A DNA stretch of 48,137 nucleotides from IMG/VR virus record IMGVR_UViG_3300011438_000004, positions 1 to 48,137 of that record; one strand, 5' to 3'. The notes below the pieces were generated by a model. It ran no database searches, had not been told where the DNA came from, and saw only the letters and a list, made by a program, of their open reading frames with translations. Positions 1 to 48,137 of the stretch are shown one piece after another. The DNA is from a virus (lineage: Duplodnaviria; Caudoviricetes). The translations under genes and the position numbers were made by a program. How positions within the stretch are numbered: the stretch's first letter is position 1; every line of letters starts with the position of its first letter.

Positions 1-123
1 AAGCAAGGGTTTAGGGAGGCGGCTGCACTTACAGGTGCGCAAGACGCAGCTATCGCGCAAGGAACCGGCGCCGCCAATTCATTGTTAACCAATGCGAGTC
101 CGTTGGCCAATCTTGATTGGGCT
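1..123 (+). repeat. Terminal direct repeat (1-123 = 48015-48137); circular assembly overlap
   Basis: The first 123 nt are identical to the last 123 nt, and an ORF reads in frame across the junction. Confidence 0.97.
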
Positions 124-597
124 AGGTTAATGGCGCCAAAGGCTACGTCATCTACTGCGGGCGGAACTGCTAATACACTCACCAATCAACTCACAAAAAG
201 CAATGACATCACTAGCGGAGTTCAACAAGGAACGACCAACTCTACTGGATCGAATTCAGGTTTCGGCATTACGCTATGCTGCTTCATCTTTCTGGAAGCC
301 TACTCAGGTAAGTTGCCTTGGTTTGTGCGCCGCTGCCGCGATGAGTTTGCTAGTGGACCGCGAGTCGCTGGGTATCGTTGCATGGCTGCTAAGCTTGTGC
401 CATTAATGAGAAAGAGTAAACTAGTTTTATGGCTGGTTAAGAAACTCATGACTGAGCCACTGACTAAGTGGGGAGGTTGGCTGTATATCGAACCTGGATA
501 TAAACTTGGGTTTATTTACTTTCCAATAGTCTTGTTCTGGTTTGGTCTATGGGCCGCGATCGGACGTAAATTGAATACTTCTTATGCAATCTCCTAG
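1..597 (+). CDS. 3' part of a ~315-aa putative ejection/internal virion protein (starts at 47664) with a C-terminal CFI-box-CTERM-like domain
   Basis: Frame 1 is open from base 1 and in frame with ATG 47664. S/T/G-rich body, then CCFIFLEAY..VRRCRDE..GYR..LVPLMRKS and a hydrophobic tail. It follows the tail genes. Confidence 0.75.
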   Translation, partial: KQGFREAAALTGAQDAAIAQGTGAANSLLTNASPLANLDWARLMAPKATSSTAGGTANTLTNQLTKSNDITSGVQQGTTNSTGSNSGFGITLCCFIFLEAYSGKLPWFVRRCRDEFASGPRVAGYRCMAAKLVPLMRKSKLVLWLVKKLMTEPLTKWGGWLYIEPGYKLGFIYFPIVLFWFGLWAAIGRKLNTSYAIS

Positions 598-1747
598 TGC
601 TGCTGGGTTTTTACCCAATAAGTCGGTTATTGACGAACTGTCGACGTTATTTAATACGTTTGGCAAAGACGCACGTCTTCAGCGCGAGGCGCAGAGGAAG
701 TTGATGGGCGCACAGACTGGAAATTTGGAGTCAGAAACTGCGTTTCGTCCTGATGTAAGTGCTCGTGATTGGGCCGGACAAGATCTTCAGCGTCAGGGAC
801 TAGACTTTTCTCGCGAGAAGTTAGCGTCAGATGAATCACGAGACTGGGCTAACTATGGAGTCAATGCTGACGAAGTCGCAGTGCGTAAGCAAGCTCTACA
901 ACAGAACCAAACCCAACATTCAGATGAAGCACTACTCAAGCTCCTCAACGAAATCTCAATGTCGCCCAACGTGGACCCTTCTGTTCGCGATTCGGTCCTC
1001 GTTTCGGTTCTGGAGAAGTTTGCGCCACAAGCGGCAGCAGCGCTTAAGGCGCAAACAGAACAAACGAATCAGATTCGTCAGTCCGTGTTAGATAGGACAG
1101 GCGCAGGAAAGGAGAAGTCTAGCTCAGGTGGAGGGATATTGTCTGAGCTTTCTGGCATCAACGATCTGAAGAGAGTCGGTTCTGCATTAAAGAATCCTGC
1201 GTCTGGAATGTTGAAAGGGGTTGGCGAAAGCATTGCAAACGCTCCCGGAGAAGGTCTAATCGACAAAGCGTTTCAATTCTTTGCTCCGTCAATGGGAAGG
1301 AAATCGGCACCGGCTCAAGGCTCTAGCACAGAAAAACAAACTCCTTTATCGTTAGGTTCGACTCCATCATCTAATCCTAACGACATTCTTCGAGGCCCTA
1401 CAACAATCTTTGGCCACAACCTCGATGGATCACCTGATACTCAAGATAATGGAATCGGGGCGTTCGGAGCAAATACTCGCGATCCTAATGTCGAAGGAGT
1501 ATCACTTCCGTTCGAGACGCTTGATCAATTCTTTGGTTCTCATCGAAACGCGAACGCAATTAAAAATGCCAAAGTTTGGGTCCAAAATCCAAAAACCGGA
1601 CAAACCGGCACGTTCCCCATTCTCGACAAAGGTCCAGCTAAATGGACCGGAAATGCCTTAGACCTCACTGGCGCTGCCGGTAGAAAGCTAGGCTCCACCG
1701 GAAAAGACGAAATGCTCTTCCGTATTCTTAACTCACTCCCGCAATGA
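584..1747 (+). CDS. Putative ejection protein with a C-terminal RlpA-like double-psi beta-barrel (lytic transglycosylase-like) domain
   Basis: C-terminus VWVQNPKTG..FPILDKGP..GNALDLTGAAGRKLG matches the RlpA/DPBB pattern V.V.N..NG...V.I.DRGP...R.IDLS.AAA..LG. Confidence 0.7.
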   Translation: MQSPSAAGFLPNKSVIDELSTLFNTFGKDARLQREAQRKLMGAQTGNLESETAFRPDVSARDWAGQDLQRQGLDFSREKLASDESRDWANYGVNADEVAVRKQALQQNQTQHSDEALLKLLNEISMSPNVDPSVRDSVLVSVLEKFAPQAAAALKAQTEQTNQIRQSVLDRTGAGKEKSSSGGGILSELSGINDLKRVGSALKNPASGMLKGVGESIANAPGEGLIDKAFQFFAPSMGRKSAPAQGSSTEKQTPLSLGSTPSSNPNDILRGPTTIFGHNLDGSPDTQDNGIGAFGANTRDPNVEGVSLPFETLDQFFGSHRNANAIKNAKVWVQNPKTGQTGTFPILDKGPAKWTGNALDLTGAAGRKLGSTGKDEMLFRILNSLPQ

Positions 1748-2193
1748 CTGGATTAGTCTCAGGTTTATCATCTGGCCTAGGCACTTCTCTTGGCACTACT
1801 GCTGCTGGATCAGCCGCAGGTCAAGCCGCTGCTACAACCGCCGCTGGAACTGCTGGAGGTCAACTTGGCTCTGCAATCGGTTCTGCTGCTGGAGGAGCCA
1901 TGAATTCTGGTATGGCTGGAGACGCTATACGAATGTTCGACACTGGAACTCCAGGTATGGCTCCTGCTGGTGGAACCAACGCAGCTATGCAAGGTGCCGC
2001 CGGTAACACTAAAGGTGGTTGGCTTGGAACTGGACTATTCGGTAACGACCAATATAACCCCAATCCTTCGTCTTACCAACCTTCAACTGGATCAGGCGCC
2101 TCGCAAGCCGCTATGCCTAAAACTGGCGCAGCTAATCAAATTCCGTTAGCTCTCATGCTTCTAAATCAACTTCCCACTCAAACCTACGTATGA
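1744..2193 (+). CDS. Gly/Ala-rich small internal virion (ejection) protein
   Basis: 149 aa, low-complexity G/A/S; ATGA-coupled to both neighbours in the ejection-protein cluster. Confidence 0.55.
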   Translation: MTGLVSGLSSGLGTSLGTTAAGSAAGQAAATTAAGTAGGQLGSAIGSAAGGAMNSGMAGDAIRMFDTGTPGMAPAGGTNAAMQGAAGNTKGGWLGTGLFGNDQYNPNPSSYQPSTGSGASQAAMPKTGAANQIPLALMLLNQLPTQTYV

Positions 2194-5100
2194 CGCCTCA
2201 GGAAATTATGGGAAGTTTGCCTAAACTTCCTTACCGAAAAGTCCTTGAGATGTATGACGAGGACAAGAACAAGACTCTGTTCTCCAACATGACGTTGCCT
2301 GAATACTCGCAACGTATGAACGCGCTCACCAAGTCAGAGATGTTTGCTGAAGGCGCCAAAGACTCTTGGATCAAAGGACTAAGTGCGCGCATCGACCAAG
2401 GCCTCGACTGGACTGGAGCACCCGAAGCCGCAGGATCAGTATTTGGCGCTATTGGTGAACCTCTTGGACTAGGACCAGAATTCACTTCCGCGGGCGAAGG
2501 GTTTCCGAGAGCGGCAGTAAATCTAGCGCCACTACTAATAGCTGCGCCTTTCACTGGCGGAGCTTCTCTTGGTCCTGCTGCTGCGGGTTTGGGAGGTTCA
2601 GCCCTTCTCGCTGGTTCTCAAGCTTATGAAAATACTGGTTCTGCTGGCCAGGGTCTATTCACTGGGGCTCTTACTGCTGCTATGCCTGGTGTGGCTCGCA
2701 TTGGAGGTCAAATGGCCTTACGCAAAGTTGGCGCTACGCTTGCGGACGAAGCTGGAAGACTTATTGGCGAAACCGGAGGACAGCGAGCGGCGCAGTATTT
2801 AGGAACTCAAGGAGCGGCATTAGGTCTTCAAGAAGCTGGGCATCAAGCTAGCTCAATTGCGTCTGGTCAAGGAGTTGACACTTCATCTAGTCATTTGGTT
2901 CAAAACGTTATCAGTCAACTACCCTTTCTTCCATTCGATCTACCAGAAGCTATTCGTGGTCCCAATCCAGCACTCGTTGCACAGATTCGAGCCGCGTCAG
3001 CAGCCAAACGAACTGAAGCGTTTAACGCTAGTTTAGCGCGTCAACAAGCGAGCAAGACTACTCCCGAGATTCTGGAACTAGCCTATCCCGAAGGCCGAGT
3101 TCCCGGCAACGACAACTTCGTTCTAGGTCGAGGAACTGATCCTACCTATGAAGGCTATCGCAAGTTAGACGTCGAAGAACCTTCTCCAGAGCACACACTT
3201 CTCGGCTATACTCTTCCAGAGTTGAGGCAATCTACTAGCGCCAACCGACCAGCGATTGAGAAACGTGTTGTCGGCGGTGAAGAGTTCAGAGGAACAAGAG
3301 AGAACTTTGACGTGTTTGATAAGTTTTTGGACTCAAGTCGTAGGTTTATCACACCTGAGATTTTAGAGAGTCAGATTAAACCTGCGTTAGCAGAACCCGA
3401 TCCAAATGTCGCTGTGCCTCAAATCAAGTTGTTGTATGATAAGACACTAAAACCCGAGCATGGAGTGCAGGACGTGGCGCTGGATCGTTTGAACGATGTC
3501 GAGATGCAGAAGAGCGTGGCAGAGAAGGTTCAAGATGGAGCTACGTTGGAAGAAGCAGTGGACAAGACTGCTCAAGCTGTGAAGAATGCGGCAGAGAGCG
3601 CAGTTGAAACTAAGGTTCAGCAGTTTGGCGCGAATAACAAGATTTTTACAAAGGAGGCTGTGGAAGCCGCGAGGGCCGCACGCAAGGCTAGAAGAGGTAA
3701 TGTGAACATGTTGGTTGATCCAAGCATTTTACACGAAATGTTTTTGGAAGCTGGGTATGTAGCCGAGGGATTGGCTCGTGCAGGAGCACTGAAAATTCAT
3801 GACTGGGCAGCGCAGACTAAGGAAATGCTCAAGCGAGAGTTTGACTTTGAGGCAGATGATAATACTCTTAGAAAGTTATGGTTTCAGGTTCGAGATTCAC
3901 TGAACATGAAAGAGGATGCGGAGTCTGGTAAGGTTATTACCAAAAGGCGCGAAGGTTTGATTGCGGCTACAGAAAAAATGAGTCATATTGATGACGAATA
4001 CAATGTGCTGCCTTATGAAGTTAGACAGTCGACTAAAAGTCCACTTACCCAAATAACTAAATGGCGCAATGATATTCTGTATAATAGCGCTAATGAGAAA
4101 TACAGTAAGTTTGCGGAGATTGACGATGCTTTGTTAAGGTCAATGGGAAATTTGACTTACAAAGGCGGTCAGTGGGTAGGTCCTAATGGAGAAGTGTTTA
4201 ATGAAAATCAAGTTAGGCGCTATATGCGAACCTCGGCTGAGAATGCTTACAAAGCTGCGATTAAGAAACAATCTGGAGGGGAGGAAATTGAGTATAATGA
4301 GTCTGTGGGTAAAGAGGGACAAGTAGTCAAAACTCCAATCGAACTAAAATCTCTTAATGAGGCGCGGCAAAAGGCCGACGCTATGCAACGGGAAGTTGGT
4401 CAAAATCAGGACTTTAGTTATGAAGGAGTAGAACGTCAAGGTAAGTTTGTTGTAGTTAAGAAATACAACAAACTTAAGACAATGAACGAAGGATTTGCTA
4501 GTCGTCCTGATCAACGTCAGGAAGATTATGTCCCTCCTGATATAACTGAACTTCAAGACGAAGGTGATGCTCCAGTGTTAATGGACGAGAATGGTGAAGT
4601 GTTTGATCCTTTGGAGATACTTTCTAGTGAAGTGGATAGTGTGCGTTCTTCTGGAACAGACCAAGCTGCGGTAGATACCTTTTCTCAGCACGCGGTTGAC
4701 ACAATTCAAAACATAGCTGAGCGTCTAGTTCTAGACGATCCTATTGCATTGAGTCTGGGATTCCGAAAAACTGAAAGTTTAATTCCTAGAGCTAGAGTTC
4801 TTTTGGATTATATACTAGATCGTAGATTTGGTCAGGGAAACATTAAGGCCGAGATTGACTATAATGATTTCTTGAACTTGGCAAATGACGTCCTACCAGA
4901 CGAGGCTCAGTTCAAAGGAACAGATAAACTAACTCCCGCAAAAGAAGCTAGTAATTGGGTTACTACAGGCCGAGAATTTCTTAAACTTTGGCTTCAAAAA
5001 CAACCAGAACTAGCTGAGCTTTATGAGTCGACGAAAAAAGAAGCGCGCTCGGTTGGAATGGGACCAACAGTGTCCTCTGCTATGGCACAACGTGAAGGGC

Positions 5101-8100
5101 AGATTAGGTTGGACGCCATCGGAGAAGCAGCTAGAACTGGTCTGGGATCGACGTCGATTACGGGATTGACAGAAATGCCAAAGGGACGTAGCTTTTTGAT
5201 GTCCACAATGGAGTATGCGAGAAAGTATTTCTCTCGTCGTGGGTATAAACCTGCAGAACAACAGGCTCACGCTGACGCGGTAGAGAATTTTGTTCGGGTA
5301 GCTGCAGTGTTTCCTCAAGCAGCGAAGGCGGAGACCGTGATGGCTCAAGCACTTGAAGGAAACGCGATCGGAGTGTTGCTTAATTATCAGTTCGAGAATG
5401 CGTGGAAACCAGTTGTTGGTTTACTTCCTAAAAACCTTGGTGGTGCTCAGACCGAAGCATTAGCTGGTATGGTTCTTGGTCATGAAGCATGGCACGTGGT
5501 GTCTTCGGCAGCTACAAGAGGTGAGCTTTCTCCACACGAAGCTTATACGGTTAAGCAAGCCGCTGACACTGCTGACGCAATGACAGAAGCCGATCGTTGG
5601 GCTGTTCTACGTTCTTCTGCACTTAGCACTTTGCCTCCTGAGGTTCAAGCAAACTTGGCACGAGACCCAATCGCTAGGCAACAGTTCGAGGGAATGCTAA
5701 AATACTCAGCTACTGACTCGAATGAGTTTCTTAGCACTATGGCTTCGATGTATGCTATGGGAGCAGCGCATAAGTCTACTTCGAAAGAAGGTATTCGTGG
5801 TGAGCTGTTGTATGGCGATGGAGCGTTTAGTCGACTAATGCTAACAGTTGCGCGTAAAGCCAAGGAGATAGGTTCTGCCATTAGAGGATTGTTCTTTGGG
5901 CAAAACAAACTTGTTGAAGATCGAGGACTGACACAACGTGAGGCTGATATGGTGGGTAATCTAAATCAAAGGTTTGCTTCTATAGCGGCGACTGGCAAAG
6001 AAATAGAAACCGCAGTTAAGCAACTTCGGTTTCTCGACGCTACTTCACCTAAGCACTTAATGGGAGCGGACAAAGGTGGATTTACTCCCTCGCTAAAAGA
6101 TGTCAAAACCGGAGATCGTGTATTGGACTCTACAATCGAGCCGTTATACATGAAAATCTTGCCAAAAGGTGACGAAACCGAGATTGGTAAGGTTGAATCA
6201 TGGTGGACAGATTTCTTACAATTAGCTGAAATGCATCCAGTGCTACAACCAATTGCTAGTGAACTCGTTGCTTATAGGTCCTCTGCCTCTCGTGGAGCTA
6301 ATGACGCAATTTCGCCTTTCTTTGAACGTGACTACGTTAATGGAGTGGTACGCATCAAAGGACCGTCTAAGTCGCTTCAGCAACTTAGTAAATCTGACAC
6401 CATGCGTAAGGCACTAAGTGATCAGGTTTTGACTGAGCAGACTTTGGGCAGGTTACTGACTCCTGAAGAGGCTAATTCATTCTACGCCAAACACGGAGTT
6501 ACTGGCGAACAGATAGCTCACCTACAAGAAGTTCGTTCGGCCATAGCAAGCTCGAACAAGATCGTAGCAGAGCAACTCAAACGCTATGGGCGACAGCAGA
6601 TTGTTCATGCTTCAGCTAGGTTAATGATGGCCGGTGGAGCTACGTCCTACCGTCCAGCGATTGACGCTTCTGAAAGACTGGTTACTGTTCTAGAAATGAC
6701 TAGCGGTAAAATTCCCTTACCTCCAGGAGTTGATCCAACTTTGCTTATACAATCAATATCAACAGAGTTCGGTATCCCTCCTGAGAAAGTTGCCACTACC
6801 TCAGCCGCTGTGACTGATCTGATTACAAAGTCTCAGACTATGGCAGCACGTCTGGACTCCCAACCACATTTCGTATCCGAGCAACGATTTGGTCGATACT
6901 CCGCATCCTACACTATTAAAGGAGAAAAACTTGCGGGTCGAGTTAGTGCTGATTCCAGAACAGAACTTGAATCTAAGATTGAACAAGTTCGTCGTGATCC
7001 TAATGTCGAAAACATTCAGCGTTACGATAATTCAGAAAGTAGTCTATTTGGCTTGAACCCCGACATCGTAAGAGCGTTCAAAGAAATCGGCGAACTAGCT
7101 GTTCAACGTGCTGATCCAACTGGAGCGTCTAAGCCAGCGTTTGAAGCATTCGACACTGCAATAGAAAAGGAACTATCTGCGCGTGGATTGAACAAATATC
7201 TTCAACATCGCAAGTTTGCTCCGGGGCGCGAACATTTGGACATGCTAGAAAACGGTATTCGTTACATCTCGACTGTGCCATACGCACTCACCAAAGGCTG
7301 GCTACGTGATAGAGCTTCGGTCGCTCTTCTTGATCCTACGTTTCAGGCCAATCCAAGTGCGGGTGTAGTAGCGCGTCAACAAATAGACAACGTTCTAGCA
7401 GGCACTTCACACTGGGCTAACAAAGTCCGAGAATGGTCGTTCTTGTATTTTCCCGCGGCGAACCTAAGCTCAGCAATGATCGAGGTCAGTCAGCCTTTGA
7501 CTGCACTTCCTGCGCAACTCACTCACGGAGGACTTTCAATTGCTAGTGGCTATAAGCTTTTGTTCGACGCTTACAAGCAAGTTGCACAAGCTTATTCAGG
7601 AGGTAAAAAATATGCTGATCCGTTTATTGATTCAATGGTATATCGTCTCGAACGTGATGGTCTGCTTGAGGCGCAAACCACAGGATACTTCTTTGACTAC
7701 GCTGACCTAAATGCGCTCAACATCTCTCGCGCTAAGGACGGTAAAGTTACTCCTTTAGGTATGGCAGAGGCAGCTAGTGGCAAAGTTAGTCACATAGCCA
7801 GTCTAATGCGTATGGTCTACGGCGCAGCGACTGGAGTATCATCCCGTGTCACAGCAGTCACTGCCGCGCTTCGAGCTAAGCAACTAATAGCCGAAGGTAA
7901 GTTAACTGAACCCGACTCGTATGCATACGTCACTAAGCTGCTGACTCTAACCGCCCCCGGAACAGGAGGATCAATCGCACGTCCCGCCGGATTTTACTCA
8001 GGCAAATGGATTAACCGTAGCGCTGCCGCTGCAATTGGGTCTCTCCAAGGGTTTACGGTCACCATGACCTCGATGATGTATCGTATGGCAAAGGACGCAG

Positions 8101-9161
8101 TTCGTAGCGGCTCGATTACTAGCGCGCATTCAAAAGCGTTTGCTCAGCTCGTCGGAACTCAGCTTCTTGCTGCGGGAGTTCTTGGCCTACCTGCTGTAGG
8201 AACCGCAATGGCAGTGGCAAACCAAATGTATCCTGGACTCAATGGAGATATTCGCAAAGGTCTTGCAGGTCTCTTTGGTGAAGACCTAGAGAACGGAGGT
8301 CCAATGGCTGACGCAGCAATGCGCGGTATTCCAAGTCGCATGACTGGTATTGACCTTTCTTCTCGTCTATCTCTTTCCAACATGTTAGGTATTTCCAGCT
8401 ACGATGGGGCGCACGTCTCTAATCTCTTTGGCGCACCCGGAGCTATCATTGGCAACCTATACAATGCTGGGGAAGCCGCACTCGAAGGAAACTTTGGTAA
8501 AGCCGCTGAACAAGCCTCTCCCGCTCCACTTAAAAACATACTCAAGTTGTATCGTAACGACGGCGAAGTTCGCGACTCAACTGGAAATCTCAAATACAGT
8601 CCTAATACGGCTGAGCGTGTTGCTATGTCTATTGGGTTCACTCCGAAACGCGTGGCCGATATGCGTGAATTCGAGCAAACCTCACGACAACAAGACGAAC
8701 GCACACGTAACGAACTCTCTCGATTCTATACCGACGTAGCCGAACTAATTGTTCGTAAAGACTTTGCAGCCGCACGCCAAATGCTAATCGGGCGCGAACG
8801 TGAATCTCCTTCTGAGTTCTCTGCTGCCGAAGGTCTTAAGGCTGCTGTTGAGAAAGCACAGAACATGACTCTTCCTGAAGACCCTCGTCGCGGAGGCTCT
8901 CGTCTAACTTCCACCGATCGCGAAGATCTACTCAAAACCTACGGAATCCAGGGTCCAGCTCCATCTGAAATGCAGCGTCTTCAACAAAAGCAGACAACCC
9001 TAGCCGCTTTTGGTCTTGGTGGCGGACTCGACAAATCAGCAGTCATGCGCGCTGTTCTTATTGACCAAATTATGGCAAAAGACCAAAACATCACTCGCGC
9101 TCGCGCTATTCAGCAAGTCGATAAAATGTTACGGCGGTCACCTCAGCCAACCTTGCAATAG
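2190..9161 (+). CDS. Large (2323 aa) internal virion/ejection polyvalent protein with a zincin-like HExxH motif and a PLxRFG-like C-terminal region
   Basis: LGHEAWH at ~5481-5495; FVSEQRFGRY at ~6870-6899; C-terminal AGVLGLP..GIDLSSRL..GFTP pattern typical of large podophage ejection proteins. Confidence 0.75.
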   Translation: MTPQEIMGSLPKLPYRKVLEMYDEDKNKTLFSNMTLPEYSQRMNALTKSEMFAEGAKDSWIKGLSARIDQGLDWTGAPEAAGSVFGAIGEPLGLGPEFTSAGEGFPRAAVNLAPLLIAAPFTGGASLGPAAAGLGGSALLAGSQAYENTGSAGQGLFTGALTAAMPGVARIGGQMALRKVGATLADEAGRLIGETGGQRAAQYLGTQGAALGLQEAGHQASSIASGQGVDTSSSHLVQNVISQLPFLPFDLPEAIRGPNPALVAQIRAASAAKRTEAFNASLARQQASKTTPEILELAYPEGRVPGNDNFVLGRGTDPTYEGYRKLDVEEPSPEHTLLGYTLPELRQSTSANRPAIEKRVVGGEEFRGTRENFDVFDKFLDSSRRFITPEILESQIKPALAEPDPNVAVPQIKLLYDKTLKPEHGVQDVALDRLNDVEMQKSVAEKVQDGATLEEAVDKTAQAVKNAAESAVETKVQQFGANNKIFTKEAVEAARAARKARRGNVNMLVDPSILHEMFLEAGYVAEGLARAGALKIHDWAAQTKEMLKREFDFEADDNTLRKLWFQVRDSLNMKEDAESGKVITKRREGLIAATEKMSHIDDEYNVLPYEVRQSTKSPLTQITKWRNDILYNSANEKYSKFAEIDDALLRSMGNLTYKGGQWVGPNGEVFNENQVRRYMRTSAENAYKAAIKKQSGGEEIEYNESVGKEGQVVKTPIELKSLNEARQKADAMQREVGQNQDFSYEGVERQGKFVVVKKYNKLKTMNEGFASRPDQRQEDYVPPDITELQDEGDAPVLMDENGEVFDPLEILSSEVDSVRSSGTDQAAVDTFSQHAVDTIQNIAERLVLDDPIALSLGFRKTESLIPRARVLLDYILDRRFGQGNIKAEIDYNDFLNLANDVLPDEAQFKGTDKLTPAKEASNWVTTGREFLKLWLQKQPELAELYESTKKEARSVGMGPTVSSAMAQREGQIRLDAIGEAARTGLGSTSITGLTEMPKGRSFLMSTMEYARKYFSRRGYKPAEQQAHADAVENFVRVAAVFPQAAKAETVMAQALEGNAIGVLLNYQFENAWKPVVGLLPKNLGGAQTEALAGMVLGHEAWHVVSSAATRGELSPHEAYTVKQAADTADAMTEADRWAVLRSSALSTLPPEVQANLARDPIARQQFEGMLKYSATDSNEFLSTMASMYAMGAAHKSTSKEGIRGELLYGDGAFSRLMLTVARKAKEIGSAIRGLFFGQNKLVEDRGLTQREADMVGNLNQRFASIAATGKEIETAVKQLRFLDATSPKHLMGADKGGFTPSLKDVKTGDRVLDSTIEPLYMKILPKGDETEIGKVESWWTDFLQLAEMHPVLQPIASELVAYRSSASRGANDAISPFFERDYVNGVVRIKGPSKSLQQLSKSDTMRKALSDQVLTEQTLGRLLTPEEANSFYAKHGVTGEQIAHLQEVRSAIASSNKIVAEQLKRYGRQQIVHASARLMMAGGATSYRPAIDASERLVTVLEMTSGKIPLPPGVDPTLLIQSISTEFGIPPEKVATTSAAVTDLITKSQTMAARLDSQPHFVSEQRFGRYSASYTIKGEKLAGRVSADSRTELESKIEQVRRDPNVENIQRYDNSESSLFGLNPDIVRAFKEIGELAVQRADPTGASKPAFEAFDTAIEKELSARGLNKYLQHRKFAPGREHLDMLENGIRYISTVPYALTKGWLRDRASVALLDPTFQANPSAGVVARQQIDNVLAGTSHWANKVREWSFLYFPAANLSSAMIEVSQPLTALPAQLTHGGLSIASGYKLLFDAYKQVAQAYSGGKKYADPFIDSMVYRLERDGLLEAQTTGYFFDYADLNALNISRAKDGKVTPLGMAEAASGKVSHIASLMRMVYGAATGVSSRVTAVTAALRAKQLIAEGKLTEPDSYAYVTKLLTLTAPGTGGSIARPAGFYSGKWINRSAAAAIGSLQGFTVTMTSMMYRMAKDAVRSGSITSAHSKAFAQLVGTQLLAAGVLGLPAVGTAMAVANQMYPGLNGDIRKGLAGLFGEDLENGGPMADAAMRGIPSRMTGIDLSSRLSLSNMLGISSYDGAHVSNLFGAPGAIIGNLYNAGEAALEGNFGKAAEQASPAPLKNILKLYRNDGEVRDSTGNLKYSPNTAERVAMSIGFTPKRVADMREFEQTSRQQDERTRNELSRFYTDVAELIVRKDFAAARQMLIGRERESPSEFSAAEGLKAAVEKAQNMTLPEDPRRGGSRLTSTDREDLLKTYGIQGPAPSEMQRLQQKQTTLAAFGLGGGLDKSAVMRAVLIDQIMAKDQNITRARAIQQVDKMLRRSPQPTLQ
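3221..3239 (+). repeat. Dispersed motif copy 1, GTTGAGGCAA-TCTAC-TAGC (intragenic)
   Basis: One mismatch to GTTGAGGCTA-N5-TAGC; local C-rich to G-rich switch. Confidence 0.8.
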
Positions 9162-9179
9162 TTGAGGCTAATCTTTAGC
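9161..9179 (+). repeat. Dispersed motif copy 2, GTTGAGGCTA-ATCTT-TAGC
   Basis: Perfect consensus; overlaps the stop codon of the large ejection gene. Confidence 0.9.
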
Positions 9180-9190
9180 TTAAACCTTAT

Positions 9191-9838
9191 ATGATAAAAA
9201 TAATTTTTCACCCAAATTCGGTGAATGTCCACGTTGTTTGTCCGGCCAACGACAACGAGGAATTACTAATGGCCATAATAGATCAAATGAACATAACTAA
9301 AGAAGAACTAAAAGAAGCAATTCGCGCCGCTTCACAAGCAGAGCGCGAAGAAATACTTGCGGATTTTGAACGCAAGTTGCAGGAGGAGCTAGGTAAACTA
9401 GGTTACACTGAAGCTGATAAGGATGAAATTGTTGGAATTATTAGAGAGGTTTATACTCCATCTTCGGGAGAGACACTAAAAGGAGTTCGATTCGAGCGCA
9501 AGTTTAGCGCCAAAGGACTTGATCCCGAGTTTGGAGAACTTATCACTGAGAGCCGTATATATCACGATACACCACGGACAACTGCTGAGATTCAGTCATC
9601 TTTAGTTATCATGGCGTTCATCTCAGCACTGGACGCAGCAATCGCAATCGAAGCTAACAAAGGTCCGAAGATCGACATTTCGGTTAGCGGATTGACTAAT
9701 CGTGAAGAGACTATTGGAAAGTCTTGGACGTCCGTTTCTTTGGAAGCAGTTCTTCTGGCTGAGATTGCAGCGAACGAGGGTGAGCGGGGAATACTTCAAA
9801 GTTCTTTGGACGATATTAGGGCGGAAGTTCCAGTTTAA
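9191..9838 (+). CDS. Hypothetical protein (acidic, helical)
   Basis: 215-aa ORF with an A/T-rich leader; no recognisable motif. Confidence 0.6.
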   Translation: MIKIIFHPNSVNVHVVCPANDNEELLMAIIDQMNITKEELKEAIRAASQAEREEILADFERKLQEELGKLGYTEADKDEIVGIIREVYTPSSGETLKGVRFERKFSAKGLDPEFGELITESRIYHDTPRTTAEIQSSLVIMAFISALDAAIAIEANKGPKIDISVSGLTNREETIGKSWTSVSLEAVLLAEIAANEGERGILQSSLDDIRAEVPV

Positions 9839-9871
9839 TTATCAATCTTAATTAGTAAACTAAAACAACTT

Positions 9872-10264
9872 ATGTTTATTCCATTAGCTGCAACAATGCC
9901 CCGACTAACTCCAGCGGGAGAACTTATCAAAATAAATGTTACCGTTGGTAGTGGTAAGATCTATACTCGTCTTATAACTTATGTCGGAATGTCGGTGTTT
10001 GGCGGTTATAGGGAAGTTTTAGGTGCTGCACGAGATGTGACCGAATGGCCGCATGATGTAGTGCCAAAGAGACCAGATGGCACACCTGAAGTTGTCTATG
10101 TAATGGCTTGGAATCAAGCCACAGAAGCTGACGGCCAAGTGAGTGGAAGCAACGAAGTAGCGGCTAGTCACTTTGGATGGGCGTGGGATGATTCCAAAGG
10201 ATGCACTGTGCCTCGTGTAGGAGCGTTTAAACAGCAATTATTGTATAGTTACGTGCTTAATTAG
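9872..10264 (+). CDS. Hypothetical protein
   Basis: 130-aa ORF with leader AAACAACTTATG; last gene of the + block. Confidence 0.6.
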   Translation: MFIPLAATMPRLTPAGELIKINVTVGSGKIYTRLITYVGMSVFGGYREVLGAARDVTEWPHDVVPKRPDGTPEVVYVMAWNQATEADGQVSGSNEVAASHFGWAWDDSKGCTVPRVGAFKQQLLYSYVLN

Positions 10265-10281
10265 TATTTAGATCGAATACG

Positions 10282-10321
10282 AAAAGGGCCGGACAGCGAA
10301 TTAGTGCTGTCCGGCCTTATT
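10282..10321. terminator. Bidirectional intrinsic terminator between the converging gene blocks
   Basis: Stem GGCCGGACAGC (10287-97) / GCTGTCCGGCC (10306-16), flanked by AAAA and TTATT, between convergent genes. Confidence 0.85.
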
Positions 10322-10338
10322 GCGTCTTGATTAGAAAA

Positions 10339-10992
10339 CTAACCTTCTTTTGATCCGTCGTGACCTGCCCAATCAAATTGAATAGGTTTGGGAGCCACTT
10401 CGTTAAGCCAGTATTGAATAGAAAGAAACGCACCTCCAAAAGGCCCAAGAGGACTTTTGTTAATATGTCCTCCGTGACTACTTGCAGCAGGTATTCGCAT
10501 CATCCCTCCGTTGCATTTGGTTCGTCCATATTCGTCGCGCGCAACAAACTCTTTAATTGTTATATTGACTAATCGACCAGTTCCATCGTCTTTTGTAAGT
10601 TCCATATCTCCAGCAACATAGACTTCGTAAGATTCTACATTTGGGTGTTTGTGTGAAGGTATTACCGCCTCAGATTTGAACAGATACATTTGAACTTGAA
10701 ATGGCGGACAACAAAACAATGTAATGCCCATACCAAGTTTGGTTTCTGTTACACCAAAATGCTGAGCGAAGTAAATGTTACCGTTTACCCAAGTTGTATA
10801 CCACGCAGCAAATGCAAGTAGCGGGTCTTTTGTTAGAAGACATTCTCTAACTGAGGTGTACACCTCAGGAATAGTGACTAAGTTTTCTTTTGCCGCTTCA
10901 ATAAAACGTTTGTGCAATCCTTGAATTGTATCTTCTTCTGGAGTGAGACGATATAGGATACGAATCGCATCTATTTGTTGTTCGGGATTCAT
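10339..10992 (-). CDS. Cupin-domain protein
   Basis: IPSHKHPNVESYEVYVAG and MRIPAASSHGG match the two cupin metal-binding motifs. Confidence 0.7.
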   Translation of the reverse strand: MNPEQQIDAIRILYRLTPEEDTIQGLHKRFIEAAKENLVTIPEVYTSVRECLLTKDPLLAFAAWYTTWVNGNIYFAQHFGVTETKLGMGITLFCCPPFQVQMYLFKSEAVIPSHKHPNVESYEVYVAGDMELTKDDGTGRLVNITIKEFVARDEYGRTKCNGGMMRIPAASSHGGHINKSPLGPFGGAFLSIQYWLNEVAPKPIQFDWAGHDGSKEG

Positions 10993-10995
10993 GAT

Positions 10996-11223
10996 TTATA
11001 AACATTTGGCTGTCGCTGCGGTCAGAGCCTCGAAGTGTTCGTGAGGATCAGCGTTGATAAGGTCGTAGTCGGTGACTATTGCTACACCGGCTTTGTTTTT
11101 CGGTAGGCGTTCGCCGACTAACTTACGAAGAGTGTTAAGATATATGACTTTGTCTACCTTAACATTATGACTATTGCGCAATTCATAGATTTCGTCAAGC
11201 GATATGTAGTATTCAGCACTCAT
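10996..11223 (-). CDS. Hypothetical protein
   Basis: 75-aa ORF coupled to the upstream gene. Confidence 0.55.
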   Translation of the reverse strand: MSAEYYISLDEIYELRNSHNVKVDKVIYLNTLRKLVGERLPKNKAGVAIVTDYDLINADPHEHFEALTAATAKCL

Positions 11224-12455
11224 TAGTTAGAACTGTTTTGTGATTTTAGGAACTCTTGTTCTTGTTTTAGTTTTAGGTGCGCTTCCTTGGTGAATAGCAC
11301 CATAGTTGTTATGTTTTTGGTTTTATGTTGAAGTGGCTGTCGAACTAGCTTGTCTGAGTTGACTAAATGATCTACTACTTGTCTGACCTCAGCTTCATTG
11401 CCATGAGCGAACATAGCAACATAGGCTTTTTTCTCAGCTAGGTGTCCGCCGGCTGCGCGGATTAGGTCAAATAGAGTAGATGCCATACCATTCAATTCAT
11501 TACGTCCTACGCCCTCAAAGACTCTTGATAGATTTTGTTCTACCATGTTAAGCAGACCCATAGCGAACTCTAGATGGTCTTTTCTTAGAACAAGTGCGGT
11601 TGATTCACTAAGCGAGATAAGCTGCGCGACCTTAAGAAGCTGAACATGTTTTGTTCTAAAGTAACCTAACAACATAGGGTCTTTGGTTGGAGGAACAAAA
11701 GCGTCATACCAATTTTTGAAATACAACTTAGCATCATCTTCCCAGCGAAATATACCGAAGACTTTTTTTAGTTCTTGTGCATATGCCATTGCTTCGTCCC
11801 ACGCTAGGCGCATTTCGTCAGTAACTTCAGGAAAGGCTATGCGTGCCGCTTCTTCGGATTCGTAGACAAATATCGCACGGCGGGAATAGCCACCTGAGAT
11901 GATGTCGTCACGAAGACGGGCAGTGATCCATGCAGGGGTGGTGCAACCTAGCATAGTTAGGTAAGGTTTGATAATAGTCTCGGCGCCGCGCTTGATAGTT
12001 CGATAAGTGTAGTCTCCGCGTTTATCAAATAATGTGGTTAGGAAATTTATCATTCCTTCTTTGGACGCGCCTATAAATTCCGACAATTCTGTAGCTAGTA
12101 TAGTCATCGGGGTGTAGACAAATGGTAGTCCTCCTTGAGGTGGAGTAAAAGCCATTTCGCACGTTTGCATCGCACCAATGATTGCTTCCTTGGTTACACA
12201 ATCCAATGCTATTGGTATGCCCTTCGCCTCTTCGAGAAAGCGTCCAGTGAAGTCCATAGCGGTTGATTTCCTTCCTCCGGGCGGAGCTACAAATACAACA
12301 TAAAGGTTGGTGTAAATATCAAAGTGCCCCATTTCCAGATGCACGCGCTTCGAGACCAGAGACGACAATGCAATCAATCCGGCCCACATAGCGTGGTTCG
12401 GATGGATTTCTGAGCATGAGGTAAAGGTCCGAAAGTTAGTGAGGAAGGAGTTCAC
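11223..12455 (-). CDS. DUF3987/YfjI-family P-loop ATPase (putative replication helicase)
   Basis: TNLYVVFVAPPGGRKSTA Walker A, ELSEF, LTMLGCTTP and GGYSRR are characteristic of DUF3987. Confidence 0.8.
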   Translation of the reverse strand: MNSFLTNFRTFTSCSEIHPNHAMWAGLIALSSLVSKRVHLEMGHFDIYTNLYVVFVAPPGGRKSTAMDFTGRFLEEAKGIPIALDCVTKEAIIGAMQTCEMAFTPPQGGLPFVYTPMTILATELSEFIGASKEGMINFLTTLFDKRGDYTYRTIKRGAETIIKPYLTMLGCTTPAWITARLRDDIISGGYSRRAIFVYESEEAARIAFPEVTDEMRLAWDEAMAYAQELKKVFGIFRWEDDAKLYFKNWYDAFVPPTKDPMLLGYFRTKHVQLLKVAQLISLSESTALVLRKDHLEFAMGLLNMVEQNLSRVFEGVGRNELNGMASTLFDLIRAAGGHLAEKKAYVAMFAHGNEAEVRQVVDHLVNSDKLVRQPLQHKTKNITTMVLFTKEAHLKLKQEQEFLKSQNSSN

Positions 12456-12458
12456 TAA

Positions 12459-12719
12459 TCAAGCGGAAGATTGTTTGACTTTGGTATAGAAATCGGCTAG
12501 ACCAGAAACTGGACCCTGACATTTACCAAGATAGTGAAGCATTCCAGCACCATTGTATTTGTATACGTGCCAAGGAGCGCGTATGTCTGACCTAAGTTTG
12601 GCTTGGTATATGTTTCCCTCTTTGAAGTGAGTATGCTCAGTTAAAAAGTCTCCTTCCTTTGGACCACCAACAAAAATTAGTATACTAATTTTTGAGTTTC
12701 TTTCTAGGGTCTGAGTCAT
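12459..12719 (-). CDS. Hypothetical protein
   Basis: 86-aa ORF in the operon; FVGGP..G motif. Confidence 0.5.
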   Translation of the reverse strand: MTQTLERNSKISILIFVGGPKEGDFLTEHTHFKEGNIYQAKLRSDIRAPWHVYKYNGAGMLHYLGKCQGPVSGLADFYTKVKQSSA

Positions 12720-13053
12720 AGTATGGATGCTCTGGGGGAAGGTTGCAGCAAGAGTTTCCTACGTGTTTTATCGCCATGCGAAGGGGTTCAACGACACCGC
12801 CATAGGACTTAGCTACTTGCTCGGCGTATTTGCGGACTTTGGTGCTAAACGGGCTACTGAGTCCGGGGGATTTTAGAACTGTTGATCTGTGTTTGTCCAT
12901 GACGACCCATAGGATTCCAGACTTTTGAAGCTCGGTATCGGTTATAAGGTTTAGTCGAGACTTTTCAACCTGCACTATATCCTCTTTTGTCGGCTTAGCG
13001 AACAGGATTGATTTGTCGAGGGAGGTTTTAGGATTGGTTCCGGGTTCTTGCAT
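12685..13053 (-). CDS. Hypothetical protein
   Basis: 122-aa ORF directly after the helicase gene. Confidence 0.55.
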   Translation of the reverse strand: MQEPGTNPKTSLDKSILFAKPTKEDIVQVEKSRLNLITDTELQKSGILWVVMDKHRSTVLKSPGLSSPFSTKVRKYAEQVAKSYGGVVEPLRMAIKHVGNSCCNLPPEHPYYDSDPRKKLKN

Positions 13054-13055
13054 GG

Positions 13056-14183
13056 TTAAATTGCGTAGTTAAGTTTCTTTGCTGCTCTAGTAATCGCTGT
13101 ATATCTCCACCTAGCCATGTCCCAGATTTTAGGTGGCATCCATTCGTCGATGACTAACACATGATCCCATTCGGAACCTTGCGACTTGTGAGCGGTGATG
13201 CAATATCCGAAGTCAGCGTAGACTAGTCTTTTGCTGATGTGTTCCTTATCTTCGATTGGACGGTAGAATGGATCAGCCCAAAGTTCTATCTCTCGGGTGA
13301 AGTTATAACCATCTATTCTAGCAGCAATAGTGTATGAACGCGCGCTTTCACTTACAATTCCTTCAACCCACATTAGCTGACCGTTGAACACTCCTGCTTC
13401 TTTGTTATTGCGAAGACATATTAGTTTCTCTCCTTCGTGCAAACCGTCTTGCATTGAGAATCCTAGGTTAGCTCGCACTCGCTGATTGATCTGCTGTCTA
13501 GTTTTGTTGCGGGCACAAATTATTTGGTTCGCTGATTGAAGCAATTCTCCTTTGAGAAGTTTGTTCTGAAAGATCAAGTCGGGCTCTTTGCTTCCAAACC
13601 TATTTGGCTGGTATCCTGCTCCGCCTTGACGCACCGCTGTGGCGAACGCGATGATCGGAGATTCTAGTGCTTGCCTATGAATCTGGATCAACGTATAGTT
13701 AGGATCGCGCATTAGATTTGGGTTTTCGCCTACAGGTTCTAGCTGACCTGGATCACCAATGAAGAGTAGTGGTATTCCGAAACCGCATAGATGTTGGTAA
13801 ATCTCGGTTGATACCATCGAGGCTTCGTCGACTATGATAAGATCGTAGTCTAGATGTTCTTTAAGATTGAATGTAACCTCGTGGGTTAGTTCGTTCACTT
13901 CAACATAGTATATAAGCGAATGAATAGTCGAAGCTCCAACACCCTTGCGATTAAGAACATCTGCGGCTTTGCCAGTGAATGCGCATACAGCGACAGAACG
14001 AAACGTCTTGTCTCGAAGAATGTGCCGGATCATAGTAGTCTTACCAGTGCCCGCATAACCACCTAATCTAAAGATGTTTGGACAACCTGGAACGCGAGCA
14101 TTTTCATACCAGTCTTTTATGAACCCGAGCGCAAGAGTTTGTTCGGGAGATAGCTCGATATCTAGAGAGTTTAGTTCGTGCAT
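13056..14183 (-). CDS. SF1B RecD/Dda-like DNA helicase
   Basis: GYAGTGKTT, AFTGKAA, STIHS, IVDEASM, GDPGQL, IHRQA, TAHKSQGSEW, YTAITRA. Confidence 0.92.
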   Translation of the reverse strand: MHELNSLDIELSPEQTLALGFIKDWYENARVPGCPNIFRLGGYAGTGKTTMIRHILRDKTFRSVAVCAFTGKAADVLNRKGVGASTIHSLIYYVEVNELTHEVTFNLKEHLDYDLIIVDEASMVSTEIYQHLCGFGIPLLFIGDPGQLEPVGENPNLMRDPNYTLIQIHRQALESPIIAFATAVRQGGAGYQPNRFGSKEPDLIFQNKLLKGELLQSANQIICARNKTRQQINQRVRANLGFSMQDGLHEGEKLICLRNNKEAGVFNGQLMWVEGIVSESARSYTIAARIDGYNFTREIELWADPFYRPIEDKEHISKRLVYADFGYCITAHKSQGSEWDHVLVIDEWMPPKIWDMARWRYTAITRAAKKLNYAI

Positions 14184-14335
14184 TTGTAAAATTTTGGTGG
14201 ATTATCTTTAATGTGCTTTTCTAATTCTTCATATACTTTAGAATTTAACTCCTTTAGTTTTTCAAAGTATTCGCGTAGTTCTCCCATACTAACCGAACGA
14301 AGCATTTGATACAGTTCGTTACATTCATTCGACAT
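14171..14335 (-). CDS. Small hypothetical protein (54 aa; not in ORF track)
   Basis: MSNECNELYQMLRSVSMGELREYFEKLKELNSKVYEELEKHIKDNPPKFYKCTN fills the gap between polA and the helicase. Confidence 0.5.
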   Translation of the reverse strand: MSNECNELYQMLRSVSMGELREYFEKLKELNSKVYEELEKHIKDNPPKFYKCTN

Positions 14336-14340
14336 AAATT

Positions 14341-17169
14341 TTATATCTTGCCCGCTTTCAAATCGCCCCAGCTTGTGCCATAGGCGCCTTCAAACGGAAT
14401 TGTTATTAGTTGATCTGCAATTGTGATTGGATTGTGCATAGCGTATCGAATACGCTCAAGGCAGTAGTCGGTTTCGCTAATAGGAAATTGACCATTCAAC
14501 GCGTCGTGAACTTGATGCAAAGGCTCGACTATCAAACCATATCGACGGCCATAGTCCCTATTCTTTGGATCGTTCCACAGCTTTAGCACTCCCAGATCAG
14601 TTACATAGGTAGTATTATGCTGAGGCTCGTGAGCTAATGCGTTGCGTAGCGTCTCCTGATTGATTCCAGTCCCATCTTTAATTCGACCAAAGAACCTTCT
14701 TGCTGATCCACTAGCCGCTATCAACCTTCCGTGCGTAAGTAGTTGATTCTCTACCCAATAATGCCAGCGTTCTACTCCAATGTAACGAGACAAATACAAA
14801 GCTCTTAACCTTCCACAAGTTCTAGGTGGCACATAAATCGGATCACCTAGAAACTTATACGAGTCCTTCAAAATGATGTTGCTAACAGTATCTTCCTGTG
14901 CGCCATAATTTGTGCCGTGCTGCACTCGCTTTGAAGCAAAGTATAACCACCCATCAGGATCGACTTGCTTACCAAGGTGAGCTAGGTCTGCGCGAGATAA
15001 ACTATTGATGTATCTAGCCACCTCATGCATCATCCGGTCCATTTCCTTATCGGACATTTCACGCTGAGAATTAGCTTCGAACCTAGCCTTCTCATTCTCC
15101 ATTGTCAAATACATCTGTGCCACAATCTTCGCTGGCTTTAGACCAAACAAATAGTCGTCCAACATCGTCGGATCACCAAGTCTTTTGCAATGCGCTGCAA
15201 CTGTCCATCCATCAGCACCAGCTAGATCGCATTGAAAGAAGTGCATACCCGGATCAGCACGAAGAGTCCATCTATACTTCTTAGTTACAGTCTGCAAATT
15301 ATACCCCGATCCTGTTGGAGATTTGTAACACGCTAGTCTTCCAGTATCAGATCCAACCACGTTATATCCACATCGTATTCTCCCGTCTGGATCAACCTTT
15401 GTATCAAGAATGTTTGCCGTATAAAGCAGCGACCTAATCTGCAAGATCAACTTACACACCTGATCCTGAGTCTTTCTATAGATCGTTAACAAAGCCGACA
15501 CATCGCTAGTTAACACCTTCGCTCCACTCTCGGTCTCATTATACTGACGCTCGAACCTCTTTCCATTAGGTTGCACATACAACCAATCAACCATCTGCTT
15601 AGACGAGTCAACATTCAACTCGATGTCTAGTAAATACTCAATCTCGCCCAAGGTCTCTAGACTAAACTCTCCTTCAAACCTACCTTCTTTGTCCATCTCC
15701 GCCAATCTAACCGCAGATTCCATCTTACCCTTCAGCGCGGCTCCGGGTAGTTGTCCAAACACCATGACGTAAGGAGCCTCTCTCTTTTTGCAGACGGCGC
15801 TACGAGCTAGCCTCAACAAATCCTCTTTAGAGCCGAGATACATTCGGCCTGAGGCTAAGTTCAACTGATGCTTTAGTCCCCAGAGTTTGTGTAGAACTTC
15901 TTTGCGTGCAGAGGCCGCGCCTACGGAATCGTAGTTAATGCCCCGAAGAGACATGAATAGTAGGGGGTCGAGTAGATTAAGATTGAACTTAAAATGCTCT
16001 AGTGATTTGGGATGTTCAGCTAGTCGCGCGGACTGAACCTGTCGAATCTCTTCGGTTACAGCAGAGTCTTTGCAACAGTATAGTTCTCGAGTTGAAAGGT
16101 CCTCGTCTTCACGTTCTTCTTTCCAATACGGCTCTCTTGTATATATTGACGCTTGAAGCCCTAGGTTTTTGTCCAACTCGCAGAACAACTCCCAGTGCCC
16201 AAGCATGGTGTCCCAAGCTACGTTGGATATGAGAATTTTGTATTGATAGGCGAGGACGAAACGGTCGTAGAGGGAATTTTGTAGAACCTTCGGTATGAGA
16301 GGGTCTGTAAGGATCCGACTAACTGCCACCCATATTCCGAGTTCTTCATCCAGGGACCAGTGGGAATCGAACTCACCACTGGTAATCGGAACAACGAAGC
16401 CCTCGGTCGGTGAGGTCGCAAAAGAGAAACGTGTAACTCTGTTCCAGTAACCTTCAAGGTCAAACGAGACCCAAACTGGAGGCCCTTGTTGTCTAGCTCG
16501 CTCAACAATATCGCCCAGCGCGCGAATGATCGTTGAGTAAGAACAACCAACCAAGAGGTTTCGTTTAGGTAAATCGAGAGCAGGACTGGTGGCTTCGATC
16601 CGCGACTTAGACAAATCAAGGCGGAGTAGTGGGGACCAATCGTATTTGCGTAGAACGCCTGCCGGATGGATTGAAGGTAGGCATTTACGTCCGGCAAAGG
16701 GAGAGTCATAGTTAGATTGTAGTAAAGAGCCCCGCCAAGCAGTGATCGAGCGGAACTCTCCGCAGGCGGCGCGAAGGGCGTATTTGCCCAGCAGGAGGAT
16801 TAGGTTCGGGTTGAAGGTTCGGATGTCGTTTGTTAGACGGTCGAGCGATTCGGTTATTTCTGGTCCGTTCCATTTGAAGTAAGATAGTTTGTTTTCTGGA
16901 GGTTGATAATTGCAGATGTTACCAACAAAGCAGGCGCGACGGTCTATTCCGTGCGCCGCGAGAAGCTGGTTTAGGAAATGACCTGAGGCTCCAACGAATG
17001 GGTGACGTTGTTTGGTTTCGTTATCGCCCGGAGCTTCTCCGACTATGGCTAGACGGTAGGGCGCGTCAATCGTGGGAAAGACGTTGGGAACAAGCGTGCC
17101 AGTAGGAATCAAGCTAGGAAGCTGGTTGTCTACTGCTTTAAGAAAAGAGTCAGGAAGGTTTATTGCCAC
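14341..17169 (-). CDS. polA: Family A DNA polymerase with N-terminal family-4 uracil-DNA glycosylase and 3'-5' exonuclease domains
   Basis: UDG: VGEAPG..PFVGASG..N..PPEN..HPAGVLR. Exo: FDLEG, QNSLYD, YCCKD. Pol: TGRL, NLQT, CDLAGADG, KRVQHGTNYG, VHDA. GTG 17169 is preferred as start over 17274 because of the overlap with the upstream ORF. Confidence 0.93.
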   Translation of the reverse strand: MAINLPDSFLKAVDNQLPSLIPTGTLVPNVFPTIDAPYRLAIVGEAPGDNETKQRHPFVGASGHFLNQLLAAHGIDRRACFVGNICNYQPPENKLSYFKWNGPEITESLDRLTNDIRTFNPNLILLLGKYALRAACGEFRSITAWRGSLLQSNYDSPFAGRKCLPSIHPAGVLRKYDWSPLLRLDLSKSRIEATSPALDLPKRNLLVGCSYSTIIRALGDIVERARQQGPPVWVSFDLEGYWNRVTRFSFATSPTEGFVVPITSGEFDSHWSLDEELGIWVAVSRILTDPLIPKVLQNSLYDRFVLAYQYKILISNVAWDTMLGHWELFCELDKNLGLQASIYTREPYWKEEREDEDLSTRELYCCKDSAVTEEIRQVQSARLAEHPKSLEHFKFNLNLLDPLLFMSLRGINYDSVGAASARKEVLHKLWGLKHQLNLASGRMYLGSKEDLLRLARSAVCKKREAPYVMVFGQLPGAALKGKMESAVRLAEMDKEGRFEGEFSLETLGEIEYLLDIELNVDSSKQMVDWLYVQPNGKRFERQYNETESGAKVLTSDVSALLTIYRKTQDQVCKLILQIRSLLYTANILDTKVDPDGRIRCGYNVVGSDTGRLACYKSPTGSGYNLQTVTKKYRWTLRADPGMHFFQCDLAGADGWTVAAHCKRLGDPTMLDDYLFGLKPAKIVAQMYLTMENEKARFEANSQREMSDKEMDRMMHEVARYINSLSRADLAHLGKQVDPDGWLYFASKRVQHGTNYGAQEDTVSNIILKDSYKFLGDPIYVPPRTCGRLRALYLSRYIGVERWHYWVENQLLTHGRLIAASGSARRFFGRIKDGTGINQETLRNALAHEPQHNTTYVTDLGVLKLWNDPKNRDYGRRYGLIVEPLHQVHDALNGQFPISETDYCLERIRYAMHNPITIADQLITIPFEGAYGTSWGDLKAGKI
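15799..15817 (-). repeat. Dispersed motif copy 3, GTTGAGGCTA-GCTCG-TAGC (inside polA, reverse orientation)
   Basis: + strand reads GCTACGAGCTAGCCTCAAC; perfect consensus on the - strand; skew flips mid-gene. Confidence 0.88.
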
Positions 17170-17374
17170 GTAAAAAGAGTGAAGCTGGTGTGTGGTCAAA
17201 TACAGTGTTAATCTTGTTCTCGATAGACGCTTGAAGCAAGAATGGCAGTTCGTCGAATTCGACCTCAGTGCCAATAGAAGCGTAGCGTTTACGTTTGACG
17301 ACAGACGATGGCCTGCCGCAGGTGAGACCTACGTCGTAGTCATAACCTTGGAATTCAATGGTGAATAGGGTCAT
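17150..17374 (-). CDS. Hypothetical protein
   Basis: 74-aa ORF, ATGA-coupled to the ParB-MTase gene. Confidence 0.55.
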   Translation of the reverse strand: MTLFTIEFQGYDYDVGLTCGRPSSVVKRKRYASIGTEVEFDELPFLLQASIENKINTVFDHTPASLFLRGNKPS

Positions 17375-18939
17375 TCAAGTTTTGGAGTTAATGGCGGTGG
17401 GGTGTAATGAACATGAACCTCGTATCTCTGTCCCGAGAACTGTTCTATAAGCGTCTTCGCCGTGTTGCGTAGAAACTCAAGATGGTGTTGGTCTCCTATC
17501 TCGCTAGCAAACCATCTCCGGCCTTTGCGAATAAACGCAGATACACCAGAACCGGAACCTACAAACGGTTCGTAGATCACGTGACTAGGGACTGAGATTG
17601 CGTCGACTATCCAAGACCAGAGTTCAAATGGTTTGGCGAACGGATGATCGAAGTCTTTGTCAGCTATAGTTTTTTGGACTACCCTCCAGTTAAGAGGTTG
17701 ATGCTCGATCAATGTTGATCCCGGCTTCCGCATGACGATAATGTCTTCGGTGGCTTTAGTGAAGTTAAACCCCGCGGCTTGGTTCATGCCTGAGACTTTG
17801 CACCATACATTAGTCCAACGTTGGACTGCGAATCCTGCTTCGGTTCCGAGGTCGACTAGCCAGCGAAAGTTCATTGCATCGCAGAACATGACTAGAAATC
17901 CTTTGTCTTTGATAGTTTTGAATGCGAGCGGGACAAACTTTTTTAGAAGTTCGATGTTGTCTTTGACTACATGTTCGTTGACTGTCTTCTCCACATCCAT
18001 ACCGGTGTTCTCTTGCTGAAGGTTCGCCATGTCGATAGCATACGGAGGATCGGTAACGATGTGGTTAACTGAATTAGGGTTAGCTGCCATCCAGACTAAG
18101 CATGACTCGTTGCGGTAGAAATTGTATAGGTTAATGTCGATCCTTTTGAGTTCGGGCTCAGTAAGAACTGGTTCAACTACAATAGGGACTAAACCACTTA
18201 GGTCAAGAATATTCGGTTGCGGAGCTTCGGTAGATATAGACTCTTGTTGTTCAGGCATCAAGAACTGACTAAGTGCATTAGCCAATGACTGACCAATTCC
18301 CGGAGGCAGGGCGCTAGACGCAAGTGGCGCGCCAGTCGAAGTCATATTGTTGAGGGCTAGTCCATTACCAAGAGATTGCGCAGCCAACATTCCTTCAGCT
18401 TGTCTCTGAAGTTGCTCCATTAGTTTCGTATACGCCGAGGTAACATCAGGAGACTTGGCCACTTCGCTCTCAGGGTTGTCGCGAATGTAACGTGCGACTG
18501 GAAGAATCTGTCCTACTCGTTGACGAGAGCGTCCGATCGAGATAGCGGTTTGAGTCTGTCCCCATTCTTCACCAGCAATAGCGGATTCTTGGGACCTGAG
18601 AAGATGGATGTCCAAAACTCCAAGAACATATTCTTGCCACTCCATGTCTTTGCGACGGATGTTTTCCTCAAGCTCCATTTCACGTAGATCAGCGGGAGTT
18701 GGAGTCTCGCGATGAACGTATTCGACTTGCTTAAAGCGTTCGTGTCCGAGGTCACGAAGAATTAGGTGCGCGAAGTATCGACGGCCGCCGAAGATTAGTT
18801 CGTTGTCGTGATTGAGTCCGATTGGTTGCAGTAGACCATAGCGAAGTATTGAGGCTGCGAGTTCGTCGAGGTCTCCGTAGTCAACCCGTTTGCGAGTTCC
18901 AACTCTGACTTGGTCTAGGTCTATGTGATTATGTTCCAT
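17371..18939 (-). CDS. ParB-N/HTH fused to an N6-A/N4-C DNA methyltransferase (beta-class order)
   Basis: LDELAASILRYGLLQPI..FGGRRY..ELEENIRR (ParB), HTH QTQTAISIGRSRQRV, then TDPPY (motif IV), HPFAKP and EPFVGSGS (motif I). Confidence 0.88.
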   Translation of the reverse strand: MEHNHIDLDQVRVGTRKRVDYGDLDELAASILRYGLLQPIGLNHDNELIFGGRRYFAHLILRDLGHERFKQVEYVHRETPTPADLREMELEENIRRKDMEWQEYVLGVLDIHLLRSQESAIAGEEWGQTQTAISIGRSRQRVGQILPVARYIRDNPESEVAKSPDVTSAYTKLMEQLQRQAEGMLAAQSLGNGLALNNMTSTGAPLASSALPPGIGQSLANALSQFLMPEQQESISTEAPQPNILDLSGLVPIVVEPVLTEPELKRIDINLYNFYRNESCLVWMAANPNSVNHIVTDPPYAIDMANLQQENTGMDVEKTVNEHVVKDNIELLKKFVPLAFKTIKDKGFLVMFCDAMNFRWLVDLGTEAGFAVQRWTNVWCKVSGMNQAAGFNFTKATEDIIVMRKPGSTLIEHQPLNWRVVQKTIADKDFDHPFAKPFELWSWIVDAISVPSHVIYEPFVGSGSGVSAFIRKGRRWFASEIGDQHHLEFLRNTAKTLIEQFSGQRYEVHVHYTPPPLTPKLE

Positions 18940-19129
18940 GTATTGTAGTGAGTTTTATATTAAGTGGATAAAGATTCCAGAATACTTCATCTGGGATTAG
19001 TTGGTTAAGGTATTTAATTATGTCACTAACATATCTAGTCTTTCTATTTTCTACTAAACGTGAATTTGTGTAAGTTCTAACTATATGTAATTGCTGCTCT
19101 TGGCATGTGTCGATATAAACAGTTGTCAT
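18929..19129 (-). CDS. Hypothetical protein
   Basis: 66-aa AT-rich ORF in the operon. Confidence 0.45.
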   Translation of the reverse strand: MTTVYIDTCQEQQLHIVRTYTNSRLVENRKTRYVSDIIKYLNQLIPDEVFWNLYPLNIKLTTIHGT

Positions 19130-19130
19130 A

Positions 19131-19259
19131 TTAGTGAAACTTGTAAATTAGTATACCTACTATTCCAATCAGCAAAAACAACAAAACTCCCACTGCCCAC
19201 GTAGCGCCTTCGAGTCCTGTTTGTGGAGTGGTATAAGCGATTGATGTAAAGTCTAACAT
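19131..19259 (-). CDS. Small single-TM membrane protein (42 aa; not in ORF track)
   Basis: MLDFTSIAYTTPQTGLEGATWAVGVLLFLLIGIVGILIYKFH; stop abuts the next ATG. Confidence 0.5.
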   Translation of the reverse strand: MLDFTSIAYTTPQTGLEGATWAVGVLLFLLIGIVGILIYKFH

Positions 19260-19307
19260 AAAAACTCCCGGAATTAACAAGGCAGCCGGGCCTGCACAGT
19301 TCGCCTA

Positions 19308-19769
19308 TTAAGTGCTAACTTCCTTCTTCACAAACCTCACACTCGTGCTCTCCGCATACCCATCCTTCTCCGGCTGCACCGCCGTCTTCGTTGTAATCTG
19401 CTGATTCACCAACGTTTCGATATTGAACGCTGCTAGCTTAATGCTTTTGCGTCCCTCTTCACCGAAGACTGCATCCAACAGCAGTGCCACGTCTCTGCCG
19501 ATCATCTCTCCGGTGCGTTTGTCCGTTGGAGTCAATCCAATGCGGTGCGTGTGCTTAAACCCAGCAGTAACTGCGGCACCGTTCTTATCCACCGCGTCAA
19601 CCATCAACTCCAACCCGATCACCAACAACTTACCCTTCTTATCATTGGTGTCCTTGATCTCCGCAGACTTAATCATCCATGGATAAATCCCAGGCTGTAA
19701 CACCGGATAGTCCGTGTTGACTGTTGTCAAATCAAGGTCTTGCAGACTTTGTAGTTCACCTAATTGCAT
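19308..19769 (-). CDS. Putative ssDNA-binding protein (DUF669-like OB fold)
   Basis: DYPVLQPGIY..IKSAEIK pattern; lies after the Sak4-like ATPase and nuclease, as in typical phage recombination modules. Confidence 0.7.
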   Translation of the reverse strand: MQLGELQSLQDLDLTTVNTDYPVLQPGIYPWMIKSAEIKDTNDKKGKLLVIGLELMVDAVDKNGAAVTAGFKHTHRIGLTPTDKRTGEMIGRDVALLLDAVFGEEGRKSIKLAAFNIETLVNQQITTKTAVQPEKDGYAESTSVRFVKKEVST

Positions 19770-19920
19770 ATTTAGTTTGTTTGTTTTCTAACGACTTGGT
19801 TTGCTGCGTCGTTGGCAGTTCGAGCGGTTGCTCAAATAATCCGCGGCACCAAAAGCATTTGCCAGTAAATATGGCGAACCCGAGGCATTGGGTATTTCGT
19901 CTACGCGACGTATGCGGATG

Positions 19921-20769
19921 CTATGGTGCTGCGGTTAAAGCTATTGGACCGGTGATTATGTTGTCGGTCTTTACAGAAATTACTGATTCAGGAACTGGCA
20001 TCGACGGCTGCACAGTCTTTGCCTTCACTGCATCAAGTGCGTCCTTAAACGCTTTAGTCGTAAACTTAAACTCAGCTGGAAGTCCAAGTGAATTACCCAA
20101 TGCCATCTTCGATGTCGGTTGAGTTCTTACAAAATACCTAGTCTCTATCTGGTTCTTGCCCATTACTTGTTTGGTCTCCGTTCTCCATACATCAGTGAAC
20201 AATCCTCCTATATTGTTCTTCAACTGCCCCGGAATAAGTGGCCTATGCACAAACGTCCCAGACTCCTCATCTTTGTCCGATTCTTCATGCATAATCAAAA
20301 CCGTTAACTTTCCACTCGCTCTACACGCCATAATCAATCTCGTCCACAAATCTCTAAACGGCATCCACATACTTTGGTCCATAACCTTGATTCCTCCTAC
20401 CATGAGTGTGGTCTTTGCCGTGCTCGGAAACTGTAAAATATGCTCGATCAAAAACGTGCTTAACGAAGACCCAGAGTCAATCACAATAGTCTCTACTTCG
20501 GGCGAAACCCACGCTTCTTTGAGGCACTTAACCGCATTCTCCCATCGTTTAGGGCCTTCGATTGGACCTCCCGCCGAGTTCCTTAGTCCATTATCCCAGA
20601 AGAACTTCTTCCCCGGATGACGCTGCACTGCATTAGCTAATTTGTCGTCAGCGTCAAAGAAGTATGGACTAGGAAACTCCATTGCTACATTAGTCTTCCC
20701 ACTAAGAGGCGGACCTATTAGCAAGAGAGCAAAGTTAGTTTGCGCTACGTATTTATCAGATGATTGCAT
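19921..20769 (-). CDS. AAA_24/Sak4-like ATPase (recombination)
   Basis: LLIGPPLSGKT Walker A, IVIDSGS Walker B, LIMHE, FTDVW. Confidence 0.82.
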   Translation of the reverse strand: MQSSDKYVAQTNFALLLIGPPLSGKTNVAMEFPSPYFFDADDKLANAVQRHPGKKFFWDNGLRNSAGGPIEGPKRWENAVKCLKEAWVSPEVETIVIDSGSSLSTFLIEHILQFPSTAKTTLMVGGIKVMDQSMWMPFRDLWTRLIMACRASGKLTVLIMHEESDKDEESGTFVHRPLIPGQLKNNIGGLFTDVWRTETKQVMGKNQIETRYFVRTQPTSKMALGNSLGLPAEFKFTTKAFKDALDAVKAKTVQPSMPVPESVISVKTDNIITGPIALTAAP

Positions 20770-20771
20770 AG

Positions 20772-20790
20772 GTTGAGGCTAGTAAATAGC
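20772..20790 (+). repeat. Dispersed motif copy 4, GTTGAGGCTA-GTAAA-TAGC
   Basis: Perfect consensus, intergenic. Confidence 0.9.
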
Positions 20791-20795
20791 GAAGA

Positions 20796-21062
20796 CTATA
20801 TTGGAATTGGGCGCGGAGTTGGCACTCCTGGACCTGGCGTAGGGACTGGTTGTATATTAGGGTGAACGGTTGGAGAGTTAGGACCAAATGGATTTCCGAT
20901 TATCCAACGATACCAAGTCCAGATGTCGTCCATATAGTAGGAGTGATATGAGTGATCTGATTCGTCATACCAAACGAATACAGTCGCGCGATTACTTGCT
21001 ATTGATCCGATTAGGATTACTGATACTGCGATTAGAATTCTAAGTGCTATTCTCTTTTTCAT
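20796..21062 (-). CDS. Small exported/membrane protein with a Pro-rich tail
   Basis: MKKR plus a hydrophobic stretch, and a PVPTPGPGVPTPRP C-terminus. Confidence 0.55.
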   Translation of the reverse strand: MKKRIALRILIAVSVILIGSIASNRATVFVWYDESDHSYHSYYMDDIWTWYRWIIGNPFGPNSPTVHPNIQPVPTPGPGVPTPRPIPI

Positions 21063-21063
21063 T

Positions 21064-22095
21064 TTAGTCTGCGTTTAATGGAGACCATGTAGTATTTTTG
21101 TAGTCTCCTGTGTTTAGATAGATTTCTCGCTGATTTGGTGGCAGGGCGCAGACTCCATAGTAGTCGCACTTACGTCCCCATTTGTTTATGCATGAGACTG
21201 TGCGCATTGGAAAGTCCCAGTATTCTAGCATGGAAAAGAAGTCAGCTAAAAGGGAGAGAGTGTTGTCTCTCCATTCGTCGACTTGGTATTGAGGGATGGG
21301 GATTTCACGACGTCCGAATTCTATACCTTTGCCAGTTTTGGTGGGCTTTCGGATAGCTAGGACGTTGACTATGACGCCTTCAACTTGAGTCTTGAGAACT
21401 TCTTGTAGTGCCCACTTGTAGCCAGAGAATTGTCCATGAAGATTGAATTGATCGAAGTAGTTTGGACCGAACATTGAAGTGGATTTGTGGTCAGGGAACC
21501 AGATTTTGCCTGACTTACGGACTATAAGGTCGATCTTGCCCATCCAGACTATGGGAATTTCGGTGTATTCGGTTAATGAAATGAGCTTGTTGTCTGGGTC
21601 AGAATCGTCAACTGAAGTCAAAAGCATTGGTTGCGGAAGGACTACTGTGCCGAGGGGAACGGCGAATGGAAGTTCGACCAAAGGAACGTTTATTTTGTTT
21701 AGTGGGTCCTTGGGGTCGGTTTGTGTCATGGTTAGAACTTCAAAGTCTTCATAAGGGTATTCGAGGCAGTAGAGCCGCATGACTTCGACAGCGTATTCGA
21801 GATTGCGCCAGTCGCCCGGTTCGCAGGGGAGTTTGGCTAAAGACGTTGAACACGCTTCCATCATACCTTGGAAAGAGTCCATAGCCATTCCTCCGTTGCG
21901 ATAGCGGATGGCAAGTCCAGCGTGGCAGGAGGAACCAAAGTTGAGTGCTGAGACGTCGCCATTCCATTGTCGTTTGTGGATTAGAGCATAGAGAGCTTCG
22001 CGTTCGCAGCGGAATAGGTGCTCGAACGAGGAGTTGTCGATGTAGAAGGCTCCGTTGCGGAGTAAGGGAGGCAGTAAAGAAAGTTTAGCTGTCAT
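21064..22095 (-). CDS. PD-(D/E)XK nuclease, Cas4/AddB-like
   Basis: FGSSCH, GKIDLIV..DHKST, QFSGY, and an N-terminal Cys plus C-terminal C..CDYYGVC. Confidence 0.85.
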   Translation of the reverse strand: MTAKLSLLPPLLRNGAFYIDNSSFEHLFRCEREALYALIHKRQWNGDVSALNFGSSCHAGLAIRYRNGGMAMDSFQGMMEACSTSLAKLPCEPGDWRNLEYAVEVMRLYCLEYPYEDFEVLTMTQTDPKDPLNKINVPLVELPFAVPLGTVVLPQPMLLTSVDDSDPDNKLISLTEYTEIPIVWMGKIDLIVRKSGKIWFPDHKSTSMFGPNYFDQFNLHGQFSGYKWALQEVLKTQVEGVIVNVLAIRKPTKTGKGIEFGRREIPIPQYQVDEWRDNTLSLLADFFSMLEYWDFPMRTVSCINKWGRKCDYYGVCALPPNQREIYLNTGDYKNTTWSPLNAD

Positions 22096-22101
22096 AGGCT
22101 A

Positions 22102-22120
22102 ATATGCTATTGGCTGAACT
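22102..22120 (-). promoter_or_regulatory. Repeated upstream element AGTTCAGCCAATAGCATAT (copy A)
   Basis: Identical 19-mer at 27901-27919 and 16/16 match at 29972-29987; all are upstream of leftward genes. Confidence 0.65.
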
Positions 22121-22127
22121 TGATTGG

Positions 22128-22598
22128 TCAGAAGTTAAGATACTTATTGACATCAATCGGAGCTTGGGCTTGTGGAGCTGGCGATTGCTTAGTGCGCTTA
22201 GCTTTTATGGTAGCTGCTGCACCTACACCGTGTTCGGCATCAAGTATCTCGCCGTCCTTTTTTAACCTTGCTCCTAGGGACTGGGGAGACTTTCTTAGTT
22301 CGCGGATCCTTTCCACATAAGCTCTTTGTTGTTCTGTTGTCATCTGAGATGGGTCCAGTCCCACCAGACGATACAGAGGTAACTCGGAGAAAACAATCGC
22401 GGAGACGTTTAGCTGCCCCAACTGGGAGGAGTTCGCAGAGGACGTCGAACTCGGCGGCGGCAGGATTTGAGGTTGAGCTTGCTCCTGATGTAAAGTCGGT
22501 GTTGATATAACCGGAGCGGCAGGCGAGGGCGACATGGAAACGGTCGAGTTCGAGACGACTATTGATTCCGAGCCGTCGAAGGGTGTTGCAGAATTCAT
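22128..22598 (-). CDS. Hypothetical protein (start uncertain; overlaps the upstream ORF)
   Basis: Plausible helical C-terminus DPSQMTTEQQRAYVERIRELRKSPQ; low-complexity N-terminus. Confidence 0.5.
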   Translation of the reverse strand: MNSATPFDGSESIVVSNSTVSMSPSPAAPVISTPTLHQEQAQPQILPPPSSTSSANSSQLGQLNVSAIVFSELPLYRLVGLDPSQMTTEQQRAYVERIRELRKSPQSLGARLKKDGEILDAEHGVGAAATIKAKRTKQSPAPQAQAPIDVNKYLNF

Positions 22599-22791
22599 GT
22601 ATTAGATTAGAGGTAACTAGTTGGATGGTGCCACGTGATAAGCTGACGGTTTTTAGGAGTTCTTCGTCTTGTTTGCAGATGTTAGCGTTGAGTCTATAGC
22701 GATCGTCGTTGACTGAGATAGATGAGTCTAAAGTTGGATCGGGGACACGTTGACCAGAGACAAAGAATGGTATTGGTTTAGTTTCGTCCAT
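22240..22791 (-). CDS. Hypothetical protein
   Basis: 183 aa, coupled to the upstream gene; the 3' part overlaps 22128-22598 in another frame. Confidence 0.5.
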   Translation of the reverse strand: MDETKPIPFFVSGQRVPDPTLDSSISVNDDRYRLNANICKQDEELLKTVSLSRGTIQLVTSNLIHEFCNTLRRLGINSRLELDRFHVALACRSGYINTDFTSGASSTSNPAAAEFDVLCELLPVGAAKRLRDCFLRVTSVSSGGTGPISDDNRTTKSLCGKDPRTKKVSPVPRSKVKKGRRDT

Positions 22792-23203
22792 TTAGTGTTT
22801 GGGATTTTAGTGTAGCGTCTTTATAAGACTTTACGTCGATTTTTATATCGAATAGTTCATCTCGAATGTCGAAAATTACAGTGTTGTTTTGTTTAATCGC
22901 AGTTTCGCTGTCTATTATGCGAATTGCCGCTGTTATTCGGATCGCACTAGAAGCCGCTATTTGGATTTCGTAAAACGGAATTTCGTCTTTGGTGTCTTTG
23001 TTAAACATAGGACTATAACAAAGAACTATAACGCTATTTGGGGTTAAGGTTTCAACCATTGCTGTGTGAAATACGCTATTAAACCTAGAAAGAATTACCC
23101 AAGGTATTTTGGCGAATATGATTGGGTTAATAATATAGCGACCGACCCGATCTTCGTTTATGGGATCGGCGGACTCTTCGTCAATTAAAGTTAGTTCAGG
23201 CAT
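22778..23203 (-). CDS. Hypothetical protein
   Basis: 141-aa ORF in the operon. Confidence 0.55.
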   Translation of the reverse strand: MPELTLIDEESADPINEDRVGRYIINPIIFAKIPWVILSRFNSVFHTAMVETLTPNSVIVLCYSPMFNKDTKDEIPFYEIQIAASSAIRITAAIRIIDSETAIKQNNTVIFDIRDELFDIKIDVKSYKDATLKSQTLNGRN

Positions 23204-23205
23204 AT

Positions 23206-23907
23206 TTAGAATAGAACGTAATGCGTGGTCTCGTCAATCACTGCGACGTCATAAGACTCGTCGAGAGTGTTGAGAAGCTCACGAAATTGATTGTTGGTTG
23301 TTTCGTTTAGTGGTTTGGCTATGCGAAGTTTACCTAGGTTACTAAGACCAAGAGCAACTAGAGCACAGTAGGCTGTGACAGCAGTGCGAAGTGCGTCTAA
23401 GTCTTGAGCCAAAAGCTCCATTGGAACTAAAAGTCCCGCGGAGACTGCTGATGGAGTTTCAGTTGGTTGGTTTAGTAAAGGAAGAAGGCCTACAAGAGGA
23501 ACGGTGTTTTGATAATGGTCAATACGTTCTTGTCTCGCGTCGACTGGAGGTAGAACCGTAACTTGTTTTGGTCCGATAAGAATAGCGCGCTGATCGTTTG
23601 GATCGAGGACGGTGACGATTGAGTTCAATGCGCCCGTCATTGTATTAGGGTTGAACCAATTTGTAGGCCATTTGTATAGTCGAAACGAACGAATGGCATC
23701 ACGAAGTCTGGAGACGAAGGTGACGCAACGTAGCCCTGAGTCAGTCCAGATTATTTTTATTGAGTTTGGATAAGAAACTACAGCGTTGTTGATTATCGGT
23801 TCGAATCGACGAAACGCAGTTTCGCTTAGTTCTGGTCGTATGTTATGTGTTTCAGCGGTTCTCATAGTGTGAGTGCTCTTGAAGCTATACATCCAAAGCA
23901 GTCGCAA
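23206..23907 (-). CDS. Hypothetical protein (true start may be further downstream, e.g. MRTAETH)
   Basis: Long ORF with no recognisable motif. Confidence 0.6.
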   Translation of the reverse strand: MRLLWMYSFKSTHTMRTAETHNIRPELSETAFRRFEPIINNAVVSYPNSIKIIWTDSGLRCVTFVSRLRDAIRSFRLYKWPTNWFNPNTMTGALNSIVTVLDPNDQRAILIGPKQVTVLPPVDARQERIDHYQNTVPLVGLLPLLNQPTETPSAVSAGLLVPMELLAQDLDALRTAVTAYCALVALGLSNLGKLRIAKPLNETTNNQFRELLNTLDESYDVAVIDETTHYVLF

Positions 23908-23922
23908 GTTTTAGGATGTCGC

Positions 23923-24324
23923 TCATTGTGACTCCTTCCAGGCGGTGAGGATGGCGTGGAGTGCGTCGTTGGCCTTAGCCCATGCCACGAACATCGACGG
24001 GCTGACTTCAGGATGCGGTGCGGCAGAAGAGAGTAATGTCACCAGCGCCTCCAGCGCGGCACGCTGCGCTTCGAGAACGCGGCGGTAGTGGGTGCCTGCG
24101 GAGGCGCAAAGGGCCGCGTTGCGAGTGTCCTGTTCGTTAGTCGGGTGATCACCTCTGAATATAGCGATACCTTCTCCGTTTGGTCTGCCGTTAGGGACTT
24201 TCGCGTAAATCCATGCGTGTCCTTCGTTGTCCCACGGTCCCGCTGTCGCCACATCGCACTTGGCGATTTCGGCGTCAATCCACGCGAGATAGGCGGTTAG
24301 GTCGGATTGGAGAGTGGTGGTCAT
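23923..24324 (-). CDS. Ead/Ea22-like hypothetical protein
   Basis: ATAGPW ... RNAALCASA resembles the Ea22-like KATPGPW ... NAxFIAAA pattern. Confidence 0.55.
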   Translation of the reverse strand: MTTTLQSDLTAYLAWIDAEIAKCDVATAGPWDNEGHAWIYAKVPNGRPNGEGIAIFRGDHPTNEQDTRNAALCASAGTHYRRVLEAQRAALEALVTLLSSAAPHPEVSPSMFVAWAKANDALHAILTAWKESQ

Positions 24325-24638
24325 AACGGGCTGTCCGGGAACAGGTCGGCGATGGATTGGAGGGTTTCGCGGCTTACTTGATTCCCGCGAACTTGCATAT
24401 CTTGATGTAGCACTCGCAACCCTTCAATCGCCAGCACCATGCCTTGCAGCAACGGTGTGGAGAGGTTCACGATGCGGACGATGAAGAGTCTGTCATTCTT
24501 ATACAGGTCAACCCATTCGCAGTTAATAAAGTTTCCGTCCGTTGTCCACTCCCCCTGCGTTACATTCTCGCGCTCGGCGAGAACCTGTCGGATAGTGGCG
24601 AAGATGGCGTCGAGCTTGGTGTTGAGGGTGTCAGTCAT
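24321..24638 (-). CDS. Ead/Ea22-like hypothetical protein (possible paralog of the neighbour)
   Basis: ENVTQGEW ... NDRLFIVR; similar layout; ATGA-coupled. Confidence 0.5.
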   Translation of the reverse strand: MTDTLNTKLDAIFATIRQVLAERENVTQGEWTTDGNFINCEWVDLYKNDRLFIVRIVNLSTPLLQGMVLAIEGLRVLHQDMQVRGNQVSRETLQSIADLFPDSPL

Positions 24639-24799
24639 AGGTGACGTGTGTGTTTCAGGAATTCGAGTAGTAGCGGTTCGTTTTCGCGCATATCAAAATC
24701 TAGTTTGTAAAGTTAAGACTGCACTGAGCCTATGACCTAAACCCAGTGCAGGGTTTAACTTCACGCGAGGACAGCCACGAAACCTCGCGCTAGTTAGAA

Positions 24800-25567
24800 C
24801 TAAACCAAACTGCCGTATTTGTCCGCAACCAACGCTTCTTGCGCCTTGCGTTCTGCGTCCTCCAGTTGCTTCATCTTGAAGCCAACTGCCTCGACCTTTT
24901 CTTCGTCGGTCGATTCTGGCAGAAGTTGCACTCCATAGTGCTTGATGAACGCGTCCAACTTTCCTTTGGACTGGATCGCAAGTGCAGCCTTGCGATAAAC
25001 GTCGGGAAGTTTCTTTGGTCCACCAACTTTGCGTTCTGCGCGAGTTGGGTCGAATCGAATCAACGGCTTGGTTTCTCCGTTGACTTCTTCGACCGCAGAC
25101 ATTATTTCATCGAGTATCGAAGCAAACTCAACTGGAGCTAGGAGTTCTGAGACTCCTCGATCCTTTGCTATTTGCGCTAAAGTTCCGTCAACATACTTAC
25201 CTTCCGATTCGTCGTAAACTTCAATTGGTTCTTCTTCTCCAGCGTCGTTCTTGCGGGTGCGGCCAGATATTTTGACCTTGCGCTTGATATTAGTTTTTGC
25301 TTCGATTCGTTCACAAAACTCAGATCGGAAGTCAGCCAAAACTCCTCGATAGATTTCATTGTTGACTGCTGACTCGGCCCCGGCGCCAGAGCGCTTGGCT
25401 AATTGGTCGAACTCGATAATAGCAATTAATCCTTGCAAACTTGCTAAGTCTGCTTGAGCAATGTGCGAAGTTATCTGGCTGCGTAGAACTTCGGAATCGG
25501 TTTCATTTGTTCCCGGAACTAGAATAGTTAGAATTACTCCGAGGGATTTGAACTGGGCGTTTTTCAT
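24800..25567 (-). CDS. Hypothetical protein (charged, 255 aa)
   Basis: Long ORF with an A-rich leader, followed by hairpins at ~24718-24790. Confidence 0.7.
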   Translation of the reverse strand: MKNAQFKSLGVILTILVPGTNETDSEVLRSQITSHIAQADLASLQGLIAIIEFDQLAKRSGAGAESAVNNEIYRGVLADFRSEFCERIEAKTNIKRKVKISGRTRKNDAGEEEPIEVYDESEGKYVDGTLAQIAKDRGVSELLAPVEFASILDEIMSAVEEVNGETKPLIRFDPTRAERKVGGPKKLPDVYRKAALAIQSKGKLDAFIKHYGVQLLPESTDEEKVEAVGFKMKQLEDAERKAQEALVADKYGSLV

Positions 25568-25687
25568 TTTGTAGTTAAACGAGACCTTGGATCAGCTTAG
25601 TCTCAATAGCCGCCAACATAAGATTCTAGCAGTTGGGACACTAGTTCGCGCGATTACCGTCGCTCGTGGTCGGTTTGGACTTTAACT

Positions 25688-25861
25688 CTATTCGAGCTTC
25701 TTTCCAAGATCGTATGCTTTCGGCTGAACTGGCTTAGTGATAAGTTGCTCTGTTGGCGATGCTCCGTGCGCAACATATCTAGGAACCATATAGGTCGGAA
25801 TTGCTACCATTCGCCCGTTGTAGAACAAAGTAACAAATACTATCATTAGGTAGGTTTGCAT
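25688..25861 (-). CDS. Small hypothetical protein (57 aa, MQTYLMIVF...)
   Basis: ATG 25861 with leader AAAACTAAAATG; the longer 26086 start is a shadow of the GDGY repeat. Confidence 0.5.
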   Translation of the reverse strand: MQTYLMIVFVTLFYNGRMVAIPTYMVPRYVAHGASPTEQLITKPVQPKAYDLGKKLE

Positions 25862-25868
25862 TTTAGTT

Positions 25869-26105
25869 TTAGTAAACATAAACATAACCATCTTCATTGT
25901 CATAGTCATTGTCATAACCATCGCCATAACAATTACCATAACCACAGCCATTGCCATAACCACTGCCATCGCCGTCGCCATTTCCATCTCCATAACCATC
26001 ACCATAACCATCACCGTCGCCAAAACCGTCACCATAACAATTGCCATAACAATTGCCATCGCCGTCGCCATATTCGCTATAACCAAATGTTAATAACCAG
26101 TGCAT
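25869..26105 (-). CDS. Gly-Asp-Tyr repeat protein
   Basis: (GDGY/GNCY)n low-complexity protein next to a DUF6948-like gene, a pairing often seen in phage early regions. Confidence 0.6.
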   Translation of the reverse strand: MHWLLTFGYSEYGDGDGNCYGNCYGDGFGDGDGYGDGYGDGNGDGDGSGYGNGCGYGNCYGDGYDNDYDNEDGYVYVY

Positions 26106-26389
26106 GGCACAAGGTGAATAACCGCATGCATTGGAACTATCACAGTTCCAATCTTGTCAAGTTTGGTTTCATTCAAAGGGCCGTTAACTAATTCTCCTAG
26201 TCCATTTTTAGTTCCCCAATATCGAATATTACTAGCTTTATCAATTGTTAAAAAATAATTGTCAATTGTTACATCACCAACATAAACAAAGCCTCGATCA
26301 AGCACAACAATATGTTGTCCGATAGCTTTCTTTTGGGATGTAGTTTTTGATTGTAATAGCAAGGTTAGTTCTTCGTTTGTTATATTCAT
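26090..26389 (-). CDS. DUF6948-like small beta protein
   Basis: IVVLDRGFVYVG..ASNIRYWGT..GLGEL..GP..KLD pattern. Confidence 0.6.
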   Translation of the reverse strand: MNITNEELTLLLQSKTTSQKKAIGQHIVVLDRGFVYVGDVTIDNYFLTIDKASNIRYWGTKNGLGELVNGPLNETKLDKIGTVIVPMHAVIHLVPCTGY

Positions 26390-26410
26390 TATGGTTTGTT
26401 TTTTCTATTA

Positions 26411-26429
26411 GTTGAGGCTAATTATTAGC
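26411..26429 (+). repeat. Dispersed motif copy 5, GTTGAGGCTA-ATTAT-TAGC
   Basis: Perfect consensus. Confidence 0.9.
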
Positions 26430-26580
26430 TTCGACGGCCTTCAAAGTCGATGTCGCGGCCTTTGCGTCGTTTGGCTACGTCTCGACGAGCTAGGGTTTGT
26501 AAATGAGAAGATCGCCGTGGCATCGCTATGCGAAGAATGAGTAGGGTTACGAGGAGGTTTAGGAGTATTACTGTGGTCAT
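26425..26580 (-). CDS. Small membrane-anchored basic peptide (51 aa; not in ORF track)
   Basis: MTTVILLNLLVTLLILRIAMPRRSSHLQTLARRDVAKRRKGRDIDFEGRRS. Confidence 0.45.
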   Translation of the reverse strand: MTTVILLNLLVTLLILRIAMPRRSSHLQTLARRDVAKRRKGRDIDFEGRRS

Positions 26581-26584
26581 TGCG

Positions 26585-26794
26585 TTAGTGTGTTTGAATA
26601 CAACATTGTTGTTTGGAGTCGAAAGTGAACTCGCGCGCCTTGGAGTTTAACGGAGAGCCTTCGGAAGACCAACAAGAAGCGCAGGTAACAACCTGAACTT
26701 TGACTCTGCGTGAGTAGAATTGGTAGATACGTTCGCCGTGGATGCGTTCGTGTTCTTTGCCGCAGAGTGCGCATTGAGCTGGTAGCCAGTGCAT
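26585..26794 (-). CDS. Small zinc-ribbon protein
   Basis: CALC ... CASC. Confidence 0.5.
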   Translation of the reverse strand: MHWLPAQCALCGKEHERIHGERIYQFYSRRVKVQVVTCASCWSSEGSPLNSKAREFTFDSKQQCCIQTH

Positions 26795-26802
26795 TGAATT
26801 GG

Positions 26803-27621
26803 TTAGATACAGTCTTCGATTTCGGCTAGAAACTCAGCTTTGGTTAGTTCGCGTCCGTGTCCGATGGAACGTTCCTTTTTCTTGGTGTTAGTCGCAATCA
26901 AAGAGTTGACTCCTTCGAGGGCTGCGGACTCGAGACGCTTGAGATGAATGAGTTCAACACGAAGTTGATCGCCTGAGATGATTAGTGCCATTTCTCCGTC
27001 GTGGTAGAGTATACGGATTGAACCTAAAGGTTCGTTGTGAGGGACGTAAGCAGTGAATGGGACGTTAATGCCATCAGGTTCGCGCCAGACTTCCCAGTTT
27101 TTGGGTGATGGAATGCCAGCGAGTTCAAAGGCTAGTTGAACTGGATATAGGTATTCGTGTTTGATTCCATTTTGGGAAGTGTAAACTAGCTGGTTGCAGT
27201 GGTTAAGCACCGGAGTGACGGTTTTGTCGAGTGATGGAAGATTAGCATTAACTGCTTGAGATAGAAGCGGAATGTCATCTTCGAGACGAACAAGATTGAT
27301 TGAATGCGCAGGGTTAGCTATCCACGCGGCTAGAAGAATGTTGTCGATGACATCTGAACTTGGTTCTATTGGGACTTGTAGACCGCTCCAAATGCCGTAC
27401 TGAAGAAGGGTTTTGCTAATCGGGAGAATTCGCACTGCAACATTCCATGTTGCGTTAGAGGTTAGTAGCCGGAGAGTTTTAGTTGCGATTTTAACGTCAA
27501 CTTTATTGAGTTCGCTAGTTATGTATATGCTAGCCCATTTAGTTGCCTCTTCGCGCGCTTCGCAAAATGTATTACTATTGTCGATTAAACGTGCGAGGAT
27601 TTGATTAGTTGTAGGTTTCAT
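26803..27621 (-). CDS. Hypothetical protein
   Basis: 272-aa ORF, ATGA-coupled. Confidence 0.65.
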   Translation of the reverse strand: MKPTTNQILARLIDNSNTFCEAREEATKWASIYITSELNKVDVKIATKTLRLLTSNATWNVAVRILPISKTLLQYGIWSGLQVPIEPSSDVIDNILLAAWIANPAHSINLVRLEDDIPLLSQAVNANLPSLDKTVTPVLNHCNQLVYTSQNGIKHEYLYPVQLAFELAGIPSPKNWEVWREPDGINVPFTAYVPHNEPLGSIRILYHDGEMALIISGDQLRVELIHLKRLESAALEGVNSLIATNTKKKERSIGHGRELTKAEFLAEIEDCI

Positions 27622-27842
27622 GCGCAGTATTTTACTAATGGTAGCATATCTGGTTTATGCACTAGTGAAGCTGCGCACTTTTTGCCTAGTAACCATATGC
27701 CCAACACATGTTGAACTTTATGATTATCAGCAACTAGTCTTATTGCTTCGTTTGGAGTCTTGGCGTAAACGAACTTCAGCTCGGCGCCTGTTGAAGGCGC
27801 ATAGCGAATGAAGTATTTGAATTCAACTATGTATATATTCAT
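27618..27842 (-). CDS. Hypothetical protein
   Basis: 74 aa; IYIVEF..VYAKTPNEA pattern common in small phage early proteins. Confidence 0.55.
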   Translation of the reverse strand: MNIYIVEFKYFIRYAPSTGAELKFVYAKTPNEAIRLVADNHKVQHVLGIWLLGKKCAASLVHKPDMLPLVKYCA

Positions 27843-27900
27843 TGGTTTTGTTTCTAAGGTTAATTTTGCTTTGGGGGTATTCTATACTTCCGCTATCTAT

Positions 27901-27919
27901 ATATGCTATTGGCTGAACT
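27901..27919 (-). promoter_or_regulatory. Repeated upstream element (copy B)
   Basis: Identical to 22102-22120; lies just downstream (- sense) of a terminator. Confidence 0.65.
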
Positions 27920-27941
27920 AAATGAGTGAAGACTTGGGATA

Positions 27942-27982
27942 TAAAAACCCAAAAGCCAGAGAGTTTTTAGGCTCTCTGGCTT
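27942..27982 (-). terminator. Intrinsic terminator (- strand)
   Basis: Stem AAGCCAGAGAG (27953-63) / CTCTCTGGCTT (27972-82) followed by T-tracts on the - strand. Confidence 0.75.
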
Positions 27983-27998
27983 GATGTTGGTTTTGGTT

Positions 27999-28193
27999 TT
28001 AGTTGCGCTCTGGTTGTTTCCAACCATAGACTGCATATCTCAGACACTTTGCAACATACAATATCTCTTTGATGACATCGTATATCAGCTCTGGTATAAG
28101 CAACCACAGAGCACTAGCCCATTCGTGGTCACGCATTTGAGTGCAGTTGTTACGCGCAATTGCGAGTTCGTGGATTAGGTCTTGTTTTGGCAT
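27999..28193 (-). CDS. Hypothetical protein
   Basis: 64 aa; starts MPKQDL. Confidence 0.5.
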   Translation of the reverse strand: MPKQDLIHELAIARNNCTQMRDHEWASALWLLIPELIYDVIKEILYVAKCLRYAVYGWKQPERN

Positions 28194-28208
28194 ATTTAGG
28201 ATATGTTG

Positions 28209-28466
28209 TTAATCTATGAAAAGTTCGTGAAGCGTTTTGAAATAATTGATGACTCCGTGTTCTTTTTCCATGTGCAATACATGAGGATAGAGCCAATTAG
28301 TAGCATAGCACTTTTGGCATCTAAAGACTTTACGTAGTCCTTCAATTTCAACATATTTAGCTATTTCTTTTGAAGGTTGGCGGTTAGCTTTAATCAAAAG
28401 GTTTTCTAGATTGCTGATCTGTTTTCTGGTCAGCTTCACTTTCGTTTTTAGGTTTTGTTTTGGCAT
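28209..28466 (-). CDS. Hypothetical protein with a C2H2-like zinc finger
   Basis: FRCQKC-x11-H-x4-H. Confidence 0.55.
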   Translation of the reverse strand: MPKQNLKTKVKLTRKQISNLENLLIKANRQPSKEIAKYVEIEGLRKVFRCQKCYATNWLYPHVLHMEKEHGVINYFKTLHELFID

Positions 28467-28510
28467 GTTAGGTTTGCTTCATTTGCTTGTTGTATGTTTC
28501 CGGTTTACTG

Positions 28511-28663
28511 CTAGATTACTTTATAATAAATCCACTCGTTGATTGTAGCACTCAGGCTTTCGAGTGTCTTTACTAACGTATGTTTGACTTCATAGTCTTC
28601 GACTAATTCGACTATAAACATTCCGTCTTTGTTAGATAGGACTCTTACTTCTCGTGGTTTCAT
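28511..28663 (-). CDS. Small hypothetical protein (50 aa, MKPREVRV...)
   Basis: ATG 28663 just after the AAGAC repeat. Confidence 0.5.
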   Translation of the reverse strand: MKPREVRVLSNKDGMFIVELVEDYEVKHTLVKTLESLSATINEWIYYKVI

Positions 28664-28670
28664 ATGTTTT

Positions 28671-28755
28671 GTCTTGTCTTGTCTTGTCTTGTCTTGTCTT
28701 GTCTTGTCTTGTCTTGTCTTGTCTTGTCTTGTCTTGTCTTGTCTTGTCTTGTCTT
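28671..28755. repeat. Pentanucleotide microsatellite (GTCTT)17
   Basis: 17 perfect tandem copies. Confidence 0.97.
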
Positions 28756-29155
28756 GGGTTACTGATAAATTCAATCCCGGCAGGGTTAAAATCCTCACTC
28801 TGCAAAGCTAGACTAAATCCCACTCGATTTCCCAATCTGTAGGTGAGTGCGCGCGTGCATGGGTGCGTGAACACACGCATCCTAGGGCGGATTTCCGCGA
28901 TCGCGAGTAGGCTCTCATAAATGAGAATTGCACTACAAGGCTAGTTTGAACTAGATAGCTAAAGGGCTTGTATACTAGAAGGAATTTTTTTGGAGTATAC
29001 ACTCTTTCTCTAGTATTCTCGCTTTTTGAGGTTGAACTCCGTTTTTGGATGTTGAGATTCGATGGCGAATTTCCAAAATTTCGTCCTTATATCTGCTCCA
29101 CCATGCGTGTATTCACTCACTCACTCATGCACGCACTCACTCTTAGATTTGATTG

Positions 29156-29174
29156 GTTGAGGCTATTGATTAGC
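29156..29174 (+). repeat. Dispersed motif copy 6, GTTGAGGCTA-TTGAT-TAGC
   Basis: Perfect consensus in the non-coding control region. Confidence 0.9.
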
Positions 29175-29239
29175 GCAGACATTAGATTGATGATGGGTAA
29201 TTTGAACCCGAGAGGTAAGGGCGCTTGGTGTAGCTCGAC

Positions 29240-29536
29240 TTAATCGAACTCTGCCGCGAACTTGTCTGCAAGACTTTCGGCTGTCTTTCCGGTTGTTGAG
29301 GCCGCGAGATATTTCAACTTCTCGAATGCTTGCCTTGCGGCTGACGCATTGGCCAAGGGGTAGAGAATCGACGCAACCTTAACAAGGTCTTCTTTTGTGT
29401 CCGACGCCAAGAGAGCGTTCTCTTTCAGCATGCGAACCATCAAGCCGACTTGCTGCTTCTGCGTCAAGCCCATGACTATATGCTTTTCAGCAAAGTATTC
29501 CTTAGCGAGCCTGAGGTTTTCTGGTTCAATGTTCAT
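29240..29536 (-). CDS. Hypothetical early protein
   Basis: 98-aa ORF with a CATATG start. Confidence 0.6.
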   Translation of the reverse strand: MNIEPENLRLAKEYFAEKHIVMGLTQKQQVGLMVRMLKENALLASDTKEDLVKVASILYPLANASAARQAFEKLKYLAASTTGKTAESLADKFAAEFD

Positions 29537-29686
29537 ATGATTACTAGATGTTTGATCGTGTTAGTTTTCATGACACTTGGCATGTGAAGCTGTGATTCAG
29601 CCTCACTTCCAAGCGCCCTTACTAGCTATCAGGCTCAAATTACCCATCATCGAAAGGAGAGAATAGAACGAGCGGGACAGGATGAC

Positions 29687-29899
29687 TCAGACTTCTGCTA
29701 TGCTCCATGTGAAATTCTCTATTCCGTAGTGTGAAACAAGCCAAGCTAATCTTTCGTCAAGAGAAGCGTATTCGCCTCCGCATGGCCAGCTAAGGGTGAT
29801 ATTTTGCGTGTCGTCGTGTGCGGTAATGTAGTGTGTAATCATGCTCACCGCCCGCTCTATTCTCTCCTTTCTTGCGATGCGCTTATTTACTTCGCGCAT
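29687..29899 (-). CDS. Hypothetical early protein
   Basis: 70-aa ORF, first of the leftward block. Confidence 0.5.
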   Translation of the reverse strand: MREVNKRIARKERIERAVSMITHYITAHDDTQNITLSWPCGGEYASLDERLAWLVSHYGIENFTWSIAEV

Positions 29900-29971
29900 T
29901 TAGAATGTCAAAGATCAACTCCGCAAGCGGATTGGATGCGCTCTATTGCGCACCTCGCTTTCCTCAATCAT

Positions 29972-29987
29972 ATATGCTATTGGCTGA
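29972..29987 (-). promoter_or_regulatory. Repeated upstream element (copy C), next to palindrome TCGAGCGCGCTCGA (29996-30009)
   Basis: 16-nt identity with copies A and B; upstream of the first leftward gene. Confidence 0.6.
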
Positions 29988-30463
29988 TTAGATAGTCGAG
30001 CGCGCTCGATTGCCAAAAGGGTACCTTTGCCACGGGCGGGTCTGTGTCTCATTCAGGGCCACTTTCCGACCACTCCAATTTTTCAAATCCTATACCACCA
30101 AATCCTAATCTCATAAGCGATCTTAGATCGAGTGAGTGCGCGCCTAGACTAAATCTCATATCATATTCCTTGCTAGGTGAGCGAGATTCTGCGATAGTCC
30201 TCTCAGTTGAGCAACCTTTATGATATGAGATTCGCGCCAAGAACACGAGCTAGGGTTAAGCAGGATTGCGTTTTGAGCCAAGCTGCGAGTGAGGTGAATA
30301 GGGTTCAAGCGCTTAATTTGGCCGGAGAGTGCGGATTTGGGAGCAGGCCGAACGAGAAGCCTGAGAATGAGTATGACTGCGGAGTGCCGGTGGAGCAGCG
30401 CCCAAGCGATGGAAGCACGGAGCCCGCGGTGATGCAAGTTTTGCGCGACATGTCTTTTTGATT

Positions 30464-30691
30464 ATGAACACATTAACGAATTTACTTCTTCCTATTCTTG
30501 CCGCAGGGTCGATGGACGTGAAGCAATTACTAATCGGATTTTTAATTCTAGTTCTAGTCTTGGTATGCATTGGTGGGCTGTATGCATTAATCGAGAAATT
30601 CTTCGGTCCCTTTCCAGCGCCGATTAGATTAGTGGTTGGTTTGGTCCTCCTGATCTTGTTACTAATTTGGGGGATTAACTACTTCGCCTAG
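30464..30691 (+). CDS. Small 2-TM membrane protein (possible holin)
   Basis: Two hydrophobic helices separated by FFGPFPAP. Confidence 0.6.
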   Translation: MNTLTNLLLPILAAGSMDVKQLLIGFLILVLVLVCIGGLYALIEKFFGPFPAPIRLVVGLVLLILLLIWGINYFA

Positions 30692-30698
30692 TTTGTTC

Positions 30699-31376
30699 AT
30701 GGGACATTCACTCGATACTCTCGCCGCTGATCCAGAACGTCCGCAAGGACGTCCTCTTGGCGCGGGGTCTAATCCTGATTTGGCTAAGAAAGAGAACCTT
30801 GCCAGAAGGCATTTGTTCGCGCTATTAGGTAGCACCGACGAAGAAGATCCGCCCACAGGGGTGCCGATTCCTCAGGTCGATATTTTCGGTGAAAAGCCGG
30901 AGCACAGGTTGATGTGCATGTTGAAAGCGCAAGGAAAGAACCACCGCGAGATAGCTGTAGCAATGGAGTATAGTGAAGGGCATGTGCAAACAGTGCTTGC
31001 GCAGCCGTGGGCTAGGAAGAGGGTGATGGACGAGATTATGACGTCGGGGAGAGACGGATTGGATGAGTTGTTTAAGGGAGCCGCGGCGGATTCGGTTTAT
31101 ACTTTGATTGATGTAAGGGACGACAAGAAGGAGAGTGGTGCGACGAGAGTGAGCGCGGCAAATTCTTTGCTCGATAGGTTTCTTGGTAAGGCAGTGGCGA
31201 ATGTTAATGTGCGTAGCGGAAAGTTGAAAGAGTTCGCGACGTTGGAGGAGATTGACAAAGAGCTGGAAGACCTAAAGGCTAAGGAGCGCGAGATTATGAC
31301 GAAGCTTCCAGTGCGCGAGGTTGAAGCTATTAGGACTGAGTTGCTTAATGCGGCTACTGCGGGAGGAGCTGCGTGA
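30699..31376 (+). CDS. Putative terminase small subunit
   Basis: HTH-like KAQGKNHREIAVAMEYSEGHV and RVSAANSLLDR; directly upstream of terL. Confidence 0.65.
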   Translation: MGHSLDTLAADPERPQGRPLGAGSNPDLAKKENLARRHLFALLGSTDEEDPPTGVPIPQVDIFGEKPEHRLMCMLKAQGKNHREIAVAMEYSEGHVQTVLAQPWARKRVMDEIMTSGRDGLDELFKGAAADSVYTLIDVRDDKKESGATRVSAANSLLDRFLGKAVANVNVRSGKLKEFATLEEIDKELEDLKAKEREIMTKLPVREVEAIRTELLNAATAGGAA

Positions 31377-32923
31377 CCTCCTCACCGTCTAGTTGTCTAT
31401 CTCTCGAAGAATACGATCTTCTAAATCTACGCCGTCAGCAGGCGTATTTGATGGGCAAACGTATCCAATTGGTCAAAGACGATGGCCTCAAATACTACAA
31501 TCCGCATCCCAAACAAGACGCATTTCACCGGGCAGGACGTTTTAAGCGTCGCGCAGTGTTTGCTGGAAACCGTTTCGGAAAGTCCGACTGCGGCGCGGCA
31601 GAAGACGTTGCGCAGGCAGTTGGAGAGCGCACTTGGTATCCTCCCAATGATCCCGCACGAACCGCCGGCATTCCAAGACATGCGCAAAAGATTTGCGTTA
31701 TTTGCAACGATTGGGGAAAGGTGGATGAAATATTTACAAGTGAGCGCGGTGCTAGACCTGGAAAACTATGGAGGTTATTTCCTCGCGGCTTTGTCAAGTC
31801 CAAGAGAAGAAACCACTCCGGCGCAATTGAAACCATTGAAGGGGAGAATGGTTCCATCATTCAGTTTGAAACTGTAGAGTCTTTTAAGAAAAACCCGCAG
31901 TCTATTGAGTCTAGCGACTGGGACGTTATTCACGTTGACGAGCCATGCCCTAAGCAAATGTTTGATGCGGCTGCCCGTGGACTTGTCGATCGGAATGGAT
32001 CAGCGTATTTTACCCTCACGGCGTTGAAGGAGCGGTGGATTCCTGATATGTTTTTTGGTGAGGAGGACGCGGATACAATTATATCCAGAGGGACGGCGAC
32101 GATTTTTAATACTCATTTTTGGTCGATCACGGGAAGTATTTGGGACAATTGCTATTTGAGCGAAGAGGCGATCTTGTTGTTTCTTAACAACTTGGATGAC
32201 CCAGAAGAGAGGGAGTGCCGAGAGACTGGAATTCCGTTGCAGTTTGCGGGATTGATTTATAAGGAGTTCCGTCGCGATTTGCATACTTTGTTAAAGCTTC
32301 CAGATGGATGGTCCGATTTTGACCAGCCGCCTCTTGACTGGCCAGTATATATTTTGGTCGATCCTCATCCTCAAACTCCTGTAGCTGCGTTGTTGACAAC
32401 GGTAAGCGAAACTGGAAGGAAATACATTTTCAACGAAGTTTGGTTGAATGGACTAGTGAGCGAGGTCTGCGCAGACATCTTTCAAAAGGTGGGCAAGCGC
32501 CAAATCGTCCGGGCCAAAGCAGACCCATGCGCGTTCAACGTTGATCGCTTAACCGGCGCGTGCTGGGCCGATGACTTCGCTTCTTGTGGTCTTTGGATTG
32601 ATCGCGCGATTAAAGACCTAGACCGGGGGATTAAGTCTACTAAAGCCGCGTTTCGTTCTCGTATGCCAGACGGAATGCCTGAATGGATGGTGTCGCCTAG
32701 ATGCAAAAGATTCTTGTGGGAGATTGCGCGCTGGGCATGGGACAAAGAAAATCGTCCAGTGGACAAAGATGACCACATGATGGAATGTCTTTATCGAACA
32801 GTTCTTGAAGAGCCGATTTATATAGAACGCTCACGAGATGCTGATTACAAAGAAAACGATTTAGTAGTAACAGGGCTAACAGATGAAGATCGTTGGCTCG
32901 CAACCGAAAATTTAAGTGTATGA
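31373..32923 (+). CDS. terL: Terminase large subunit
   Basis: PHPKQ, AGNRFGKS (Walker A), VIHVDEP (Walker B), VDPHP and KDDHMME (nuclease). Confidence 0.92.
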   Translation: MTSSPSSCLSLEEYDLLNLRRQQAYLMGKRIQLVKDDGLKYYNPHPKQDAFHRAGRFKRRAVFAGNRFGKSDCGAAEDVAQAVGERTWYPPNDPARTAGIPRHAQKICVICNDWGKVDEIFTSERGARPGKLWRLFPRGFVKSKRRNHSGAIETIEGENGSIIQFETVESFKKNPQSIESSDWDVIHVDEPCPKQMFDAAARGLVDRNGSAYFTLTALKERWIPDMFFGEEDADTIISRGTATIFNTHFWSITGSIWDNCYLSEEAILLFLNNLDDPEERECRETGIPLQFAGLIYKEFRRDLHTLLKLPDGWSDFDQPPLDWPVYILVDPHPQTPVAALLTTVSETGRKYIFNEVWLNGLVSEVCADIFQKVGKRQIVRAKADPCAFNVDRLTGACWADDFASCGLWIDRAIKDLDRGIKSTKAAFRSRMPDGMPEWMVSPRCKRFLWEIARWAWDKENRPVDKDDHMMECLYRTVLEEPIYIERSRDADYKENDLVVTGLTDEDRWLATENLSV

Positions 32924-34092
32924 GCATGAAAATGTATGATGTCGATCGTATGGTTGATACCTATGGTCAATTAACTAATGCGCAGATAGCCGAAGTTACG
33001 TCTATGTTGTTTGGCGACGGCGCAAATGTTAGCGTCTTTGGCACTACGCTTCACAATTTATATACAGATGGAGTAGTCTTAGGTAGTTTAGGAACTGAGG
33101 TATTTACAGACGCGCCCGACCACGAAAGTTTGTTTATTGGCCTGAATATTAAGGCTGACCCGTCTGGTTATGTGCCAATAAACAGCACCAAAACTGCTTG
33201 GGGTTTAGGATTCGAGACTAATTTTTACGACTCGGCAAACAAGTTTGCGCAGCAAGAGTTTTACATAACTGATGGGGGATCAAAGCGAGCGTTGAATGTG
33301 GGCACGGCTCAGATTGTGTCTGGGTCTATTTCGATTGTGGCTGGCGTAGTTACCATATCAGAGATTTCTGTTAGTTTGCTGGCGAGTATTAAAGCAGGTA
33401 TGCGATTTATGGTGTCTGGCTTGACGGGCGCAAGTGGAATCTCGGCTGCGACGTATTACTATATCATTGCTATCACTGGCAATACTTGTACGTTCGACGA
33501 CGTAGCGGGAGGATCTACTCCAGTCAACGCAACGTTAACCTCTGGCACGATGACTATTGGAGGGTGCTCTACTGTAGGCATGACTTGTCCGGTAACCATA
33601 AATTGTTCCGCGACTATTAGTGATGCTGACGCTTTAACCGTTATGGATCACCCAGCCGGCAATGGAGTGGCGTATCTGCTTATTCGCGGATCGGTGCCAT
33701 CGAAGCCGCCTTCAATTTACTTAATCAACGATCTTGATGCTGCGGTTGGAACTTACATTGAGTATGGAGACTTAGTGAATGGTTCATGGCGAACCGGCAA
33801 AGGAACTGGTGTTGGGGCAGCAGGACTGGAAACAACTTTTAGCTTTTGCGAACTTAACAGCGGACCAAAACCTTGGTTCCAAATCAACACAGGCGGAAAA
33901 GTCGCAGTCGGTTACAACGCCGCGCGAACGGCATTATCTGTAGTGGACATTGCGGCTTCTACCACTGCACGTGCGTCATTGCATCTGGAGTCGGGAACGG
34001 CTCCGACAGCTCCTAACAATGGAGACATTTGGTTTGATGGAACACACTTCTATGGTCGAACAGGCGGGGTTTCAGTGCAGTTGGATAACTAG
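32920..34092 (+). CDS. Putative fibre/receptor-binding structural protein
   Basis: Beta-rich G/T/S composition; C-terminal ASTTARASL..GTAPTAP.NGDIWFDG motif seen in phage fibres; ATGA-coupled at 32920. Confidence 0.6.
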   Translation: MSMKMYDVDRMVDTYGQLTNAQIAEVTSMLFGDGANVSVFGTTLHNLYTDGVVLGSLGTEVFTDAPDHESLFIGLNIKADPSGYVPINSTKTAWGLGFETNFYDSANKFAQQEFYITDGGSKRALNVGTAQIVSGSISIVAGVVTISEISVSLLASIKAGMRFMVSGLTGASGISAATYYYIIAITGNTCTFDDVAGGSTPVNATLTSGTMTIGGCSTVGMTCPVTINCSATISDADALTVMDHPAGNGVAYLLIRGSVPSKPPSIYLINDLDAAVGTYIEYGDLVNGSWRTGKGTGVGAAGLETTFSFCELNSGPKPWFQINTGGKVAVGYNAARTALSVVDIAASTTARASLHLESGTAPTAPNNGDIWFDGTHFYGRTGGVSVQLDN

Positions 34093-34102
34093 ACAATAAA
34101 TC

Positions 34103-34480
34103 ATGCATACTCTCGACCATTCTGGTAACAATGGCGCAGTAGCTTTGCCTGGAACTGTGTTCGACGTTCGTGGATACGATCACATTCAAATCATTGCTAC
34201 GACTAAAGCGAATATAACCGGAACTATTGTAGTTCAAGGTTCGTTCGACCAAGTTAACTGGGCAGACATTTTGTCCACTTTGGCTCGCCCAGCAATGACA
34301 TATATCAATGGAGCAGGCGAAGGCCAAGTCGCTAGTCCTAATGCATCAGTCGCTCAAACCTGTGTTCCTACTTTAGGTTATCCTAGGATTAGACTTACTG
34401 GCTCAATCACGTTTCCTAATCTAGGAACAAACTCAAAGTTGAGTATAAACATCTTTCCTTTCGTGCGCCAACTTCCATGA
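34103..34480 (+). CDS. Structural protein; stand-alone paralog of the N-terminal domain of the 818-aa fibre
   Basis: Colinear with aa 1-123 of 34737..37193 (SGNN, NITG, QGS.D..NW..ILST, ASPN, PTLGY..IRL.G.ITFPNL). Confidence 0.65.
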   Translation: MHTLDHSGNNGAVALPGTVFDVRGYDHIQIIATTKANITGTIVVQGSFDQVNWADILSTLARPAMTYINGAGEGQVASPNASVAQTCVPTLGYPRIRLTGSITFPNLGTNSKLSINIFPFVRQLP

Positions 34481-34722
34481 CATCCTCGGACGATGTAGTA
34501 AAAATAATACAGGCAGTAGGAGCGGTAGCTACTGTTATTATTGCGGCTATGGCTAACTACCATGCATCCAAAGCCCGCACTAGTTCGGCCAAAAATACAG
34601 AAAAGATTGAAGAGGTGCATCAAAAAGTTAATGGTCTGACCGAAGCTCGAGTCGAAGAAGCAAAAAAGTCAGGGTTCATTGCGGGAGTGCTTAGTGAAAA
34701 AGAGCACGCCGAAAAAAAGTAG
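34477..34722 (+). CDS. Small protein with N-terminal TM and coiled coil (holin-like)
   Basis: IIQAVGAVATVIIAAMA followed by charged KIEEVHQKVNG. Confidence 0.5.
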   Translation: MTSSDDVVKIIQAVGAVATVIIAAMANYHASKARTSSAKNTEKIEEVHQKVNGLTEARVEEAKKSGFIAGVLSEKEHAEKK

Positions 34723-34736
34723 ACTTAACCTAGCCC

Positions 34737-37193
34737 ATGTTAAACATCGAACTTTCAGGCAATAACGAGGTTAAAGCTCTACCTACCGAGCCGCTTAACG
34801 TAGTTGGCTATAACCACGTTCACATAATCGCAGTAACCAAATCAAACATCACTGGCGACATTCAGCTTCAAGGTTCTTACGACAACATAAACTGGGTTAA
34901 CATTCTTTCAACTTTTGTTCGTCCGGATCAAACATATTCTACTGGTTCTGGATTTGGAAAGTTAGCTTCTCCAAATAACACCATAGCGCAATCAGCTTTT
35001 CCAACTTTAGGCTATAGTAAGATTCGTTTAAATGGTAATATAACATTTCCAAATCTTGCGACGGCCACGAAGTTAATTGTAAACGTCTATCCGTTTCAGA
35101 TTAACACGTCTACTGCTAGTGTCGGCGGCGGGGGCGGAATAGCCGATCTCGTAGATGACACATCTCCTCAACTTGGGGGCAACTTAGACCTTAATGGACA
35201 TTCCATAATCGGAGTTATTCCAGCAGCGGGACTTGATATTACCAATCCTACTGCGGCCGTAACCCCTTTAATCGTTAGAACCGCTTTAAGTCAAAGTGTT
35301 GATTCATTTCAGATAAAGAACAATTCTGGAACCACAATATTTAAGATATCTAAGGACGGAGGCATGTCGCTAGGCTTAACCGGCGGAGTTACGTCAACTA
35401 TTGCTGCTGAAGGAGAACTAGACATTTCATCAACTGACGGAAAAGACCTTAACATAGACTCGGCGGATGATCTGTTCATGTCGAGCGTTGGACTAACTCA
35501 GCAAGTGGTTGGAACCACATGGTATGCTGCAGGCGCTTTGGGAACGGCCGAGATCACGCTGGACAACTCCGCAGGGACCGTAGTGGTTCATGGAACGGCC
35601 GGAATTACTTTCACAGGTCCAGTAACTCTTAACGGAGTGACTCTGCTCCCAACTGGCACCGAACTAAACTTCGTCGATGGAGTCACATCAGCGATCCAGA
35701 CTCAGCTTGATTCTAAGTATAGCGGCGGCGGCGCACTTGGAACGCCAGCCAGCGGCAACGGATCTAACCTTACCGCACTAAACGCGACCAATATTTCCAG
35801 CGGAACCCTTAATGCAGCAAGGCTCCCGACAACGACAGTTCAAACAACCGACACTGGAACCGTAACAGATAAGATCGGAGCGCTCCAGGTGAAGCCTGCC
35901 GTTGCCGTGGTTTCAGTAGCAAATCTCACATTAAGCGGCGAGCAGACTATCGACGGGATTTTAACATCCAGTTCGCTAGTTCTCGCCACAGCACAATCAA
36001 GTGGGGCGCAGAACGGACCGTGGGTTTCGGCTGCCGGAGCGTGGACTCGTCCAACATGGTATACTTCCGCGAGCGTGACGCAGGCTCCGCAGTTTCTAAC
36101 CACGTTCGTTCGGCTCGGGACAACCTACTCAGGTTCAACATGGCGTATGACGACTGCGTCAGTCACAATTGACACAACTTCGACTACATGGGCGCAAACT
36201 CCAATCAGTCTCGCTAGTAGCAACGTTACCGGAACGTTGAGTGGTAGTAGCATTAGTGGAGGGACGCTTGGCGCGACTGCGGGAACTAATCTTACTGGCA
36301 CTGCTGCAAGCCTCACGGCGGGGAATGTCACAACAAACGCGAACCTCACCGGGCACGTCACAAGCACAGGCAACGCCGCAGTCCTGGGCAGCTTCACTTC
36401 TGCGCAACTCTCTACTGCTGTCAGTGACGACAACCCAGCTTATGTTGGCGCGGCGAATACATTTAGTCTTGGGCAGACCTTTTCATCAGCAATAACCTAT
36501 GGAGGTGTAGCTCTTTCCAACTCCGTCACGGGCACTGGAAGCATGGTGCTATCAGCAAGTCCTACTTTTACCGGAACACTGACGGCATCAACGGTGACCG
36601 CCTCTGCTTCAGTTCAAGCGGGGGCGACCAGTAATATACGATGGACGGCGTCTACCACGCTTAACACGCAAAACACTGCTGGGACGGCGACTAATGGTTG
36701 GTTGACTATCACGAATACTGCCGCAACTGGACTTTCGGGCGTTATTCTTGGTGATAACACAACTTCCTATCCAGCCCTAGTCCCAAGCGGTTCGGGAGGA
36801 ACCCTGGGAATTAAGCTAGCCAGCGACGGCACGACGGACGCTCCGCTAACCGCATCCAATATCACCGCCAGTGGCACCCACACCGTCGTCGGCGCGAGCA
36901 CTCTAACAGGACTACTTACCGTCAACGGGGGCATCACTTACGGCGACGCTCAAAACTGTGCGTATGGTAGCACTACGGGAACTAAGCTTGGCACTGCAAC
37001 CTCGCAGAAAATCGGGTTTTGGAATGCTACGCCAATTATTCAACCTGCGGGAGCGGCCCAAGTCGCTCCAGCCACTTACGCCACTGGAGTATTTGGCTTA
37101 GATAGTAACGCCAATATGCAGGCTCTTTACGATCTAGTCGTTGCTATGAGAACCGCAATGGTCAATGCCGGACTTATTAAAGGCGCGGCTTAA
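34737..37193 (+). CDS. Tail fibre protein (mosaic)
   Basis: 818 aa, T/S/G-rich; fibre modules DTSPQLGGNLD, TELNFVDGVTSAIQTQLD, LSGEQTIDG, QNGPW. Confidence 0.8.
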   Translation: MLNIELSGNNEVKALPTEPLNVVGYNHVHIIAVTKSNITGDIQLQGSYDNINWVNILSTFVRPDQTYSTGSGFGKLASPNNTIAQSAFPTLGYSKIRLNGNITFPNLATATKLIVNVYPFQINTSTASVGGGGGIADLVDDTSPQLGGNLDLNGHSIIGVIPAAGLDITNPTAAVTPLIVRTALSQSVDSFQIKNNSGTTIFKISKDGGMSLGLTGGVTSTIAAEGELDISSTDGKDLNIDSADDLFMSSVGLTQQVVGTTWYAAGALGTAEITLDNSAGTVVVHGTAGITFTGPVTLNGVTLLPTGTELNFVDGVTSAIQTQLDSKYSGGGALGTPASGNGSNLTALNATNISSGTLNAARLPTTTVQTTDTGTVTDKIGALQVKPAVAVVSVANLTLSGEQTIDGILTSSSLVLATAQSSGAQNGPWVSAAGAWTRPTWYTSASVTQAPQFLTTFVRLGTTYSGSTWRMTTASVTIDTTSTTWAQTPISLASSNVTGTLSGSSISGGTLGATAGTNLTGTAASLTAGNVTTNANLTGHVTSTGNAAVLGSFTSAQLSTAVSDDNPAYVGAANTFSLGQTFSSAITYGGVALSNSVTGTGSMVLSASPTFTGTLTASTVTASASVQAGATSNIRWTASTTLNTQNTAGTATNGWLTITNTAATGLSGVILGDNTTSYPALVPSGSGGTLGIKLASDGTTDAPLTASNITASGTHTVVGASTLTGLLTVNGGITYGDAQNCAYGSTTGTKLGTATSQKIGFWNATPIIQPAGAAQVAPATYATGVFGLDSNANMQALYDLVVAMRTAMVNAGLIKGAA

Positions 37194-37210
37194 TCACCCA
37201 CCACACTATT

Positions 37211-37624
37211 ATGTTCAACCTTACCGATCTACAACATACATTTGACGAAAACCAAAGTGACTATGGCCCAGTGTGCCTTGCCGCGGCGGAGCACACTGAA
37301 TTCGGTAAAGACTTCCAGACAGCGCTAGAAACGTTTTTCTCAGAAACACTAGATTTGTTGAATTCGTCGGCAGTTGATCGAGACAAATATAAGTCCCGTG
37401 CGGAGGAGCTTTATGGGTTCGTGCTAAAAGCCGAGGAAGCCTTGAAAAACGGAGCGACTCTAGTGGAAGTGAAAACCATCCTCGACCCACTAATAGTTCA
37501 AGAGAAGACCCCGGAGCAGGAAAAAGAGAATGCCGAGATTGACCGTCTGGAGGCAGAAGCACTAGAGAATTACAACAAACTCATCGCGGAACTCGAAGCA
37601 AAACGAGCCGATATCAACAAGTAA
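37211..37624 (+). CDS. Hypothetical acidic coiled-coil protein (possible fibre chaperone)
   Basis: Directly follows the fibre gene. Confidence 0.55.
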   Translation: MFNLTDLQHTFDENQSDYGPVCLAAAEHTEFGKDFQTALETFFSETLDLLNSSAVDRDKYKSRAEELYGFVLKAEEALKNGATLVEVKTILDPLIVQEKTPEQEKENAEIDRLEAEALENYNKLIAELEAKRADINK

Positions 37625-37654
37625 AGATTAAAGCAGTAAACACTAAATTACAAA

Positions 37655-38191
37655 ATGAAAATCGTAGGAATTGTAATCGGTCACGGACCGAAAATCGACA
37701 CGGGCGCCGTCTCAGTCGACGGAAACGAAACCGAACTTGCTTGGAATAGAGAACTTGCATTCTACATTTGTAAGTTTTCCGAAAAATTCGATGCTGCACT
37801 AATCCACCGCAAGGTCGAAAAACTTCCTCCATACGCTGAAGTTAACTCTCTTCATTGTGACCTTGCAATCGAACTTCATCTAAACTCCTCTGACCCTGCT
37901 GCAACTGGGTCTGAAATGATTCACTATGCTGGATCAACCAAAGGCAAACAATTCGCTGAGCTACTACTCACTGCGGCAGTCTCTACTCTCAAACTCAAGA
38001 ACCGGGGGGTCAAAACTCCTTGGCAAGGTCGGGGCAACGCGTTTCTCAAAAACACTCGTTGTCCGGCCGTAATCGTCGAATCTTTCTTTATCAACAACCC
38101 TAGCGACTTAGCTCGCGGCGCCGAAGTTCAAGAAGACCTCGCCAGAGCATACGTCCACTCCATTGATCAAATGGTTGAGGCCATTAGCTAG
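37655..38191 (+). CDS. Endolysin, N-acetylmuramoyl-L-alanine amidase (Amidase_3)
   Basis: IGHG..GAV..ETE, IELHLNS and PAVIVESFFINN give the Zn ligands and catalytic Glu. Confidence 0.9.
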   Translation: MKIVGIVIGHGPKIDTGAVSVDGNETELAWNRELAFYICKFSEKFDAALIHRKVEKLPPYAEVNSLHCDLAIELHLNSSDPAATGSEMIHYAGSTKGKQFAELLLTAAVSTLKLKNRGVKTPWQGRGNAFLKNTRCPAVIVESFFINNPSDLARGAEVQEDLARAYVHSIDQMVEAIS

Positions 38192-38198
38192 CCTCAAC
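38174..38198. repeat. Dispersed motif copy 7, double (palindromic) form GTTGAGGCCATTAGCTAGCCTCAAC
   Basis: Reads as the motif on both strands with one mismatch each. Confidence 0.9.
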
Positions 38199-38208
38199 TA
38201 TCCATCGA

Positions 38209-40221
38209 ATGATTCCCGAGGTTGATAAAGAACTTGGTATGGAAGTCCAGTCGGAGTTCCACAAGAAGATGCTTAAGCATTGTCTTGACCGGATCAAGTT
38301 GTCTCGGGACCATATGTCACGGTTCTATAGTGACTGGGATTTGTATGATGATGTGTATCAGGGGAAGAGGACGGTTCCTATAGATAAGCAGGACATTAAG
38401 GCAAGAGAGAGGAAGGAACCGGAGAAAATGGTGATTCCGTTGACCTACGCACAGGTGCAAGTGTTCATTGCGTTTCTGTTTCAGCTCTTTGGACAGAGAC
38501 CGAATTTTTATGAGATGTCGGGATCAGGCGCAGAAGACTGGAAAGCTGCGAAGATTGCGGAGTCTTTGTTACAGAGGGATTTGAATCACAACAAGTTTGT
38601 GGTTGTGCTTTATCAGTTCTTGTTGAACGTTGGTCGATTTGGGGTGGGTATTCTCAAGCATTCCTGGACTAAGGAAATGCAGAAACAATGGACCAAAAAG
38701 ACTGAACCTGCGATGCCGAGTTTATCAGGTGTTCCAATGTTTCCAAAAGAGAGTATGGTGCTTGAGGATTTGGTTAAGTTTCTCGGGAATGAGATACGAA
38801 TCATTTCGCCTTATAGGTTCTTTCCTGATGTTAATGTTCCACTGAATGATTTTCAGTCAGGTGAATATTGCGCTAGTGAAATTGACGTAACGCATATTTG
38901 GTTGCGGAGAATGGAACAGAGTGGAATGTTTGCTGGGACTAAGTGGATCAAAGAAATTCCGTCGGATGGCTGGGAGCGGAGAAATAGTCAGGGACTAAGA
39001 AGTCGGTGCAGATACGACATGATGGAAGGTAAGCAGAAGGGAGGAGTGATATTGACTGAGGTGCAAATTGATTTGATTCCTAATGAGTTTGAGATTGATG
39101 GAGGTAAAAAGCTTGGAACTGAAGACTATCCATTGAAGTATGTTTGTTGTGTAGCTAATGACAGCCGCATTATTAAGTGCGAGCCAATGAATTATTTGCA
39201 CAATAATTATACGTATTCGGTCGCTCAGATGTCGCCAGATGAGCATAGGGAGATGAACGCTGGTGTGGCGGAGTTGGTTAACGAGTTACAGGCATCAGTA
39301 ACGTGGTTGTTTAATTCACGTATTTTGAACGTTAGGCAGACTTTGCAGAATCGTTGGATTGTGGATCCGGAAGGGGTCGAAATGAGTGACCTTGCAGAAC
39401 GGAAGTCTATTGTCAGACTTAAGAAAGGAATGGCTAGGTCAGGAGTTGAGAGGTGGATTCAGCAGTTACCGATCAATGATGTGACTTCTGGGCATATTCA
39501 GGACGCAGAAACGTTAGGACAGGTCATTCAAGTTGTGACTGGAATCAACGAGAATGCACTTGGTCAGTATTCTAAGGGTCGTAGAAGCGCCGAACAGACC
39601 AAAGCAGTCAATTCTGGCGCGGCCTCACGGCTAAAAATGATAGGTTCTCTGCTTTGGGCACAGGGATTTGAGCCACTTGGAAGAGATTTGTTGTCGAACC
39701 TTAGAGATGGATTGGACGTTGAGCAGTTGGTGAGAGTAATAGGCCTGCAAGCAGTGCAACCTACTTCGCCTTACTCGGTCAATCAGCGTGACATGGCGCA
39801 GTTTTTGCCCGTAAGCAAGAAAGACTTGGTAGGAAACTATGACTTTGAGGCTCTTGACGGCACGCTGCCCAGCGAAAAGGGAGTCACCTCTGCGATGTTG
39901 CAGGAACTTCTCGTTGGAATTCTAACTAATCCTCAAGCCGCGGCAATACTAGGTCTCGACGCTCGGGCTCTTATGACCGAGATTGCGGAATTGAACGACA
40001 TTCGCAATCCAGAGAGGTTTTTCTTACAGCCTACACAACAACAAGCTATGCTTGGTATAGCGGCGCAAGCAAACAACCCACAAACTCAACAGATGATAGC
40101 CGCGCCTGCTGTCTCAGCTGGAGTTACTAGCCAAACTGCACAATTACCACAGGGTCCGATGGATTTGGCCGCTTTAGTTGGCGGGCCGGTTCAGTTGCCT
40201 GCTCTTCCTTTGACTGTATAA
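38209..40221 (+). CDS. Portal protein
   Basis: 670 aa upstream of scaffold/capsid; podophage portal-like features (ISPYRFFPD, VTGINENALG, RRSAE). Confidence 0.85.
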   Translation: MIPEVDKELGMEVQSEFHKKMLKHCLDRIKLSRDHMSRFYSDWDLYDDVYQGKRTVPIDKQDIKARERKEPEKMVIPLTYAQVQVFIAFLFQLFGQRPNFYEMSGSGAEDWKAAKIAESLLQRDLNHNKFVVVLYQFLLNVGRFGVGILKHSWTKEMQKQWTKKTEPAMPSLSGVPMFPKESMVLEDLVKFLGNEIRIISPYRFFPDVNVPLNDFQSGEYCASEIDVTHIWLRRMEQSGMFAGTKWIKEIPSDGWERRNSQGLRSRCRYDMMEGKQKGGVILTEVQIDLIPNEFEIDGGKKLGTEDYPLKYVCCVANDSRIIKCEPMNYLHNNYTYSVAQMSPDEHREMNAGVAELVNELQASVTWLFNSRILNVRQTLQNRWIVDPEGVEMSDLAERKSIVRLKKGMARSGVERWIQQLPINDVTSGHIQDAETLGQVIQVVTGINENALGQYSKGRRSAEQTKAVNSGAASRLKMIGSLLWAQGFEPLGRDLLSNLRDGLDVEQLVRVIGLQAVQPTSPYSVNQRDMAQFLPVSKKDLVGNYDFEALDGTLPSEKGVTSAMLQELLVGILTNPQAAAILGLDARALMTEIAELNDIRNPERFFLQPTQQQAMLGIAAQANNPQTQQMIAAPAVSAGVTSQTAQLPQGPMDLAALVGGPVQLPALPLTV

Positions 40222-40556
40222 TGATTATTCCTGATACTTCTCCAGTTCCTGACTGGATGCTTGAGTTAATGAGAGTGGCTCCGGACGAATGGCAAGAATG
40301 CGGAGACGAAGGGTCAGCAAAGAGGAGATTACTTGAACTTCAAACAGCGTTGACCAACCCAGATTTGTTATACGCTTTATGTCGAGTAGTATGTGGAACG
40401 TTTGACGCAGGAGCTAGCGTGGATAATCATATACTAAATGGACCACACGATGTTTTCAACCAACAACAATTAATCGGCGAGAAACGTGGACTTCGTCGAA
40501 TATTGGTGGAAATATCAGACATCCGCGAAAAACTACAAGCAGTTGCTAGAGTATAA
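40221..40556 (+). CDS. Hypothetical protein between portal and scaffold
   Basis: 111 aa; QQLIGEKRGL. Confidence 0.55.
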   Translation: MIIPDTSPVPDWMLELMRVAPDEWQECGDEGSAKRRLLELQTALTNPDLLYALCRVVCGTFDAGASVDNHILNGPHDVFNQQQLIGEKRGLRRILVEISDIREKLQAVARV

Positions 40557-40568
40557 CCAAAACAAATT

Positions 40569-41516
40569 ATGAGTGATCAAGCATTAGGGTCTAATCCCGG
40601 CGCAGTTACAGTGCCCGATTTTAACATCTTTTCTGAACCAGGAGTTAGCACTGATCCGAATGTGGCTAGTTCGGATACAGGAGCATCTCAAGCACAACCA
40701 GCTCCCAGTCAGCCTCCAGCGCAACCTGCGCCTACCACAACAGCGCCTCCCTCGACTGGGGCACCTCAACCACAGGTTCAACCAAACACAGTCCAGCCTC
40801 AAGTCACTCCGCCAGCGGTTGCTTTGACTCCTGAGCAACTGACTCAGTTTATTCAGTCAGTTCAAGGAACAGGTCAGCAAGCTTCGGCTGCTGAGATTCA
40901 ACCTACACCGGAAGAAGTCGATCAGCAATTTGCGGTTATTCGGCCATCGCAAGACCAGCTTGACACTCTATTCCGTGGGGGACCTCAAGCAGTTTCGACA
41001 ATGACTGAAATGCTTCATGGTGCCGCACGTATGGGAGCGACAATTGCGGCGCATCATGCGGTTGGACAATTAAAGAAGTTCAAAGAATACGTCGACGGTA
41101 AGTTAGGTCCTGTAACTCAAGCGACCGAGAAGCAGATGATGCAGGAGCACACCCAAGCGTTCTATCAACAATACGAACATTTGAAGCCTTACGAACCTGT
41201 ATTGGTTTCAGTCTACAACAATTTAGTATCGGCTGGTTACAAAGGAGCACCAGCAGAAGTTTACGCGAAAGTCGCAGAAGAGGCAACAAGACTGATACGG
41301 ACAGTAAATCCGAACTTTGGTCCACCTCAACAGCAGCAAGGACAACAGCCGCAAAACGGCGCAGTTACCAATCAACCTGCTCAACAACAACAACAAGTGA
41401 CACAGAAGCCCGTGAGCCAAATGACCGCGCTATCTATGGGTGGCGGAGGTTCTGGTGGGGCGGCCCCGAGTTCTGCTACGGGGACAAAGACTATGGCCGA
41501 GAATATTTTTGGTTAG
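40569..41516 (+). CDS. Capsid scaffolding protein
   Basis: P/Q-rich disordered ends and a helical core; directly upstream of the capsid gene. Confidence 0.7.
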   Translation: MSDQALGSNPGAVTVPDFNIFSEPGVSTDPNVASSDTGASQAQPAPSQPPAQPAPTTTAPPSTGAPQPQVQPNTVQPQVTPPAVALTPEQLTQFIQSVQGTGQQASAAEIQPTPEEVDQQFAVIRPSQDQLDTLFRGGPQAVSTMTEMLHGAARMGATIAAHHAVGQLKKFKEYVDGKLGPVTQATEKQMMQEHTQAFYQQYEHLKPYEPVLVSVYNNLVSAGYKGAPAEVYAKVAEEATRLIRTVNPNFGPPQQQQGQQPQNGAVTNQPAQQQQQVTQKPVSQMTALSMGGGGSGGAAPSSATGTKTMAENIFG

Positions 41517-41552
41517 GTCTTTTTGAGTCATAAATAACAGTAAAAACATACA

Positions 41553-42941
41553 ATGTCCATTCTAGGACTTCTGGACTCCGAGAAATTTGCCGCGCAACGT
41601 TTTAAGAACGTTCGGCGCTCGGTGTTCTATTTCTATCCAAACGGCGCTTCGCCAATGATTGGTTTGATCTCGTTGCTTGAGGACGAAGACACTAACGATC
41701 CTGAGTTTTCTTGGCACGAGAAAGTCAAGGATGATCAGCGGACGACGACAACCGGGAATACTACTGGTGTATTTATAACCAATACTGGTAGTAACGCTGA
41801 TGCGGCTAATCCATTCACGGTGGCTGCGGCAGGAACTCTACGAATCATTGTGGTTGATGCGACTAAGTTTCGTGTTGGTCATATTGTTCGTATTGGACCT
41901 GCCCCAGTTTCGACTGGAGGCACGGCGTATATTCAAGGTCATGTTTCCGCTGTCTATGGAGGCACTGGAGCAGGAGGTCTTACTGGCTCAGGCGGAACTC
42001 ACCAAGGCATCGACGTCAGACTTAACGAAGCCGCAACAAACATCTCAAATGCTGCGTCTTCAGTTGGGCTTGAAGTTCTAATTGTTGGTATGGCGGCTTC
42101 GGAAGGTCAGGTTGGTGCAGCTTCCACGAACTGGAATTTGCCAATCAATCCAGGTAACTACTGCCAGATTATGCGCACCCCGTTCCAACTTACTGGAACG
42201 GCCGCAAAAACCTCAGCTACATTTGACGAAACTGGGCCGTATAAAGACAAAGCTAAGGAAGCTACGATCAACCATAATCAAGAGATGGAGAAGAACTTCA
42301 TCTTTGGCAGGAAGTTCAAAACTACTGACGCCACAACCGGATTGCCTTTGCGGTTCACCGCAGGAGTTCTTTGGTTCTTGGAGCAGTGGGAGGTTGTAAC
42401 CGGCGGCGGAGCGCTGAATTCCTACAATCGTCTTGGAGCTACTGCTGACACTGACGACGATAAGCGAATCATCACCAATGCATCTGGAGTTGTCAACGAA
42501 AAGACCTATGATAAGTATCTTGAGCGTCTCTTCCGTGTAACTAACAATAAGACGAACGAAAAACTTGTCCTTTGTGGTTCTGGATTCTTGTTGGTTATGA
42601 ACCAGTTATATCGTACTAAGTCAGTGTTGAATGTTCAGCAAGGCACGAAGGAAACGACCTATGGCATGACCGTTGTGTCGCACCTTACGCCATTTGGAAC
42701 AGTCCACTATCGCACTCATCCGTTGTTCTCGGAGAACCCAACGCTTCGTTTCGCTGCGCTGTTTCTCGACATCCACAACCTCAAGTATCGCTATCTTCAA
42801 GGTCGCGATACTGCATTGCTCAAGCATCGTCAGCCAAACAATGCTGACTATCGTGAGGACGAGTTCCTCACCGAATGCGGCTTGGAACTGCGCCTTCCGC
42901 AGTCACACATGTTCATGCAGAACGTCCTCGACTACGCATAG
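41553..42941 (+). CDS. Major capsid protein (SU10/DUF5309-like)
   Basis: FSWHE, NYCQIMR..F.LTGTA, EMEKNFIFG, RFTAG, TPFGTV, TECGLE. Confidence 0.85.
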   Translation: MSILGLLDSEKFAAQRFKNVRRSVFYFYPNGASPMIGLISLLEDEDTNDPEFSWHEKVKDDQRTTTTGNTTGVFITNTGSNADAANPFTVAAAGTLRIIVVDATKFRVGHIVRIGPAPVSTGGTAYIQGHVSAVYGGTGAGGLTGSGGTHQGIDVRLNEAATNISNAASSVGLEVLIVGMAASEGQVGAASTNWNLPINPGNYCQIMRTPFQLTGTAAKTSATFDETGPYKDKAKEATINHNQEMEKNFIFGRKFKTTDATTGLPLRFTAGVLWFLEQWEVVTGGGALNSYNRLGATADTDDDKRIITNASGVVNEKTYDKYLERLFRVTNNKTNEKLVLCGSGFLLVMNQLYRTKSVLNVQQGTKETTYGMTVVSHLTPFGTVHYRTHPLFSENPTLRFAALFLDIHNLKYRYLQGRDTALLKHRQPNNADYREDEFLTECGLELRLPQSHMFMQNVLDYA

Positions 42942-42987
42942 GTCGAAGGAAATCGCAACGAACTTATATTACATCACATATCATAAT

Positions 42988-43188
42988 ATGGACCCTACAT
43001 CACGTAAAGTCAACCTCCGCGACCTTCAAATGTCTATGGACATGGGCAAAGACGTAAGAGACACAACAGTTCTCAGTGGAACAGCCACTCGCACCAAAGC
43101 CGAGAACGAGACAAACAAAACCGTTCAATACGAAAACAAAGGCGGGACCGCCGGCGATACGTGGGGCGGTATGAACAAAGCAAAATAG
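42988..43188 (+). CDS. Small hypothetical protein (66 aa, MDPTSRK...)
   Basis: ATG after the capsid stop; ends before the terminator. Confidence 0.5.
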   Translation: MDPTSRKVNLRDLQMSMDMGKDVRDTTVLSGTATRTKAENETNKTVQYENKGGTAGDTWGGMNKAK

Positions 43189-43197
43189 GAACAATTT

Positions 43198-43250
43198 GGG
43201 TGGGCCGGCGTTTGGTTATTGGTATTCTTGACGTCGGTCCACTCTTTGTT
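43198..43250 (+). terminator. Putative intrinsic terminator after the capsid operon
   Basis: 15-bp stem with G-U pairs (43198-43212 / 43230-43244) followed by TTTGTT. Confidence 0.6.
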
Positions 43251-43267
43251 CAACAAACTCATATACT

Positions 43268-43585
43268 ATGGCAACTCTTGCTGCAACAGCAGTAGTGATC
43301 AACGATCTTATACTTTTCGGCGGCCCCGCCGATAAAGACTTCAAACAATTGCAAGTTACTATAACCGCCAACACGCACGGAACTATAGCTAATCCAATGC
43401 CCGCAACAGCTTTTGGACTAACAAAAATTATTAGTTCGTCACCGTTAATGGCGTCAACAAACGACGAGTGTTATTATGCAGTTCCATCTCATGATGGAAC
43501 AAAACTACTTCCTATTGATAACACATCAACTGCTCCGGTAGATATTGTCGGCACTTTTAGGTGCATTATAGTTGGCCGAGAATAA
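43268..43585 (+). CDS. Small virion protein (possible capsid decoration)
   Basis: 105 aa, beta-rich; follows the capsid gene. Confidence 0.55.
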   Translation: MATLAATAVVINDLILFGGPADKDFKQLQVTITANTHGTIANPMPATAFGLTKIISSSPLMASTNDECYYAVPSHDGTKLLPIDNTSTAPVDIVGTFRCIIVGRE

Positions 43586-43613
43586 ATAACTAAACCTTCT
43601 ACGTTCACTGCCT

Positions 43614-44678
43614 ATGACTTATCCTGACTACCGGAATCAAATCTTAGGTTTTCTAAATCGGTCATCCAGTGACTTGATAGTCAATGGTGTGGACATGATA
43701 CTTGCCGCTACTAATAAAGCGCGTAGTCATGCCCAAAAGCTGTTGGACTTCGAGCCACTTCGGTGCGCGGTGGACGTAGATGTTAGTTATACTGCTGGCG
43801 GAGATTTGCGAACTGCAGTCTTAGCTGGAACCACAACTCCGGTTCGAGTCAATCGAATCGAGCGCGCGTTTGTTAATCTTGGTGGCGGGAATCTACGTCC
43901 GATCGAATTAACTGGACGATCTACATTCGCCAAAAGATTTGGTCGTATCTTTGACAACAATCAAAGCTGGACTGAATGGATTCGTAATCAATCCGTCTAC
44001 CTACCAACAACTCCAAACATTTATCGTCACGGTCACTTTCTTCATCCTTGGCCAGTGGCACAAAACCTTTTTGGTGTTGATCCGATTCCTTTGCAATTAG
44101 ACGTAGTTGCTTGGGCAGATGAGTTTGCGACTTCACAAGAACTTTCTGGTGATTTGGCTATGTCGGTTTCTGCTGGACCTTTAGCTGTGGGAAACTACAG
44201 CTTTTCTACAGTTGGTTCTTTGTATGGAAATAATCTATATAATGGAACTAGCCCTAATGGAATGTCAGTCTGGCTTTGGAAAGATCAGACTTTTCAATAT
44301 TGGAACGTTACTCCAGCCGTTAACGAAGGTTCTGACTATTGTTGGCGTTCTGCTGTTGCAGGACCTGGACTTTTTGGGCTTACCCAACCTTTAGTTCCAG
44401 TTGGATTCACGCCTTCCGGAACGTATTCGTTTAATCTTGCTCCTACTGGCTCAACTACTCAAACCTATCCTACTCTCTACGCCACCGACTTTTTCTTCGA
44501 CGACTGCGACGACTGGATGATGTTTTGGGTTCTTCGTCAACTCGAATACTTCAAGCGCGGAAACAATGAGCACTTTGTTATCACTCAAAAAATGCTTGAC
44601 GTTGCATGGGAAGCTGTAGTTTCCTGGAACAACTCAACATCAGACTCCTCAGCAGCAGAAGAATACAGCCTTGACTAA
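43614..44678 (+). CDS. Putative head-tail adaptor with an inserted beta-rich domain
   Basis: N-terminal MTY..YR..I..FLNR..LAATNKA adaptor-like helices and helical C-terminus. Confidence 0.6.
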   Translation: MTYPDYRNQILGFLNRSSSDLIVNGVDMILAATNKARSHAQKLLDFEPLRCAVDVDVSYTAGGDLRTAVLAGTTTPVRVNRIERAFVNLGGGNLRPIELTGRSTFAKRFGRIFDNNQSWTEWIRNQSVYLPTTPNIYRHGHFLHPWPVAQNLFGVDPIPLQLDVVAWADEFATSQELSGDLAMSVSAGPLAVGNYSFSTVGSLYGNNLYNGTSPNGMSVWLWKDQTFQYWNVTPAVNEGSDYCWRSAVAGPGLFGLTQPLVPVGFTPSGTYSFNLAPTGSTTQTYPTLYATDFFFDDCDDWMMFWVLRQLEYFKRGNNEHFVITQKMLDVAWEAVVSWNNSTSDSSAAEEYSLD

Positions 44679-44681
44679 TTG

Positions 44682-44700
44682 GTTGATGCTATTAACTAGC
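44682..44700 (+). repeat. Dispersed motif copy 8, GTTGATGCTA-TTAAC-TAGC
   Basis: One mismatch to consensus; intergenic. Confidence 0.82.
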
Positions 44701-44707
44701 TTATACT

Positions 44708-45343
44708 ATGCCATATACTTCTACTAATGATTGGGCAACAGTGGTTGAAACAACACCATTAGGGACTGAGTCTCCGAATGTTATTGATGACTCTATAAGA
44801 GAGACCCGAAAGGTTGCTAAGGCTACGGTAACGAAGTGTCATACGTCAATAGGTCTACATCGAGTTGCTTCTTGGAAGCACAATGTGACGGCAAATACTT
44901 CTGGTGGTGCGGCTAATACCTGGGTTCGTAGGCCAATGACTACAATTGTTGACGCTACTTCGTTGCTTGCTGCGGGGACATACGCTAATTCAATTAAACC
45001 AATAGCAGGAGTTTATGCGATTAGATTCTATGGTTTTGGCTTTGATTGTGACCAACTTATAGCGAGAATTGCACAAGCAACTGGAAATACGACTAGTCCT
45101 TCGGCATCGACTGAGATTGCTGATTTGTTAGGATGTATTGCGTTTGCGGACTCGGCACAACAAGTTGCGGGGGTTTCGCACGGTATGGGAATTTTGACTG
45201 CTGATGGGATTAAGTCGTATTGTTTTGACCAAATGAATGGAGCCGCATCAGCAGTTGCTGGGTGGGGATTAGTTCCTTTTGGGGGAGTGAACGCTCCGTC
45301 GTATAATACTGCTGCGGCAGTTGAATTTTTACTAATTGGCTGA
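44708..45343 (+). CDS. Tail/needle-like structural protein
   Basis: N-terminal TP.GTE.P..IDDSIRE motif typical of podophage tail proteins. Confidence 0.55.
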   Translation: MPYTSTNDWATVVETTPLGTESPNVIDDSIRETRKVAKATVTKCHTSIGLHRVASWKHNVTANTSGGAANTWVRRPMTTIVDATSLLAAGTYANSIKPIAGVYAIRFYGFGFDCDQLIARIAQATGNTTSPSASTEIADLLGCIAFADSAQQVAGVSHGMGILTADGIKSYCFDQMNGAASAVAGWGLVPFGGVNAPSYNTAAAVEFLLIG

Positions 45344-46962
45344 TGCTTAAACCAGCTTACATGTTTGATAAGGTATTAGGGATGTCGCAGGCGGCCGCTG
45401 CACATTTAATACCGCAAGACAAATGGTGGTTTACTTACAACGCTAGATTCCATAATGGTCGGGTGGAACAGACTCCGCCAATTGTGGTTCAGTTTACTGC
45501 TACTAGCGGATCGGTAGGGTCAATAACTGGATTAGTTCCATTTAGGTCAGCTACTTCGTCTTTATTGATTAGTTTGCATGGAGGTGGAGCAGACATTATC
45601 AACTTGGAAAGTAATACAACTACTGTAATTACTCAACCGGGAGGGTTTGCGACTGATGCTGATTCAATGTATCGTTGGTCTACTATTAGTCGAGACGGAA
45701 AGATTTACTATTCAAATTTACTAAATTCCGTTATTACGTATAATGGAAGTGGAGCGGCAACAACGTTAGTTGTTACAGGTATTGCTTACAAGGCGAAGTA
45801 TATAGAAGAGTTCTATGACCATTTGGTAGTAGCGAATGTCTTAGACGGATCGACTCCGTATCCTTTGCGAGTTGCGTATTCTGATATTACAGATTGGACT
45901 GATTTTGATCCGACGACGACAAATGAGGCTGATTTCTTTGAGTTGACTAGCAATGAATTGAATTCTTTGTATGGTTTGGGCATTACTGGATTGAAAAGGT
46001 TGGGTGAGGTTTGCGCAATATACACTCCAGGTTCGATTTGGAACATGCGCTATGTAGGATTCGACAACGGAGTGATGCAGTTTACTGAACAGATTCAGGG
46101 AATTGGTGCCTGGCTTCCGTATTCGGTTGTTGGATTGGACAGATACCATTTGTTCATTTCTGCTGATGATATTTACTTGTATGATGGAACGCAAGCAGTA
46201 AGTATTGGCGGAGACATACGAGATTTCTTTTACACTGATCTTTCTACTGATCCAGTTGTGAGGAATCGCACTTGGGGATTTATTGATGTTCTTAGGCAAG
46301 AGGTTAGATGGAACTATCCAAGCAGAGAGTCGACAATGTGTAATAAGTCAATTGTGTTCAATTGGCAGACTAAACATTGGTACGCAGAAAGCGCACAGTA
46401 TCGTTCGGCTTCTTTGGTTTCGGGCGTTGTTAGCAATAGTTATATTGACTTGCTTCCGTTGTCTAGTGCGACTATTGATGGACTGGCTGCGGTTTTTGCA
46501 ACAATTGATGGCATGGCAAATTCGAGTGTGTCGTCAGCTACTTTGTTTGCTGTTTCTACGGACAATAAGATTTATAGAGAAAGGTTACTAACTGATTCAA
46601 GTTCTGATTACCTTGAGAACGGAGAAACAATTTTAGAGACTGGAGACATAACGTTCGGCGATAATCAGGAAGTCAAAGAGATAGACACCATTCTATTTGA
46701 TGCAGAAGCTGCGCATGTAACTACGTCGACATCAACATCTAAGTTTGGATGGGAAATTTGGGTTTCTACGCGTGACTATATTTCAAGTTCCATTGAGTAT
46801 TCTTTGTATGGTTTGTTCGAAGGAACCGAAGTTCCTAAACGAGTAACCTCTCCAAGATTATCTGGACGAATCTTTAGGTTTAAATTCATTTCCAAGTTAA
46901 TTAACTTCTCAAAATTCTACGGGTTCGCCCCTAACGTCGATGCCGGGTCCACTGAAAGATAG
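45343..46962 (+). CDS. Tail nozzle/DNA-stabilisation protein (P22 gp10-like beta-propeller)
   Basis: HLVVAN..RVAYSD..DW, GITGL, DIYLYDG..SIG, EVRWNYP, FNWQTKHW, GRIFRFK. Confidence 0.75.
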   Translation: MLKPAYMFDKVLGMSQAAAAHLIPQDKWWFTYNARFHNGRVEQTPPIVVQFTATSGSVGSITGLVPFRSATSSLLISLHGGGADIINLESNTTTVITQPGGFATDADSMYRWSTISRDGKIYYSNLLNSVITYNGSGAATTLVVTGIAYKAKYIEEFYDHLVVANVLDGSTPYPLRVAYSDITDWTDFDPTTTNEADFFELTSNELNSLYGLGITGLKRLGEVCAIYTPGSIWNMRYVGFDNGVMQFTEQIQGIGAWLPYSVVGLDRYHLFISADDIYLYDGTQAVSIGGDIRDFFYTDLSTDPVVRNRTWGFIDVLRQEVRWNYPSRESTMCNKSIVFNWQTKHWYAESAQYRSASLVSGVVSNSYIDLLPLSSATIDGLAAVFATIDGMANSSVSSATLFAVSTDNKIYRERLLTDSSSDYLENGETILETGDITFGDNQEVKEIDTILFDAEAAHVTTSTSTSKFGWEIWVSTRDYISSSIEYSLYGLFEGTEVPKRVTSPRLSGRIFRFKFISKLINFSKFYGFAPNVDAGSTER

Positions 46963-47200
46963 CGAAAAGAACCTAACCGAGATTAGGTTGACTAAATCAA
47001 GAGGAAAGACAGCGCTTCCTCCTGATACTGTCATGCCGAAATATGTTCCAGATGTAGAAGATTCAGTGTTGCTAAAGGCGCACTTAGACCAGATTTTGAA
47101 AGCATTAACCGAATTGAGTAACCGAGTGCATTTGTCAGAGCAGAAGCTCAACCACATGCGAGTTACTCCAGTGACATTTGTAGTTACCTATCCACTGTGA
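46940..47200 (+). CDS. Hypothetical protein (coiled coil)
   Basis: 86 aa between the nozzle and GNAT-like genes. Confidence 0.5.
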   Translation: MPGPLKDSEKNLTEIRLTKSRGKTALPPDTVMPKYVPDVEDSVLLKAHLDQILKALTELSNRVHLSEQKLNHMRVTPVTFVVTYPL

Positions 47201-47667
47201 TAAATTCTACAAATCTTATAGTTAGATTACCAGATGCTTATGCTGTAGTAAAGCATTGGGACTTCTTACTAGAAGGTATGCATCAGCTAAACGATCAAAG
47301 ACGTGCGCGGGCTAATTACACTCCTGAATCGTTTTTTAACATGCTGACGAAGGTAGCGACAATGGGAGAACAAGGATTGATTTGCTTATTGACGAGTAAG
47401 AATGATAAACCTTTAGGATTTGGTGTAGGATTTTCCGCAGTAGACTTTAACGGCGATGCGTGCTTCTACGTATGGGCTGCATATTCAAACGCCAAATGCA
47501 AGACAACACTTAACGAACTTTTATCTGCGTGTGAAATGCACGCAAAAACTTTAGAATTCAATTCGGTCAAAATGGCCACCCCACGTATCACAGGTGCAGC
47601 CTTTCGCTTGTTTGAAGAGCGATTAGGTTTTAGCCGTGAATATATTACCTTCAAGAAAAACATATGA
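47197..47667 (+). CDS. GNAT-like fold protein of the podophage tail/ejection module
   Basis: CFYVWAAYS..CEMHAKTLEF..V.MATPR..RLGF; usual position before ejection proteins. Confidence 0.55.
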   Translation: MINSTNLIVRLPDAYAVVKHWDFLLEGMHQLNDQRRARANYTPESFFNMLTKVATMGEQGLICLLTSKNDKPLGFGVGFSAVDFNGDACFYVWAAYSNAKCKTTLNELLSACEMHAKTLEFNSVKMATPRITGAAFRLFEERLGFSREYITFKKNI

Positions 47668-48137
47668 GTGCTGGAGTTTCTAATTCCAAGGGTAAGGAAG
47701 TAACCAATCAAACATCATCCGGCTCTCGTAAAGGGACTTCGTCAACGACTGGCGGCAGTGATGTTACGTTTAACAATGCGTCGACTGGGTTCGAGCAAAC
47801 GCAGGTTCCAGAGTATGCTCAGAAGCTGAACAAACGGATTTTGTTTGAGCGAGTTGGAGATGAAAGTAATGCAAGAGATTTCTTGTCATCGCTTCTTAGT
47901 GATCCGTATTCGGGAGGAACTAGCTCGAATCGGTATGGCGACGCAATCAATCGGTTGTTTGATACTCAGCTAGCGAGAGCGAGAACCGGAGATGCAAGTA
48001 GTAAGGGTATCGCGAAGCAAGGGTTTAGGGAGGCGGCTGCACTTACAGGTGCGCAAGACGCAGCTATCGCGCAAGGAACCGGCGCCGCCAATTCATTGTT
48101 AACCAATGCGAGTCCGTTGGCCAATCTTGATTGGGCT
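47664..48137 (+). CDS. 5' part of the ~315-aa ejection protein (continues through the junction to 597)
   Basis: ATGA overlap at 47664; MSAGVSNSKGKEVTNQTSSG...TQVPEYAQ; open to the window end. Confidence 0.75.
   Translation, partial: MSAGVSNSKGKEVTNQTSSGSRKGTSSTTGGSDVTFNNASTGFEQTQVPEYAQKLNKRILFERVGDESNARDFLSSLLSDPYSGGTSSNRYGDAINRLFDTQLARARTGDASSKGIAKQGFREAAALTGAQDAAIAQGTGAANSLLTNASPLANLDWA

Follow-up and report, generated by a model that had tools for sequence, protein, structure and literature searches.

What recognises a palindrome repeated around the genome of a 48-kb tailed phage, and why does strand composition flip from C-rich to G-rich at nearly every copy? The window, by which we mean the whole 48,137-nucleotide stretch analysed here, represents a circle of 48,014 bp with ends that overlap by 123 bp. 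A preliminary description had proposed that eight copies of a motif are fixed initiation points used on both strands, acting either as bidirectional strand-displacement origins or as hairpin priming sites.

A palindromic array and its saw-tooth GC skew

A copy of the motif is present at each of the eight positions first described, although the exact string GTTGAGGCTA-N5-TAGC occurs at only five of them (9161, 15799 in reverse, 20772, 26411 and 29156), with one or two base differences at 3221, 38174 and 44682. The array element is a 25-bp palindrome, GT-N4-GCTA-N5-TAGC-N4-AC, in nine copies. A scan with a symmetric matrix, a check that had been proposed at the outset, returned nine sites followed by a fall of at least 13 bits to background, and so added one copy that had been overlooked (30815-30839). 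The looser pattern GT-N4-GC-N9-GC-N4-AC was found 8 times; 200 Markov simulations produced it 0.6 times on average and never more than 3 times. The sites, with the step in third-position skew at each, are:

Site 1, 3221..3245: in the gene of a 2,323-aa virion protein; step +0.50
Site 2, 9161..9185: begins at the stop codon of the large virion gene; step +0.44
Site 3, 15793..15817: within the DNA polymerase gene, with its best half-site lying on the minus strand; step +0.62
Site 4, 20772..20796: occupies the intergenic gap next to the Sak4 gene; step +0.92
Site 5, 26411..26435: intergenic, early region; step +0.93
Site 6, 29156..29180: early/late junction, flanked by long inverted repeats; step -0.16, that is, none
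Site 7, 30815..30839: in the gene upstream of the large terminase; step +0.12
Site 8, 38174..38198: where the endolysin gene ends, an almost perfect palindrome; step +0.84
Site 9, 44682..44706: occupies an intergenic gap in the structural block; step +0.71

The sites are spaced more evenly than random (P = 0.001), the widest gap being 7,359 bp. Positions 13000-32900 are spanned by a single unitig in a contig-level DNA run, at 14.5x and with no other letters, one skipped repeat excepted. An exact motif scan of IMG/VR gave 43 matches, which we regard as unrelated because none had homologues of window proteins within 3 kb.

The skew flip reported at the motif sites is real: the mean (G-C) step is +67 over 500 bp per side, a value unmatched by 100,000 random site sets or by any rotation of the site set. 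Seven of the eight sites first described lie at or above the 92nd percentile for step, and the other, 29156, is stepless (58th percentile). Minima of the detrended cumulative skew, expected at the motifs, lie 20-170 bp from six sites but 416 bp off 15805 and ~650 bp off 30827; a minor minimum at 12392 has no site.

At four-fold degenerate positions the skew changes from -0.47 to +0.44 across the original eight sites, and the flip appears in both gene orientations, as had been claimed (from -0.51 to +0.39 in plus-strand genes and from -0.42 to +0.53 in minus-strand genes). The skew is thus synonymous and independent of gene direction, and the four-fold and third-position values rule out a gene-strand or amino-acid artefact as its source. 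It is symmetric about the sites in both gene orientations. Transcription-primed one-way initiation was discarded, as both flanks shift in both orientations.

The strand that runs 5'-to-3' away from each site is the one poorer in C. In the window this C loss is nearly context-free, with an away/toward ratio of 0.38-0.65 in every neighbour class, and in relatives it is accompanied by T exceeding A on the same strand; together these shifts look as they do for deamination of single-stranded DNA. The skew decays over ~1-3 kb. Analysis of k-mer asymmetry yielded no single motif, and skew at the genome ends did not discriminate among models. The composition flips are likely the mutational trace of single-stranded DNA with edges set by the palindrome sites.

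A ParB-methyltransferase as the candidate site reader

The protein that most plausibly reads the palindromes is encoded by:

17371..18939, minus strand: 522-aa protein with a ParB-CTPase domain, a Spo0J/Noc-type HTH, a linker and a beta-class N6/N4 DNA methyltransferase; specificity residue R139

A profile of its N-terminal part hits Spo0J, Noc and ParB chains with E values of 1e-20 to 3e-17, in alignments that run through the HTH. CTPase boxes I-III are intact, and R16, R18, G35, G51, R54, E89 and N93 are invariant in 54 sequences; ParB folds may also bind ATP or GTP. In the predicted model the HTH helices span 128-135 and 139-154, and in the alignment with Spo0J 4UMK, R139 falls on the KSR arginine. 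The methyltransferase carries a DPPY-type motif IV (297-300) ahead of an FxGxG motif I, with an invariant G461, and a Foldseek search with its model found M1.HpyAVI (E 2e-14) as well as CcrM and M.BceJIV, a beta-class fold.

Covariation between protein and site was evaluated in a 31-genome set from which G030, ctMlz233 and G010 (truncated ParB, also dropped from the exonuclease tests) were left out; the doubtful arrays of VS3 and G006 were likewise set aside. Gln139 accompanies A at site position -6 in 7 of 7 genomes and in none of the 24 others, across at least three lineages, and column 139 is the only error-free one among 5,886 columns of 13 proteins. An aliphatic residue at 139 goes with TT (6/8 vs 0/23), and Arg or Lys with G (9/10 vs 1/21). 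The code has exceptions, since Lys139 is mixed (T in G015, G057 and G059) and G039 goes against the Arg rule. An earlier blind scan, scored by leave-one-out accuracy, had not picked out residue 139, and the residue-class test was run afterwards. Among held-out arrays, those of G030 and G048 and the weak one of G054 pair Gln with A(-6), and A(-6) occurs in none of 13 clean non-Gln arrays; in the second set, 8 of 22 genomes were left out for want of a clean array. The site sequence covaries with the ParB HTH and with no DUF3987 column. In the available text of PMC7383237, the ParB/Noc code pairs R173 with guanine 1 and Q173 with adenine 1. Our residue-139 pairing agrees with this code, which suggests that the sites work like parS or NBS.

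An HTH dimer of the ParB-CTPase/methyltransferase very probably docks on the palindromes, and the nine copies are likely the places where the phage loads its own protein, in the manner of parS. The notion of hairpin priming sites fares poorly here, the most likely binder being the ParB-methyltransferase and not a primase or priming factor, and the palindrome arms pairing at only 6-9 of 10 positions.

As far as ParB-parS and Noc-NBS are covered in the accessible parts of PMC7383237 and PMC12704722, the phage system shares with them the CTPase boxes and HTH, a palindromic cognate site and a specificity position with an Arg-G/Gln-A code, and shares with Noc a use independent of ParA. It differs in being phage-encoded with no ParA, in having sites of ~25 bp, as against 16 bp, with additional GT..AC contacts on the outside, and in carrying a methyltransferase where the others have their C-terminal domain. 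Across the phage group the sites are lineage-specific in sequence and tile a 45-kb genome, with a strand-composition footprint in one third of carriers. Phage ParB-N6/N4-methyltransferase fusions with the same Pfam domains (PF02195, PF01555) are described in PMC12704722, which in its available portion suggests an anti-defence role and names no DNA target; for the window phage we further infer an HTH together with a cognate set of sites spread over the genome.

Dispersed ParB-family sites on phage and plasmid genomes have precedents in N15 sopC and the RK2 KorB operators (PMC3235114, in the part available), and the present sites are often intergenic (56% vs a background of 12% in the window). 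It is nevertheless improbable that the array is such a dispersed centromere or operator set, serving partition or gene control with the skew as a side effect. N15 and RK2 have ParA/IncC, serve partition or repression and lack a methylase fusion; in the window Pfam found no ParA, and a ParA-type Walker A pattern turned up across 47 genomes in only one 84-aa ORF. Moreover, the C-terminal domain is replaced by the methylase, and four of the nine sites lie, evenly spaced, within genes.

More improbable still is that the palindromes are virion nick sites as in T5, phiKMV and tf, with displacement or gaps from nicks causing the skew. The dispersed copies and the 4-N5-4-6 layout loosely recall the phiKMV consensus, but known nick sites, as presented in the accessible portion of PMC3517423, are non-palindromic and on one strand only, whereas the present sites are two-fold symmetric and track the ParB HTH. 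No nickase was identified in the window.

Arrays, skew and replication genes in relatives

We examined 65 relatives over their whole length, and 47 of them have a palindrome array of their own, specific to the lineage. A saw-tooth accompanies 16 of these 47 arrays, with origin-type polarity in all and no significant opposite sign, so the polarity recurs in 16 relatives with different palindromes. The other 31 show no step; motif without skew is the pattern that had been held to speak against the initiation proposal. Aeromonas P5, not counted among the 65, has no array. No phage of comparable arrangement turned up in a literature search that took in few subscription papers.

The genes of the window that bear on replication and recombination are:

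11223..12455, minus strand: DUF3987 MCM-like AAA+ helicase with a C-terminal winged helix, without a primase domain
13056..14183, minus strand: Dda/RecD-like SF1 helicase
14341..17274, minus strand: family-4-UDG-domain and family A DNA polymerase
19308..19769, minus strand: DUF669-like protein, which we take to be the likely SSB
19921..20769, minus strand: Sak4-like ssDNA annealing protein
21064..22095, minus strand: PD-(D/E)XK exonuclease (Pfam PDDEXK_1) with a cysteine pattern that we take to be Cas4/AddB-like and a long insertion

The ParB-methyltransferase is present in 40 of 44 genomes and the remaining four have no array; six genomes of the first set have the protein and no clear array. 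DUF3987 occurs in all 28 contigs found through ParB-HTH, and there is no outside control because no full-length ParB-HTH-methyltransferase phage was found beyond the DUF3987 group. A single-protein locus search with DUF3987 gave no matches. Fredfastierviridae (119X, PaP2, PaMx41) and allied DUF3987+PolA podophages share PolA, the MCM-like DUF3987, Sak4, the exonuclease and the absence of a recognised primase, but have only ~22% identity to the window phage, and PaMx41 is without ParB-methyltransferase, array and saw-tooth.

Gene presence or absence does not separate skewed from unskewed genomes, nor do UDG or methylase motifs. The SF1 helicase is accessory (4 of 17 skewed and 3 of 30 unskewed genomes). 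Exonuclease and Sak4 occur in 46 of 47 genomes, and a C-terminal three-Cys pattern is present in 42 of 46 exonucleases. No PDB sequence matched the exonuclease. What does separate the groups is the exonuclease insertion: it is at least 39 aa long in 13 of 16 skewed as against 2 of 30 unskewed arrays, a post hoc contrast uncorrected for kinship (G058, with no exonuclease on its contig, was left out). In a comparison that covered six core proteins and 5,214 columns, the insertion is the top feature separating skewed from unskewed arrays, its length correlates with step z (Spearman 0.53), and the sister pair G005/G008 contrasts in line with the link. Exceptions run both ways: G001, G037 and G040 are skewed without a long insertion, and G017 and G042 show the reverse.

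Proposed causes of the skew: resection barriers, origins or a methylation imprint

The reading we favour, with a probability of roughly 0.38, is that the saw-tooth is a deamination footprint of single-stranded DNA left by 5'-to-3' exonuclease resection towards the sites and stopped there by loaded ParB clamps. By analogy with ParB and Noc, an HTH dimer would load on the palindrome, CTP would close the clamp, and the closed clamp would slide off the site and methylate DNA; with sliding, methylating clamps, sites each 5-7 kb would cover the whole genome. Our tentative picture is that resection starting from a break between two sites runs towards both and halts at the clamps loaded there, its 5'-to-3' polarity being assumed after Cas4/AddB behaviour. 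The strand running 5'-to-3' away from each site would stay exposed as 3' tails for Sak4 annealing or priming and would lose C, which would look like origin polarity. One point against clamps as resection barriers is that a two-fold C asymmetry would require resection almost every cycle.

Chi, with RecBCD or AddAB, likewise provides genome-wide self marks that limit resection and pass 3' tails to recombination. Chi is a short sequence with an orientation, and it is the nuclease complex that reads it; the palindrome would be a protein roadblock that may act both ways, a likeness that holds only if the clamps are barriers. Two related schemes, in which the sites would either stop forks as Ter does or be broken and then resected 5'-3', were set aside by reasoning, as each predicts the opposite skew sign.

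Initiation at the sites is a live rival, close to clamps as resection barriers but not leading, and we regard it as possible though rather doubtful. ParB-methyltransferase-bound sites would double as replication starts, either by loading the MCM-like DUF3987 or by licensing priming on both strands, to give a number of small bidirectional origins or else lagging-strand starts at fixed places. The origin polarity seen in relatives, never significantly reversed, speaks for it, as do the MCM-like fold of DUF3987, the presence of that protein in every contig found through ParB-HTH, and a mid-interval composition intermediate between those of the two flanks. No ParB with an initiator function is known to us, which counts against such a role. 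Neither a primase nor an initiator was found in the window, a result that favours the origin proposal of the preliminary description, and for the relative 119X the lack of a primase has been published (PMC4889955, as far as its accessible part goes). The sign of the flips matches that of phage origin GC skew in the available parts of PMC7162821 and the crAssphage preprint 10.1101/2024.03.20.585998, but those genomes have one or two origins and the 48 kb of the window contain seven clear flips, every one of them at a copy of the repeated site.

The shape of the skew bears on the same question. Across 13 skewed genomes, an exponential law starting at the site gained 876 log-likelihood units and one stopping at the site 873, each with one extra tuned parameter relative to the rival laws; initiation thus fits as well as a barrier when decay is on the kilobase scale. 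Laws in which forks meet gained 803 and 701, and bidirectional strand displacement, one of the two mechanisms first proposed, was the worst at 701. In the window alone, every law lay within 7 units. Also against initiation are the stepless majority of arrays, four DUF3987+PolA phages that have neither ParB-methyltransferase nor array, and the ParB HTH, not any DUF3987 column, following the site sequence. Of the fixed initiation points originally envisaged, the real, synonymous flips of origin polarity survive; the 31 stepless arrays do not fit.

It is unlikely that the methylase itself writes the skew, with clamps leaving a site modifying one strand according to travel direction and so altering cytosine mutability over a 1-3 kb sliding range. 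The decay length is similar to that of clamp spreading, and the closest folds are beta-class dimers that include CcrM and 4mC enzymes. Against this stand the almost context-free C loss, the accompanying T/A shift, the failure of methylase motifs to sort skewed from unskewed genomes, and the lack of an obvious polarity for a clamp that diffuses and has two-fold symmetry.

Fusions of ParB to a methyltransferase are common in phages, and our literature search found no target assignment for them. With dozens of protein-site pairs available from nature, and a specificity residue that can be read, both binding and programmable methylase loading can be tested directly. The saw-tooth records, over evolutionary time, a strand-specific process that is anchored on the sites and reaches 1-3 kb, and it cautions that a skew flip of the origin type need not indicate an origin. 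Taken together, we think it probable that in this large, primase-less phage group a CTP-gated ParB clamp-methylase reads genome-tiling self-address palindromes and that in a third of the group the clamps organise replication or recombination, whether by limiting resection much as Chi does or by providing an MCM-like helicase with multiple origins; the eukaryote-like saw-tooth, with a period of ~5 kb, would be the trace of this. The saw-tooth bears on how primase-less 119X-like phages replicate, a question raised in the accessible part of PMC4889955.

Palindromic sites and gene content of the window

The repeated motif of the preliminary description proved to be real and larger than stated, forming a 25-bp palindrome, GT-N4-GCTA-N5-TAGC-N4-AC. 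The exact 19-mer of that description matches at five of the eight sites originally listed. The window genome is a circle of 48,014 bp whose ends overlap by 123 bp, with SU10-type capsid and portal proteins, and its nine palindromes, five of them intergenic, are more evenly spaced than random (P = 0.001).

Features of the window.
3221, 9161, 15793, 20772, 26411, 29156, 30815, 38174, 44682 (starts): the nine 25-bp palindromes
2190–9161: 2,323-aa virion protein with a PLxRFG domain; an in-gene palindrome is frequent in its homologues, which keeps the even spacing
10339–10992: 217-aa ORF in the place of the relatives' ligase
14341–17274: family-4 UDG-like domain joined to PolA; its motifs differ among relatives and a few lack the domain
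17371–18939 (−): ParB-methyltransferase
22102, 25712, 27901, 29970 (single strand, early region): second repeat family, TATGCT-N3-GGCTGA, possibly phage promoters or operators
25858–26085: imperfect 6/12-nt tandem repeats inside ORF 25688–26086
28638–29871: non-coding junction containing a 5-bp tandem array (~28657–28764), with site 29156 surrounded by three long inverted repeats; the physical genome ends probably lie close by

Two IMG/VR sequences, L005 and L006, each carry at 3001–3025 a perfect 25-bp palindrome, both arms of which match the best half-site of the window; no homologues of window proteins were found nearby.

The replication block encodes a UDG-domain family A polymerase, a DUF3987 protein, an SF1 helicase, the ParB-methyltransferase, Sak4, a PD-(D/E)XK exonuclease and a likely SSB of DUF669-like type. 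An ATP-dependent ligase adjoins DUF3987 in 29 of 44 genomes and is absent from the window and the relatives G001 and G040. Both GTAC (7 versus 99 expected) and ATCGAT (0 versus 12 expected) are strongly avoided throughout the window, indicating continued restriction pressure even with the methylase present. Neither a DnaG nor an AEP primase was found among the 52 window ORFs, and the available part of PMC4889955 likewise describes 119X, a relative, as primase-less. Every Foldseek match listed for the DUF3987 structure model (pLDDT 92.5) is an MCM ATPase domain, in agreement with the MCM-like DUF3987 in that source.

The ParB-methyltransferase as candidate binder

We predict, with a probability of about 0.9, that the ParB-methyltransferase docks on the palindromic sites, an assignment that is well supported by sequence comparison. 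Its N-terminus combines invariant CTPase residues with a Spo0J/Noc-type HTH, and its C-terminus is a beta-class methylase. Of 44 genomes, 40 encode the protein. The other four, PaMx41, Kuura, Tiera and vir526, have no arrays, and a clear array is also missing in six genomes that encode it. An asymmetric 12-mer recurs 19 times across the genome of vir526 (L051), with copies in either orientation.

Residue 139 aligns to the KSR-motif arginine of Spo0J. According to the available part of PMC7383237, R173 of this motif reads guanine 1 in Caulobacter ParB, and a Gln at the equivalent place in Noc reads adenine 1. Among 31 genomes, Gln139 coincides in 7/7 cases with an A at position −6 of the site, versus 0/24 of the others, residue 139 being the sole error-free column for A(−6) among 5,886 columns in 13 proteins, and the Gln139 genomes are spread over at least three lineages. 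The same column ranks second for TT sites (aliphatic residues) and is the best full-coverage column for G sites (Arg/Lys); the window itself pairs Arg139 with G at −6. A preceding leave-one-out column scan did not single out residue 139 because several families were shifted by one base. Among held-out genomes, G030, G048 and G054 (the last with a weak array) again pair Gln with A(−6), which none of 13 clean non-Gln arrays has; Lys is mixed, and G039 breaks the Arg rule. G030 (L215–L217) also has dozens of oriented CCCCGCCC-like words beside a weak palindrome array.

Skew and arrays in the window and its relatives

The motif-pinned skew is a real feature. The coincidence claimed in the preliminary description held against random positions, as the step over 500 bp at its eight sites was larger than in any of 100,000 random sets or any rotation, and skew at four-fold sites passes from −0.47 to +0.44 across them with equal sign in plus- and minus-strand genes. 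The step is absent at 29156 and weak at 30815, the sites that flank the two shortest intervals. C content on the strand running 5′-to-3′ away from each site is half that of the other strand in all neighbor contexts, a pattern that deamination of exposed single-stranded DNA would be expected to leave. Composition in the middle of an interval is intermediate between the two flanks.

We examined a first set of relatives whole (8 GenBank and 35 IMG/VR genomes) using a repeat search blind to skew. Clean palindrome families, defined by a score gap of 10 bits or more (eight simulations gave at most 5.6), were found in 22 of 43 genomes, weaker or second-method arrays in 11 further genomes (where simulated gaps rose to 8.1), and no array in 10. 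With clean arrays in 14/22 genomes of a second set, 5–17 dispersed palindromes, mostly ~25 bp and odd-centered, occur in 47 of 65 genomes, their sequence differing by lineage, one per lineage. A significant positive skew step accompanies 14/33 first-set and 2/14 second-set arrays, the lowest z among relatives being −2.2, and most skewed relatives also show T > A on the G-rich strand. The palindrome array is thus general and the saw-tooth optional.

Possible causes of the saw-tooth

Over 13 skewed genomes, the largest log-likelihood gains came from a fixed 0.7–3 kb decay, starting (876) or stopping (873) at the site, with poorer fits for laws based on absolute distance (815), meeting forks (803) or pure strand displacement (701); the exponential laws carry one extra tuned parameter, and in the window alone all laws fit within 157–164. 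No gene's presence divides skewed from unskewed arrays. Of 5,214 columns scanned blind, the best discriminator between the two was an exonuclease insertion, which reaches at least 39 aa in 13/16 skewed versus 2/30 unskewed genomes, a post hoc comparison uncorrected for kinship and with five exceptions.

Our tentative preference, at less than even odds, is that resection halted by site-bound clamps makes the skew. A break between two sites would be followed by 5′-to-3′ resection towards both, and bound clamps would halt it, leaving single-stranded the strand that runs away from each site. We assume the exonuclease polarity from Cas4/AddB; Chi/RecBCD offers a comparison for resection-limiting sites. 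Resection stopped in this way would produce the observed skew sign and difference-of-exponentials shape without any origin, and would give a reason for skew to depend on the exonuclease variant. Replication initiation at the sites, as originally proposed, ranks only slightly behind it, likewise at less than even odds: it draws on a skew polarity classic for origins, the missing primase and the co-occurrence of ParB and DUF3987 (28/28), but 31 arrays are unskewed and four relatives lack ParB. Weaker than resection or initiation are directional methylation writing the skew, which is improbable; partition or operator use of the sites, very improbable, with no ParA among the 52 window ORFs to serve partition; and virion nicks, the least probable, as nick sites described in the available part of PMC3517423 are one-stranded.

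The window protein has the sequence features of a ParB-family clamp, and the system appears to work like ParB–parS or Noc–NBS, although it is not a ParABS system. Phage ParB–N6/N4-methylase fusions are catalogued in PMC12704722, the available part of which names no target, and the phage skew patterns in the available parts of PMC7162821 and a crAssphage preprint differ in having one or two origins. Searches of open-access article texts yielded no phage in which evenly spaced sites pin a saw-tooth. The saw-tooth would probably stem from one of two mechanisms, a resection barrier or initiation at the sites.
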